From Bilabrum cf. latius (Eukaryota), in the NCBI GenBank assembly GCA_965178125.1, contig OZ237755.1, positions 496,001-560,000 on the forward strand: 64,000 nucleotides of DNA, in the 5' to 3' direction. Of this stretch, positions 1-64,000 are shown piece after piece (within the stretch, counting starts at the first letter, position 1; each line of letters starts with the position of its first letter). The position numbers and the translations under genes were made by a program. The notes under the pieces were generated by a model. That model was not told the DNA's origin and searched no databases. It saw only the letters and a list, made by a program, of their open reading frames with translations.

Positions 1-1865
1 CGCAGCGTCTTCTTCAAATCACTTTCCAGCGCGTTCAGCCGTCTCGAGTACTCGAGCGCCTTTGACTGCCGCACCGCTCGAATGGCCTCATCCATGTCGC
101 CCACGACGGCGGCTCGCAGCGTTTCCAGTTGATTTCGGCCCTCCTCCTCCGCGTCCCTCTCGTGTTCTTCCAGCACTCGCTGTCTGGTACTATCGAGTGA
201 GCTTCGTAGAGCTTCCATGGCACGCGCCGTCTCAGCGTCGATGCGAGCGCTTGCTGCTGCTTTGGCTGCTTCCAGCCGCTCCTGACCCCTCTGCCTCTCT
301 GCCTCCAGTTCTGCCTCCCTATCTCTGGACATTCTAACCTCTAGTGCCTCAATTTCAGCTGCCTACGCCCGCTTGAGCGCCTCCTGCAGCTCCCTGAGGT
401 CGTCGTCCTTCCGCCGAGTGAGCTCTGCCTCGGCCTCCTTCACAGCGTCCTGGTGCTGCGCCTCCAAGGCAGCGCGAAGCTCCACCGCAGCAGCCTCCCG
501 CTCCTACGTCAGGCGATCCGCGATGTCCTTGCGCCTCCCCGCGAGCCGGTCCTCGCTCTGCCTCATGGCCTCGGCTGCCAGCGACTCAGCTGCCTGGGTG
601 TGTTCCTGCCTCGCCCGGTCCTCCAGCTCCGATTCCGCCCTGGCGGCAGCCGCCTCCAGCGCCCTCCTCGCGTCCGCCATGCGCTGCTCATGCTCCTGCC
701 TCAGCTGTTCCCTGAGCGAACCCAGCCTCTCGTCGTTCTCTCTCTCGCATGCAGTCCTCAAGTCCCTCACGGCCTCCTCGAACCTGAGCTCGGCCTCTTC
801 CCGCAGACGTGCCTCCGCCCTCTGGCCCCTGCTGCGGTGGCTGTCCTCTATGCGCTACAGTGCAGTGTCTTTGTCTTCCACCAGCTGCTGCGCCACTGCA
901 TCCAGCCTCGCCTCCCTTTGCTTCTCCCCCTCGATCGCCACCATGGTCAGCAGCCGCTCCGACTGCTCCCGCGCCTGTTCCCTGAGGGCCTCTTCCCCTG
1001 CCAGCGCGTCCTGCTCCTGTCGCTGGAGCAGCTGTTCGGTCCATTCGCCCGCCTGCCTTGCGGCGTCCGCGGCTGCTTTGGCCATGCGGTCGACAGCCTG
1101 CGCCGTGGGCCCGCGAGCGGCTGCGTCCATTCGCTCCGCGACCTCTGTGCCCAGCAGGGTCTCGATCCTGCGCCGCAGGGCGGTTAGTTGTTCCCTGGAT
1201 TGATCTGCCAGGACATGAGCCCTGTGGCTGGCATCGTTCTGCACTTGTTCCCTGAAGGCATCGAGGACGGCTGCGTGTCCTGTCGGCATCACGGCGAGCT
1301 GGCCCGCACCCGCAGCACTTGCTCCGACAGAGCCACTGGTTCCGCCAGGATGCAACAAGCTCCCGTTTCGTACGCTCTACAGCGTCCGTTCAAAGTCCTG
1401 TTCCGCTTCTCGCACCGCCTTGGGTCTCGTATGGTACGCGTCAGGGTCACGCGTATGCCTCGTCGGCGATGCCTTCGTGCGACCAGATGACATTGTTCGG
1501 CGGCTGCGCGAAGGTGCAGATGACTGTGATGAAACAACTTTTGTAACCTGCTACGGGTTCCTATCGAGGCCCTTTGCCTTTCCAGGCGGGATCCACGCAG
1601 GAGGCGGTTGAGGGTTTCTCCTCTGCTCGGGACCCGAAGCTGATGATCGGGTTCGTCCATTTTGCGATGCAGAGCCAATACTTGCAACTGTTTCGTGATT
1701 TGATCCAGCACCGTGCGGGAGGGGCAGCGTCGGAGCTGGAGGCATCGGTCGGGCTGGTGAGATGGGACCAATTCCGGACAACCCGGTAGCCTCCGCAGCG
1801 CTATCCCTGTGATCGGCTGTCAGGCGCGCAAGCTACCGCAGAAAGCTTGAATCCTGAAATTCCAT
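1..1865 (-). CDS. Coiled-coil protein of unknown function (3'-truncated by window edge)
   Basis: ATG at 1865 after an A-rich leader. One frame stays open to base 1 if TAGs at 1833, 1551, 1377, 855, 504 and 363 are read as sense. This joins ORFs 1551..1781, 855..1358 and 504..770. Sequence is E/A/R/Q/L-rich and helical. Confidence 0.7.
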
Positions 1866-2062
1866 CTTTTGTTTATCAGATACTCCCCAGCGCCTTTGAG
1901 GTTAGTGAAGGTGCCCAACGTCTACTTGCAGAATCGTGCAATGCATAGTAATATGTTAGTAGCGTGCAGATTCAAATGCAGTATTGATTTCGCGAGGGAA
2001 CCCCGGAGCGATGTGACATTCCAACTGTTTTACAGCTTTTCTCCACTCTCAAACTCTCAAAC

Positions 2063-3831
2063 ATGGCAGCAATTTCTGAACCGGTGGCCGCTGAGGCCCC
2101 CGCCGCTGGCGCCGAGGGCGCAGCGGCACCCACGTCTGCTGGTGAGACGCTCCTTCAGTTGCTTCGCGATTGGCCGCACGCGCTCGTGCGGCTTACTGCG
2201 GCCTCATCGTCGGCCTTCTGATGAGATGAGGCAGCATTATATGTATATAGCTGTAAATTTTCTATGTGGCCCTTAAGAGCACAATCAAGTCTGAGGGATC
2301 CGCTAGGACGCGGCCGGAACGGGCATTCCAAGACCATACGAACCTCGTCTTGCAGCGCTCTTTCATCGCTACGCAGGTCCCAAGACCTTCGAGACCAACT
2401 ACCACACCATCATCGAGAAGTTCGACAAGATGGACCTGAAGCCTGAGCTTCTCCGTGGCATTTTCGGTGAGCCAAGCATTGTACTCGATTTGAACTGGGT
2501 GGCCATCGGCTTCCAATCGTGGTTTAGCACCCGGATGGCTGGGAAACCAATGGAATATAGTCGCGTCTTTGCTCCAATTGGATGCTGCTGGCGAAAGGTG
2601 TGCGCATGCTGGCTTTCATGTGTCCCGGCGTGATCCTGCAGTCCGGAGAATGATGGTTCTCCGCCTCCTGTTGCACTGCCCCAGGCGGCCTGTCACACGC
2701 AACCACCGCCTTACACACGCCCACGATTCGATTTCATTCAACGCAGGGTACGGTTTCGACCGCCCGTCGGCCATCCAGGAGCGCGCGATCAAGCCCATCA
2801 CCGAGGGGCGCGACGTGATCGCCCAGGCCCAGTCCGGTACCGGAAAGACGGGTGCCTTCTCCATCGGCGTGCTGCAGAACATCGACACCGAGGGTCCCGC
2901 CCGCGTGCAGGCCCTGGTGCTGGCACCCACCCGCGAGCTGGCCCAGCAGATCCAGTCCGTGATGCAGTCCCTGTCCGAGTACATGGGCGCCAAGATCCAC
3001 GTGTGCGTGGGCGGCACCGATGTCAGGGAGGACCTGGCCACGCTCGCCGACGGCGTGCACGTGGTGGTGGGCACCCCCGGTCGCGTGTACGACATGATCT
3101 CGCGCGGGGCCATCGACCCCTCGGGGCTCAAGATGTTCGTGCTCGACGAGGCCGACGAGATGCTCGACTTCGGGTTCAAGGACCAGATCTACGAGATCTT
3201 CCAGAAGGGGCTCCCCAAGGACATGCAGGTGGCCGTCTTCTCCGCCACTCTGCCCAACGAGGCCCTGGAGCTGACCCACAAGTTCATGGGTTCCGACCCC
3301 GCCATCATCCTGGTCAAGAAAGAGGACCTCACCCTGGACGGTATCTCCCAGTTCTACATCGCCCTCGAGCAGGAGGACGCCAAGCTGGACACTCTGTGCG
3401 ACCTGTACGAGCGCCTCAAGATCACCAAGGCCATCATCTACTGCAACCTCAGGCGCAAGGTGGACTGGCTCACCGCCGAGATGCAGGCCCGCGACTTCAC
3501 CGTGTCCTCCACCCACGGAGAGATGGAGATGAAGGACCGAAAGGCCATCCTCAAGGAGTTCAGGCAGGGCGCCTCCCGCGTCCTCATCACCACGGACCTG
3601 CTGGCCCGCGGTATCGATGTGCAGCAGGTGTCGCTGGTCATCAACTACGACATGCCCGCCAAGCGCGAGTCGTACATCCACCGTATCGGTCGGTCGGGCC
3701 GTTACGGCCGCAAGGGTGTGGCCATCAACTTCGTGACCACGGAGGACCTCCCGTACATCAAGGACATCGAGACGTTCTACCACACCTCCATCGAGGAGCT
3801 GCCCGGTGAGCTCGACACCCTGCTGCCCTGA
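2063..3831 (+). CDS. eIF4A: Eukaryotic initiation factor 4A, DEAD-box RNA helicase (3 exons: 2063-2141, 2377-2466, 2747-3831; ~417 aa)
   Basis: Motifs [47 protein letters not shown] and [13 protein letters not shown] introns restore the frame. Ends in TGA, contains no TAG, strong GC3 bias. Confidence 0.95.
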
Positions 3832-4488
3832 GTGCAGTGCATTGTAGCGATGGATCGTGGGGCGTGTCTCTTGGAGGGGGCGTGCGCCCGGGCGGCTGCT
3901 TGTCGGCTGTGCGGGATGGTTTTCAAGAAACTAGGCGGTTTTGGAGCGCTTGGTTCCGTGGCGGCACATGGGTGCCGCACGGGACATGCGTGCCGCCTGG
4001 GGTCTGCGCGGGGGAAGGGACAAGGTCTCGGCGCGCGGATCGCATGAGGGGAAGGAAACACGAATGGCAAGACGAACGAAACGACAAGACGACGACATGA
4101 TGAGAAGCAAAGGCGACTCGATAGAGGCACTCGGCTGCGCAAACCGCAGCGCGCGTGTCACTTGCAGCGACTTTGGTTTGCTGCGCTGAGGCGACAAGAC
4201 TTCTTTACTGGCGAATGGCAGGGGTAGACGGTTGGACGCGCGTATGCGCGGTGTGTGTTGATGGTTGCTTGCTGCGTGGGTGGCTCAGGAACTGTGTGAG
4301 ATTGATTGCTCGCCCTATGGCACTTGCGCCTGGGGCGGGAGCGAATACTAGGCATCTCCCAAAAAAATAACCAAACACAAGTAGTTTTCAAAATTGCACA
4401 CCAGCAGGTCAGTGAGCCGAAAAAATCCAACACCCAAGAAACCAGCTGCACCTACACACATACACAGCACATGATGCTGCAGGCGGGC

Positions 4489-5718
4489 TCAAACACTTCC
4501 TCCCGCCGATCCACTCAGTGTGGTGGCGACTAGCCGAGCAAGGGCCGCTGGCAGCACGCCGTCGATAGCCCCTGCATCGACACCCGGCTCGTCGTCCCTT
4601 GCCAAATCGGACCCCTAGGAGGAAGAGCCTCTCGCTTGGCCTGCTCGCACCGCTGCACGCGTTGAAGGCCCAGATGCCGACGACCCGTCACCCGGGCCCG
4701 CGCCCCAGCTGCCAGCACCACTCGTACTACTACTAGAATCACCCATTTTGGCGGCACTTGCAGGCGGGCCCAGCACGCACTCAAGTAGCTGGCTGCGAGG
4801 CCACTGCGACACGGGGGGGCACAGCGGCTCCGCATTCCTCTCAGCGGAGCAACTGCTACGCGGTCGAACTGTCGCTTCACCAGCCCCCTTTCTTAGATCT
4901 GCGGAACCGTGATGACTGGCAGTGGCCTAGTATCTCAGTCGGAGCTCAGCATCGATCAGTGTCCATGCCGCCTCCAGGTCGCCCCTGCGGGCCACAGAGC
5001 TCTTTGGCGCTTCCCACGGCTTCGGGGCGCTAGAGTAGTGCAGTATGTCGATGGGATGGCATGAATTCCAGTAGCCGGGCTGCTTTGCGTGCGTGAGCCA
5101 ATGAAGCGTTCGCTACGCATTCGCTCGGAATGGCAACCTTGTGTGGGCAGGGCCCCGGAACCAGTGGGGGAAGAGGAACTAGTTCAAGAATCCCGTGTCC
5201 CCACCATCGTATCCCGAACATGAAACAGTGCGAGCGGTCCGCAACATTCGGCGGTACACACGGACATCTGGTTGCACCAGCATTACCCCGCCATTGAATC
5301 GGTCCGGGATTAAGCAGTCCGGAGAGGCAGCACAAGTCCCACCGTACGTGTCAAAATATGATTCTAGAGGGCGCAACACTACCGCATCCGCATCAATGTA
5401 GAAGATCTTTTCAAACTGTACCAGCTGCCAAACAGCAAGCTTGGCGAAGCACTCTGGAAACCTTTGCTCGTGGCTTTGGCGACCAAGCGAGGAGAACATC
5501 TAGTGCGCACTAAGAACTGGGTGCATAACACATTGCAACCGTTGTAACTTGGAGGCCTCATAGGCCATAGAGCGGACAAAACTTGGATCCAGGCTGGCTG
5601 GCGTGTACAGTACCATGCATACGCTTCTGCGAGATGTGCAGCAATCAAGAGACCGGAGCATGCAAAAAAGACCAGGCATAAAGTCTCTGGATGTTATGAG
5701 AGTTGCATAAGCTGTCAT
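4489..5718 (-). CDS. Glycosyltransferase family 8 (glycogenin-like), ~409 aa
   Basis: Motifs MTAYATLITS, FAKL, YIDADA (DxD), FNGGVML, YDGGDTGFLN and ILHYSSAPKPW lie in one frame through TAGs at 5500, 5179, 5113, 4927 and 4615. TGA at 4489-4491. Confidence 0.8.
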
Positions 5719-5882
5719 TCTCTCGTGCACAGCAATCAAAAAGATCCCGATTGGTGATGTCGGTGGTTCCGGTTTTGCACAGCAGCGACAGCCTGAGGCC
5801 CTGCGCGGGGCCGCAAGTTACAGCAAAGTTATTCTGCTTCACATAAAGACACACACTTAGGAACAAGACACGCAAAATATCC

Positions 5883-8800
5883 TTACGAACCCCCGCACAG
5901 TGACAGGCACGAGCCGTCGCCGTTTCCGCCCGATGATCCCTCGCCCGGCCCCCCTTGCTTGGTGAGGACCTGCCCCAGCTGCATCTCAGTGAGCATCGCA
6001 CGCACGCCGCCCTTCATGGCAGGCAGAGAATCCCGCACACCGGGTGGTACCACGCTGATGGACTGCCAAGCAGAGGACAGCGGCTTGGAGAGCTCACCGA
6101 ACGAGTTCCAGTACTGCACGATCACGAAGACCAGCGAGGCGGACAAAAGCACGGCGATTACTGCCTCGTTCAGCTGCACCTGCTCCTCCACTCGCCCTCG
6201 CACAATGTCAGCAAAGCGGATGCCGATCCGTCTGAAGGAGTCCCTGATGTGGGGCTGCATGGCGGTTGCCAGGATAGACAGCCGGAACGCGATCTCAGGC
6301 TGGAACCAGTACGGAGCCAGGTCGGCGTCAAAGTCTGACCCAGCCTGCGGCCCGTTGATGATGTAAGACCGAAACTCCCTGATTACCTCATTCAGCGCTG
6401 TCTGCGCGCCGTTCACAAGGACACCGCCCCCTGCAGCCCTGCACTGGTCGTAGATGTCACTCCCTGCACACGCATCGTCGAGCAGCATCTCAGTCGCTTT
6501 ATCGTCCGAAACGGTGTCTAGCTCCAGTGTGAGGCCGGTTGATTCGTCGTAGTAGGTTCCACCCGACACGAGCCTCCGCAGGCCCACCTGCAGCCTCGCT
6601 TCGATCGTATCGAGCTGCGCGCGAAAGCCCGGCCGAGTTACGTTGGTGCTCGCGTAGGCGAGGTCCTGCAGAACCTGGGTGTACCGCACAGAGTCCATCG
6701 ACAGCCGTTCCGCCAGCACGAGGCGCTCATTGGTGCTCGTCACACCGGAGAACAGGACTGCAGTGGATACCACGAGGAAGACCACCCAGCAGAAAGACAC
6801 CATCACAGGGATCATGAACCGCCCAGTCGTCCACAGAGTGAAGCTCCAGTCGTCCGTGAAGGTGCGCATGCTGTTGACAGTCCTGCTCGACCTGCGCTTC
6901 AACATCTTGGCACGTCTTCGTTCCTTGGCGCGCGCCTTCTGGATCTCTTCATAGGATGCTGGGGCAGAGGTTCCGGTCCCACTGGAGGTAGCAAGCACCA
7001 ACTCTTCGTCTGCCGCACCAGACGGACGCCTCGGGCCGACGGATCGGCGACTAGCCTGTCGGTTCGCTTGGATCACATTGCGCCACTTTTCTTCCTCCTC
7101 TTCGAGAGCCTTGGCTGCTGCCGCCGCGCTTGCAGACGTAGTGCCAAGCAGCCGTTTCAAGCCACCGCTCTGCCTTGCAGACAAGTTCCCCCCGTCGCCC
7201 TGCGGGTCGTACTCGTTCACGGCATCATTATTCAGCAGCAACCCATCGTCGAGGCCAAACCCGGGGTTATCCTCCTCGAACTCGCCCTCATTCTCGATCC
7301 CCTCAAACTTCTGAACCAGCTGCTGCAGCTTGGTCGAGTGGCCCGTCTTGAGCTGCTTGGCAATCTTGACGGGCATGTACATGAGCAGGCCAAGAACACG
7401 CATGGTCTTATTTCGGAGCTCTGCCAAGGACCGAGAGAACAGAATGGCAGCCACTGCCAGCACCACGACAAAGGCAGTCAGACCCGCGATCCCCACCACG
7501 AGCTGCCACAGAGAGAACACGTCGGCGACATCGCGGGAGCGAAGCGACAGGCTGTGGTTGAGGCCCCCGAGGTAAGAATTTGCATTTGCCAGCATGAAGG
7601 AGTAGTCGGGCACCCCGAAGGAGAGATTGGCGGCGTGCGTCTGGTGCGCGATCCGCAGAAGAACCGCAGACATGAACTCGCCCATCTCGTACAGGCTCAC
7701 GTTGTACGGCTGCAGGGGCGCCCTGTCGTTGCTTATAGACACGAGCTGCAGCGTGCGTTCGAACAGCTCGTCCCTGGCTCTGTTCCTCCCGAGGCTGTTA
7801 CCTTCAGTGATAAGCACCTGGTGCTAGTCCCGGTGGAACTGCGCCGCCTCTTGCATCACACTGTACGTGAAAATCATGAAGGGCTCCGTCGTTGGGTCTG
7901 AAACAAACCGCGGATCGTAGAAGCCCCCGACGGTCCTGTAGTCCACCAAGAAGGACTGATAGCTGACGGCTTGCTCAGCGTTCACGTAAAGGAATGTGCT
8001 AACGTCCTGCAGGCCGTCTCCAACCGTGCGCTGCAGCGCAATCCCTGCGATTCCAAGCGCGAGAATGATCGTGATGATCCAGATGAACGCCAGCCGGATC
8101 CGGGACACCTCCTGGTTGGCAGCGCTGCCGCGATTCTGCACGACCTTGCTCAGTTGCTGCGCCATCCAGCTCTTAGATGAGGTCACGCTGCTTCGTCCGT
8201 CCGCATCTTGCTTCCGCCTGCCGTCAAATCGAACGGGGGGACGGCCTTTGGGAATGCCAGAGAGCTGTGTCCCAGAATCCGCCGAATCAACGCCTGACGG
8301 TGGGGCATTGATCAGCCCAAGAGCGTTCGTGCTGCTGAACGGGTTGATGAGCGACGACTCCGATACGTTCGAGTTGCCCGCGATGCTCCCGTCTGAATCC
8401 GAACCGCCTGCTGTAGCCGGCGTGCCGCCGATTCCGCCGGATGGAGCCTAGGGTAAAGGTAGCATGCCACCCGTCGACCTGTTCCCTCCCGTGCCACGTG
8501 CCGGCGACACATCGCTGGAGTCGCTATCATTCTTGATTTCGCCGCCAGCGGCCGCAGCGAGTTGCAGACCACCATTATCTGTCGTGACCTCGCGGCCGAC
8601 CTTCTTCGGAGGGCTGCCGTGGACATCTGATGCTCCACCCTTGGAGTCGTCCGTGGCATTACTATCGGATTCTGTCGGTGACTCCTCTCCGGCCTCGGTC
8701 TCGATCTCCTCCGCGGCTCCAAAGGTGACTGAGCCCCGGCGAGCGGCCTTCTTCTTGCCCTAGCGCCTCTTACCCCCTTTCCGCATGGCAGATTTAGGGC

Positions 8801-11800
8801 CGTCGATGTTGCCTCGCTTGAGGCCGGACCACGCACCGCCGAGGAACCCCAGGTCCTCGTCATCCTCATCGTCAACCCTGCTCACCTGCTCCGTGCGGGT
8901 GTCCTCCAGCCCCACCTCTGCAAGGGCGGCCTGCCCGATGGATGAATTGAGCAGAGTGCGCCGCGCGGCTGCCTTCATCACGTTTCGCTCGTCCTGGTTC
9001 GGCGCCCTCCACCGGAGCATGAAGCAGCGCCTGCCCACAAGCCCTGACACGTCCTGCACGGAAGCCAGCAAAAGACTCGATCCGTCGCTCGTGTTCTCCA
9101 GGGGAACAAGACCGGTGTCTTTCTGTCGCAGAAGGGGCCGCGGAAGGAGCCTCTGCGGCAGCTGGGGGATCTCTGGTCCACCCAGGGACCGAGACGAGTC
9201 GAGCCTGTGGGCGTCTTGACCGCTGGCAAGTAGCGGTGGAACAGCAGCATTCCTCGAAGACAACCCTATGCCTTTCCCACCGGTAGTTTGCGGCACTGCA
9301 GTGCCCTGTAGCATTCGTCTCGTGGATGTCGACAGATGCTGCAGCTGCGCCACGAAGTTTGACCTGCTCCCATGCCGCATCAGGGCTGGCTGCCTCGTGC
9401 CATCACCAGCTGGCCCTCCCCGCGGAGTACCTCCGGGCGCTATGTGTTCGTCCCCTCCGTCCTCTGCCAGCCTGCGCCTGATTTCTTCTGCCAGTACCTT
9501 GTCCAGCTCAGCGATGCGCTCTCGCCTCTACTCAGGGGAGAGGTCTGCGATCCGCACTCGCTCTCGGGGCTGGGCAGAGGCCGCAACGCCGAGTGCTGGG
9601 GTGGTGACGTCCTCGCTTGAGGGTCCCCGCATGTTACCAGACGAGCCGTCGACCTCAGGCGTCAGAAGAGCCAGCATCACGGCGGGGTTCCACAGCGCGG
9701 ACTCGTTGCCGCCGTCCATGTCCACCGTGGGAAAGTACCGAGTCAACGGGATCGTGTCCCTGCTGACCACCTCGCCGTCCACGCCCATCATGATCATGGA
9801 ACGAGCGGTGGCCGACAGCACACGGTAGTTGTGCTCTGCCCCCGCGAAGAAAACCACGTTCTCGTCGCAACGAAGCTAATCAATGGTCACCGCCAGCCTC
9901 GCAGAAGAAGTCTCGAGCTCGGGCGTTGCCTCCATGAGGGACAGCACCACGGGGATGGCCGCGCCGTTCGTGTGCTGCACAAAGGTCACCTCGGTCATGT
10001 TGAGGTGGTTGGACCACCCGTTGTTCTGCAGCTCTGAGATTCGCTGCCGGTATACCCCTCGTACAGGCTCGGGCAGCATCGTGGTGAAGGGGCTGCCGAC
10101 CAGCTGGCTGGTATTTGCGTGACCCAGCAGCCTGCATGCCGCGGGTGACGCGCTGAGAACCTCTCCGATGCTGCCGTCCTTGGCAGACAGGGTCAGGCCG
10201 GCAGCGGTGTCGTCCAGCTGGTCCACGTGCGGGGCGTGCTGGCCCAGCACGACGTGCCTGACGGCGCGCGCCCGCTGCTTGGCGTTCCTCTCGTCGATCC
10301 GATCGGCTCGGTTGAAGAGCTCCATGGCAGCGATCGCGTCGTTGCGGAGGTCCATGAGAAACTCAGCGTATACCCTGCACACCATCGCGCCGCTGCTAAG
10401 GCTCATCATGTGCTTGTACAGGCCTTCCGTGCGGCCGAGGGTGCTCTCGATGTCTTGGCCCACAGCGACCACCTTGCTCAGGGTAGGGGTGGTCCGTGCC
10501 AACTGCTCCCACAGAGCCAGGATGCTCCGCATGGCCGCGATCTTGCTCTCCTGCGCCTTCTTGGCGAGCTGCTCAAACACGACCCGGTCGAGGGCCGACA
10601 TCTTGCTGTGGTCCACGTCCTCTCGGATGGCGTAGGTCCGCTGGTAGGCGAACGCCTGGAGGTCGACGCCTGGAGAGCGCAGCCTCGCGGTACTAAGGCA
10701 CTGCGCCTCGGCGAAAGACGTGTCCAGATAAAAACCGCGGTAGAACTCACCTGCCAGCAGGTGCGCTAGCGGCTCAGAGTTGTACTGCTGCCGCATGTGC
10801 CTGTAGGCCTGTTCGGCGGCGTAAAGCAGCTGCTCGTCCATCCGCTTTGCGGCAGATTCGTAGCGAACGTTTAGCAGCCTTCGGCCGTAGTACGCGGCTG
10901 CGTCGATTGCGATGCTTGCCATGCCAACCGATGCGCCGACCTCCGTATCGGTCCGGCCACGCAGGCTCGGGCTCGCCCCGTTGGCGTGCTCGGCCCCGAG
11001 CATCTGCTCGAGCGTTTGACCGGCCGGGTCGGGCCCGCCAATAGCAGCGGCGGCGATCCCGTCCATGGTCCCCGTGATGGCTCCCTCAAAGGAGAGGAGA
11101 GCGCTCGCGGAGATGCTCCCGTGTGTGATGCTTCCTCTGGCTTCCACCCTTCGGCTGTACCTCTGCATGCGGTGCCTCGCCCAGACGTCCACCTGCACGA
11201 GATCGGAGCACTCAGAGAGCGGCTGGCTCGACACGAAGTACTCTCGCATGTGAGTGGTCAGCGCGCCGACACAGAAGGCCAGTGGGAGTCCCAGCAAAAG
11301 GGTCAGTGACATGTCACCCGTATCGAAGTAAGTTGTCAAGCAGAGCACGGAAGCTGCCCACGCGAACGCCATGCTTCCCCCACCGACGAGCGCGTTCATG
11401 TGGCTGTGGGTCAACGGCAGGTTCCGCACCACAAAATAAAATTGACTGACTCCGAACAGAAGCAGAATCACTGGGAGCGCCTGCGAGTCACGAAGCTAGT
11501 CAATCAAGAGCGTAAATGCCAGCACGAGAAGTGTCTTCGCCCCTAGCGCCAGCATCGTTGCCCTCCCGTGCGGCATCGCGTCCCACGACGTACTAGCAGG
11601 CGCTCGGTCGACTGATGTCCCGGCAATAAAAACGTTCAATACAATGAACAGGACGAACAGTACGCCAATGAAGATTCGAAGGATGACGGACGCGGCGCTG
11701 TTGCACTCGAGTCCAGATGAGGTCCATCCTCCCGTGTCGGCGGCATCTACGGCCCCACGACACGTCAGACTCGTGGCTAGAGTTATTGAAACTGGCAAAA

Positions 11801-12389
11801 ACATCGCTCTTGTTGTGATATCGTACGAGAGACGCAGCATCTGAAGGAGGAGTGCCGAGTGCGAGTGCTTCATCAGAAACATATACGCTGCGGCAGATAA
11901 ACGAGAGCAAATACACCCTTGGGTCAAAACTTACATTACGATCATGGCAAGCAAGAGCCAAGAAGCTGTGGCGGAGGAAGTGGTTGTTGCGGCCTCGACG
12001 AGGGCAGACGACTCGAAACGCCTCCAAACACACTCACCAACTGCGCAGGACGCTCCAATCTGCCACATCGCGATCAATGATCCAGCAATAATCAGAGCGA
12101 CGTACAGGGGAAACAGACTAGGCCGGGAACCTACGTTTCCGCTCAAAATTGCCATTAGCACGCCGAAATCTCCTCCAGCCGTCCCTTCCCACACAACCAT
12201 GGACGGGAGTACGGCAAAGTTTAGCATTTGAAGGTGCTCAATCACGACCTGAAAAGCAAATGATCGTTGTCGAGGTGCCTTCTCCTTGCTGAGCTCGTAG
12301 GATAGCCCGAACGCAGCTTCAAGGAAGCCCTGCGCTGCCACAGTCGCGTCTGTGGTCGCTCCGCCTGGCTGTCGCATAGACTCTGACAT
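5883..12389 (-). CDS. Large multi-pass membrane protein with a PAS domain (TmcB/TmcC-like architecture), ~2118 aa, intron 11888-12037
   Basis: N-terminal TM cluster, helical region, PAS-like segment (ASPAACRLLG..LVGSPFTTMLPEP..HTNGAAIPV), low-complexity linker and C-terminal TM pairs. One frame through TAGs at 11496, 9876, 9528, 8760, 8448 and 7824. TAA at 5883. Confidence 0.7.
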
Positions 12390-12640
12390 GACTTCAACCA
12401 AGTTCAAGCGTTGCCGTGATATCAGTCAACCAGAAGCCACACCACTGTTTGAATACTTTGTAGCAGGTAATCGTCTATGCTTCGGCATCCAACGGTCCTC
12501 GTCGGATCGCGTGCTGGGCTGTTCGCCCGGCCGCGCACTTTGGTCGCAACTTGTTGAACGGCGTGACGGCTGGCGGCCGAGTGATGATAAGCTCGGGGTG
12601 TCTTGCTAATTGCAAATCCATACCCACGGGACGCCATTGA

Positions 12641-13558
12641 ATGGCTTCAGTTGAAAGTGCACATCCTCTGAAATGCTCGGAAAAGCTAGACTTGAGTATG
12701 AAGGAAACCAAAGGGGTTGATAGCGACGGGGCTTCATTCAGCTCGATTAGCGACATGTGGACTAGCGCGACGGCAAAGGGTTTGGAGAAATGGTACAGCT
12801 GGGGAATCGAGTATTACAAGAAGCAGAAGCCAACTATCGATGGGGCCCTCGGTGGCCTGGGTGATCTAACGCATGCCCCGGACGTAGAGCACAGCAAGAC
12901 ACTGCTGCAAGTATGGACAGAGGAGCGAATATCATTGTTAGGCAAAGACAAGCCATGCCTTGGTGTATCTCCTGAATCTAGCAAAACTACCAGCCCGGCA
13001 GATAAAGCCCACGAAAGCTCTGTAGCTGGCGCTGGTTGGCCATTGCCGCGCACAAGGGCCCTGGACCTCGGGGGTGGCATGGGCAGGGTCTCGGCAGCAG
13101 TACTATCAAAGGTGTACGACACAGTTGACTTAGTTGAATCCAGTGAGGCCATGGTGAAGGCAGCAGAGAGCCACGTGCCGAAGGAATCGCAAGGCATTTT
13201 GCAAGTTGGCGCGATGCAAAACTACAGCCCAACAGCCAAGTATACATGCATTTGGATGCAGTTTGCTGCGGGGTACCTCACAGATGATGACTTGGTGCGC
13301 CTGCTACAGCGGTGCGCGGCGAGCCTGGATGATCACCCCGCACGGTGCATCGTCCTAAAAGAGAGCGTGACGAGCTCGTCGACGCAGGCGTTCTACCTGG
13401 ACAGAGAAGACCACAACGTGATCAGGAGCAGGGAGTACTTTCGCGGGCTCGCTCAATTGGCGGGTCTTGACGTCGTGCTGGAGGTGCAGCAGAAGCCTTG
13501 GCCAGTGGGCCTCTTCCCTCTTGTGGCGTTCGTCCTCTTGCCTGCAAAGACTGTCTAA
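12641..13558 (+). CDS. Alpha-N-terminal protein methyltransferase (NTM1/NTMT1-like)
   Basis: Motifs WYSWGIEYY, TIDGALGG, ALDLGGGMGRV (SAM motif I), YTCIWMQF..YLTDDD, VLKE and DREDHNVIRS. Ends in TAA. Confidence 0.85.
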   Translation: MASVESAHPLKCSEKLDLSMKETKGVDSDGASFSSISDMWTSATAKGLEKWYSWGIEYYKKQKPTIDGALGGLGDLTHAPDVEHSKTLLQVWTEERISLLGKDKPCLGVSPESSKTTSPADKAHESSVAGAGWPLPRTRALDLGGGMGRVSAAVLSKVYDTVDLVESSEAMVKAAESHVPKESQGILQVGAMQNYSPTAKYTCIWMQFAAGYLTDDDLVRLLQRCAASLDDHPARCIVLKESVTSSSTQAFYLDREDHNVIRSREYFRGLAQLAGLDVVLEVQQKPWPVGLFPLVAFVLLPAKTV

Positions 13559-13830
13559 GCTTCTGCAAAGCCTGCGCTTGCTTGATTGCGTGCAGTCAAA
13601 TTGCAAGGCGGGATGCGATTCTGTATTCGTAAACCTGTCTCTTCGGCTATTCAATTGCGCTGGCGGCTCCTCTTTACTCCCTCAGCGCGACGACCTCCTC
13701 ACACGTGTTGAGGGGGGCATCAGACGAAACTCAACCGCCGACTCCAGCCAGCCAGCACTTGCTATTTTTATCCAAACTGCATCGCATCTGTCCGTGCAAA
13801 TACAACCTTCCATCGCACCTCGCTCCGCAC

Positions 13831-15685
13831 TCACAGCGGGATGTTCCCGTGCTTCTTGTCGAGCCCCTTCCACTCCTTGGTCGCAAGCACCTCGAGGTCC
13901 TCGCAGAGCCTCTGCCGGGTGGCGGCGGGGTCGATCACCTCGTCTACGAAGCCGCGCTCTGCCGCCCGCATCGGGTTTGCGAACTTCTCCGTGTATTCCT
14001 GCTCCTTGGCGGCGTTGTCCTTGCTCCTGAAGATGATCTCCACAGCCCCCTTGGCGCCCATGACCGCCACCTGGGCCGACGGCCAGGCATAGTTCATGTC
14101 CCCACGCAGGTGCTTGGAGGACATGACGTCGTAGGCGCCGCCGTACGCCTTGCGGGTGATCACCGTCAGCTTGGGCACGCTCGCCTCGGCGTACGCGTAG
14201 AGCAGCTTGGCACCGTGCCGGATGATGCCTCCGTACTCTTGGTCGGTACCCGGCAGGAAGCCGGGCACGTCCACGAAAGTCACCAGGGGGATGTTGAAGG
14301 CGTCGCAGAAGCGGACGAAGCGCGCGGCCTTGACCGAGCTGTTGATGTCCAGGCAGCCCGCCAGCTCCGTGGGCTGGTTGGCCACCACGCCCACGGGCCT
14401 GCCACCCACGCGGCCGAACCCGACGACAATGTTGCGCGCGAAATCGGGCTGAATCTCGAAGAAGTTGCCCTCGTCCACCACGTCGTTGATCACGATCTTC
14501 ATGTCGTAGGGGATGTTGGGGTCCGTGGGGATGAATCCCTTGAGCATCTCGCACTCCCGGTCGGAGGGGTCGTGGGTGGGCAGGCGAGGGGGGTCGGTCC
14601 GGTTGCTAGAGGGCAGGAAATCCATGAGGCGGCGCATCTGCTTGAGAGCTTCGACGTCGTTGTCGAAGGAGCCGTGCGCCACGCCGCTCTTGACAGTGTG
14701 GGTGCTCGCCCCGCCCAGCTCCTCCGCTGTCACCTCCTCGTTGGTGACCGTCTTGACCACGTCAGGACCAGTCACGAACATGTACGATGTGTCCTTCACC
14801 ATGAACGTGAAATCCGTCATGGCGGGCGAGTATACGGCGCCCCCCGCGCACGGGCCCATGACCATGGTGATCTGCGGGACAACACCGGACGCGTCGACGT
14901 TCCGCTGGAACACGTCAGCGTACCCAGCGAGGGAATCTACACCTTCCTGGATGCGCGCGCCTCCCGAGTCGTTGAGTCCGATCACGGGGGCGCCCACGGC
15001 CACGGCCTTGTCCATGATCTTGCAGATCTTCTGCGCGTGTGTCTCGGACAGGGACCCGCCGCTCACCGTGAAATCCTGGCTGAACACGTACACCAGGCGG
15101 CCGTTGATGTAACCGTGGCCAGTCACGACACCATCCCCCGGAGGTCGGTCGTTTTCCATGCCAAAGTCGTTGCACCTGTGCCTCTTGAGCATGTCGTACT
15201 CTCGGAACGTGCCCTCGTCCAGCAGCAGGTCCAGCCGCTCGCGAGCAGTTAGCTTACCCCGCGCATGCTGCGAAAAAGATATGGGTGTGGTGCGCTTATG
15301 GTGCGTTCTGAGCAGAAAATGGCTAGCGTTGGCTCGAAGGTGCTGAGAGCGGCAGCGATCCACGGCCCTCACCTGGCGGTCGATTCGCTTCTGGCCACCG
15401 CCGAGCAGCGCCTCCTATTCTGCATTGTGCAATTTTTCAGTAAACTTAGCGTACGTCTCTGCGGGCGTCAGCAATTTGGTCGAGGCTTCCTGCCAAGATA
15501 CCCTGGTGGTGCAGACGCCCCTTGCCCAGCCCCGGGCAGCTCCTGACGCTCCCTGCGACAACACATAGTTGAGTGTATATAGTATTCACTCTTATTAGAT
15601 GGTGAGACGTGGCGTACACTTGTTGCAAAATGATGGCACTAAACTGCAGGCAGGCTGCAAATTGCCGCAGCGCCGTTCTGTGCAT
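13831..15685 (-). CDS. PCCB: Propionyl-CoA carboxylase beta chain, probably mitochondrial (intron 15268-15372; first exon approximate)
   Basis: Motifs [55 protein letters not shown] and KKHGNIPL. Ends in TGA. One in-frame TAG at 15415-15417 in the N-terminal exon. Start codon uncertain. Confidence 0.92.
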
Positions 15686-16032
15686 GAACTATCTCCCAGG
15701 AGCTCACACTTCTGGAGGAGGAAATACCAACACGGCGCAATACGTTTCGAAGCATGGAATAAGGTCCACTTATTGTAGCGTTAGGCGCACGCCTTGCTTT
15801 TTGATGTAGCCTATCTGGTATAAATAAAACAGAACGTTATTATTGGCCCATCACTCGCCGCCGCGCAAACTGCGGAACCAACCATCTCGTTCTTGCTGAA
15901 CACTCATCTTCGCAGTGCTCACTGCGATTTACTGTTGCAATTGCAAGCGACAACAGTTTTGATTTGCACGCGTGATCAATAGACCCATCAATTTTGCACT
16001 TCAGAGCTCTGTGACAGCAGAACCGGCTCGAC

Positions 16033-19000
16033 ATGGCTGCGGCTGTCAGCGAGTTCCGACCCCAAGTGATCGACAGAGTAGACAGCAACAAGATTTATGT
16101 TGGCGGGGAGGTCGTTTATGAGATGGGTAGTTATCTTGGAGGTGGCAATGCCAGCACAGTCTACGAGTGCAAAGCGGCAGACAGGCCGGACACAGTGAGA
16201 GATGCGTTTCGGCATTGAATTGACTGGCCGCGACACTTTACTTTGTGCAGCGATGCGCCCTCCTGCCCACCCCACCACCTCATCTCACAGCGCTTGGCCA
16301 TCAAGCAAGTGCACCCAATCAACTACCGAATGAGCCGCCCAACGATGATTGCTCGCTCCATGGTGGTCCATCGAGTGAGACAGAAAGCCTTGGGATATCG
16401 CCTGCATAGTAGCCCAAAACGGCGGCAGAATTCATGGCGTTAATTATTATAACAAATATGCACTGACTAGAGTTCGATGAGCTCAATACTGTAGTTAGGG
16501 CTCACGACGAGAGCTGCTTCAAACCGGCGACGTGGTTTTTGCTTTTCCGGCACTTTCCGATGTCTCGCAGGGCGACGAGCTTCCGAAGGAAGTTGAAGCG
16601 GGCAAGCTCCCATTGCGAAGGGAGTGAGTAGCAGCTCAAAGTGTCATAGTCGTGCTCGAGTGTTTGGCCACGCGCAGTTCCTGGTTGGCTTCCGTTCTGC
16701 TTGTTTTCGTCGCTTCAACCATGCTATTGGCGATATGACCCGGTTCCTTGTGCGCAGGCATGTTTGGTGGATGTATCACGCCAGCACGAAGCAAGTGATT
16801 CCGTGCTGGACGGACCCTAGTGCCGGTGGACAGATTCGCGAGCTAGCTCTTCCCAAATGCGTGGAGGTTTGGGGCTGGAACCCACCGCAAGCAGGTTCGC
16901 CTGAATGCCTTTCCTTGTCTGCAGCAAAAGCTAAATTCAATACCGGTGCGGACGATACCGCTGCGGCTGGCGGCGGCACGACACAGAGCGCCATTGCCAA
17001 CGTCCGGATGGAAGTGGTTGCCAAGCGAAGAAAAGTAGTGATTCCTGAGGTGCCCCCTCGATTCATAAATCTTATTTTTGCGAGGCGGAAAGTATTTCGC
17101 GAGATTGCAGTGATGCGCCGCCTGCCGGAGCATCCGAACATCCTGCAGCTGCACGACGTGTGCGAGCAGGTGCAGGACAACCGGTGCTGCCTGCACATCG
17201 TGCTGGAGCTCGCAGACGGTGGCGAGCTATTCGACAGAATCAAGCTGGACCAAGGCTGCAGCGAGGTGGTTGCATGCGATTACTTCCAGCAGCTGCTGGC
17301 CGGCGTCCAGTTCTGCCACTCGAACGGGGTGGCCCACCGCGACCTCAAGCCGGAGAACCTCCTGCTCACAGAGAATGACAGGGATCCCGCATACCAAGAG
17401 TAGGAGGGGACCTGCGATCTGACTGGGTAGAATCCGCCGTCGTCCCCCGGCCTCGCACCGCTGCAGCCGCCCATGCACGGCGACCGCGAACAGACGGCTT
17501 CCTCCGGCATGGCAAGCAGCATCAGGACACGGTCCACGTCTCCCGCGGGAGGGCGGCCGGGACACTCCCACCAGGCCAGCTTTGGTGCAGCACCGCGAGT
17601 CTCGAGCACCACTGCTCTCCATCACAGGCAAGTGCGGGGCACCCAGCCTACTCTGTCTAGCCGCGATGCACCGCTATCTCCTGGCAATGCAATGCGTAGC
17701 GTCACCACAGGAATAGCAAGCATGCATTCTCGGGGCGGTTAGCCCGCGCGAGCCAGCAGCGATGGCAGCAGGTACGTGCAGCCTTCGCCGGTCGGAAGCA
17801 TGGGCAGCAGCTAGAGCTCGTTCCGTACCACTGCTGGCGAAGGAGCCGAGCACTAGCGACGCGCACAAGGCGGCATTGGGGCGGAATCCAGTGAAGAAGA
17901 CGAGGAGGAGGACGACGAAGGGTGGAGCGACGGCGAGGACGAAGACGAGGAGTCGCAAGACGCGCAGCTGAAGGAGGCAGACGGCGTAACGCTCAAGATC
18001 GCAGACTTCGGGCTGTCGGCGCTGATGGCTGCAGCCGAGGACGCTGAGATGGAGGACAGGGAGGTCGAGGCTGCAGGTGGCTCGCGGGCGGCCGGGCTGC
18101 GGCGCGTGGGTGGCCTGTCGGTCGGTGGCGCGAGCCAGTCGGGGGGCGACCCCCTGTCGCTGCGACCGGTCCCCCGCACCCCGTAGCAGATTGCAATGAA
18201 GAGGCTCCGCTCGGTGGTCGGGTCTCCGCACTACTGCGCCCCCGAGGTGCTCGGCGTGGACCCCGCCAAGATCGTGGCGGGACAGGTGAAGATGGGCCCA
18301 AATGGAGAGGTTGTCACCACCCAAGGGCGGGTGGGAACTGGGGTTCGCGCGGGGTACGACGGCGCCAAAGTGGACGCCTGGAGCTGCGGGGTGATCCTCT
18401 ACGCCCTGCTTGCTGGCAAGCTGCCGTTTGGTTCCAATCTTGCGCAGTGCCCGCGCTTCAAGCAGTGGAGCGTGTTCGTGCGCAAGGTTGAGGACGAGCA
18501 AGCTGCCTTGCGCCAGTCCAGCACGGTCGCTCGCGCCGGATCCTCTAGCACAGACATCGCTCGCAGGCTCGAGCCCCAGCTGACCGAACCAATGGGTAAC
18601 AAAGCAGTGCCTTCTCCCGCGTCCAGCCCACCGACAGCGACGTCCTCCGGGTCAGACATGCGCACTGACGGCGAGGAGGATGATACGTTTGCCGAGACGC
18701 CCGCACCGCTGGGCCCGCACGTGCGCGTACCGCAGCCGCAGCACGCAGACCCCGGGCCGTGGCCCCCCTCGGAGCTCCCTTCGTTCCCGTCGTGGTTCAT
18801 CCTCGAGAAGTTCTCTCCGGATGCCAAGCGGTTGGTCGCTGGCCTCCTTCACCCTGCCCCTGCCCGCCGCTGGACCGTCGCCGAGGCCCTCTCCGCAGAA
18901 TGGACTGTATCTGGCCTGCGCGCCATCATGGAGGCGAGGCAGAGGCGGAGGGCGCGTCGAGCTGCCAGGAAGGCGCAGCGCAGGGAACAGCGCGCGAGAG

Positions 19001-21255
19001 AGCGAAGGCAGGCTGCTGGTGCGCCCTTGGAGGTTGGCACGGGGTCGGGGTGGCACGCACAGGATACTGGACCAGTTGCCAGTGACAGCGCGGACGCAGC
19101 CGCGCCGTTTTCGCAGGATGACGGGCGGCTAGTGGGCAGCAAGGCGGGGCATTTCGATGCATAGTCGAAGAGTGCATCATCTGGGAACAGCCGCATGGCT
19201 AGCAGCAGTGCCAGGGACATGTTTCCGGGCGTGGAAGACTCGCAGGCACCAATGGAGGGCGACGATGACGTTGCAGGTGCCGATGCGAATGCCAGCACGG
19301 ATGGGGAGGATGAGCCCGGCCTCGCAAGCACAGCAAACACGTCTGTGCTATCCGATGCCGACCGGCCGAAGCAGTTTCCGAGCATCCGCGGCTGCATGTC
19401 TGCCCCCATGGCTCCGATGGGACCTTCCAGCGACCTCGTGGACATGCCCCCGCTAGCCCTGGGATCGTCTGCTATGACGGGAGACAGCTCGGTGCTGTCT
19501 GGCAGCATACCAAGCGCCCATACTACCAAGGATGCTTCGCGAGGAAACAGCAACCCAGGGAGCCCGCAATGTCAGGGCCAGGGGGGGCGAGTCGGCGTAT
19601 CTTCGCCCCGCACGGCGTTCGTGCAGTCATCATCCTCCTCCTCCTCGTCGTCCGCTGTGCCCTCCTCATCTTCTGGCATCAAGCAGGATGCCCAGAGGTC
19701 AGCGTGCTCTGTTGCCAACCCCGTGCGTCGCCAGGGCTCCACGGGAGTGACTCGAGCTATCAGCAACGACACTGCCAGTGCCTCCATGTCGGACTCGGTG
19801 CCAAGGTACCCCTCAGCGACGTCATCCTGCCTGGACGACAAGCAGAGGGACCCGCGGGACTCGATTGGCTTCAGCCCTGCCCTGGGAGCCATGGCTACAC
19901 CGGGATCCTCGCTGCATTACGGCGTGGGCCACCGGGCAGTCTTGCCACCGAGGCTGCCGGGGCAGGCTCCTATCCCGGCCGGCGATCCCGTGCGTCCTCG
20001 CCCCGGTCTTGGGTCGGGGTCACGCAAGAATTCTGCGGAGCAGAAGAAGCCTCTGCAGTCTTCTGACGCTGCCAAGTCTGAGCACGAGCCCAAGGATGGG
20101 CGTGGCTCGGAGAGGCAGGAGGCACCGCCGCAGCCAGCTATGGAAGACGGCAACGGCAGCCAGCATGTCGAGAACAACCTGAGCATGGCCACCCCAGGGG
20201 CGATTGGTGCCCTCCGCCGGCACAGCACCAACCCAGACGCGATCGAGAGGTCCGTCACCACGATTCATAAGCCCCACGCTACTGCGGGCGGTCCGGTGCC
20301 AGCCGGTCCGAACGCAGGAGCAGCAGGAACCGCCCTTCCTTCCCTTGCAGACCGGCTGCCTCGCCTGGACCCCGAGCACAGCGTGAGGCGATCCTCGAGG
20401 GTGACCACATCGGTGCCAGCCACCGTGGTGCTGGCACGCATTGCTGAGCTAGTGAGGACAGAGGAGGACCTGCTGCTGCACGACGCCATGGAGGCGATGC
20501 GGAGCCAGGGGGAGGCGGGGGGTGGGGCGCCAGAGGGCGTGGCTGCCTCAGAGCAGGCCACTACGACTGGCGGGCGCGTCCATGGGGCCGGATCGGCGGC
20601 GGGGCGTTTCCGTGGTCAGCTGGTGATCTCCGGTGCCAGTGGAGGCAGCGGGACGGTCACAGCGAGCGCATCGGCAAGTGCTGGTCTCGAGGAGGACGGG
20701 GGCTGGGGCCATGGCGGGGCGGAGGACAGCATCGCAGCGCAGGAGAAGGAGAAGGAGCCAGAGCTGAGCCGGGTGGGTGGCGCGGCGCCGACAGGGGGGG
20801 CATTGTCCGGCCACGCCAGCAGGCTGCGCATGGCCAGGGCGGCATCAGCGCCCTCCGGGGAACACCCTGCCGGTTGCAACCTAGCTCTGTCCTAGTAGGA
20901 GCAGTCGAAGGAATTCGTGCTTCCGCCTGCTTCCGAGGATAGAGCGCCCGCGTTCGTGGTGGCTTCGGCTGCTACTTCCGGGGGCAGCGGCGTGCGCCGA
21001 TCAGTGACGGAGATGGGCGCAAGGAGGAGCAGGGGCAGGGGCAAGGGGAAGCTGGAAGTGTACACGGACTACCGTGCGTGCAAGCTGGAGGCTCGGCTGG
21101 ACGGAGAAAGGGTCCTAGAGGTGCGTGTTCTGCTGCACCCTAACGATTCCCGTCTCCAGGTGGTCGAGGTGCTTCGAGCAGGGCTGGGAATCTTCGCGTT
21201 CAAGCGCTTCTTCGATACGCTGCGGCAGAGGCTGTCCCGTGTGATTAGGGAGTGA
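16033..21255 (+). CDS. CAMK/SNF1-CIPK-like Ser/Thr kinase with large inserts and a KA1-like C-terminus (exons 16033-16194, 16291-16374, 16571-16623, 16758-21255; ~1598 aa)
   Basis: Motifs [43 protein letters not shown] (18004), GSPHYCAPE and [10 protein letters not shown] are in frame only if the TAGs are read through (17401, 17428, 17740, 17812, 17854, 18184, 19162, 20893, 20896). Ends in TGA. Confidence 0.85.
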
Positions 21256-21447
21256 TATTACTATGATGCAATATTTCCGCGAGGGTAGTGCAAGGCTGCC
21301 TCCCATTTTCTTGCACCGGTTGTTTCGGTTCCGCAGCAGGGCGCGGCGCTGCGCGTCGATTCGTCAACTGAAGACGCAAAGGGCTGATTCTGGCTCCAAC
21401 GAATTCCATCAGTGCAAAGCAAGCACGTAAATCGATAAATATATACA

Positions 21448-24400
21448 ATGTCGGTCCCTTCAGCATCAGAATGGCGGGACATTGTGAAGCTTATCAATGG
21501 TGAACACTCGCTGAGAGACGGGAGACCACTCCCAGATGGAGCCTCGGCGTACATGAATGCGCAGCAGACGTAAGTTATGGAGTAACGGGAGACAGCCATT
21601 TTTGTGCAAATAACTCAAAAACCAGGTTGTTGTGCGAATCACTGTGCCTCGAATTCAGTTAAATGTGCCCGCAACCCAAGATCCGCAAGTTCGCAGTGTG
21701 TTTGCCGATGCGTGGCAGCATGTATCAGCCATAGAGAATCCAGACGCAGTCGTAGAGGACTACGCTAATTTTCTCACTTCTGATGGTCTGGTGAGGTATC
21801 TGGTCGAATCCCACGGGTAGTGCAAGTGCGCGTGGCCTGACCGAATCTTCTTGTGCCCAACGACGTACATTTCGTAGTTATTGATTGCTTCCGATGGTTT
21901 CGTTTGAATCACAGGTCTCATTTCGGAAGTCTCTGGATGCTCTCAAGATGGAGGTGTCTCAGCTGGTTGCTGTGCACCAGTCGCTGTAGGCACGGCAGAA
22001 GTTTGCAGACGCCACTAAGGCAATCGAAAGTGAGATGTTCATGAGTTGTGTTTTCAATGTGTGCTGTTTTATCGCGATGGCGACCACTCTGTCCGTGTGA
22101 TGTGCGCAATTTTCGTCACGTGTCGATCGTTCGCCCACATGATCGTCCAAAATATTGCAGCTGTGCTGATCGCTCTGCTCGGCCACGGCCATCCACTAGC
22201 CCGACGGAGAGCCGTGCGCCTCTTAAATTGCCTGTATGCTGGCACCACGTGGGAGCGCGAGGGCTTCCTGGCCCCCATGGTGGCTTGCGTGGGAGACTCG
22301 TTCACCGTGCGTGCCCGCACATGCTACTCGCTCGGCTCGTCCGGCGACAAGTCTGAAAAATTCTACTTTCTCGTGTGCGCCCCGTCCTTTGACGCCCGGT
22401 CTCGCGTGTCAAACGTGCTCACCGTGCATGCTCCGACTGAGCAGGAGGAAGTGGAGATCGACCAGACGAGCGAGCAATTGGAGCCGCTGGCCGTCGATGA
22501 AGCGGGAGGCACAGCCTCTTCCAAAGGAGACGCCGGGACCGATGAGGCTTCCGACGGCACGGAGCTATCTCTGCGCCTGAACGAATTCCCGCGGGCCGGA
22601 TTCTATGACTGGAGGCTCGTGGTCATCGGAGAGTCGGGCGAGGCTCGCCCTGTCGCCGTGGCCCCTGGCGACCCTCTGGTAGATCGCCATGAAACGGCAC
22701 ACCGCGCCACTGCGGCCGCAGTGGCACAGGGTAGTCCCGGCGGTGTGAGCGGGAGGGTCCTGACTTCCATCGCGCGCATCAAGGCGCAAGGCCGGTACAT
22801 CGTGCAGCCAGCCGACGCGAGGAATGCAAAGGCAACTCACATATCCGTTGACTTGGAGGGCACTGTGGTGGACAAGGCAACTGGCCGGGTGGCCAAGCAC
22901 GGCACGTTCTCTAGCGTCGCGTCTCGCGTTCCGTAGATGGCCCGCGAGGGCGCGAACCTGCTCGTGGTGCACGGGGCAATCGAGAGAGATTGCGGCTGGG
23001 GAGAGTCCGAGCAGGCAGACAATATGGCAAGGGCAATGCTCGAAAGTGCAGCGCCATCGCCTTCACCGTCACCAGATGGTGCTGCACGGGGCCGTGGCGG
23101 CAGCAGTGCCTCCGGCAATGGCCAGGGTGATGACGACCAGTCCGTCAGGTCTGAAGAATCGGCCCTCGCCGCTGTGTCTGCAGCTGGTCCTTCTGACGAC
23201 GGTCCCGTGACCAACCCAAGAGAGGCTGTGCAACGCCTCGGGCTCGCCCCAACGGGCCAGCCTAGCTCCGGGGCAGCCGGAGACGTGGCTTCGGGTCAGC
23301 TCGGCACGACGCTGCAATCCCCCGAGCCAAAGAAGCGGCACGCATCCACGGGCACAGGCAAGCTATACGAATCGCTGCTCGGCGGAACAGATGCCAGCGA
23401 ATCCATGCAGGTGGCAGATGCTTGGGCGCATGCGCTTGACGAGTTGAAATCCAGGGAGGGGGATAGGCGCATTGCGGCCAGGCCGGATGCCTCCCCCTAC
23501 GCTGTCATGTGCAGGTCCACTCTTTCCAGCATGCACGGCGGGCTTGCTGGCGTGCGGAGGCTAGTTTCCCAGGCTGAAGAGGCTGGTGTCAGGGTGGCGC
23601 TGCAGGTAGACGCGTCGATCGGGTCCAGCAGGCCGCACAGAAACCACAAGGGCAAGTTCGCCCACACTCTCGACGAGTCGGGTCTGCGCACGGTACTGAG
23701 GGGCTGCGATGGCTGCGTCAACCAGTGGGAAGACAGGGCGCTCCCCAACTTCAGAAGAGGAGATGTCTGGCAACAGCTGGTCGACGACTGCGTCAACCTC
23801 GCCGACGCATCGGGCGTGCGGTCGCTGTACCTGCATGAGGCTTCGTCGTACCCTTTCATTATGCAGATGGATTCCACCGAGATGTTCCGTAGAGACACGA
23901 CGGACCTGGCACCGCACTATACGCCCGTGGAGATTCTGTGGGGGGATGTTGTTGTTGGGAACCAGGAAGGATCGTACTGGGTGGATGCTGGCATTCCGGA
24001 CAGGTACGCCAACCCTATCCTGGTGAAGCTCACAAGGGCCATGTGGGAGAGGTACCCAGACTTCTGCGTGCTTGGAGAGAGCTTTTACGGCCGAGACGGC
24101 CCGTTGCTGCACTCTGGAGTGATCCCGCATTCCATCCGCACGATTGAAGCCATGGCGTTCGCGGCCTCTCGCGGCCTCGAGCCATCTGGACGGGGTTTCT
24201 ATCAGCCGGTGCCTCCGGGTGAAGAGCCCGTGGGTGAGCTCAAGTCGGTCCTTGAGAGAGAGGAGGACACGTGCCCCCCAGGGGGTTAGCAGCTGATCTT
24301 GCGATCGCTAGCCACGCCCAGAACGCCTTACCCTTCGTTGCTGCTGGGCAGGTTCCTGTGGACCGCCGTGGATCTGCTGTCGTGCCTTCCTGGCGGGCTC

Positions 24401-27400
24401 ATGGAGTACCAGGACGAGAAGAGGGGCCGCTCCTTCAGGCTTGACTTCGGCGGAACCTACAAGTCCAACGAGGCCTTCTCAAAGCAGGCGAAGGGGGCTC
24501 TAGAAGCACGGCAGCGGCGTGCGAGGGCACTTGCAAGGGGTGCGGCAGGTGCAGGAGATGCAGCGGCTGCGGTGCAAGGCAGTGCAGGCGTGATGCTTGC
24601 GTCGAGCAAGAAGCCCCTCTTGGATGCGCCTGCCGGGATGGGCGACGTGGCGCCAATGGACCTGGACGCGCTCATGTCGCGTGCGCAGGCCGGCGCCGTG
24701 TCGGCCCGGCATGCCCGCCCCCTCCTCGTGGCTAGCCCACACATCGGCCCTGCCAATCCTGGTACATACCCGGGCCATGCTGGTGTTGGTGGCGTCGTCC
24801 CGCCTCAGGGACCCGGCGGAGAGTAGTAGCAGCGGGCAGCGGCTGCCCAGATGGCAGAGCACTCGGCGCGACGGGCAGTCATGGCTCGGATGAACATGCT
24901 CCCGAAGAAGAATCCACCGCCGTTGCCGGCAGTTGACGGTAGCTCGACCACGGAGAGCACGGACGGCGGAGCAAGCAGCGGCTCGGGCATGGACTCGTTC
25001 ACACTGGGCAAATCACGGCTGTCGGTCGCCTCCAGCAGCACGCCAGCTCTGGCTGAGATCTTCGCGAACGCCTCGAGAGCTGCACCGAGCGGGCACCGCC
25101 AGCAGCAGCAACAGCAACGCCAGCAGTTCGCAGACAGTCGCGTTGCTGACGACCACGATGGATGGGGGCTGGGGGCGGTGGCGGATGAGGGTTTCGGCTT
25201 GAGCGCAGCGGCGCCAGGGGCCCGCTCAGCCCAGCCTCCAACGCCGGGCATGCCACCCATAGGTGACCCCGGCATGGCCGGGTCCCACACGGGGGCCTCA
25301 GCTCTCCTGGGTCGCGTGCCCGGTGTGCTCTCCCACGTGGACTTGGCGGCGCTGGACATGACATCGAAGACGAGGATCGATGCAGCGGCAGCAGCAGCCA
25401 CCTCCGATGCGCAGCGAGCTGGCGTCCAGCAGACAACCATGCTTTCTGGTGGAAGCGACGCAGGTGCGGCTCACAGTGGCGGATTCGACGACTCGCAGGC
25501 ATCGGGCCTGCCCGACGATATCCTGTCCAGCGCAATGGACAGCGCGAGCCTGATCCCTGTCGGGTCCTTGCCTGGCACTGCGCTCTCGCAGGCTAGAGAG
25601 CTGGCCAGCCAGCCCGCGTCTGACTGGTACGACGGTGACGAGGCCGAGGACGAAGGCATCGCAACTGCGGCCATGCAGCTCGCCCTCCGGAGGGACAAGG
25701 GGGCCGCGATTGACCCTGAGCCTGGCAGCGACGTCAGTGGTTGGCGATCCAACGCTCTCAATTGGCTAGAAAAGCCCCCCGCGCACTCCTTTGCCTCGGA
25801 TGCCATGCAGATCGAGAACGTGAGGTCTTGGAGACCCGCCGGGATCGTGGCCGTGAAAGGCCTCGGCGGACCCGGCGACGGCGACGCAGACGCAGGCAGC
25901 GGGTACGAGGCAGTTCGGAGGATGCCTGAGATGGAGGCGAAGTATAAGAAGGAAGTGGGGCCAGAGGTTGGGTTCGACCTGGATCGAATCGGCGCGCACT
26001 ACAACCACCGAGCTGCCGTCCGAGCTCGACATCCGGCCCTGACACACGGCGACATTGTCCCCCTGAGGGCACTGCACCGGTACGGCGTGCACTCCCACGT
26101 GCTTGCTTTCGCCAGGCCGCTCATCGATCGGGGCTCGGGCAGGTCCAAGTCCATGGCCGTGGTGGCATGCAATTTCAACCACGCCCCGTCCACGTTCCAC
26201 GTCAGGTGCTCACGCGTGGCACCTTTGATTGGGGCGGCCAGCAGCTCAGGTGGCAGTCAGGCCCGGGGTCTGTCCAGACGGCCCACACCGACTGCAATGT
26301 CAGGTTCTGGTTCGTTCACATCTGCGGGAGCATCGATGATGGACCCTGCTACTGGACTGGACGATGCATTCGGGGTATTCGGGCTTGACGCACCGCGGTC
26401 ACCAGAGAATGATGAGATTCCGTACGCGCCACGGGGAGGCGTCTGGGAGGTCCGTGATGCTTTCGCCGGCAAGGTCACGCCCAAGCACGGCAGCGACGTG
26501 CTGGGTCCACACGAAGCGCACGACAGCGGCCCGCTCATTGCCCTTCTGACGAGCAACGAGACTGCCTTCGCACCCATGAACACAACCTTGCAGCCATATG
26601 CTTCCGTGTGCTGGCTGTTCACACAGCAGGAGAGCCGCGGCATGGCCCCAGCTCGCACGCTCGCCAACGTCCAGTGGCTGTTTGCCTCTGCCCTGCAGCG
26701 CTTGCAGGGGATCTTGAGGCTGAAAGAGGCGGGCACCAGCAGTCTGGCGTCCACAGCAGGCGTGTCAGAGCAAGCTCGCATCCTGCTGTCGGGCGGAGAT
26801 GCTTCCTAGCCTGACGGCAGGACTCGCTGGACCCCGCCGTGGGAAATCTTGAACGACAAGGAGATTTGGGCGGCTGCCCGCAACAACGTGGTTGGCTCAC
26901 TGTGCCGGCTTGTCGCAGTCTCCACCGCGCGCTTCTACTACCTGGCTGTTCGGCAGGCGCTTGCTGCCCTGCCGCGAGAAGTGGCACTCACCGGGTGCTC
27001 CGAGGAGGAAGGCGGGGACGGCGCCAAGCACAAGGACCAGGACCCTGCGGTGAAGGCCATGAAGACCAAGGCGATTTCAGGCGCGAGGCGAAAGGCCATT
27101 CGGTTCTGCTCCCGCCAGCTCCGAAGCGCACTCAGGGTCGTGTGCTTCCACTGGGGTCTCAAGCCTGCAGCAGCAGCAGGCGAGCTGCACGCTGCGCACC
27201 TGGCGCCGTTCGACGATGCATCTGCTGGCAGCGGCTCTGGCCAAATCGATGTGGGCGCGGCGACCGCCTGCGTGCGAGCTGCCCTGTACCTTGCATGCGA
27301 GGAAGAGGCGTGGGCTTCTGTAGAGAGCTTTGCCAAGGCAGCAGTGCCTGGCAGCGAGAGCGCCGATCCATCTGAGGCAGCCATCGATCTAGAAGCCGCG

Positions 27401-29857
27401 CGGTAGGTGCGTGGAGCGGCTCGCGGAAAGGACGGCCTTGGGAAGGGCAGGCTGCTCGATCCGAGCTTGCTGACTAGCTCCATTACCCGCGTGTCGAAGG
27501 GACGGGGCTTCCAACGGGATACCGAGACCCCAGACGACAGCAAGCTAGGGGAGACCTCGTCGTCGCAGGCCACGACCATGTCCCAGCTGGACGAATCCGT
27601 GTCTCGGTTCTGCATGAGGCTTGGCCGCTCCAACAAGGTGGGTTCGATTATCTTCTTGACTCCGGAGCTTGGCAAGTGGAGCACAGTGGGCGGGCTGGGA
27701 GTGATGGTTGACGAGCTTACTATCGGTCTGGCCGCGCTTGGAGTGGACGTGCACGTCATCAGCCCGTTTTACAACGTCAACCGGAAGGGCAAGGGTGACT
27801 ACCTGCGTCCAGATGGGATCCTCTACAGCGGTTCCAACGTAGTGGTGCAGGTTGGTGCCGAGCGCGTTGAGATGGGCGTGCACAGTGGCGAGATCAACGG
27901 CGTGAAGCTCCACTTTTTGCACCACAGCACCATCTTCCCGCGACCATACCCGCCGAACGATGCAGCGGGGCAGATTAGGGTGCTCTCAGCGTACGCGCGA
28001 GGCTGTCTGCAGCTCATGTGCGACAATGGCATCCGTCCTGACGTCGTTGTGACGAACGACTGGTTTACGGCGCTGGCACCTGCCTACGCGCGCCAGGGCT
28101 TTTACGGTCCGTTCTTTGACGGCACGGACTTCATCCACATCGCGCACAACCTGGACTCGTCCTACGAGGGGCGGCTCTATCCTCAACCGGACCAGGGAGC
28201 GTGCGGGTGGATTCACGAGCTGCCAGAGCACTTGCTGGTGGACAACACCTGGGCAGACGTCGTCGTCAACCCGACTCGATGCGCTCTGCTGTCATCGGAC
28301 TCATGGGCCACAGTGTCCAGGAGTTACCGCGCTGATCTTCTGTCTGGCTCCGCTGTCAGGCACCTGCTCCGCCTAGCACCCCAGCCGTTCGCCCATCCGA
28401 ACGGAATCCCAGTGGCCCTTCGCGAGAAGCGGCTTGTTAAGCTGCCTGTAAGCTTGCACAACGACGCCAAGGCCATCCTGCAGCGCAAATACTTCAACAT
28501 GTCCCGGCCTGATCCGAGCATCCCCATGTTTGGGTTCGTAGGGCGCATCACGCTGCAGAAGGGGATCCACCTGGCGCTGAACGCTGCCGATGCTCTCATC
28601 CAGCAGTACAAGGGCAGGATCCAGTTCCTTGTCGGGGGCATGGCCTCATCCACTGATACCTACGGCATGGCCTGCGCCGCAAAGATGCGAGCCCTTGCTG
28701 CCAGGCATCCCAACTGCTTCTGGGCCGACCCTACCGCGTTCTTCACCGACGGAGACCTCGTAAATTTGGGCTGCGATTTCTGCATGATGCCTTCGCTGTT
28801 TGAGCCTGGAGGCATCGTGCAGCAGGAGTTCTTCGTGGCCGGCACGCCTGTCATTGCGTTCAAGACGGGTGGACTAAAGGACACGGTTATCGATTTCGAT
28901 CCGGAGGCCGGTACCGGGTCCGGATTCACGTTCGAGTCTCACACGCCGCACGACTTCATGCAGGCGGTGCGTCGGGCCATCAACGTGTTCCGATCTCCCG
29001 GGATGTACGACGCCCTTAGGCAGTCCGCAAGGGCTTCTGTCATGGACCTGTCCGTGGTGAGCTGCGCGTGGCATGCCGAGTTCCACCGACTTCGTCGCGT
29101 GACGGTCGCGCCGACTGCCGTCAGTGCCTCCATGGATGCCGCTGATGGGCACCCGGATCCTCTAGGCAAGATGGGGGAGGAGTCGGGGGCCGCCGGTGGC
29201 GGTGCAGGGGCGGCGCAGCGGGCTCCGCCTGCGGACGGCTGCAGCCGCGATGGCACCGTGGTGGTGGGCAGGCTTGCGGCTGCCAGTGAAAGGAACCTGA
29301 CGATCGGAGGACGGGCTGTTGCTGCAGGCGTGGGCGCATCAGCAGCCGAGGCCAGGTCGCAAGAAGCAGCGCTCGTCGAGTTTTGGCTCCCTGCTGCCTC
29401 AGCCTCCGGCGCGACTTCAGTGGAGGTGACCGGGAGCTTTCTAGACTGGTCCTCCCGCGTCAAGCTGCACAAGGGTACCTGGAGAAGCGGCTCGGTGAGG
29501 CAGCTTGTGCTGGCGGGGAGCAGCGGTGCGGCCGTCCCTGGAGGAGCGGGTGCTCGTGGTCCTGGTACTGCAGAGGACGGCTTCTCTGGCCTGGCCAAGG
29601 TGGCCTGCGGCACTCACCAGTACAAGTTCGTGCTGGACGGCAAGGACTGGATCGTTGACCCCGGCGCACCGTGCGCGACCGATGCCGCGGGTAACGTGAA
29701 TAATGAGCTGACGGTGTCCCCGATGGATAGGTCGGAGCGGCAGAGCCATGAGGCGCAGAGGCTTGCCCACAAGGAGACCAGCATGCTGTCGGGTGCTTCT
29801 GCGGCAGCAGGGGAGGAAAGCGATGCTGGTGATGAGGAGGACGATCTGATGGACTGA
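21448..29857 (+). CDS. Multidomain alpha-glucan (glycogen/starch) synthase: alpha-amylase-like region + GT5 + CBM48-like domain (exons 21448-21569, 21697-21790, 21915-22029, 22161-29857; ~2675 aa)
   Basis: GT5 motifs WSTVGGLG, VVTNDW, HIAHN, GFVGRITLQKG, MPSLFEPGGIVQQE and KTGGLKDTV. C-terminal VEVTGSF..HQYKFVLDG..GNVNN. Seven in-frame TAGs (21987, 22934, 24287, 24824, 24827, 26807, 27404). Ends in TGA. Confidence 0.8.
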
Positions 29858-30041
29858 CGATGGCGCTGCGACTTGTTTGAACTGGACAGATGTATTACTG
29901 AGACTCTTGATCGGACCACCCACTATGGCTTCGGCGACCAGAGGTTGCGACCGGCTGCGTCAACGGATCCGTTCGATTCTTCAAAGCTCGCCCAAACGGT
30001 AGTCTTGATACCAATTTCGATAATTATCATTCTGTCTAGAA

Positions 30042-33000
30042 ATGAATGCAGTTGAAAAAGATTCTGGCAGCATCGGCTCTATGAAGAGAACTGATGAATC
30101 AGGACATGGACTAAACTCTGATTCCGTTGAGGACTGGGTATCGCGGCAAATGCTCGACGAAGAGATGAGGTCATCCATCCCTGCTGGTCTTATGATACGA
30201 TCTGAGTCATTTGATGGTATTGATGACCAGGTACAGGCTGGATTGCCGCTTGGTATCCCTTCATCTGTGGCCGGTTTCATCCGTGCGGGTGATTTGATAC
30301 GGTCCATGCGCTAGGAGAAGCCGTCTCCTTCAATTTCGCATGGAGACAGATCTGTCAGCACCCCAGCAGATTCTGATGGTGCCCGACATTCGGAAATTCT
30401 CGAGAAGCGTCTCCACAAGATGTGGCGGGAGCTTGCGCCATTGCAAGGTTCGCGCCGTAGCCTCTGCTTTGCATCCAAGGTGCTCCCAGGGTTACGGCGC
30501 GTTGTTCGTATACTAGAGACGCTTTTTCCGTTTGACCACGGAGTGCAGCTGAAGCGTTCAGAGGCACGGGAAAAACTACGGATGCATTTCCATGGGGTGC
30601 ACGAAGACGAAGTCATGCGTGCATCAAAGCAGAGACAGATGGAACGATAGCGCTCTCGCGGGGACTCAACCGGCAGTAACAGTACTCAAGACGAAATGGC
30701 GGCGTCCCCCGGCGGAGCAAAAAAAGCTGAAACTCCAGGTGCTATCTACGATTCGACTCACGCATTTGAGAGAAAATCCTCCGCGAGGGCGAAGCTTTCT
30801 TACAATGACTCAACAGAAGCTAGTGCTGCGCTGCAGAAGCTCATTGATGACGAAGACCTGGCACAGAATGCGCTGGTTCGGCTGCCAGTGGTACGAAGGG
30901 CTCTGCGGCAGCGAGTGCAAACGACGATGCAGGCACTTGCTCGGCTAGAGTCAGCCAAGAACGACAGGCTGGCCGACGAGAAAGAGCAGATGCAATCTGA
31001 AGAAGTCGTTGCAGCTCTAGCAAAGCGCATGTCTGATGGGGGAGGAGACCTGTAGCCCGCTAGTATGGTTGCAGCTGGCTCCTCTGCTAGCCGCAGCAGC
31101 AACTCAGGGCCTGCTGCCGCTGCGAGCAAAGTGACGGGGGACAAGCCGACCACCCGCAAGCCATTCTCAAGAACTGCCAGTCGCAGCCGCGGCTTCTTTA
31201 TTTGGGAGGGAAAACGGGGTCAGGGGCGTGCTTCTGCAGTGGAACCGACCCCGCAGCTAATCGCCAACCAGATTAGTAAGACGCGCCGCATGGAAGACGA
31301 CGCGTTTGCGATCATCGAGATGCAGGTGCGATTCTGCCTATGCGCAGCTGCGCTCATCGGTGATTTTGCAACGCTCCAGTTGCTGCTGTCGTGCGAGCAG
31401 GAGAGCCCAAAGGTCCTCGGGGCTGCGATGCAGACTGGCAAGCTGGCAGTGCCTCCCAGCAGCTTGCCGCCCCAGCCTAGGGGCTCCAGCGACTCTGCAA
31501 TCGTCAAGTATCTTGCCGATTTCAAGGGTGGTTCTATGGCAGAAAGCACCACAGGGAGTACCACGGCCCGCGTGGAATCGAAGAAGCGTGAGCTTGCGAT
31601 GGCCAAGGAGCACGGAGGTGTCGATGCTGACCTCCTGGTCTGCGGACCCCTTCACGCCGGCGCTGCAGGCGGCAACGCAACCGTGCTCGATCTTCTGACC
31701 AGCGGAAGCTGCAACCAATTGACAGCACTGACGGTTGAGTCGCCCTCTCCATACTACTCCCCGCCGAAGCGCAAGGCCAAAGGTGCCCCGCTTCCGGCCA
31801 TTGCGTCCAAGCACGACGTCATCGGCGAGGCTTTGCCGTCACAGATCGCTTGGCTGTGCTCCAACGTGGTGGCTCACAAACGCCTCGCCGAGAGTGAAGT
31901 GTAGGTGAGAGTCGGTATAGTTAAAAGTCTGGATAACGCGGCGCAGCAGGACGTGAAAGAGGCTTTTGAGCGAGCAAATCGTCCGTAGGTTAGGCCAAGG
32001 CGGCGCATGTCGTTGCTGGACCAGGTGCACGCAAGCAGCGTCATCATGGAGGGCAAGGATGGCGGCTCTACTGCGGACATGCGCTCGTCGGTGGCTGGCT
32101 CAGATGACATGTCTGGCATGCAGGTCGCCTCATCAGTACTGAATGCGCCCAGGCAAACGAAGAAGCCGGCAGTGGCCCCGCTCACGATGACGGGGGCCCT
32201 CGATAAGCTCAAGTCAACGCAGGATCTAGCGAAGACAAGTGCGTCTGGCAAGAAAATGACCGGCATGAAGCACCTGCTGGATACACAGCTTGGATCTGGG
32301 CAGTTTGTGACCTCGCACGTGTTTGATAAAAGCATGCCGAGGAGCTTACAGCTGAGCGGAATAGCTGGTAAGCTTAAGGCTAAGAGGAAGCCATCTAGGC
32401 TTTAGCAAGCCACGCAGGCCCAGGTTGCAAGCATGCTAGCGGATGGGATGTTTGACAAGGATCTGGGGTCCTACGCGCAAGTAGGTGCACCGATGGGTGC
32501 GTCGAAGACTGGGGTAGGCAGTGCAGTCATCACGCAGGCAGAGGAGAAGAAGCTGAGGCGCGCCGGCGTGAGCGGTGCTGCCAGGGGTCTGTCGACCGGC
32601 ATGCCGCAAACCAGGTCACTTCCCGCCCTGCTGCGAGCTATAAAAACCATGCGTCGCCTGAAGGCAGACCAGGACAGGGCGAAGCAAGGCGCCGATGCCA
32701 TGAGGGCTGCCAGGCAGATTGAGCTCACCATGAGGGCAAACGCGCTGAGCAGTTCCAAGCACGGCAGCCCACTGAAGCTCCCCAAAGCAACGGCGTGGGA
32801 GTCTATCGTAGGCGACGAAACCTACAAAGTGGGGGCAGTGACCAGGGCAGGACAATCTCCAGCCGCTGCGGCCGCCGGGTCCGACATATTCCGCGCCATC
32901 AGGGATCAGGAGCAGTCCAAGGTGCAGAAATCACTGCGTGCCGCTCGCTCTACTGGGCAGCTGCCCAGCACTAGAAAGAGACTATCACCAGCAGAGGCAG

Positions 33001-36000
33001 GCCAGTCTCCGATCGCTTCGCCGACTCAGACAGTGACCGGTGCGAGCAGGCCAGGGTCCAGTCGGCCCGGCTCACGGCCTCACAGCCGTGCCACGTCGCG
33101 TTCAGCGATACAGATCCCAGGTTCGCCGGTAAATCTAGCAGACGTTGGATTGGCCGGGCCCTCAAAGGCAAAGTATGAGGATCTCGAGGTCGATGTGGCC
33201 CATCCCGTGGCTGAGCAGCTGGTCGAGGACATGGACACCATTGGCGGCATGGACGTGCTGCAAGGCGTGTCTGACGACGAAGAAGGCGCGGAAATGGCTG
33301 CAAAGGATGCGGAGGTGATGTATGTTGCATTGGCAGCAGCACCAAAGCAGATTCAGGCTAGGGAACTGAGAGGAATCTTTGGAGGTGGCTACGGTCAGAG
33401 GTAGAGGCGGCGCCGGAAGAGAAAGAAGACAGCTGGCGGGGCTACCGCCGGTGGCACAATCAACCAGGTGAAGCCCTTGGGCAGTTCCGCGAGCAGCCCT
33501 GCTCTGGTCCAGGAGACCACATTATCTCAGAGCAAGAAGATCCCATCCAGCACCGTCTCGAAACGAGCACGCGATCGGGCCCGGTTCCTGAAGCGCAAAG
33601 CCAAGCGAGCACCGCCGCGGGGAGCCGGGAAGGTGCATGCAGCCAGGGGGGGCTCGGCCTTCCTGGTGTCCGACACATCCGCTGAGCAGGCCCGAAAGCT
33701 GCAGGAAATGCAAGAGGCTGCAGATGCGTTGCCTGAGCGGCTCAACCAGGCCTCTGAGGCAGCGAGGGTGGAGAGGGTTAGGATCAAGAGGCAGGGCATC
33801 CGCGATGGGGACGAGCGGATGCGCGCACGAGCACGAGCGACCGAGACTTTTGTGGGGAAGCAGTGGAAGGCGACGGCTGCGAAGATGGGACACAAGGAGA
33901 GCCATCGCAAGGGCAGGGTGCTCCACGGCAGGTCCTAGTTCAGGAGGAGGTCTTCTGTGGGTGACGTGAAGGACATCCAGATGGCCCTGGAGTCCTAGAA
34001 GCGGTATGGCGCCGGACATGAGGCTGTGAAGAGCCTGGCATCGGAGCTCGGCGCAGAAGACGTCTTGGCTCGCAGCAAGGGGGGTGCTTAGGTTGGCTTC
34101 GAAGTCACAGGTACAACCCGCCTGAAGGGCACGGGCACTCTCCAATACGGGGAGGGTCTGCCCTGGGAGCAATGGTACGGTGACAGCAAGACCAAGGGCT
34201 CGCTCGAGACCAACGCAACGAAGAATTTCCGCTCGGCGCTGGAGGGTCGAGCTGCCATGCGCGTTGGCGATGAAACGGGGCTGGAGTCCAGAGACTCGAG
34301 CAAGCCTGGCACGGGCGAGGGAGCGCATGCCGACGACGAAGAGCACGCAGAGCTCCTGGGCCGAACTGTGCACAGGGGCGAGCTGCTTCGGTCGTCCTCC
34401 CCGGTACTCGAGGCGGCCCTGAGAGACGCAGAGCGGAGGCGGGCGCAATCGCCCGGACTGGGCACGTCCCGCAAGTCCCTCGTCAATGCAATCGGGGCGC
34501 AGTCGACTGCAAAGATCATTGCGGAATCGCAGGGCACAAAATCTCCCTTCGATGAAGCAGACTTTGATCAGAATGACGTGCCGGCGACTCGAGGCAGCAA
34601 CGCCCGGTCGCAGTCACCGCTGGCCTTCGCGACCTAGTCCGGCTCGCTTCCCCACTCGATGGCACAGTCAGGCTCTGACAGCGAGCATGAGATCAATCGG
34701 GGCGCTACCCCAGTCCGCCGCAGAGAGCGATATGAGGACTCTAATGGAATTGTGCGGCGCGTAGTAGCCACACCAGTACAGGGTAGAGCCATTCGCAAGG
34801 CGGAAGGCATCCATAGAGAGGGCCGACTTGTCGCCTCACAGCAACGGGAACAGGTATCAGTGTTGGGCACTCGGCGTGGCGCGCAGCAGCAACAGCAACG
34901 ACAGCAGGGGTATTTAGCAGCAAACCCACACAGATCGGCTGGTCCTCTTCGAGGGAAGCGAGACGAGGACCCTGTCCGAAACGCGCGCAGGATGTCCAAC
35001 GCCTACCAAGACGTCACAGACGCGAGGATGTCCACCGGATCCACGCCTGACGCCCGGTTGCCAAGCACTCGCAGCAGCGAGCTGTATGAGGACCACTCTG
35101 CAGAGCACCTCCTGAAGTTGCAGAAGCAGCAGTAGCAGCAGCCAGAAGAGGTCAAGGTGATCGGCGGCGGGAACGGGCTTCCACGAATCGTAGCAAATCC
35201 GCAGGGCAGGCCAGTCGCCGAAGTAGTGCCGCTTGAATCGGCACAGCACTATCAGATGCACTCCAGACCTGGCGCCGGAATCACGGGTGTGCCCAGCAAT
35301 GCAACCTGGGATCTGCAGCAGGTGCAAGGGCAGCGCAGCAGGCTGCTGGAGGCTTTGTCAGAAGTTGACCCGAGAAGGATGGCAGAATCACGTTCCCGAC
35401 CACCCGTTGGTCGTGTGCAGCCGGCCTATCATTCTGAATTGAGGAGTCGATCTCGACCTGTTGCATCGGGCGCCGAGCTAGGCTCAGGCCTTGGTATGTC
35501 GCGAAGGCCGATTGACGAGCGGATGGCGCAGTCAATGCCGCTCAGCTCACAAGGTGAGGTAAGGCTGCATCATTCGTCACTGTCAAACGGTGCGTCTGGC
35601 TCTGGCGACGTTTTGGGCAACCCAGATGCTTCTATGCGAGACATGCTGAGGGGAACTGGTAGGCCAGACATTGATAGCATGTCGGCTCGCGATCCACACA
35701 GGACACGAGGGTCAAGGTACGCCAACGAGGCAGCTGCAGCTCGGACTAAAGGCGAGGCGTATTTGACAATGTTTGGCTGTCAGAACTAGCTGCCGGGCGA
35801 ACAGGAGCACAGCCGCCTTGGCTCACCAAGCAGACCGGCTGTGCAGCGTTCACGCAAGCCGAAGAGTCCGCCTGGAGGCCGATCTAGGCCGCGAGGAAGA
35901 AACCAAGCAGATGCTGGCCAGGCGCAGCGAAGCAGTCCTGAAGGTGGGTTCTGGGGCAAGCCAGCGGTGCGCGACAGCCCTTCGAACTCTCCGTCTCGGG

Positions 36001-38693
36001 ACGGTCGCGTTGCACCCACGCCGCACCGCTACGGCCAAACACCGGTCCAGTTTGCAGGCAGTCACAATATTCGCCACGCTGACCAAACGAGTGATCACGC
36101 ACAAGACGCTGGAGATGATGAGTACCGTGCATCGACAGCCGCTTCTCGCTTCTTTCTGCCAAACAACGCGAGCATGGCTGGTAGAGGAGGCTCGTCCGTT
36201 GATCGGGTAACCACAGCACCGGCCGAGCACACTGCGGGATCGATTGTGCAAGGAGACATCACGACCACAATCATCCTGAGCGATGATGTGCGAGATGGAG
36301 ATCGAAGCGTAAACGACACGAGCCAAGGTGATTCTCTTGCTCAAACCCACAAGACAACGAGCACGTTCGCTGGCACGTCTGCTGCTAGCAGCACCAGGAT
36401 GACGAATGTCCATTCAAGGCAGCAGGCGAGGGACAGCAGCACAAGCAACGGGGACTCTGTCATGCTCGAAGCAACCTTACCGGACGGAACGGTGATTTCG
36501 CTTCCAGCAAGAGTTGTACGGAAGCACATTGCCGCAACAGGGGCTGGGAGGGATCTGACCGAGGAGCAACCAGCCACGGCATCAAGACCGCTGGCCAAGG
36601 ACACCCCGCAATCATACAGCACAAGGCAAGAAAGTCTGCGCGAGATGCTGCAGCAGACTGGCCTTCAGCTGGATGGTCCTGAGCACTAGCTTCCTGATAT
36701 TACCGAGAATGCAGAACAGGACGGTGAGCTTCCGCGGGGCGATAGCAGGGAATCTGACTCGAAGAATAGGCCTCGGGCGGGGTCCGCTGGCTCTGGTTCC
36801 ACCGCCCGTTCATCTCACGGTGCGGCCATGGGCTTGAACATGAGACCGCGGTCGGCCATCACTGTGGTGAGAGTGCGGCCCCCTACGAGTGGCTCCGTGA
36901 GAAGCAGCCGCCCAATCAGCGGAGGCAGCAAGTCCAGTGGCAGGTCCAGTCTTCCTTCTGCAGTGGCAGGCGTGGGTACGGGTGCAGTTCCTGCTCAAAG
37001 CTTGTCGCCGCACTCAAGCGAAGACGTGCCTGGTGCTGACCACGGGCCTCGACTGGCTGGCAAGCTGGACAGCCTCGAGGTGTCCGACCACCACGCTGCC
37101 CTTGATTCTGGACTGCTCGTGTCGCCCATGCAAGGGGCCATCCAGAGCATCCGCAGGGCGGTGACACCTGGTGGCACACACCGGGGCAACACCGGCGGCT
37201 CGCGCATGTCACGCAGCTTCTCGCAAGAGATGCCACCCACCGCGCGGGAAGACGATTCAATGGCTATGGACCCCCCGACAGATGGCAAGAACAGTGAATC
37301 GGGGAAGTCAGGGTCTCCCAGCAGCAAGCAGACCGGAACTGTGGGGCAGTTCTCGGTGTCTGCCGACAGTGATAGCGGCTCTGGCGGCCAGCTGCAGCTG
37401 GTGCAAGACGGTGACCATGAGCCCGATGCTGGCACAAATGGAACAATTGAATGGAAGCAGGCCTCGTCTTCGGCGTCTTCTTTCAACAATGCCATCGGTT
37501 TCTTGAACCAGAGCAAGGACACCTTCGATTCCGACAAGTCCCCGTCCAGGACGGCAGGCACCAGCGAGATTCTGGCCAGCCAGCTGCAGAGCAAGGCAGT
37601 CGCCAAGAGGCCAAGCCGCTCGCACTCCTCTGCATCATCGCATGGCGACGGCGACGGCGATACACAGTCCGCTAAGCAACAGGAAGAAGAGCAGCAGCCA
37701 GACGTTCTCTTTGAGATCGACCTGGAGACCGGCACGGGATCGTGGGAAACGCTTCCTGTGTTGCGAGGCCAGCTGCCATCTGTTGTGGCCAAGGAATTTG
37801 CGAAGAGACACAACCTGCCGGAGAAACACGTGGCGGTCTTGCGGCACGTCATAGAGAAAGCGATGGAGAAGTATGATCCGGCACCGGCGGGGAGGGACCG
37901 CAGGCCCTCAGGCGACGTCAGGGCGGCTGCCATGGCCGCCAGACAGGAGGTCCAGGCCCAGGGCGAGGGCTTTGCTGCTGGCCAAGCTAGCGCGGGTGAG
38001 CATCAGCCCAAATCGCCTGTGTACCGAGGAAGCCCTGACATTGGTGGGACGGGACGGGGCAGCAGCGCCCGTGTGAACTCGAGCGGAACGATGCTAGAGA
38101 GGATGAGCCAGGGTTCGAATGCCGTCGAGGTTGACATCGAAGTCTCCGATGATGATGTCCGAAGCTTGCGCGTTGAGAGGGGGGAGGACCTCGATGCGGC
38201 GGCCTCTCGTTTCGTGTAGGTCGAATCGCTTGATCCTTCTCTTGCGCCTCGCGTCGCGACGGTGCTCCGCGCCGTGATGGACGGCCGCGCTGGAACACCC
38301 ATTGATACGAGTCGGACAGGCAGCAGGAGCACTGCACGCAAGCGCGTGTCTCTTGTTCGCGGCGTTCCACCTCGTTCTCCTACTACTGCTGGCAGCACGC
38401 CAGGCATGGAAGGCTCTCCGTCGCGGGCCGTGGAGGTCGAAATCGAGGTGGCGGAGGACGATTTGCGAACGCTACGAATAGAACGAGGAGCAGATTTAAG
38501 TGAAGTATCTAGGCGGTTTGTTGAGGCCGAGGGGCTCGACGGAGGACTAGCTCAGAAGATTGAGAGCGTGCTTGCGGCTGTTCTGGATGGCCGTGTCGGC
38601 AGCCCCCTTGACCCTGACCGGTCGAGCAGCCGTGGCACAGCTAGACGACGAGTATCCCTTGTACGTGGCGCGCCCACAAAGAAGAAATTTTAA
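30042..38693 (+). CDS. Very large, mostly low-complexity hypothetical protein (~2880 aa) with C-terminal tandem domain repeats
   Basis: Thirteen ORF-track fragments share one frame and are separated only by about 15 TAGs. Single TAA at 38691-38693. The start could lie in an upstream exon. Confidence 0.7.
38122..38675 (+). repeat. Two diverged ~85-aa tandem protein repeats (VEVxIEV..DD.R.LR.ERG.DL...RFV...VL.AV.DGR.G.P.D..R..SR.TAR.RVSLVRG.P)
   Basis: Direct comparison of the translations at ~38122-38370 and ~38428-38675. Confidence 0.85.
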
Positions 38694-38924
38694 TACCATG
38701 CCTTCTTTATCGGTGCACCGCCACATCCAAGTTTTGGGTGCCAGTGCGGCCCAGTTTGCTTTGCAACTGTTGCGACCAAGGCCAATCATCATGATGTTTT
38801 GCGCGGCGCCGCCTTGCGAAACCGAATCACGACGTCCGTACCGCATACAGTCGACTGAACTGGGGTAAATTTCTGTGTCTACCGCGCCAATTTTTGCTAG
38901 GTTTGGTCAAAATTATTGATTCGA

Positions 38925-41900
38925 ATGTCAGATCGACGACGAAGCGTCGACGGTGAGCTTGGTTTCTGCAATAGCCCTGCGTTCGAGTTGATGCCAGACT
39001 TGTCGCGAAATCAAGGTCGTTTTGTCGACTACAACCGTGATTTGATACACTTTATTGTTTTTTCGGTGCAGGCGGTGAGAAGAGCGCAGCTTTGCGTGCG
39101 GGGAGTGCGATCGTGGGATCACAGGGCCATTCGCCCCGCCTTGCCCCTGGCGCGAGCCGAAGTAATACTGGTGAAGGCATGGCATCACGCCGTGAGCCAA
39201 ACCACTCTATGGGTACCCGTACAGGACCAACGGTCGAAGAGGAGGCACGGGTACGCCGGATGAGCAAACCGGCGACAAGAAGGCGAAGCCTTGGAGGTGA
39301 TAAACAGAAACCAGAGGTTACAGTGGTGGACGAATCAGATCCCTCTGTCGCTGCAAATGCAACCCAGCAGCTTGCGCAGGCGTCTGGCTCATAGTCGAAG
39401 CCGCAGCCAGCACCGGGCCCAGATGCCCTGGTTGGCTTGCCGTCTCTAAGCCAGAACGAGACCCTGCCCTCGAGATCTGCCGGAGGGCCGGCTGCGCAGT
39501 CAAGCCCAAATATTCGCATTGCTGGTCGCAGGGCCCTAGGACCGGCCACGGGTCACCGGGACCAGCAAGACACCCTTGATCGGGTTCTTGCGGGAAACGA
39601 TGCGCCGCCGTCGGATGCCTCACCTCGATCGGGGCAGCTTCGCTCAGCCCGCACCCACCAGCACCACAGGCCTATCCGTGGACAACACGCGATAGCAGGG
39701 AGGGCTCCATCCCTGGCCCCCGAGGGTACCAAGGCGTGGGGCTCTGTGGGGGGCGGAGGAGGCGGCGCCTCTCGCGACTGGCAGAGCGCTCTGGGCCCCC
39801 TGCTTGCTGCAGCGAGCGAGAATCCCACAGTGAAGCTCCTCGGCTCGGGGGAAGGGGGCCCAGTGGACGTGGCGCAGCTTTCTCCATCGCAGGCTGCAGG
39901 TGCCGTGAATGCGGTCGTTGGCGAGCTGCAGGCTCTGCGGTCAGTGGTCCGTGGCCTCGTTCGCGTGCTGGGTCGTTCGGCACCACCGGTTCATTCCTCC
40001 GAGGGGGAAGTGCTGGCTGCACTGCAGGACGCGGCGGGGACCATGCAGCAGGTGCTCGGTCGCGAGCAGATGCACAAGGGCTCCGGGCCTCGAGACACGC
40101 AAGAAGGAGGTGTTGGTGCCGGGGCTCTCGGCGTTTGCGTGGCTAACGGACTCAACGGGTCCTACGAAGAGGTCGCGCTGCAGCAAGGCAGCAAAGAAGC
40201 TGATGAGGGCGATGAGCTACATCCTTTGGCTGCGGAACCAGTGCTCGATGAGGGCGCCGCGCATTCCATGGCGGCCCTCCACGACGCTGTCATCCAGCAG
40301 GAAACGGTCCTGTCTCGGATCGTGAGGCGGGCCAAGCCTCGGCGCGCTTCCATGTCTTCGCTTCCCGACGGCGTGGTTGTGGAGGATCTGCTGGGCGCAG
40401 AGGACTAGATCAAAGATACGCCCCAACCTGCCTCTGCCAAGAAGAAGAGGAAGCCTTCCTCTACGGAAGGAGGCAGCGGTGACAGTGTAGGAGATTTGCT
40501 AGCAGGCGACACGCAGCAATCAGTATCATCTTCTCACAGCGCTAGCAAGGCGGGTAAAGTGAGTCTGCATGTCGCTGGTGAGGCCACGGCCGCAAACACG
40601 TACCACGTGAGCCCAGAAAAGGGCCAGCAGCTGTTCAAGCGACCCCATTCGGGCAAGCACACGTCGAGCTCTGGTGCTTCCCCACCCACCCAGCCGAAGC
40701 CTCCGCAAGGGCACAGCGCTGGAAACTACCCTCGGTAGGCCATCCAACTGGGAGCATCAGCCACCTCCAAACCGCTCCCTGCTGCTCCGTAGCTCAGTGG
40801 CACTCCGTCTACTCAGCAAGAGCCTCAAGGCGACAGCAAGCAGGGTTCATTCAAGGAGCCGGAGGCTGGCTTTGCCCCTGATGCTGGCGCAAAGCCCGCC
40901 AAAATCGTCGCTCCCGAGGCTGGTGGTCACTCAACCCCTAGAAAGCAGAGGCTATCTGGCGGGCGGCGATCGACGGCCCGCAAGGGCACTCGGCGCGGCC
41001 GGCGCGCCAGCATGACGGATCGCACACAGAGCTTCAGAAGGTCCAAGCAGAGGAGGCCCAGCCTGCAGCTTCGAGGCGAGGACCTGCACGTAGAGTTCTC
41101 GGTCATGGCTCCAGATGGCGGCGGCTTTGGCGGCGGGGCACACGGTACTGGCGACCTATTCGCATCGTCTCGCTTGCTGATGGCCGTGCGGGATGCAGCC
41201 GTGTTCGAACGAGAGAATCCGATCGATCCTAGCCAGGAAAAGGCTGTCAACCAGCCGTCAGCCGCGCTTACCGTCTCCCGCAGTGGTACCGCCGGCAAGA
41301 CAGTAGGCAGGGTCGCGGCCGCTGGCTCCATGCCTTCGAGTCAGGGCACTCTGGTCATGCTCCAGGTGCCGCCACCGAATGAGGCCATCTGGGACTTGAG
41401 CCGTCCCTACATATCTGCCACCACCGCATCGATCGACCTGGCGGCAGCCAAGCGCGCGGCGGAAGCGGATGTATACGGTCCCGGTGGCGCACCGGGGAGC
41501 GAGGGATCTGATGGCCAGGCTAGCGGAGGCAACGGCACGGAGCTAGCCAGACACGGCGCCTTTGCCTGGCTGGGGGTGACTCCACTTCCGCGCTCCATGC
41601 CACGGGCTGGATCGCACATTGGCGTGCTATGGGACTCGATGGATGTTGCCCTGTCGGCAGAAGCATTCTCGGCCGCGCTCAGCTCCGTGGTCCGCGCACA
41701 GGCCTGGCGCAAGCGAGCCACCGAGCTCGCGCGCAGAGAGCAGTCTCTCCTTCACATGCAAATGGTCGTTCACCAAGGCACGAACGTAAACGAGGTGGTA
41801 GGCGGGCTGGTGAGAGCGGCGTACCAGCTCGTGCGGGCAGACCGTGTCAGTCTGTTTCTGTCGGACCTGGCAGCCTCGCCGCCAGAGCTGGTGCTGTACA

Positions 41901-44900
41901 TTTCGTAGGACCGGAACGCAACCGGTGTCCGCGTCCCGTTCGGTCGCGGCGTGGTCGGGCATGTGGCGCACACCCGCAAGGTGCTTGCTATCCCTGATGC
42001 TTACAAGGATTCTAGATTCAACGCTGAGATCGACAAGCAGACTGGCTACAAGACGACGAGCATTCTGTGCGTGCCAGTGGTGGACAACAAGGACAGGGTT
42101 CTGGCTGTCGTGCAAGCCATCAACAAGAGACTGCCTTCCGCCGCTCGTCGCGCCGCCCGAGCGAGCAATGCCGGTGCGCAGGTGACGCCTGGTGGGGGAG
42201 ATGCTCAGGGCGGGCAGCTGTCCCCGATGGACATGATCGCACCAACTCCAGTGTCGACCGCAGCAACACCCAATCCAGCATCAGGCGCAGCGCATGATGG
42301 TGCGCCTTTCGGAGAGCATAGCTCCGGCCTGCAGTTGGTGTCGCCCGCGAGAAAAGACAGCCGGGGCGGAACTTCCGATGCCGGCAAAAGTGCGCTGCCG
42401 TTCACAAAGGAGGACGAGAGGCTGCTCGCAGCCGTGTGCTCGGCCGCCGCAGAGGCTCTGCAGAAAGCGAAGCTACTCTCCGAACATCAGCAGAGTCGGA
42501 TGAGGGCAGAAGCTATGTCTGATCTGGTCCGGGTCGTGCAGGACGTAGAGGATGGCACGTTTGAGTCACCTGACGATGGCGACGAGTAGGAAGCCATCGC
42601 TCGGCAGAGGAGGCAGGGCTCCTCTGCATCTGTGCAGCTCACTCGTGGCCTGCGATACATCGTCAACAACGTTGTGATGAGGGCAGTGCCCTGCGCGCAG
42701 GCAAGCTTCGTGCTTGTGGACGCTGTGCGCAGGGAGCTGGCGATGCTGGTGTCGTCGTCGGGAGAAACTCAGCGCATCAGGGTCCCGATTGGCAAAGGAC
42801 TCATGGGAACAGTTGCACGATCCAAGAAGATGCTACTTGCAGATAATGCAGCGAGTGATGCAAGGGTCCAAGAAGCGATTGCTGCCTCGACCGGGCGACT
42901 CTCTGCCCGGTCCGAGGCGAGCAATGCGTCAGGTGCTGCCCACGCTGCTGGTGGGTCAATGGTTGAATCAGCATCCGAAGCGAGCAGTGCGCGGCCGACA
43001 AGATCTCGACTGCCCAGTACGGACTACGAGGAGAACCCGCCAGAGGGTTCTCTCCTTATTTTCCCTGTTCTTGCACCTGCAACTGCAGCTGCTCGCCAGT
43101 TCGCCCGGCGCACTGGTACCACTGAGCAGCTGCAGGCTTCGAGGCGGTGCTTGGGGGTACTCCAGCTCCAGGGCAGGCAAGGCGGGGAGAGGTCTGGCCG
43201 ATTCACCAAGAGCGATGCAGATGTTGTCGAGGCTCTGTGCACAGAGCTGGGAGGCTGGCTGGCGCGATACGCCATGGACACGGCTCAAGAGGCTGCCCTG
43301 GCAGAAGACGGGGACGAGTCCGAAAACGACAGCGTGGGATTCCGACGCAGCATGTTGAAGGAGTACCAGGCTAGGAAGATGCCCTCACGGAGGTCTGTGA
43401 TGGCTGCCCACGAGCGGCGAGGTCACGGCCGCTCAGAATCGGCGAAGGCTAGCGGCGTGGCTGGCATGCTCAGCAAGCGCGCATCCGTCGGTTCGAGCGC
43501 GGGGGGTTCAGAAGACGACAAGAAGCCAAGACGGGGGGCACCTCCCCGGGCGGCACGCCAGCAGACGCTCCAAGACCGTCTTTCTTTGGTTGCAGATTTT
43601 GAGAAGCTGAGACGAAGCGGGATTCAGTCTCCCCATGGGTTCGACATGAGCAATGACGGTAGCTCTGGCGGGATGACCAGCGGAGACCGCTTCGGAAGCG
43701 CGACTTCGCACAAGCTCGACCTCGGCAAGCTAGGTGTGGCTGGCGGATCTGCTGCTGCTGTGGTCAGCGGCGGCTAGAACTCGCCCTTGCGGCAGATCGG
43801 TTCTGCAAGGTCTCTGATGAGCTCCGGCCACGTGCCTGCCGCTCCGAATTCGGCCAGTTTGGTCCTGCGCAGACTGGCTGACAGTTCCGATGCAGGCAGT
43901 GTGGAGGCAGCCAAGACACTAGTGCGGGAGCACAAGAGCAGGTTCAGGTTCGGGGCTGGTCAGACCGGGGGACTTCTCGAGTCTGTACATGGTGATGATA
44001 CCGTGTTCTCCGACAGCACTGGCGGGGGCGAATCCCCCGCGCAAGGGGCAGCATCGCGAGGTGCCGTGTCTCCACTGCGTGCCTAGCTTGCTGGTCGGAT
44101 GTCTGGCCAGCCGGGTGGCACCAACCAGCGGTCCACACTCGCGAGGGGCAAATCTATGACGGATAAGACACCTACGGGGCAGCGGCTGGCACATCTGGCA
44201 CACAAGCGATCTTCCGAAGGCCACGGCGTGGGCCCTATCCCTGGTCTTCTCACTGCAGTCAACGAGACAGAGGCGCCATCGGAGGAAGCCACCCCTGCGA
44301 AGGCGGCGGGATCTGTGGGATCGCCGTCTAATGCCGAGCAGGTGCACACCGGGGACGATCTCGACCTGGACATTAGCGCCACCGGGGAGGAAGAGGTCGG
44401 CCATTTGGACAAGCAGCCCACCATGGCTGATCTGCATGGTATGCCAGGAATCGACACGGCGCCAGGTCCCCAGCGCACGAGATCGCAGCTGGAGCGGCTG
44501 CCTCCCGAGGACGCAGCGCTGCTGCTGAGCAAAGCCATGGCTGAAGAGGGCAATGTAGACACAGCAGCAGACTCCCTGCCGTCTGTTCAGCTGATCCCAA
44601 GGCTGGCAAAGCTGCTTCAGATCGATCCTGCAAATGCCGCATTGGATTCTCAGAGCAGCCAGGCAGAGCAAGCAGGGGAGGATGGCGATGCTGAGGGTGC
44701 TGCAGCCGGGGGCACGTCAGTCGCAGGCGGGTCGCCGTTGAAGCCGAGCGAAGCTTCATCGGGACCCATGGAACGGGCTCCATCGAGCGGTAGCGCTAGC
44801 GTGGCACCAGAGACGCAGGGAAGCGCCCACAATGCATCGGCGCACAGCCCTTCAATGGCCGTGGCGCAGAGCAAGCCTTGGCACGGGTATCGGCCTCGCG

Positions 44901-46150
44901 CGGGCATGATCGATAAGATGCTTCGGTGGGACTTCAATACGCTCCAGTTTGATCCGGTCGACCTGGTACCGTGCCTCCTGGAGATGCTGTGGCACCTCGG
45001 CTTGGTGCAGTAGTTCGACCTCGAGCCCGATAAGGTTCTCAGGTTTTCATGGAACGTTCGACTGAGGTACCGCGACGCGAACCCCTACCATAATTTTCAG
45101 CATGCGGTGTCCGTGGTGCACGTATGCTTCCTTGCGTGCGCCCACTCTGCGACTGCTCGCTCCGTGCTGCAGCCGATCGACAGGCTCGGGCTCATGCTCG
45201 CCTCTTTGGCACACGATCAGGCGCACCCTGGGCACAACGCGAAGCTGGAGCAGGAGACGCTCTCGCGGCTCGCTATCCGATACAACGACAGCAGCGTGCT
45301 GGAGAACCACCACGCTGCTGTGCTCTTTGATCTGCTGCAGCGTCCCGGGCTCGACTGCATCAGCGGGCTCGACGTTCAGGACTTCAAGCGATTGAGGAAG
45401 GTGGCCATCACTGCGATTCTTGCGACCGACATGGTCAAGCACAACGACCAGGCCAAGCGCGCTGACGCAATCGCGCCACCACCGCCTGCAGCGGACGAGG
45501 TCGCGGCAGATGGCGACGGTGCGGCTGAAGACGGTGCGGCTGCAGGAGACGGGTCGGAGGAGTCGAAGAGCAAGGGTGCTGGGGGATGCGCGGCTGCATC
45601 CGATTCGAAGGTAGCAGGCATGGGAGACCCGTTCTGCGGAGTTCCCAGCTGCAGCGACGAGAAACGCCTCGGGGCATGCAAAGCCATCGTGGAGGGCGCC
45701 TTCGGTGGAGAGAAGGGCTCGGATGGCGCTGCGGAGCTGGCAGCCCTCATCCTGCACTCGGCAGACCTTTGCAACCCCGTGCTTCCTCGGTTCGAAGTGG
45801 TGGAGGACTGGGCCTACAGGGTGTGCAAAGAGTTCACGCAGCAGGTTGAGGAGGAAGAGGCTCTGGGGCTCGAACCTGCGCCTCACATGAAAGGGCTTGA
45901 TAACCTGCTCGCCATCAGCAGGTCGCAGGTATTCTTCATCATGTACGTCGTGGCCCCGCTTTGGACTGCGATGAGCCTAATTCTGCCCGAGTTCGAGTCG
46001 GCCAGGCTGTGCATGGAGCGTAACAGGGCGAGGTGGAAAGCGGTCTGGGATGCCGAAGAGGCTAAGGCAAAGGAGAAGGCCGCGGCTGAGGAAGAGGACA
46101 AGAAAATCGAAGGGACGGGGCCTGAGAAGGTAGAGGCTACTGACAAGTGA
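38925..46150 (+). CDS. Class I cyclic nucleotide phosphodiesterase with two GAF domains (exons 38925-38952, 39072-46150; ~2368 aa)
   Basis: GAF motifs (ADRVSLF, GVVGHVA, DAYKDSRFNAEIDKQTGYKTTSILCVP, INK, FTKEDE). PDE motifs NPYHNFQHA, HDQAHPG, LENHH, LATDM, HSADLCNP and EFTQQ. Nine in-frame TAGs. Ends in TGA. Confidence 0.9.
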
Positions 46151-47459
46151 TGGGCTGGATTCGGGGCGCTGGACACGATGGCGTCATACGAGCACTGAGA
46201 TCAAAAGAAAAACTGGCGAACGCTGCCCCTCAGCGCCCGAAAAGCACGCGGCTTGATTGCCGCTCAAGTCTAATTGTGACCTCTCAACTTCCGCATCCGC
46301 ATGTGGTCGCGTGATCCGATGCCTTGATCCGAGTCACTCGTCACACAGATGCCTAATCCCCCTACTGTCCGGCCTGTACCTCCCGCTTACCATCCGCCGT
46401 ATCAACCCGATGATCCCACCAATCATCTTGTCCTCCGCTACTTCCTCACCCCCCCCCCCTTCGGTGAACCGTCGCTCCCTCTCCCTCTGCTCCGTCCTCA
46501 CCTCACCAGCCCCCCCTCCCTCTCTTCGCCCATCCCTCGTTGCCACCGCTCCTGCACCTCCTCCTCACAAGCCGCTCTCTCTCTCTCTCCTCCGCATCCC
46601 TACGCATCTGAGCCTGCACCTCGAGCGGGTCCTGCGCCCACCGCGCAACCTCAATCTCAGAGACCTTGTTGGCCTCACCAACGAGCATACGGTCAAGGAA
46701 ACTATTATGCAGGCGCCGTGTCCCACGTTACTGTCCGTGTTGAGGTGCAGCGCGATTCCACGACCGTGTAGATGGACAACCAGCAGGCGATGGGGAGCAA
46801 GTGTCGGCTGGCCCGTCTTCATCGACGAGTAAGCCTGCTAACAAAGCCGGCGGCAAGCTTTGTGGGTGCGTTGGCGATCGTTGTATCCGCTGGGGTCGCG
46901 TGCATGGCCGTTGGGCTGGCAGTGCAGCGCACGTGCTTAGGTCTGGATGGATGCCACCAGTGGCCCCACTGTGGGAGGGTTGCAATGCTGACTGCTCCGT
47001 TTGGCTTTCGGTATGCTTAGGTTGGAGTGAGTGTGCGGAGAGGAAGGGTGCCTTGGCACATGACACCTGTGAGCGTGTCGTCGGCGAGCATGTGCCACGG
47101 TGACATCCGCCACTCTGCCTCTTTGACTGTTAGCTGGGGTTTGCGCCCCCAGGCAGATGCCCATTCGATGTGTATGTAGTGCATTGAAAGCAAGTGACAT
47201 CGACCATTCTGTCAAAGGCCATGTACCGCAGCGCACATGAAGCGCCGCCTGCACACGGTGACGCCTGCACACGCTGCACACGGTTCCGCTGCCGGCGGCG
47301 CCGTTCGCCAACGGAACTTTCGTAAAAGCGGGATGCACAATTGAGCTTGTGATTCGATTGCTTTCCGCTCCACCATTTTGAGTCGGTCAAATTGACGACA
47401 ATGGCAAGCACAAGACAAACTAGTTGTACAGGAACTTCACGTAGGCCTCCGCGCACCCT

Positions 47460-50400
47460 CGTGCAAGCCCTTAGAAGCGTTTCAAGGGTCAGAACTCTTC
47501 TTGAAGACTAGGTGATGCTGGCGACCATTAATGGACGAATACCTTTCGAAGTGAGAACATAGTTCATGGGATGAAGAAACCATCTACATCGCGGATTCTC
47601 CAGTCTTAATAACTACTGTAGTACCGCTGGCTTGGACTAGCAGGGAATACTACACGGCGTATCATGCCTTGGAATGGCTGCCTGGCACGGCAATGTAGAA
47701 GTAGCAGACTTATTGATTGCGAAGGGAGCTGACATGCAAATTAGCAACTAGGTGAGCAAATGATGGGCAGAGCGTTCCATCCGGAGGGCCTTAATCGTTA
47801 GACTAGTTCAGTTGCTTCGTTCAGAACCGCAGAGGGGTGACATGCCCTTGGCGATTGCTGCTTGGCGCGGCAATACACGATTCGTAGACTACATTATCGG
47901 CAAGGGGGCGAACACTACAGCAGTCAATGCAGTGAGCCACGATTTGAAACTGATTTTAATTCTTGCTTCACAATCGCTGCTAGATTTGTCAAAGTCAATG
48001 GTCTTGCCAGTGAAGTGGTCGCAGCATGAAGCAAACGCGCTGCATGTCGCTGCTTGGCGTGGCCGCACGGGTGTAGTGAACGCTCTCATTAGGCATGGTA
48101 TTGATCTTGAAGCAGTCACCATAGTAAGCTTTTGATTGTAGCTATGTAGCACTTCATATCGTCCACTTTCGAATTCGGATCACGCTGCTGTATTGATTGT
48201 GTGAATGACTATCTGAGGAAGCAGAATGGAACCACGGCTCTGGGTCTTGCTGCTTCGAATGGACATGTAGACTGTGTTGATACCCTTATCAATGCTGGCG
48301 CAAGTATTGAAGCGAAGACTAAAGTGAGCCCGTCTATGAGACCGTCGTGCCCACAGTTGCAGCTTCCACAAGCCAAAATTTGTCTGTTCATTATTCAAGA
48401 AAGCAGAGTGGATCTTCTTGCCTACATCTGGCCGCCTGGAAGGGGCATGCCGACGTTATCGCGAGATTGGCTGCTGAGGGCGTTGACATAAACGTTGAGA
48501 ACTAGGTGAGTACAAGAGCTCAGAAGCAAGGCATACTGTCTAGGAATTGAGTGCATTTCTTCACCAATGGTAATCGTACAATTTTTGCAGCTATGTTCTA
48601 CGCCTCTGCACTTTGCATGCAAGAGAGGCAAGGTGGCTGCTGCTGCGGCGCTGCTTCTGCACGGCGCCGACACCACTGTTGAGAATGACGAGTACTTTGT
48701 GGAAGGTACCCGCCCGGCAGATGTTATTCCAAAATCCGCTCCACATGGTATGAAACAAGCAATGATAAGGGGCGGAGAGTCGTCAGACCTATGCCTGCAC
48801 TGGCTGCTCCAGATGTGTGACGAAGAGGAGCTTCCGTGCAGCAGCATCGTTGATCCAAGTGAAGTGGCGCAGAGAGTACTGTCGGTCTTGCGAGAAGATG
48901 GCATGCTTGGTGGTGATCCGAAAGTTTCGAGGCGGTTTGCTCTCCCTCTAGAGTTGATTGTAGCATTGGATCGGTTCAGAGCTTAGGGACTTCAAACTTC
49001 TGTGTCGGCACTGAAACTAGCTCAGGCAATGGCCTCGGCTGAGGATGTAGCTGAGCCTATAAGACATGACGAGGCAGTTCGCTCACGGGCGTCTCCAGAC
49101 AAGCCTATATCTGGAGATTTGATGGCTCACCACCCGAAGCTTCGGCGGCTGGCTCGCCCTCCTGGGGCCGACAGCAGAGTGCAGCCGTAGTTGGACCCAG
49201 CCAGCTAGGGCAGTTCAAGGATCTTGGAACGACTCGGCACGCAAGAATGCAGCTGGTTGCACGTCATCGAGGGGGGGGTTAGTCAAAGAGCAGGAGGTGA
49301 CGCAACAAGGCTGACTGCGTCGCAGCGAGGTCGGGCAAGGCCATTGTTTTGGGACGGGTCCCAGTACGGAGCTGTAGGCAGTGATGTGGCGGCGGAGCGG
49401 CAGGGTTGCAACTCGCTTGTATTTGCCGTAGAATCCACTGGGAAAGATCCGTCAAGCTTGGAAGGTTGTCGCAGCCCATGGCGCGAGGGATGGCAGGGCG
49501 TCCTCAAAGGTGGAATTCCTGTAGGTGCCTCCGCAGACTACTATTCTGGGGTGGCTCAAAGGTAGTAGTAGGACTGGTTGCTTCCAGGTGTCGTTGGCGA
49601 AAGGAAGGATAAGTATGGCGAGGTAGTGCTGGAAGGTCACCCGAACGTCCTCCAGGTGCATCACAGCTGGCTGGGCTCCACGCAGCTCATGCTGCCGTGG
49701 CTGGACTGGATGCAGCGGCGTCGAACTACATGGACATTAGCCGAGAGGTTCCCCACCACACTCAAGGGTGCCGCTGCGGCGTCTCTCTCTGATGGAGGTC
49801 CCGGATTATCGTGTCGGTAGATGGCACTTTGGCTGCTGCAGGTGCTGCAGGGCCTGGAGCACGCCCGGTCTCGCGGGGTGGTGCACCGGGACGTGAAGGC
49901 GGACAACGTGTTTCTGACGGCAGATGGAAGGGTTGTAGTCGGCGACTGGGGGGAAGGTTGTCTTTTGTACGAAGGGGGCCTTCGGGTACGAGTCGATGAG
50001 ACCCTGGCAGCCCGAGTTCGACTGCAGCAACTGGATGATGCGGCAGCCGATGGAATTAGTCAGCCTGCTGGTGATCCCGCCGTTGTTGATGCTGCAGGTG
50101 GAGACGCTGCTCCCTCGAGTTCTGATGGAGAAGCTTCCGTCTTCTTAGCAGATCCCGTGCCAGAAGAGGAAGAAGAGCGGGTTGACGAGCCTGTCCATCC
50201 TGAGCCGCTGTTCATTGGCGCGGGAGACGGAGTCAAACCAGAAACGCTTGCTTCGAGCATGTTGATGATCGTCGGGGGGATGGGAGCTCGGGCACCAGAA
50301 GTTTATCACAGGGCAATGCACAAGGATGCACTCGATGCTTGGGGAAGGCCGATAGAGACCCTGGCGCAGATCTACGCTTCAAGCGACGCGTGGGCTGCTG

Positions 50401-51569
50401 GGCGGATGATATGGGAACTTTTTGCGACGCAGGCGCTGGCACGGGGTGGATCAGAGGCGAAGCTTCCGCCGCCTGACTCGCTGTACGCGGACAAACTGAT
50501 ACCCCCGCTCCCTCGAGAGTCGGGGTGTTCCGCAGGTCTCGAGGCTGTGCTGCGTGGCTTGTTGTAGGCCAATCCAGCCCATCGGTTGCCATAGAACGTA
50601 GCCATTGACTCACTACATTGGATGCTTTACGGACGCGCGGGGTCTGCTGGTTCTCCTTTGTCCAGCTGGATTGGGGACCAGTAGAAGTGCTTCGCCGATG
50701 CGGATCTAGCTTTGGCTCCTCTTCCAGTGGCAGCCCTAGTCGGGATGGAGATCGGTGCGGATGCATCAATCGAGGCTTCAGCTCGAGTTGGCGAGCCAAG
50801 TGTGCCTGCTGCCAGCGGTGCTGGCGCTGATCCACCGCGTGAGGAAGGCAGTCGTGACAGCCCGATGGAAAGCTTTTCGTTGTAGGAGGCTGACCGCTTG
50901 ATTCAACATGCAGTACAGGCATCAGCGGCAAACCTGGAGCCCTCCGTGTCAGCAGACAATTCAGGGCAGTTAGCTCAAGGGGAAATTGCGGCTGGTGTGA
51001 GAGGCATGTCCATGGGCAACGTCGGTGGTCATAGGTTTGAAGGCCCAATGTGCAAAGCGATAGGGGCTGGCGTGCTCCAGAGCAGCGTTGATGCAGAAAA
51101 GGCTGTGATTGTAGCAGGGCCACTGGCTTCATTGCGACCGCCAAGTGCTGGTACGAGAGCCCTATTCGGTTGGAGCGTGAAGGGTGTGCTGGGGCGCGTG
51201 CGCCCGCTTGTGGAAGGTGAGGCGTCCATGTGGGATAGGCAGTTGAGACGGTAGTTTTTTCAAAAAGATGATGTCCTTGAGCACGTACAAGGGTGCTGCA
51301 GAGCACACGAGCAACTGCTGGCATGCTTCAAGGTCGGCGGTGCTGGCCAATGGGATGGGCCGAGAAATGGGAGCTGGGTCCCTGCAGCTGATGGCTAGAC
51401 TCCTGAGTAGTCACAGTCTCTTCCTGAAGGTTGGGTGGAAATGCATGGCCCCGGTGGGGAGGTACTTTACTGGAACCGCGTCACAGGCTAGACTTCGTAG
51501 CATCGGCCAACTGCTGGAGGGGCTGGCTCTGTCGCAGGTAGCGCACCTGCACCTGCACCACCAACTTGA
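47460..51569 (+). CDS. Ankyrin-repeat + divergent protein kinase + WW-like domain protein (multi-exon; 5' end unresolved, possibly from ~46772)
   Basis: Ankyrin exons 47644-47751, 47833-47931, 48025-48123, 48225-48323 and 48407-48505, then a long exon 48591-51569 with HPNVLQV, HRDVKADNV, DWG, APE, DAWAAG and LPEGW..YWN..TG. About 18 in-frame TAGs. TGA at 51567-51569. Confidence 0.75.
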
Positions 51570-51974
51570 CTGTGTCTTGAATCCGATGGTCGGACTATTA
51601 CTGTGATTATTTGTAGCATGAGATTCGCAAAGCACATGTGTAGACCCGTTGCCTCCAGCGAACGGATGGCTCACTTAAACGGGAAGCTGTCCGGACCCTC
51701 CAATCTGGAAAACAAGACTATTATTTCGCATGCGACCACGGGCATCCTTTCAAGTTGCGACCCAAGCTCCTCGACCCCCGGGCCGGCGGTCATTCGGTTA
51801 GAACCGCTGAACCCAACGGACCGAACCAAACTTTAAAGTATTGATTGTGAGGTTAGCGATTCTACATCAGATTAACGAAAATTGGAACTTTGTTCAATAG
51901 TCGCTGCGCTAGGGCAACTCCGTCCCAGATTCGCTGTGTAAGTGAGCAAAAGTGGCAGCAACTCTGAGTGCAGT

Positions 51975-54320
51975 ATGGACTCCAGGCCGCCACCTCCAAC
52001 TTCAAAGTCTTCGAAGAAGAAAAAGAGAAAATCGGGAAAGAAGAAATTGTCAATAGGCTCAGACAGCCCCGCTGATCAGGAAGCACAGCCTAGCAACCCG
52101 CGCCCGCCAACCAAGCAGCCGGGCGATGCAACTGCAGGGAGCAGAACGGCTCATCCACCTGCCACCAACGGTGCAGCTGTGAAAAAGAAATCCAGCAGGT
52201 CCAAAAGGAAGCGCAAGTCGAGTACGACCGCTAGGCCACCCCGCCCGCCTGGCAGACAGACTGCGCAAGCTGCCACTCCGGTAGAGTCCCAAGGCAGCAT
52301 CAACGGTAGCGATTCTGAGTTCAGCGAGGTTGAAGCGTACGCTGAATCTAGTGATGTTGACGGTACATAGCAATGGGACGGGCCGAGCGCGAAGCCACCC
52401 CCGCGACCACCAACAACGACTAGCAAAGCGCCCAAGACGAAGCGAAAGGGAGCCAAATCAAAGGCGAGCAAGGGCAAGCAAGGGAAGAAACGAAGCAAGA
52501 GAAAGCTAGCAGAGCATAAAACAGGCGATGACAGCGATAGCGATGGCAAAGATGGCTCCGCACCAGTTGGCGATGCTGAAAAAGCAAACGGCAGAAGCGC
52601 GTCGTTTGTCGATTCCGATGACACGGACCACGAGTCTAGAGACGGAGCCAACGGGTCCGCGGAGGGAAAAGGAGTAGATGCAGGCGTGAACAATGAAGAG
52701 TTTTCAAAGAAGCAGGAAGCACAGCGGTAGGCCGCTGCAGCACAGGAGGCGGAGCTCGCCAGGCTGCCGCCCCATCGTCGCGCGGCCTTCGAGCGAGCGA
52801 GAGAAAGAGAACGAATGGATGCAGCCAGCGCAAGCGCCCGCCCTGCCCATGGCATTCCGCGGCAGCACGCAGTCGAGTCATTCTCTGGCATGGGCCCCCG
52901 CTCCCAAGCACCCCTATCCCTTCCTGCTCGAGGCGGAAGCTACCGAGCCAGCGGTCGGGAACAGCCTCGGGGGATGCCAGTGGGTTTGCCAGAGCACCGA
53001 CTGCCTCATGCCGGCGCGTCATCTCGCGGAGTGGTGCCTCGCGTCGGCTAGTATCGCGCTGGGTATGCCGGTCATGGTGATATTTCCAGGCAGCCGGGCG
53101 GCAAGCTGCCAATTGCAAGCAAGCAAGGGGCTGTGGATCCCACGAATCCGGAGGCAGTAGGCATGTTCGGCGGACACAATCGGATGTATGCGGGGGGTAC
53201 CCCGTCCTCCACTCCTGCTGCTCCGTCTTAGTTCGGCACGAGGCCAGGAGGACCTGCGCCGCTGCCGCCGCACCTCCGAGCGCGAGCCGGATAGAGCAGG
53301 ATCCCGTACTCTGGGGCGGCCGCTGCAGGTCCTGGTGCTGGCAATGGCAGCCGCATGGACGGTGCATCAGCTGCTCGTGCGCACCAGACGGCTGACCCTC
53401 ACTATTACCCTGACACGGAAGCGGCTGAGTTTCCGCAGGGACGGGTCATGGGGAACAGGGGCGCGGTCGATCCTGTGTTCCCTGACCGGCAGGTGCCTTG
53501 GACACCCCCGCCGCCCAAGGACCTGATCGAGGCTCAGGACTGCTGCTGCTGCCGGTGCGTGTGCCTGGACGACGACCCGGAGCCGAATTAGGGATGCTGC
53601 GGGCCGGCCGCGACCAATGATGTGCCCCTGTGCCAGTGCCCTTTGCTCAAGCCGGGGCAGGCGTCAAGGCACCTGATTGATCAGTACTTGCCTGGTGTCA
53701 GCGAGAGCTTGGACAAAGACGGATGCTGCTGCGCGCAGCAGGATTGCACCTCGGTGCAGGATTGCTTGTGCTGTCCTGTTGCGTTCAGCTGCAGGATTTG
53801 CGGGTATGGGTGTTTCTGTCCTTGCCAAGACGAGTCGGATCGTCTGCTTGGCTGCGGGCAGGCCTGGCTGTTGGTCCTGGCGGCCGGGCTGATCCTGACA
53901 CTGTTCCTTGCAGACTCTTGGCAGCTACTCGTCGGCCTGCTCACCCCACTGATCTTCTGCATCGCTTGCGTTGTTCCCTGCGTGCAGCTGCCGTACTGCC
54001 TCGGCTTGGAGGAGCCGGAGCATCAGGCGGGCGGGGTGGTGGCCGCCTGCCTGTCCCTGACCATTCCCCTGACCGTGGGACTGGTGCTGCTGGGGGCTGA
54101 CGTGAGGGATGGCCAGGAGGAGGGGGGATCGGTGGGCAGCGGCCCCGGGGCTATCGACATGTCGACGGATAGGGAGTTTGGGGAGGCTTGGGTTTGGACG
54201 ATCGTCGCTCTTTGCTTGCTTTGGGCGTGCCTGATTCCGTGCCTGCGTTCGAGGGCCTTTGCGAGCGCCGCTCATTTCTGCCGCGTGTCCGTGTGCGGGC
54301 ACTGGGGGGGTGAAGGGTGA
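51975..54320 (+). CDS. Hypothetical protein (~781 aa): basic/low-complexity N-terminus, Cys-rich region, ~4 C-terminal TM helices
   Basis: One frame through TAGs at 52368, 52728, 53049, 53229 and 53589. CC/CxC clusters followed by hydrophobic helices. Ends in TGA. Confidence 0.6.
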
Positions 54321-54525
54321 GATTGGTGTGGAAGTTACCGTGACAAACGATGAGATGATTCATCCAATGCAACCATAGAATGTGTGTGCTGCAGCGTAGA
54401 TTCGTTGTATATGCAGCAGTGCAGTGTGCAGCTCGACATCGCAACTGCACTGCACTGAAGCGCGTATCCTCCATCACCGGGATCCCCTAGTTGGGCCTCC
54501 AGTCATTTGCTTGATACTCTGTAGC

Positions 54526-55724
54526 ATGCAGCATGCCCGTGATGCTGCGAGACGTGTCTTGGACTAGTTAATGGGCGAGAACAGGGACGGAGATATGGAC
54601 GACGTGGAAGTGAAAGTGAGAGAATCGGGTTTGGCTGCCACAAGCTGCGTCTTGGGACCAAAATCTGCCGCCACTTTGAGTACTTCCCTGACTTGAATCC
54701 GCAGGACTGGAGAGATGAGCGAGTATGTAAGCCTAACTTGATTGACGGCTGCGTGCACGATCTATTCAGCAAAACAACGTACGACCAGGGGCCATGCCCT
54801 AAGCTGTACTGTGGCGAGCGAGCAGATAAGTGGAAGCGCATTTTCCTGGAGCAAAAGCAAGCCGGTAAGGTTAGTGCTCGCGAGCTGGGCATGATGGAAG
54901 ACGAAGCAGAGGGGCAGATGATCCGATTCGTACGAAACGAAGTTGATCGTCGAATTGAGCGAGCCATGACGAGGACTGAGGCCGCCCAGAGCGCTTTGGA
55001 AGTACTAGATGTCGAAGCCGTGCCAGAGATTGCTGCCATTTCCAAGCAAATCGATGAGAAAGAAGCAGAGGCCGAGAAGGCAGGCGAGGAGGGCGAAGTC
55101 GACAAGTCGCGAGCCCTGCTCGACGAGGTTGCGCACCTCCGTCGGGAGAAAGCGTCGGCAGTGTCGGCAAACTTGGCGCAGCAGCGAGCTGCTGTTGCAT
55201 CTGGCCCGCTTGCGCGCGCTAATCCGCGATCGAACGAGCCCTTCTTGCGTGTGTGCAAGGCTTGCGGGTCCCTTCTCTCGATCAAGGATGCAGACGACCG
55301 GCTGGCCGAGCACTTCGAAGGCAAGGCCCACACGAATGTCGTGAAGGTTAAGACGAAGCTAGAGCAGATGAGAGAAAGCCGCAGGTTGGGGCACGGTGGC
55401 GGCGCGTGGAACCAGCAGCGCCAAGGATTCGGAGCCGGGGGCGGAAGCATGCGCGCGAGCCTGATCGGGGGTACGGACGAGCGGCGAGGGGGTGGGGGGG
55501 GAGGGTATCGCGGCCGCCCCTTGCACGAGGACGACCGGGGGCGCATGGGTCCCGGGCCATCCTCTGGAGCTGGAAGCAGCAGCAGTGCACCGGCCCCAGC
55601 ACACGGCGCTGCTGCCAGCGGTGTGCTGCCTGGGGGTGTGCCACCAGCCGTGCCACCCGCCCCGCCGGCAGCACCTCCAGCTCCAGGCCCTCCCCCGGCC
55701 GTGCCGGGGCCGCCACCGAGCTAA
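54526..55724 (+). CDS. LUC7: LUC7-like U1 snRNP splicing factor (exons 54526-54615, 54705-55724; ~369 aa)
   Basis: N-terminal DAARRVLD[TAG]LMGENRD. First zinc-finger region VCKPNLIDGCVHDLF..T..DQGPCPK. Second finger LRVCKACGSLLSIKDADDRLAEHFEGKAH. Ends in TAA. Confidence 0.88.
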
Positions 55725-55856
55725 TTGATTGATTGTTTGGTTGAGATTTTGTGGAAGTCAGCGACTTGCTGTGTTCGTGACAGCAGCGTATACCAACCTC
55801 CTCGAACACCTCTGATCAGCTCATCCACTTTATGTCTGCTCTCCGCTCTGCGCCTA

Positions 55857-58656
55857 TCACGCGCGGCTGCCTCGCTGTTGGCCCATCGCACTCGGTGTCC
55901 TGATCCGATCGTGTCCCAAGCCTCCCGTGCCTGGCACGGCAACTTCCACGGGCCTGAACCCAGACAGCCTAGACTCACCACGCTGCGTGCTTGACCCCCT
56001 TGATCCTGCACCTGCATGCAGTGGACCCGCACCTGCACCGGCGCGCCCGCGGGAGGCAGGCATGCGTTCTGCCGTGCGTCTGCCCCCGAAATCGACCTCC
56101 ACGCCATCAGCGGGAGCTGCAAGCGTGCCGCTTGAACCTGCTCCCAGGCTGCTGCCACTGCGTCCATACCCCACAGCAGAATCCCTGCCCCGCTAGTCGT
56201 CACCAAGCTCGGTGCCAGAGCCGGTAGCGGGCCAGTATCCCGCACCGATCGCCTGAACATCACCATCACCACCGGGGCCTGCGCTGCTGTCACGCCTGCC
56301 CACAATGGTAGAATCACGGCTGCCCCTCGCCCCCCGGTCTGCAGCACCCAGGTCGATCTAACCGACGTCTCCAAGCTCATCTTCACGCAATCGATCGCTC
56401 TAGCGGATCTCTTCTTCTTCTTCCTCTCGAAGCTCTTCTGGGGATGGGCCAGAGTACGCGTAGCACGACACGATCGTGAAGTCTCTCCCGCACGCCACTG
56501 CCCTCGGTCTACCGCGGCCCACGCCATCCACGAGCCGATCGAACGCATCGACCCTCTGCGGATGTGCGACAAATTCATCCGATACGTCCGCGCCCAAGCA
56601 GCCGTACTTGTTGCTACCCCACGTGTACAGCTCGCTCTCATTCGTCAGTATCGCGTTGTGCGTCGGCCCGCACACCAGCTCCCTCGCTGCAACGCCCAAC
56701 TCCACCAGGCCTGGCATTTCGAGAGGGTAGGGCGATGCGTGCGTTGCATCACCAAGACCCAGCTGGCCCTGCATTCCCGTGCCCCAGGCGTGCACGTATC
56801 CGCAATTCACGAAAGGGGGCGTCTCGACGATACACGCAGAGTGCCAGGTGCCGCAACCGACCTGCAGCACGCGCTCCCCCTCCAGCGCCGCGATTGGCGT
56901 GGGCAACGGCCTGTTCTTATTGTCGCCGTGCCCCAGTTTGCCCCCGCTGCCGGACCCCCAAGAAAACACCGGCAAGCTGCACCCGTCGGCCAGCACGAGG
57001 CAGTGGCTCGCTCCGCAGCTCACCTGCAGCACCCTCAGCACCTGCGGCGGCACGCTGAGCGGCACAGGAGCACGGTCTGGAAGCACGTCTCCGTCAAATT
57101 GCGGGACTGGATTGGGTGTAGGGAAGTATCGCCTGTACTGCAGGGGGACTCCTTTTCGCTCCGTGGCTCCGATGCCGAGCCTGCCTTCCATCGCATTGCC
57201 CCAGCTGAGGATCTTGCCACTAGCAGTGGTGACGAGAGTGTGCGAGTGTCCCGCGACGGCTTCAATGATGGGCTCGCCCTGAAGATTTTCCATCAGCTCT
57301 GGCTCTATGACCTCATCAAACGTACCAAGCCCGCACTGCCCATACCGATTCTGTCCCCAAGTGAACGTGTCACCACCTTCCGATACAGCCACTACATGCC
57401 CAGCCCCAGCGGACACCTAAACGATGGCTTCTCCCCTTAAGCGGTCTATCTGGACGGGATAAAGATGCTTGTTTCGCTCAGACCGCGATTTTTGGGTCTG
57501 GTGCACGGCAGCAGCACTTGCTCGGTCCAAGGTGCTCCCGGCAGCATTCCACTTCGCTGCGGCGCTCGGCCCTTCTCTGTCAGCGCCGTTAGATTGTATC
57601 ATGCTGCTGCTACTGCCTGTGATTCGTGGATCTGCCACGCCACCAGTTGGGACGCCACGAATGCCAAGCTGATCGACAACCCCGGAGCGGACTGGTCCGT
57701 CCGGGTGCCTGAATGGATAAAGCTCGTTGCTGCGATCGCTTCGGTCTCCCGATCGCTGGCTATTCGATATTGCTCTTGAGTTGCTTGGATGGGCCGATCC
57801 CCGGAGCAAAACGCCCTTGATGGACCCATCCCCTGCTGGAAGCATCAGTCGCCTTCCAGCTGCCAGTGGCTGCTCCTTCGCCTCGGGTCTGAGAGCCGCT
57901 CCAGCTTGCCGCCGCCGATCGCCTGCTCGCATTTGAGTGTAACCCAAGGGAGCCTGACCACCGCCTCCCCACGAAAAGACTTCTTGCTGGTCGGACACAG
58001 CGACGCAGAAATCCCCAGACTGCGTCAAGAGAAACAGCCGTGAACTGTGTTTCTAGGCGTATGCTGGATAAACCCACCATTGAGCGCGCTGCTATTCTGT
58101 AGTTTGTGCCCTACTCACGGCAGAAATCATATCAATGTTCTTTCCTTTTAAGCCTGGGATGCATGCGAACGACTCTCTCGGTAAGCTGTCCCCAAGTCCG
58201 ACTGCGAACGAAAAGGGTAACATGGAGCATTTTCAGGCTAGTCAGTCTAATGGTCTGAATTGTGAGTACGTTGATGTGCAGCTCCTCACGCTACCCGGTG
58301 TGATTTACCCCAACTGCATACGTGCTGCCGGCCTGCTCGAGCAACGTGCCGGCTTGTTGCTTCGCGACACGGGCAGGCTCCACGCCAAGCTAGTGTTCAA
58401 ACTTTGCCTAAATCCAGTCTAGTAGTCTTTCTTGCAACTCAAGCTTGGTACCATCGTGAGGCAGACCCCTCCTTTTCAGATTTTCGGCAAGGCTGCGGCG
58501 ATTCAGCTCCCTCAGACTCGACTTGCCGGTCAGCAAGTCGTCATCTTTGAGGATCCCCGTCGGTTTAGTGTACCACGGCTTCTCTTCTGCTCGTCGCAGC
58601 TGCCTGTACAGTTCCATGCATTCAGCGTGACCAGGAATTGTGCGAGCACGCCGCAT
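55857..58656 (-). CDS. RCC1-repeat protein with an N-terminal SAP-like motif (introns 58202-58289, 58020-58118; 5' end approximate)
   Basis: SAP-like LAENLKRRGLPHDGTKLELQERL. Multiple RCC1 repeats (WGQNRYGQCG, QVSCGASH, GQLGLG). TAGs at 58408, 58390, 58291, 57417, 56400 and 56193. TGA at 55857. Confidence 0.85.
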
Positions 58657-58832
58657 GCTCGGAACGGACGGAGTGCACTAATCACATGGCGACGAACACG
58701 GCGAAATGCAAAGTGGACAGTCAGCTACTGTGCAGTCTCTCAATTCACAATCTTGTCTGCGCCGTCCCGCCCCCTCCCTGCCCATGCCCGTGCCCGTGCC
58801 CCCTGCAGCACACCAGCACCGCCGGATCGCCA

Positions 58833-59597
58833 TCAGTCGGCTTGGAACGTCGGGCCAAGGCACACCTCTCGAACGCACACGTGCTTGGGCGCGAGAGAAG
58901 CGTAGATGATTGCGTCAGCCACGTCCTTGGGAACCAGTGCCTTTGATTTGAGGCTTTCCTTCTTCCATGCCTCGTAGCCCTCGATCACGCCAGGGGTCTT
59001 GCTGTGGCTCAGCAACTCAGTCTCGACCACGCCCGGGGAGATCACCACGACGCGCACGCCCTTCTCGCACACCTCGGTGCGCAACACCTCTGAAAAAGCG
59101 TGCACGCCAAACTTCGTGGCGCAGTACGCCGCGTGGTTTCCAAAGGCCTTGCGACCAGCGATGGATGACACGTTCACAATCACTCCATCCTCTCGCTCGC
59201 ACATGCCCTTCACTACGGCGCGAGATCCATTTAACGCGCCGAGCACATTGACCCTCATCATGGCTTCCCACTCAGCAGGATCTTGATCCATCACAGATCC
59301 GAGCTGCATTAGACCGGCGTTGTTAATGAAAATGTAGGTCGGGCCGTACTCCTTTTCGGCTTCCTCAACGGCGGCAGAAATCGCCTTCAGGTCAGTCACA
59401 TCAACTTTCTTGCACATCGCCTTCGGGAGCTTCATCTCCTCCATCCGCTCCAGGCGCCTAGCCAGCAGCAGCAAAGGATGCCCAAGACGGCTGTACGCCT
59501 TAGCCGTCTCAGCTCCGATGCCACTTGACGCGCCTGTAATTACCACGAGACCTTTAGTTTCACTTGCTTCAACTGATGCGTCCCCCACGGCTGCCAT
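58833..59597 (-). CDS. Short-chain dehydrogenase/reductase (classical SDR)
   Basis: Motifs TGASSGIG, NNAG, NVSS, YCATK and ISPGVVET. Intronless. Ends in TGA. Confidence 0.92.
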   Translation of the reverse strand: MAAVGDASVEASETKGLVVITGASSGIGAETAKAYSRLGHPLLLLARRLERMEEMKLPKAMCKKVDVTDLKAISAAVEEAEKEYGPTYIFINNAGLMQLGSVMDQDPAEWEAMMRVNVLGALNGSRAVVKGMCEREDGVIVNVSSIAGRKAFGNHAAYCATKFGVHAFSEVLRTEVCEKGVRVVVISPGVVETELLSHSKTPGVIEGYEAWKKESLKSKALVPKDVADAIIYASLAPKHVCVREVCLGPTFQAD

Positions 59598-59889
59598 CTT
59601 TCCTTCCTGTACCAAGCAAATGATCTATTGAAGCACCAAGGATCGCACTGCACTTCAGGACAAGTTAAATCGGATTCAACACGCAACATTAAAGCGCCGC
59701 CGACCGAAACGGCACTGCCATAGATCTAGCTCTGTGAGCCTGTTTTTTCGATGTGATTCCCTCGATACGTTCACGTGACAACCCTGCCACGCAAGTCGGC
59801 CCCATGGATCTAGCACAGCTGCTGCCAGACCACGAACTTTCCGGAGCCAGCCCTGCACCGCCCAACAGCTTGGTCGTGCATAGTAGATC

Positions 59890-62817
59890 ATGATAGTCCT
59901 GGTAGACGGAACACAAGCTATTTCGTTCGAGGAGCGAGCAAAGAAAACTCGTGATGGTTCGAAGTAGCGTTCAAAAAACGATTTTCCTTGGTTTGCAATA
60001 GAACTGGCACCAAAAGGAATCATGAGCCTATCGGTGGCCCCGATTCCGCCACCGTAGGGTTCTAGTTTGTAGCGATCGCGATCCCTTGCGTACGCCTCGC
60101 GGTATGGAGTTTCCGCCCCGCCTGCAGAGGCACCGGAAGGTGCAACTAGGGATAGCAACGACGTGTCCGGCCTGCCTGGCCTCCAATCTGCTCGCCGCAA
60201 AGCGGAATTTCTGTCGCTACCTGATAAGCCGTACGGAATCGATCAGCGTCCGCCTGGGGAGGGGGTACGAAACAGGTGGCGAGATTCGAGCGGCCAGGCA
60301 TATGAGCAAGACCCCTTCCCGAAACGCGTACCGCATCAATCTGCTTCCATTGTCGTAAGCAGTTTTGCTAGACGCACGGAGTAGCTCTTGGCTGTTGAGC
60401 CGAGGTTCGGCTGGCTGATGTACCTTGTTCCGTTTGTAGCTGCGGGCGCGCATCCGAGCGCGTCTGCCTGCGTTTCGTGCCACGAGATGCTTGTCCAGGC
60501 CGAGCATCTTGCAAAGCTGTATGGAGACTATGCTGGCGCACTGGCAATGAAGGAACTTTACTCGAGTGCGCCCTGGCCTCGCCTCGCTCGCGCAAGGAAG
60601 CACGCCGCGGAGGCAGTGGCGAACGCTGAGCGGTTGGCTCGCATTGCTGCTCGAGCGGCAGCTGCCAGAAAAGGCCGACCGATCTCAGAGAAAGAGGCAG
60701 ACGCAGTGAATGCAGGTGCTCTTGTTCCAGCCGAGGCACTCGCGAGGGCCGACCGTCTGGGGTGGAGCAGGGCATTCGGAGTTGACGCGAGTGTGCTGGG
60801 GGCTCCCTCCCCGCGGCTGCCGCTCACAGCAGGCGCGAAAGAGGTACAGGAAGAGGCCAGGAACGACTGCGCCAGGGTTGTGCTCCTGCCAGAAAGAGAA
60901 AAGATCCAGGGGATGGTGCGAGCAATGCGCCGAGCACTTGCTCAGCACTGGGTGGCCCGGGAGCAGGCTGCTCGCACTGCGCTGGCCGAGCAGGCGCGTG
61001 CGATCGCTCGAGCCAAGGCCCAGGCAAAAGCAGAGGCGAAGGCGGATGGAAAAGGGAAGAAGAAAGGCCGAGGCAGGGGCAGGAAGAAGCAGACCGCCGT
61101 ACCCGGCGCGGGGCAGCCGGGGCCAGTCCTCGCCAGCGGGACAGGAATGGGCCCAGATGGCCTACCGGACGGGTCGTCCCTGGTTGTGGGTGGGCTGCCC
61201 TTGGACCAGGTCTCATCGGTGTCTGCCGAGCAGTTTAGAATGTCGGCTGCAGACAGGGCTAGCCTGGAACCGGTGCGCGACACGACCGCGGAGGAGCGGG
61301 AATCGGGCCGGCAGCTCCTCATCGTAGACGGGACGGGTGCTCTGGATGCTGCGCTGCTGGACTGGATGCAGAAAGTACCCCCAGTCCCGGTGCCGCCATC
61401 AGACGGTGCGCTGGAGGGGTGCCCGATCGTGGCTGGGTTCGACTGGCTGCGGCAGGCGCATGAAAAGTGCAGCGAGCTGCTCTGGAGGGCGTGCAACCTC
61501 GGTGCTGCCTCATTGCACGCCAGCCTTGAGGCGGCTGGGCTGCTTCCATCCTAGCTGCAGCTGCAGCTGCAGATGCAGGACAGGCAGGGCGAGACACCCA
61601 GTAAATTAGCTGGTGCGCCGCCTCTGGCCTCTGAATCATCATCATCGAGTGCGGCATCCAAGGCGCACAACAGTAAGAAGGCTCGCCTTCCGGTCGTCGG
61701 TGCCGCCGCATTCAAGGAAGGTCTCGGTGCGCAGACTGGAGTGTTGGACGCTCTCCAATCTGAGATTAATACTGCCCGCAGTCTGCTTGTTGCTCGGGGC
61801 GAGCTGCACGCGGTTCCGCATTCCTACTTTGGAGTGCCCAGAGGTGCAGCAGAGCTGCTTGCGTACGCTGCTGGGCAGTCCACTGATGGGAAGAAGGGAA
61901 GGCCGAGTGAGTTTGGCGGGACTGACGAGAGCGAGGTGGTCGCGCCCCGGCTGCCTGTCGATGCTGACGACGATCTGCTCGAGGCGAGCGCGGCAGGGCC
62001 CGAGGACGCAGATAGGAGCTTGCTGTGTAGCACATCTGCTTCATCGCAAGCTTCTACGTCGGCTCTAGCTATAGGTTCCGCGGGTACATTTGGGGATGCT
62101 GGTGGGCTCGGAATCTCCCCCGCCGAGGCTCGTGAGCTGCTCGCGAGCGGCGCGCTGCTTTCGGGCGCCAGTGCAGTCGGATCAAAGCGGGGCAGGGAGT
62201 CCGGGCCACTTGCAGGAGCAACGGAGGCTGAGCTTGCTGCAATCAGAGGCGTGCTCGTCAATCTTGCTGCCATGGATGCTTCAGGACTCGGAAAGTTAAA
62301 GTTGCCTGTTGTCGTGCGGGGAAAGCAACTGGCTGAGGCCTGTCGCAGGTTGGGCGTGGATGAAGCGACGATTGCCCGCCTGCAGAACGCTTTTGTGCAT
62401 GATAGTGAGCATGATAGCGCAGATGCAAGGCGGCCCGCCAGCAAGCGTGCAAGGAGCGATGCCGATGCCGCGGCTGCTGGGGCCAGTATTGCAGGCGGGT
62501 CTCCCGACGGCCTGGCAGCCATTCAGGCCATCACTTCTACGGCGGCTGCCATGTACGGTGATCACTTCTGCGTGACACGGCGGCCGGCACAGCCAGAAGC
62601 ACAGGCGTCATCCAGTTCTGGTGCTGGGGCGGGCACGGCAGCCGCGAGTCGACCGACAAGGAAGGCAGCAAAGAGCAGCCGTAGGGCGGGTTCGCAGCCC
62701 AAACCGGTCACTGCAGAGGAGGCACGGGAGGCAGGCACCCGGGCGTTGGCTGCAGGAGGGGAGAGCCTCCTTGCGGCAGCTGCGGAGTTAGCTGGCACTC
62801 GAAGCGTGTTCGGCTGA
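59890..62817 (+). CDS. Hypothetical Ala-rich protein (start uncertain)
   Basis: ORFs 60163..60384, 60388..61554 and 61573..62817 share one frame, linked by TAGs (60382, 61552 and several upstream). Ends in TGA. Confidence 0.6.
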
Positions 62818-63035
62818 TGGATCCGGAGTTTGGATTCCAGATCTGGATCTGGGGCGGACTGCATCGGCACTGCGATCTAAATTCTTGATCTGAGGGTGAA
62901 CTTTACACCTCAAGTCAGTCATTCGCTCTGCTGGCTGTGACAGGCTGCACCAGCAAGACCATGCCAGTAGTAGCACTCTAACCATCTCAAACGCGTCTCG
63001 AACGAGGACTGGAGTGATCTCAGTTCTAAATTCCA

Positions 63036-64000
63036 TCACTCCTCATCCATGGCTGCCTGGGCCTCGTCCAGCTTGGCCTTGTACGCAGCCCACTGCTGGT
63101 GCGTCTCCTCGATGACCTCCTCCGCGAAGGCCCTGTTCTGGTACTCTTCCCTGAGGGCAAACTGGTTGATCTGGTCAGGGCTCTTGTACAGCCTCATCCA
63201 CTCCCTGAACGATTCCGAGGCACCGCTCGCTACGTCGATCACGTCATCGATGTCCTCCATCAATGGGGCCATGGGGTCCTCCTCGGCAATCCCGATGACC
63301 TTCCAGTCCGTCTCCCCGTCGTCGATCATGGCCAGAACCCCCAGAGGCTTATACCTCACGATCGCGCCCATGGGCCACTGCCGCGTGCCAATATCGATCT
63401 GCGAGTTGAACGTGAAAATTGCATGGAACGTGTTTACGTGTGTGCGTATTGGAATTAGAGTTGAACCGCGAAACAAGGAGTTAGCTAGACTTCGTGTCTC
63501 GAGTCTCTCACCACGTCAATCGGGTCACCGTCGCCCTTGTGCTTGGTGCGATGGTCCTCCACATCAGGATCCTCGTAGGTCTGCGGAAGGGCTCCATAAT
63601 TAAACATCATCTGCGACGAAGGCGAACAGACAGGGGGTTCGGCAAAGGCGGAGCGTGCTTCTGTCTGCACACGGCAAGATAGGATAGCTACCAACATTCG
63701 ACAACCCAGTCAGACCATCGGGACGCGGAACGCAGACATAGGCACGGCCGCCGATGCAAGTCTCACGTCTCCCCAGTGGTAATCCCTCAGCTTGCCCTTC
63801 TTGATGTCCTGCTTGATGGGGTTGAAGTCCGTCTTGGTGTCGATCTCCATCTTGGCGCGCGTCCACTTGGGGATCTCGCAGATCATGTTGAAGGTACCGT
63901 CCTCGTTTTTTAACGGGATATCGTGCCAAGGGGAGATCCGGTCTTCTGGCTCGCCCGGCCGCGTGCTCTTGAGGTACCCGACCGTGAACTCCTTGCTGGG
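63036..64000 (-). CDS. Soluble inorganic pyrophosphatase, family I (5'-truncated; introns 63611-63766, 63399-63511)
   Basis: Motifs [53 protein letters not shown] and IDDGETDWK. Ends in TGA. Confidence 0.93.

Follow-up and report, generated by a model that had tools for sequence, protein, structure and literature searches.

The 64-kb stretch of DNA analysed here, which we call the window, raises the question of whether UAG is read as an amino acid, which amino acid that would be and whether UAA and UGA still terminate translation. The window has a GC content of 61% and carries at least 15 genes on a contig of more than 69 kb. Pfam matches show that the encoded proteins include kinases, a starch synthase, a GAF-PDE protein, an RCC1 protein, a GT8 glycosyltransferase and LUC7 (Table 1), and the introns run from GT to AG with lengths of 96-280 nt, as read from RNA contig joints.

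Table 1. Genes, exons and introns located in the 64-kb window
Feature	Position	Strand	In-frame TAG	Stop	Evidence and remarks
Coiled-coil protein frame, leaves window	3-1901	-	6		No Pfam family
eIF4A main exon	2746-3831	+	0	TGA	Pfam DEAD, Helicase_C; GC3 0.94
eIF4A intron, removed	2466-2745				RNA contig joint; poly(A) starts 4367 (poly(A) loose end)
Glycogenin-like GT8 glycosyltransferase	4489-5817	-	5	TGA	Pfam PF01501
TmcB-like membrane protein, main exon	5883-11887	-	6	TAA (5883-5885)	Pfam TPR_TmcB
TmcB-like gene, intron removed	11888-12037	-			RNA
TmcB-like gene, upstream exon	12038-12563	-			RNA
N-terminal protein methyltransferase	12641-13558	+	0	TAA	Methyltransf_PK
Propionyl-CoA carboxylase beta chain (PCCB)	13831-15551	-	1 (15415-15417)	TGA
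PCCB introns, removed	15268-15372, 15552-15706	-			RNA contig joints
Protein kinase, long HRD-DFG insert	16758-21255	+	9, incl. one TAG-TAG pair	TGA	Pfam Pkinase
Starch or glycogen synthase, 2,607 aa	22034-29857	+	6	TGA	GT5, GT1, C-terminal AMPK1_CBM
Low-complexity protein, 2,889 aa, PFU-like C-terminal repeats	30024-38693	+	15	TAA	Pfam PFU
GAF + cyclic-nucleotide phosphodiesterase (GAF-PDE), 2,369 aa	39041-46150	+	9	TGA	Pfam GAF, PDEase_I
PINK1-like kinase frame	48510-51569	+	16, incl. a TAG-TAG-TAG run	TGA	Best PDB match human PINK1; exons predicted from DNA only
Cysteine-rich membrane protein frame	51942-54320	+	6	TGA	No Pfam family
LUC7 splicing factor	54526-55724	+	1 in exon 1 (54565-54567)	TAA	Exon 1 ~54526-54603
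LUC7 main exon frame	54543-55724	+			Pfam LUC7 positions 26-232 of 246
RCC1-repeat protein	55857-58232	-	6, one within blade	TGA	Pfam RCC1, WD40_RLD; PDB alignments
1,012-aa frame, no known family	59779-62817	+	7	TGA

Sixteen open frames, comprising 18,068 codons, contain 94 in-frame TAG codons and no internal TAA or TGA, in agreement with the original prediction that TAG is a sense codon and that coding frames are free of the other two. In frames +1 and +2 of this DNA there are 308 and 377 TGA and 38 and 68 TAA, respectively; were the coding frame like these, some 395 internal TAA and TGA codons would be expected, against the zero observed. The prediction had counted about 90 TAGs in 13 genes. 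The 13 TAG-bearing spans (of the 16 frames, on both strands) stand, while the count is now 94, with one further TAG beyond these in LUC7 exon 1, making 14 genes with in-frame TAG within the window in total. When TAG is read as sense, the longest frames grow from 816 aa to 2889, 2607, 2369, 2015 and 1552 aa; the maximum is 816 aa with TAA as sense and 1017 aa with TGA as sense, and frames of 1,552-2,889 aa open only with TAG as sense. Pfam domains run on across TAGs in the two kinases, GT8, GAF-PDE, the RCC1 protein and the starch synthase. As had been claimed, TAGs split essential motifs: they separate HRD from DFG in a kinase and fall within GT8, GAF and PDE and in the N-terminal exon of LUC7, and one also lies inside the RCC1 domain.

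The fate of the TAGs in mature mRNA was followed across positions 2400-22399 using RNA contigs from two runs (X5 and X6) that belong to separate studies, neither of them the likely source of the DNA. X5 contigs carry 20 of the 21 TAGs in this region unchanged and X6 contigs 14 of the 21; at every covered in-frame TAG the RNA is identical to the DNA, with the GT..AG introns spliced out. The contigs are colinear with the DNA across 6.0 kb and 4.7 kb, and one ends in a poly(A) tail at 4367. For the TmcB-like gene, a 6,566-nt RNA contig with 0 differences and a terminus at 5848 was recovered, and all six TAGs are present in RNA. Contigs covering 16758-21408 span the kinase at 16758-21255, again with 0 differences and with 9/9 TAGs in both runs, while GT8 retains 4/5 TAGs in RNA contigs and the single PCCB TAG appears in both runs.

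Because spliced, polyadenylated RNA contains the TAGs intact, their origin through editing, splicing or an error of assembly is ruled out. More broadly, the chance that the TAGs go untranslated, as pseudogene lesions, assembly or sequencing errors, edited sites or parts of unrecognised introns, is practically negligible. No support for such an origin was found, the RNA evidence covering 2400-22399, where RNA of two independent studies lacks the true introns but retains the TAGs. Furthermore, five breaks in relatives of 87-98% identity coincide with TAG positions here, and any defect would need a specificity for TAG only, since the 18,068 codons contain no TGA, TAA or frameshift.

Stop usage was assessed from the 15 gene ends in the 64 kb, the 16th frame leaving the window. 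TGA closes ten frames and TAA five, and TAG is found at 0/15 ends, all of them from genes of one 64-kb window, a sample small enough for an occasional TAG stop to be missed. The original prediction had listed 12 TGA and four TAA among 16 ends; its restriction of stops to TGA and TAA holds, and the tally becomes 10 and 5 of 15. This mismatch is a minor gene-calling difference that leaves the substance unaffected. Several of these ends can be anchored independently. Among the TGA stops, that of PCCB follows residue 584, which aligns with the last residue (539/539) of human PCCB, and that of eIF4A lies 5 residues past the alignment to human eIF4A1 residue 384/388. Among the TAA stops, that of the methyltransferase lies 6 residues past Pfam profile position 217/218 (the match covers profile positions 58-217 of 218 and closes at residue 299/305), the TmcB-like mRNA contig terminates 35 nt beyond its TAA, and fragment P0252 of a relative terminates at the TAA of the 30024-38693 frame. 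The conclusion that TAA and TGA terminate genes within the window is therefore supported.

These ends also bear on a UAR=Gln code (NCBI table 6), in which TAG and TAA would both encode glutamine and TAA would be rare through high GC. According to PMC5304391 and PMC11687900, this is by far the commonest eukaryotic stop reassignment, and CAA is indeed the minor glutamine codon here (164 vs 587 CAG); however, the CAA:CAG ratio predicts approximately 26 internal TAAs for 94 TAGs, whereas none is present, and five frames end in TAA, three of them anchored (Pfam profile end, mRNA contig end and relative's protein end), which makes this code extremely unlikely. A dual TAG, sense in genes and stop at some ends depending on context in the manner of Condylostoma or Blastocrithidia, is less improbable but still distinctly unlikely. 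Such codes are on record (described in PMC4967479 and PMC12153298), and the gene ends examined number only 15; nevertheless, finding TAG at 0/15 of them would have a chance of 0.013 were TAG a quarter of stops. In addition, the PINK1-like frame has TAGs as near as 22 and 25 codons to its stop, and its weak C-terminal WW-like domain (18.3 bits vs a Pfam cut-off of 26.9) extends over them; in such codes TAA and TGA double as sense, while here both are internally absent from 18,068 codons.

The identity of the amino acid was approached through close relatives in two directions. In the forward comparison, two genes with 24 TAGs were searched, and 11 TAGs were covered by relatives' protein fragments (P0247-P0253 for the 30024-38693 protein; P0151-P0158 for GAF-PDE, for which PDB alignments were also used). 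The residues at these 11 positions are Gln (6), Lys (2), Glu (1), Tyr (1) and Ser (1); six or more Gln would arise by chance with a probability of 2e-6, given a background Gln share of 0.0415. Five of the 11 residues are not Gln, all of the residues seen are single-base neighbours of TAG and TAG to CAG is a transition from an abundant codon, so that by a hand estimate the forward tally alone separates Gln from Lys weakly.

The reverse comparison used 13 fragments of relatives with an identity of 87% or more, which are known as protein and whose breaks we infer to be TAG. One of the 13 ends at a TAA stop here, five end just before a TAG and seven just before a glutamine codon (six CAG and one CAA), and no fragment ends elsewhere. 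Hence, where a relative's frame breaks and the frame here does not, a glutamine codon is found in 7/7 cases (chance 2e-10), and TAG interchanges with CAG and CAA between close relatives in the manner of a synonymous codon. Relatives at ~97%, 90%, 70% and lower protein identity, drawn from other public runs and metagenomes, likewise show breaks at the same or at Gln positions.

More distant homologues point the same way. The column at GT8 TAG 235 contains Gln in 81 of 145 sequences, including the nearest homologue, with Lys in one and Glu in none, and that at GAF TAG 956 has Gln and Met at 67 each of 143. TAG 686 of the PINK1-like kinase stands opposite a Gln of human PINK1, and PDE TAG 1991 opposite Gln in the best PDB match. 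Profile log-odds summed over four columns are highest for Gln (4.76 bits), followed by Lys (2.86) and Thr (2.62); Glu scores 1.05, Ser 0.81, Leu -3.79 and Trp -4.03. Sequence context is similar: Gln is enriched 1.66x within 2 residues of TAG and 1.52x around Gln itself, and TAG occurs within Gln runs (e.g. QKQQ-TAG-QQ). Against this, most TAGs of conserved domains fall in variable columns (RCC1: D, K, A and M; PCCB: R and A; GT8 213: mostly Ala; PINK1 437 and 695: opposite L and A). A UAG-to-Leu code was rejected, with Leu at 0/11 positions in relatives and a summed log-odds of -3.79 bits.

It is very unlikely that TAG stands for any residue but glutamine; among the others, Lys and Glu alone have some support. 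Lys and Glu occur at 2/11 and 1/11 forward TAGs, Lys tops the PDE column (1.72 bits), and in the 30024-38693 protein one paralogous repeat copy has Glu opposite the TAG of the other. Trp enters at TAG residue 997 of the 48510-51569 frame, which counts against Gln in falling on the second WW Trp in 5/5 PDB alignments, although these are weak (E ~0.008). However, the relatives' breaks fall on Gln codons in all seven cases, none on a codon for Lys, Glu or Trp, the GT8 column is dominated by Gln over Lys and Glu, Lys is depleted beside TAG (0.69x) though it clusters with itself (2.19x), and the log-odds of Lys, Glu and Trp all lie below that of Gln. The proposal that TAG most likely specifies glutamine is thus supported by the relatives' fragments, the GT8 and GAF columns and the log-odds, as far as comparison of sequences can show.

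Taken together, the window is very probably nuclear DNA of a GC-rich microbial eukaryote in which UAG no longer means stop but glutamine, leaving UAA and UGA as the sole terminators; the frames, the mRNA and the anchored ends bear out the original prediction of a sense UAG beside two retained stops within the window. By analogy with other UAG-only codes, UAG would be read by a tRNA-Gln whose anticodon is CUA and which probably arose by mutation of a tRNA-Gln(CUG) copy, and recognition of UAG by eRF1 may have been lost or weakened. Such a tRNA-Gln(CUA) would be unable to read UAA because of the C:A wobble mismatch. This tRNA/eRF1 model is presented as established for other UAG-only codes in PMC5304391. 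No tRNA genes were found within the 64-kb window and the eRF1 gene is absent from it, so for this organism we infer the mechanism.

Nuclear precedents for UAG-only reassignment comprise Iotanema, a rhizarian, Scotinosphaera and a few ciliates in PMC5304391 and PMC11687900, with which the earlier list (Iotanema, one rhizarian and some ciliates) agrees. The fornicate Iotanema spirale has the codon table found here, with UAG read as Gln and termination at UAA and UGA (Panek et al. 2017, PMC5304391); according to this source, its code was deduced from transcriptome data, and the route, in-frame UAG at Gln positions of orthologues, is also the one taken here. Since the code is already known from Iotanema and some ciliates, the present case is one of a known type, to which the organism is added. 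Fornicata are described as an anaerobic metamonad lineage (PMC9161772). In contrast, the present DNA has 61% GC and encodes two proteins that are mitochondrial in human, propionyl-CoA carboxylase and a PINK1-like kinase, which makes a fornicate origin unlikely. Two protein-atlas searches returned no taxon.

The macronuclear genomes sequenced from ciliates are for the most part AT-rich, and the chromosomes of phyllopharyngeans are gene-sized. Here, by comparison, a GC content of 61% is combined with at least 15 genes in this 64-kb stretch, a contig of more than 69 kb and introns of 96-280 nt. Ciliates in which only UAG encodes Gln are reported to be Protocruzia tuzeti and two phyllopharyngean lineages (McGowan et al. 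2024, PMC11687900); they share the codon table seen here and are further cases of UAG parting from UAA. The UAR=Gln codes of many ciliates, hexamitid diplomonads, oxymonads, some ulvophytes and Amoeboaphelidium protococcarum share TAG = Gln and presumably a tRNA-Gln with mutated anticodon, as proposed here, but TAA is also sense there and a stop here; Amoeboaphelidium genomes are, moreover, listed at ~40% GC (Table 1 of PMC10608142) against 61%. The rhizarian exLh (UAG = Leu) and Scotinosphaera (UAG = Ser) also reassign UAG alone and keep UAA and UGA as stops, whereas here Leu is found at 0/11 forward positions (-3.79 bits) and Ser at 1/11 (0.81 bits). Finally, crAss-like and Lak phages are credited with the same TAG = Gln change ('genetic code 15') in PMC9523058; unlike these, the genome examined here is nuclear, with spliceosomal introns and transcripts that carry poly(A) tails.

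We lean slightly towards an independently acquired UAG-only glutamine code that extends across a clade, in an aerobic, GC-rich and probably marine lineage outside the ciliates and fornicates. If this is true, the clade would be a tractable one in which to study the uncoupling of UAG from UAA, as a long-contig assembly and RNA are already public. Nuclear code changes are rare, and separation of UAG from UAA is rarer still. An added lineage of high GC, for which genome-scale contigs and RNA exist, would inform the joint evolution of a CUA-anticodon tRNA and a changed eRF1, whether GC pressure, under which TAA is rare and CAG common, favours UAG-only capture and the rate at which CAG and TAG interchange once synonymous. 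In practical terms, gene callers set to the standard code truncate the proteins of this organism at each TAG, as is evident from database fragments ending at TAG or Gln positions, and annotations, orthology tables and metagenomic catalogues of the clade will therefore be fragmented until the code is set correctly.

GC content lies between 56 and 65 % all along the 64-kb window, and under the standard code the sequence reads as a mosaic of abutting open frames, including same-frame pairs with adjacent end and start codons (e.g. 22034–22936, 22937–24289 and 24290–24826). When TAG was treated as sense, merged frames of 2889, 2607, 2369, 2015, 1552, 1019 and 1012 residues appeared; treating TAA as sense changed nothing (longest frame 816 residues), and treating TGA as sense gave a longest frame of at most 1017 residues. 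The original prediction had counted about 90 in-frame TAGs across 13 genes and no in-frame TAA or TGA in coding exons. A recount over 16 frame spans (18,068 codons, terminal stops left out) returned 94 TAG, no TAA and no TGA in the coding frame, with at least one TAG in 13 of the 16 spans, and LUC7 is a fourteenth gene with TAG, carrying one in its first exon (54565–54567). The observation is therefore confirmed, the counts being close enough. The same DNA contains 308 TGA, 38 TAA and 121 TAG in frame +1 and 377 TGA, 68 TAA and 117 TAG in frame +2, such that some 395 TGA and TAA codons would be expected in the coding frame if it resembled the other two.

The products of the merged frames are recognisable as eukaryotic proteins and are listed below with the others. 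The starch or glycogen synthase carries its carbohydrate-binding module at the C terminus and has an N-terminal extension, ~1,850 residues long, that matches no Pfam family; its nearest protein-atlas cluster has the same three domains and no taxa recorded. The TmcB-like protein returned no match at E≤0.001 among 7,995 candidate proteins of similar length. The PINK1-like kinase, with exons as predicted from DNA (the RNA comparison covered 2400–22399), has human PINK1 as its best PDB match (E value 3e-11), DWG in place of DFG and an N-terminal stretch that is ankyrin-like by eye.

Genes, intron joints and TAG clusters in the window
Feature	Position	Strand	Remarks
eIF4A, main exon	2746–3831	+	
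Glycogenin-like GT8 enzyme	4489–5817	−	Merged frame
TmcB-like membrane protein	5883–11887; upstream exon 12038–12563	−	Merged frame
N-terminal methyltransferase		+	
Propionyl-CoA carboxylase beta chain (PCCB)	13831–15551	−	
Protein kinase	16758–21255	+	Merged frame
Starch or glycogen synthase	22034–29857		Merged frame; GT5, GT1 and AMPK-type carbohydrate-binding module
Large low-complexity protein	30024–38693	+	2,889 aa
GAF and PDE phosphodiesterase (PDE protein)	39041–46150	+	Merged frame; 2,369 aa
PINK1-like kinase	48510–51569	+	Merged frame
RCC1-repeat protein			Merged frame
LUC7	54526–55724	+	
Intron joints in RNA contigs (X5/X6)	2465>2746, 11887>12038, 15267>15373, 15551>15707, 16194>16291, 16374>16571, 16623>16758		
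TAG clusters or tandem runs	17401–20898, 24824–24829, 49563–49571, 59881–59886, 62968–62973		

Four public sequencing runs were aligned to positions 2400–22399. A single piece of run X1 contained this whole stretch without any mismatch, and X1 may be the source of the sequence. Contigs from runs X5 and X6, which come from two studies other than that of X1, are clearly RNA, as seven joints skip GT..AG intervals (CT..AC on the opposite strand) of 96–280 nt; one of the RNA contigs terminates in poly(A) at 4367, downstream of eIF4A. The TmcB-like gene is represented by a 6,566-nt RNA contig (5848–11887 joined to 12038–12563) and the kinase by a 5,036-nt contig over 16758–21408, neither with any difference from the window. 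Confirmation of UAG in RNA-seq, which had been proposed as a check, was obtained: the contigs include 20 of the 21 in-frame TAGs of 2400–22399 in X5 and 14 of 21 in X6, all of them unaltered according to the difference table. Because the TAGs are unchanged in spliced contigs, RNA editing, splicing-out, pseudogenes and assembly error are excluded for the RNA-covered genes of this stretch.

The same RNA contigs offered some further observations. Within 12600–15551, one contig in each of two runs covers both the methyltransferase and the convergent PCCB gene; at most ~270 nt separate the 3′ ends of these genes, which possibly overlap. The mRNA of the kinase is spliced at three short introns of 96, 196 and 134 nt, located before the main exon in an apparent 5′ leader (16194–16758). 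The fourth run, the marine metatranscriptome X20, matched parts of the stretch only, and the pieces listed fall outside the in-frame TAGs. Its eIF4A contigs (2815–4261) differ from the window; in the coding exon, the distances between the differences are multiples of three, a sign of a closely related marine organism.

UAA and UGA had been predicted to remain stops, with 12 frames ending in TGA and four in TAA. The restriction to these two codons stood, while the exact numbers were slightly off, as we counted ten TGA and five TAA, with one further frame running off the window. Several ends are anchored by homology or by an mRNA end: PCCB can be aligned to the very end of human PCCB, where TGA follows; the alignment of eIF4A to human eIF4A1 reaches residue 384 of 388, and the frame closes with TGA five residues later; the methyltransferase has TAA six residues past position 217 of 218 of the Pfam profile; in the mRNA contig of the TmcB-like gene, 35 nt follow the TAA; and the TAA of the large protein is the end point of one relative's fragment too. 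If TAA were also Gln, at the CAA:CAG proportion (164 : 587), the 94 TAG should be accompanied by ~26 internal TAA, versus none found. TAG could serve as an occasional stop elsewhere in the genome, but it ends none of the 15 frames in the window, an outcome with a chance of 0.013 if TAG held a quarter share of stops.

The amino acid was approached through close relatives. Queries with the PDE protein and the large protein yielded 15 protein fragments of 44–99 % identity, which derive from other assemblies and metagenomes and had been predicted with the standard code. The forward comparison, reading the residue opposite each TAG, covers 11 of the 24 TAGs of the two genes. Gln was found six times (PDE 956 and 1579; large protein 627, 1538, 1704 and 2222), Lys twice (655, and PDE 1991 in relatives of 69 % and 44 % identity) and Glu (2732), Tyr (344) and Ser (97) once each. 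All five are single-base neighbours of TAG, the pattern expected of recent point changes; Trp and Leu are neighbours too and were found at none of the 11. On its own, this tally does not clearly distinguish Gln from Lys; the reverse comparison and the conserved columns do.

For the reverse comparison, we took the window codon directly after the end of each relative's fragment (16 fragments, 13 of them at least 87 % identical). One of the 13 ends at the window's TAA stop, a true C-terminus, five end at window TAGs (GT8 213; PDE 1682; large protein 209, 794 and 1922), seven end at window Gln codons (six CAG and one CAA) and none at any other codon. Given that Gln codons make up 4.15 % of codons, the chance of all seven such breaks falling on them is 2e-10. 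The three remoter fragments (44–81 %) end opposite Ala, Arg and Pro, possibly where a contig stops or a tail is misaligned. Since the relatives' frames break at window TAG and Gln codons, their in-frame stop, which we infer to be TAG, swaps freely with CAG within the clade, as synonymous codons do. The breaks also show the relatives to have the window's genetic code, and the reverse comparison is the strongest evidence on the amino acid.

A metagenome scan with the whole PDE protein gave 67 pattern matches, none confirmed. The matches listed for a scan with the 90 %-identical fragment P0157 included four distant GAF loci (L001–L004, 33–48 % identity), and P0157's own contig was absent among them. 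In a remoter metagenomic relative, the PDE catalytic domain is split into two called proteins, P0155 (315 aa, matching PDE protein residues 1706–2047) and P0158 (94 aa, residues 2053–2146), with the break opposite the window's Arg 2048; a longest contig of 2,190 nt is listed for both, which are probably on one contig. This split suggests that in-frame stops extend well past the closest relatives.

Most TAGs fall in variable columns of distant homologues, and two fall in conserved ones. At GT8 residue 235 (LPFRANA-TAG-RTLHW), homologues have Gln in 81 of 145 cases, Thr in 22 and Leu in 19, and the nearest (51 % identity) has Gln; at GAF residue 956, Gln and Met each account for 67 of 143. Log-odds from homologue profile HMMs, with close relatives left out, summed over four columns to 4.76 bits for Gln, 2.86 for Lys, 2.62 for Thr, 1.05 for Glu, −3.79 for Leu and −4.03 for Trp. 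In PDB alignments, TAG 686 of the PINK1-like protein lies opposite a Gln of human PINK1 and TAGs 437 and 695 opposite Leu and Ala, while PDE TAG 1991 corresponds to Gln in the best PDB match and Asp in PDE9. The LUC7 TAG sits within the motif LD-TAG-LMG, at a position that we take to be Gln in human and yeast LUC7; a PDB search with the 26-residue peptide of this exon matched no LUC7 chain. Sequence context agrees with Gln, which is enriched 1.66 times near TAG (Lys is depleted, 0.69 times), and TAG breaks into Gln runs (e.g. QKQQ-TAG-QQ). Tabulation of the residues opposite TAG, another proposed check, gave Gln as the preferred residue; the Gln meaning has direct comparative evidence, and the main interpretation of the original prediction is right.

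Of the 845 codons of Gln type (TAG, CAG and CAA), 94 (11 %) are TAG. By gene (valid rows only), the eIF4A main exon has no TAG, no CAA and 18 CAG at a GC3 of 0.94, and TAG is common in GT8 (5 versus 11 CAG and CAA) and the PINK1-like frame (16 versus 38). TAGs are clustered: in 14 cases, versus 2 expected, a TAG is no more than two codons away from another, and there are five tandem pairs or triplets, among them TAG-TAG-TAG at residues 352–354 of the PINK1-like frame and a TAG-TAG pair (20893–20898) that is present in mature mRNA.

TAG is therefore transcribed, retained in mRNA, in frame and exchangeable with CAG and CAA. Following the reasoning of PMC5304391, UAG would be read by a tRNA-Gln(CUA) derived from tRNA-Gln(CUG), and UAA could stay a stop because a C:A wobble mismatch would bar this tRNA from reading it; an eRF1 with reduced UAG recognition would also be expected. 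Alternatively, tRNA-Gln(CUG) might read UAG as a near-cognate alongside a changed eRF1, with no dedicated tRNA. ARAGORN found no tRNA genes in the 64-kb window, and Rfam at gathering thresholds found no RNA families, nor any rRNA, there.

In the sources consulted, UAG-only reassignments are described as Leu in the rhizarian exLh and Gln in Iotanema spirale (PMC5304391), Ser in Scotinosphaera (PMC8271138) and, in ciliates, Gln in Protocruzia tuzeti and two phyllopharyngean lineages, with UAG = Leu newly reported (PMC11687900). The window's codon table is the same as that of I. spirale and is not new, as UAG-only reassignment to Gln is already on record in these lineages. We found no report of such a code in a GC-rich non-ciliate; our literature coverage is incomplete and an earlier description is possible. 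Amoeboaphelidium was rejected because its GC content is 40 % against the window's 61 % (PMC10608142). Several traits speak, by inference, against a fornicate origin and, less strongly, against a ciliate one: that 61 % GC, introns of 96–280 nt, a contig of >69 kb with at least 15 genes, and two proteins that are mitochondrial in human, propionyl-CoA carboxylase and a PINK1-like kinase. An independent origin of the code, raised in the original prediction, is a possibility. Neither protein-atlas query, the starch synthase C-terminus or eIF4A, yielded a usable taxon, and the best PDB matches (human PCCB, PINK1 and eIF4A1, and the phosphodiesterase 5vyd, which is presumably from a choanoflagellate) carry little phylogenetic information.

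One site argues against Gln. In the C-terminal WW-like domain of the PINK1-like protein (51480–51500), TAG 997 falls on the second tryptophan in all five PDB alignments, and a second TAG, residue 994, lies three codons before it; the domain match is weak (E value ~0.008; Pfam 18.3 bits versus a cut-off of 26.9). A Trp-to-Gln substitution in a degenerating WW domain would suffice to explain this site, because TGG to TAG is a single transition. If TAG is Gln, the PINK1-like protein would have a WW domain without its ligand-binding tryptophan.

Follow-up and report, generated by a model that had tools for sequence, protein, structure and literature searches.

Nuclear codes in which UAA and UAG both specify glutamine (NCBI table 6) occur in many ciliates, ulvophycean green algae, hexamitin diplomonads, Streblomastix and Amoeboaphelidium. 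By the account in PMC11687900, nuclear codes that split UAG from UAA are known in very few lineages: besides several ciliates, these are Iotanema, Scotinosphaera and a rhizarian. In the fornicate Iotanema spirale, UAG encodes glutamine while UAA and UGA are stops, and its eRF1 is described as carrying a T32G change in the GTS motif (Panek et al. 2017; PMC5304391). According to the same report, a tRNA-Gln with the anticodon CUA is one mutation away from tRNA-Gln(CUG) and pairs with UAG but not with UAA. A UAG-only change to glutamine is also reported for Protocruzia tuzeti and two phyllopharyngean ciliate lineages (McGowan et al. 2024; PMC11687900), and UAG is given there as leucine in the rhizarian exLh, as serine in Scotinosphaera and as glutamate in an oligohymenophorean ciliate. 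Split codes inform the co-evolution of release-factor specificity and suppressor tRNAs, and a further independent case is a comparison point in the 'codon capture versus ambiguous intermediate' debate.

The window analysed here, a stretch of 64 kb, is nuclear DNA of a GC-rich protist. Its closest named homologues come from stramenopiles, Cafeteria foremost, and the lineage assignment is taken from such named best hits only. In this organism UAG very probably serves as a low-frequency glutamine codon while UAA and UGA keep their role as stops, as in NCBI table 15; we put the probability of this reading at about 0.9. The initial annotation had drawn the same amino acid from the repeats of one RCC1-type gene. 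Its conclusion is supported, but the grounds within that gene are narrower than claimed, and it is database comparisons, other genes and relatives of the organism that settle the question.

The SAP and RCC1-repeat gene lies on the minus strand at 55857-58617 (ATG 58617-58615, TGA 55859-55857) and has 857 codons, seven of them in-frame TAGs, and two introns. Exon 1 (58290..58617, minus strand) encodes a SAP-like domain and the start of blade 1. Its 3' end on the minus strand reads TAT GCA GTT GGG GTA AAT CAC ACC GGG TAG and then C, that is, the TAG at 58293-58291 and, at 58290, the first base of a split Leu codon. Intron 1 (58202..58289, minus strand; 88 nt, GT..AG) runs from GTGAGG at 58289 to CAG at 58202. 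Exon 2 (58119..58201, minus strand; 83 nt) opens with TC GGA CTT GGG GAC and encodes (L)GLGDSLPRESFACIPGLKGKNIDMISA, and the spliced product reads YAVGVNHTG[TAG]LGLGD. Intron 2 (58020..58118, minus strand; 99 nt, GT..AG) holds two TAGs that would be in frame if it were read through, and exon 3 (55857..58019, minus strand) encodes blades 2-7 of the RCC1-like domain, a low-complexity insert of ~200 aa and an acidic/Gly-rich tail that ends at the TGA.

Contigs that bear on this structure come from X1 and X2, two public runs with spliced contigs whose RNA nature is only a guess, X1 being labelled 'probably DNA'. One contig in each run joins 58201 to 58290, skipping 88 nucleotides bounded by CT..AC on the plus strand, and this joint is absent from the DNA run X3. 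One X2 contig joins 58019 to 58119, and exactly 83 letters lie between both joints in X2. The coordinates first annotated for the TAGs and the intron were all correct, and the proposed check of the splice junction confirms it: exactly 58202-58289 is excised and the TAG at 58291-93 retained. A splice pattern that would remove this TAG was not seen, the contigs of the gene showing no joints other than those of the two GT..AG introns. An X1 contig spans 58290-58630, across exon 1, with 0 differences, and the unspliced X1 record 5 covers 55824-57783 with 0 other letters, ending 33 nt beyond the TGA. Because the contigs compared with the window, X1 pieces included, show no differing letter, there is no sign of editing. 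At the contig level, TAG in this gene is in frame, transcribed and neither spliced out nor edited, and the gene itself, with its seven TAG codons, is expressed and spliced in the ordinary way.

With X placed at TAG, the alignment to Pfam proposed in the initial annotation gives strong matches in exon 3 both to RCC1 (PF00415; 195.6 bits against a cut-off of 21.7, 1.5e-58, in five stretches) and to the RCC1-like domain WD40_RLD (PF25390; 242.7 bits against a cut-off of 150, 9.7e-72). The match of exon 1 to SAP (PF02037; 4.6e-5, 23.4 bits) falls just under the cut-off of 23.9, and PF02037 stands in the precomputed domain list of orthologues of the protein. The nearest solved structures are UVR8 (3.8e-64) and the HERC2 RLD (9.4e-53), and a Cafeteria roenbergensis 'SAP domain-containing protein' is 49% identical and has the same architecture. 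Like UVR8, the HERC2 RLD, RPGR, RCC2 and RCC1, the window protein has the seven-bladed repeat and the G-Q-L-G-x-G-D loop, but it is extended by the N-terminal SAP-like domain and a long acidic tail and carries the ~200-aa insert between blade 2 and the following blades. By its sequence it is an RCC1-like domain protein, a class assignment that does not imply a role as a Ran exchange factor.

The gain from reading through TAG goes beyond chance: across the window, the number of reading frames of at least 500 aa rises from 8 (4,811 aa) to 18 (20,358 aa) once TAG is freed, but to only 9 (5,461 aa) when TAA is freed. In 16 long frames with conserved domains (18,121 codons) there are 93 in-frame TAGs as against no TAA or TGA. 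Fifteen of these frames have a TGA or TAA end, TGA in 11 and TAA in four. Termination at TAG was observed for no gene, but the frames were built to run through TAG and a gene ended by it would pass unnoticed. The NTM1-like frame ends at a TAA six codons past its Pfam domain. The TGA-ended frames, in which domains reach almost to the frame end, include eIF4A, an SDR and one which we take, by eye, to be propionyl-CoA carboxylase beta chain-like. Within the 64-kb window, then, UAA does not act as a sense codon and, like UGA, the main stop, continues to terminate genes. We rejected a code in which UAA and UAG are both glutamine, since TAA delimits the frames and never occurs inside the long ones.

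The alternative that survives best, though an improbable one, is that UAG is ambiguous, either because it means glutamine within genes and is also a context-dependent stop (the Condylostoma/karyorelict type) or because it is partially read through by tRNA-Gln(CUG). TAG is indeed rare, at ~5 (5.1) per 1000 codons and ~11% of Gln-type codons; it is absent from eIF4A, the NTM1-like gene and LUC7, all three likely to be highly expressed; and a terminal TAG would escape notice in frames built as above. Partial readthrough, however, would yield almost no full-length protein from genes with up to 16 TAGs, three in a row included. In the kinase gene, homology carries on past the last TAG, and transcript contigs of the RCC1 and kinase genes stop 33-52 nt past the terminal TGA, not past a TAG. 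Nor does the base after TAG show a strong context (C in 29 cases, G in 28, A in 19 and T in 16 of 92).

The identity of the amino acid is indicated within the RCC1-repeat gene by one site. The TAG at 58291..58293 (minus strand), kept in the spliced contigs, falls where the G-x-LGLGD loop of blade 1 has its Gln, as had been annotated. Of 15 orthologues aligned at this column, 14 have Q and one has C, and the orthologue HMM gives Q +4.0 bits, with R and K next best at +0.6. Judging from this alignment, the TAG stands in place of a nearly invariant Gln of the blade 1 G-Q-L-G-L-G-D loop. A second site, at 57417..57419 (minus strand), was also claimed to show glutamine. It does read GEAIV[TAG]VSAGAGH and is a sense codon inside the unspliced X1 record 5, but its column is variable (A4 S4 Q3 T2 M2 D2 H1 E1 among 19 aligned orthologues) and the Pfam RCC1 scores are nearly flat (Q 101.6, D 101.0, K 100.7), which makes the site uninformative on amino acid identity. 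Similarly, the sister repeats put forward as database-free controls (VLQVSCG, VLQVGCG and GQLGLG) do all occur in the frame of the gene but are ambiguous alone: the six other blades have P, Q, R, K, Q and C at the G-x-LG position and M, E, Q, Q, E and A at the V-x-V position, with Q in only two of six at each. Two further TAGs (58408-10 and 58390-92, within 58390..58410, minus strand) lie just after the SAP domain in poorly conserved columns, and three (56400-02, 56358-60 and 56193-95, within 56193..56402, minus strand) lie in the C-terminal tail, within X1 record 5.

Other genes of the window contribute several sites. In the GT8 (glycogenin-like) gene, the TAG at 5113..5115 (minus strand; LPFRANA[TAG]RTLHW) is matched by Q in 53 and L in 10 of 63 homologues. 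In the kinase gene, the TAG at 50565..50567 (plus strand; EAVLRGLL[TAG]ANP) is matched by Q in seven of eight aligned orthologues, the column among metagenomic orthologues reading XQQQ-QQ, and three consecutive TAGs at 49563..49571 (plus strand; AQR[TAG][TAG][TAG]DWLLP) are matched by Q in 9, 4 and 5 of 12 orthologues, position by position. One TAG sits in a CAG run (CAG AAG CAG CAG TAG CAG CAG; 35121..35141, plus strand), and the number of Gln-type codons within two codons is 0.376 for TAG, 0.282 for CAG/CAA and 0.184 for the remaining codons. The TAG at 45011-13 in a PDE-domain gene lies outside the Pfam profile and thus carries no information, and a search with the TmcB-like giant protein returned two matches, both from Cafeteria, with no usable columns.

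We summed profile scores over 28 TAGs in three genes and obtained +31.1 bits for Q, +17.6 for K, +10.8 for E, −12.1 for L and −27.6 for W. Q ranks first in each of the three genes separately, and its margin over the whole set is 13.5 bits over K, 20 over E, 25 over S, 43 over L and 59 over W. Applied to ordinary codons as a control, the same procedure was correct in all 17 cases. The score per site is 1.11 bits for TAG, 1.24 for CAG and 0.63 for CAA. When TAG was set to each of the 20 residues in Pfam comparisons, Q was best for RCC1 (101.6), GT8 (35.5) and GAF_2 (31.6); for GAF it ranked second.

Orthologues of the kinase from seven metagenomic loci (L001-L007), only 44-53% identical, each contain 1-17 in-frame TAGs in frames free of TAA and TGA. 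Over 58 TAG sites in eight orthologues, at which 191 partner residues align, Q is the commonest partner (41, or 5.3x background; the value for CAA is 5.4x) and the only residue enriched more than 1.5x, and CAG is the partner codon most often facing TAG (33). At L003, some TAGs stand in columns that are otherwise R, G or S. Read from these frames, the trait is shared by uncultured relatives. We lean slightly towards the view that this organism and at least seven relatives make up a clade of stramenopile-like protists, GC-rich and for the most part uncultured, that as a whole uses UAG for glutamine and UAA and UGA as stops. If so, this would be an old reassignment and the first nuclear code change in stramenopiles, and it would have become fixed in a genome that is rich in GC and mainly stops at UGA.

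It is even less probable than an ambiguous UAG that the codon specifies another residue one anticodon base change away, namely Lys, Glu, Leu, Ser, Trp or Tyr. Leucine, serine and glutamate have precedents in the protists named above (PMC11687900), and R, K, C, E, M and A also occur among the RCC1 internal repeats at the two TAG positions. One GT8 site is contrary: of the 63 homologues aligned at the TAG at 5179-81, 58 carry A or S (S in 16) and none has Q. The kinase TAG at 51498-500 occupies the second-Trp place of a weak WW-like end, where the Pfam model slightly favours T, R, W and Y over Q (W 23.0, Q 21.5, all below the cut-off of 26.9). We rejected this site as evidence for Trp because the scores are below the cut-off with a small spread and T and A are the residues of the two orthologues aligned there. 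Against all these residues stand the bit margins and the first rank of Q in three genes, the performance of the method on control codons, the lack of enrichment of any TAG partner but Q in the eight orthologues, and the TAG in the CAG run. That the TAGs are untranslated, whether through pseudogenes, assembly error, other splicing or mRNA editing to CAG, has a negligible probability and, at the level that contigs resolve, is already refuted, given an exonic TAG at 58291-93 beside only two GT..AG introns, contigs identical in their letters to the window, the excess of TAG over TAA and TGA in frames with conserved domains, and the same pattern in seven independent metagenomic relatives.

By analogy with other UAG-to-Gln lineages, as far as they are treated in PMC5304391, decoding may be carried out by a tRNA-Gln with anticodon CUA, and eRF1 would have lost its affinity for UAG. 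We found no tRNA genes in the 64-kb window or in eight related loci (L001-L007 and L009) and no match to Rfam families in the window, which does not encode eRF1. For the organism and its relatives, gene callers that assume the standard code truncate proteins at each TAG, and fragmentary kinase orthologues in databases may stem from such gene calling.

In openly accessible article texts we found no nuclear UAG reassignment in stramenopiles, and bioRxiv preprints from 2024 on, searched with code-table 15 wording and no stramenopile term, yielded no stramenopile report. A split code in this branch of life thus seems to be unreported. The value of the case lies in a different supergroup branch, a GC-rich genome, existing genome and transcript data, and environmental relatives with the trait.

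Compared with the known codes, table 6 has in common with this one the change from stop to glutamine but differs in UAA, which in the window is no sense codon and ends 4 of 15 long frames. The codes of exLh, Scotinosphaera and the oligohymenophorean ciliate, as summarised in PMC11687900, likewise uncouple UAG from UAA but assign it to amino acids (L, S and E) that score 43, 25 and 20 bits below Q here. Protocruzia tuzeti and the phyllopharyngeans have the same codon table, an independent origin of the same change, but they are ciliates, among which code changes are common, and the cases cited here from PMC11687900 include no stramenopile. Iotanema spirale resembles the present case in that UAG alone has become glutamine and UAA is kept as a stop, with a tRNA-Gln(CUA) predicted there (PMC5304391); it differs in belonging to Metamonada and being known from a transcriptome, whereas the DNA here is genomic and GC-rich, its genes are stramenopile-like, and most of its long frames stop at UGA (11/15).

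TAG is a sense codon throughout the window. When it is freed, frames of 2889, 2607, 2369, 2015, 1552, 1019 and 1012 codons appear, each containing 6–16 TAG, and these frames encode kinases, a GT5 glucan synthase with a carbohydrate-binding module, GAF and phosphodiesterase domains and a GT8 domain. Freeing TAG increases the number of frames of at least 500 aa from 8 (4,811 aa) to 18 (20,358 aa), whereas freeing TAA increases it merely from 8 to 9 (5,461 aa). In 16 long frames, 93 of 18,121 codons are TAG (5.1 per 1000), and the Gln codons CAG and CAA occur at 32.3 and 9.2 per 1000. Read through TAG, the frames whose end falls within the window terminate in TGA (11 of 15) or TAA (4 of 15). The NTM1-like gene supports a genuine stop function of TAA, since its Pfam domain finishes six codons ahead of the terminal TAA. 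The base 3' of TAG (C 29, G 28, A 19, T 16) shows no readthrough-type context. The eIF4A-like, NTM1-like and LUC7 frames (2494–3828, 12641–13555 and 54543–55721, plus strand), which are likely to be highly expressed, lack TAG entirely, in contrast to the kinase frame at 48510–51566 with 16 TAG in 1019 codons; TAG looks like a rare codon avoided by highly expressed genes. The 2607-codon frame (22034–29854, plus strand) ends in a catalytic domain of the GT5 starch/glycogen-synthase type together with a glycogen-binding module of the AMPK type, preceded by approximately 1800 mostly low-complexity residues.

The SAP and RCC1-repeat gene on the minus strand, from which the initial annotation had proposed that UAG encodes Gln, was reconstructed from contigs of three public sequencing runs (X1, X2 and the DNA run X3) placed on positions 48000–63900. 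From 58320 to 58291 it reads TAT GCA GTT GGG GTA AAT CAC ACC GGG TAG, followed by a C, then GTGAGG...TTCGCAG at 58289–58202 and TC GGA CTT GGG GAC. All coordinates in the initial annotation were correct, namely the TAG at 58291–93, the 88-nt GT..AG intron at 58202–58289 and the TAG at 57417–19 within GEAIV[TAG]VSAGAGH, and one contig each in X1 and X2 removes exactly this intron, joining 58201 to 58290. Exon 1 extends from the ATG at 58617 to 58290 (X1 record 6 spans 58290–58630 with 0 differences), exon 2 comprises 83 nt (58201–58119; an X2 contig has 83 letters between its two joints), the second GT..AG intron of 99 nt lies between 58019 and 58119 (joint in one X2 contig) and exon 3 runs from 58019 to 55860, before the stop TGA at 55859–55857. 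This model, with introns placed by contig joints and sequence, has 857 codons and seven in-frame TAG. X1 record 5 covers 55824–57783 ungapped and without a differing letter, and the TAG at 57417–19 therefore lies inside an uninterrupted transcript. Contigs of X3 are colinear with the window as plain DNA and contain neither joint of this gene. The assignment of X1 and X2 to RNA is tentative and is based on eight GT..AG joints in four genes that are seen in these runs but are absent from X3. No differing letters are listed for the contigs against the window, which speaks against editing of TAG in the mRNA as far as the contigs show.

With X placed at TAG, the large exon matches Pfam models for five RCC1 repeats (1.5e-58) and an RCC1-like domain (9.7e-72); a SAP-like domain 5' of this exon scores slightly below threshold (23.4 vs 23.9 bits). 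A low-complexity insert of approximately 200 residues (57470–57950, minus strand) separates RCC1 blades 2 and 3 in an open frame, and an unspliced transcript contig covers part of it. Spliced contigs from X1, X2 or both confirm another six short GT..AG introns of 83–156 nt, at 48124–48224, 48324–48406, 48504–48588 and 54616–54704 on the plus strand and at 63399–63511 and 63611–63766 in a minus-strand gene at 62.9–64 kb.

The two TAG sites of the initial annotation differ in value. The large exon has 73 homologues in the protein collection, the best named one being a 'SAP domain-containing protein' of Cafeteria roenbergensis (49% identity), and we aligned the spliced protein with the best 21 of the 73. 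Opposite TAG 58291–93, 14 of 15 aligned rows carry Q and one carries C, and in an HMM of 13 orthologues Q gains 4.0 bits over X, with R and K next at +0.6. The column at TAG 57417–19 is mixed (A4 S4 Q3 T2 M2 D2 H1 E1 in 19 aligned rows); Q and M tie at +1.1 in the orthologue HMM, and Q leads by only 0.6 bit among Pfam RCC1 scores of 95.9–101.6. Judged from these alignments, the first site is good evidence for Gln and the second is none. The sister repeats, presented as internal controls, are weaker than claimed and indecisive alone, as the six other blades carry P, Q, R, K, Q and C at the G-x-LG position and M, E, Q, Q, E and A at the V-x-V position.

Columns in two other genes extend the evidence. 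In the glycogenin-like GT8 gene (63 homologues), TAG 5113–15 stands opposite Q in 53 of 63 and L in 10 of 63. For the kinase gene (48591–51566) we used the best 150 of 1,881 representatives at E ≤ 0.001 and counted only BLASTP alignments with E < 1e-8: Q occupies 7 of 8 aligned rows at TAG 50565–67 and 9/12, 4/12 and 5/12 at three consecutive TAG (49563–71), and at TAG 49818–20 E (11 of 41) exceeds Q (8 of 41), the closest orthologues having Q. A contrary site is GT8 TAG 5179–81 (minus strand, GGDTGFLN[TAG]F), where the 63 homologues include 42 A, 16 S and no Q; this could be a genuine change to Gln or a sign of some ambiguity.

We also replaced all TAGs of each gene with every residue in turn and scored the products with HMMs built from homologues only, long multi-repeat proteins being left out of the kinase set. 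Summed over 28 TAG, Q scores +31.1 bits, ahead of K (+17.6), E (+10.8), T (+10.4), L (−12.1) and W (−27.6), and it ranks first in each of the three genes (+10.2, +5.0 and +15.9). Applied to 17 ordinary codons as a control, the same procedure named the correct residue every time, and the yield per site for TAG, 1.11 bits, lies between those of CAG (1.24) and CAA (0.63). When TAG was set to each residue in Pfam scoring, Q ranked highest with the RCC1, GT8 and GAF_2 models and took second place with GAF; at the kinase C-terminus, which is WW-like, T, R, W and Y were slightly favoured. This WW-like domain (51387–51539, plus strand, with four TAG nearby) is weak, at best 24.5 bits against a cut-off of 26.9. 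The TAG at the second Trp place of the model was given no weight because all scores fall below cut-off and T and A stand there in the two orthologues that align. One TAG lies within a CAG run (35121–35141, CAG AAG CAG CAG TAG CAG CAG), and the frequency of Gln-type codons at most two codons away is 0.376 around TAG vs 0.282 around CAG/CAA and 0.184 around other codons.

A kinase scan of metagenome contigs found 19 loci, of which seven (L001–L007) are orthologues with 44–53% identity. All seven have long TAA/TGA-free frames containing in-frame TAG (2 in 483 codons, 4 in 862, 17 in 1080, 5 in 650, 6 in 648, 7 in 639 and 1 in 259, in order from L001), and the code variant is therefore common to a clade of uncultured organisms, beyond a single assembly. 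In the eight-sequence alignment, several columns are all Q except for the TAG bearers (QQQQX, QQXQQ, XQQXQQ, XQQQ-QQ). Among 191 aligned partners of 58 TAG sites, Q is the commonest (41; 5.3-fold over background, with 5.4-fold for CAA) and the only residue enriched more than 1.5-fold; the commonest partner codon is CAG (33). Some TAG of L003 (1538–4777) fall in columns that are uniformly R, G or S among the other orthologues (RRRXR, GGGXG, S-SX-SSS), which could reflect errors, a decaying copy or misalignment. Database proteins of such organisms are probably truncated at TAG by standard-code gene callers.

The reading of UAG as Gln is thus supported by the column at TAG 58291–93, columns in other genes, profile sums and relatives. 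UAG is transcribed and retained in mRNA at Gln positions, and UAA and UGA terminate genes. By analogy with established cases (PMC5304391), a tRNA reading UAG but not UAA would have to carry the anticodon CUA, tRNA-Gln(CUA) would be one mutation away from tRNA-Gln(CUG), and eRF1 would be expected to have lost its affinity for UAG; Iotanema eRF1 carries T32G within the GTS motif (PMC5304391). No tRNA genes were found in the 64-kb window or the metagenome loci.

Named homologues come from Cafeteria for the RCC1 and TmcB-like genes, while those of GT8 belong to oomycetes, ochrophytes and a labyrinthulid; these best hits suggest that the source organism is a stramenopile. Full-text literature searches, with bioRxiv preprints from 2024 on covered by code-table wording alone and subscription journals and supplements outside their scope, yielded no report of nuclear UAG reassignment in stramenopiles. 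Given this scope and runs that date from 2025, a description may already exist or be under preparation. According to PMC11687900, reassignment of UAG alone is known to Leu in a rhizarian, to Ser in Scotinosphaera, to Glu in a ciliate, and to Gln in Iotanema spirale, Protocruzia tuzeti and two phyllopharyngean ciliate lineages; the code table of the window is identical to that of these Gln cases.
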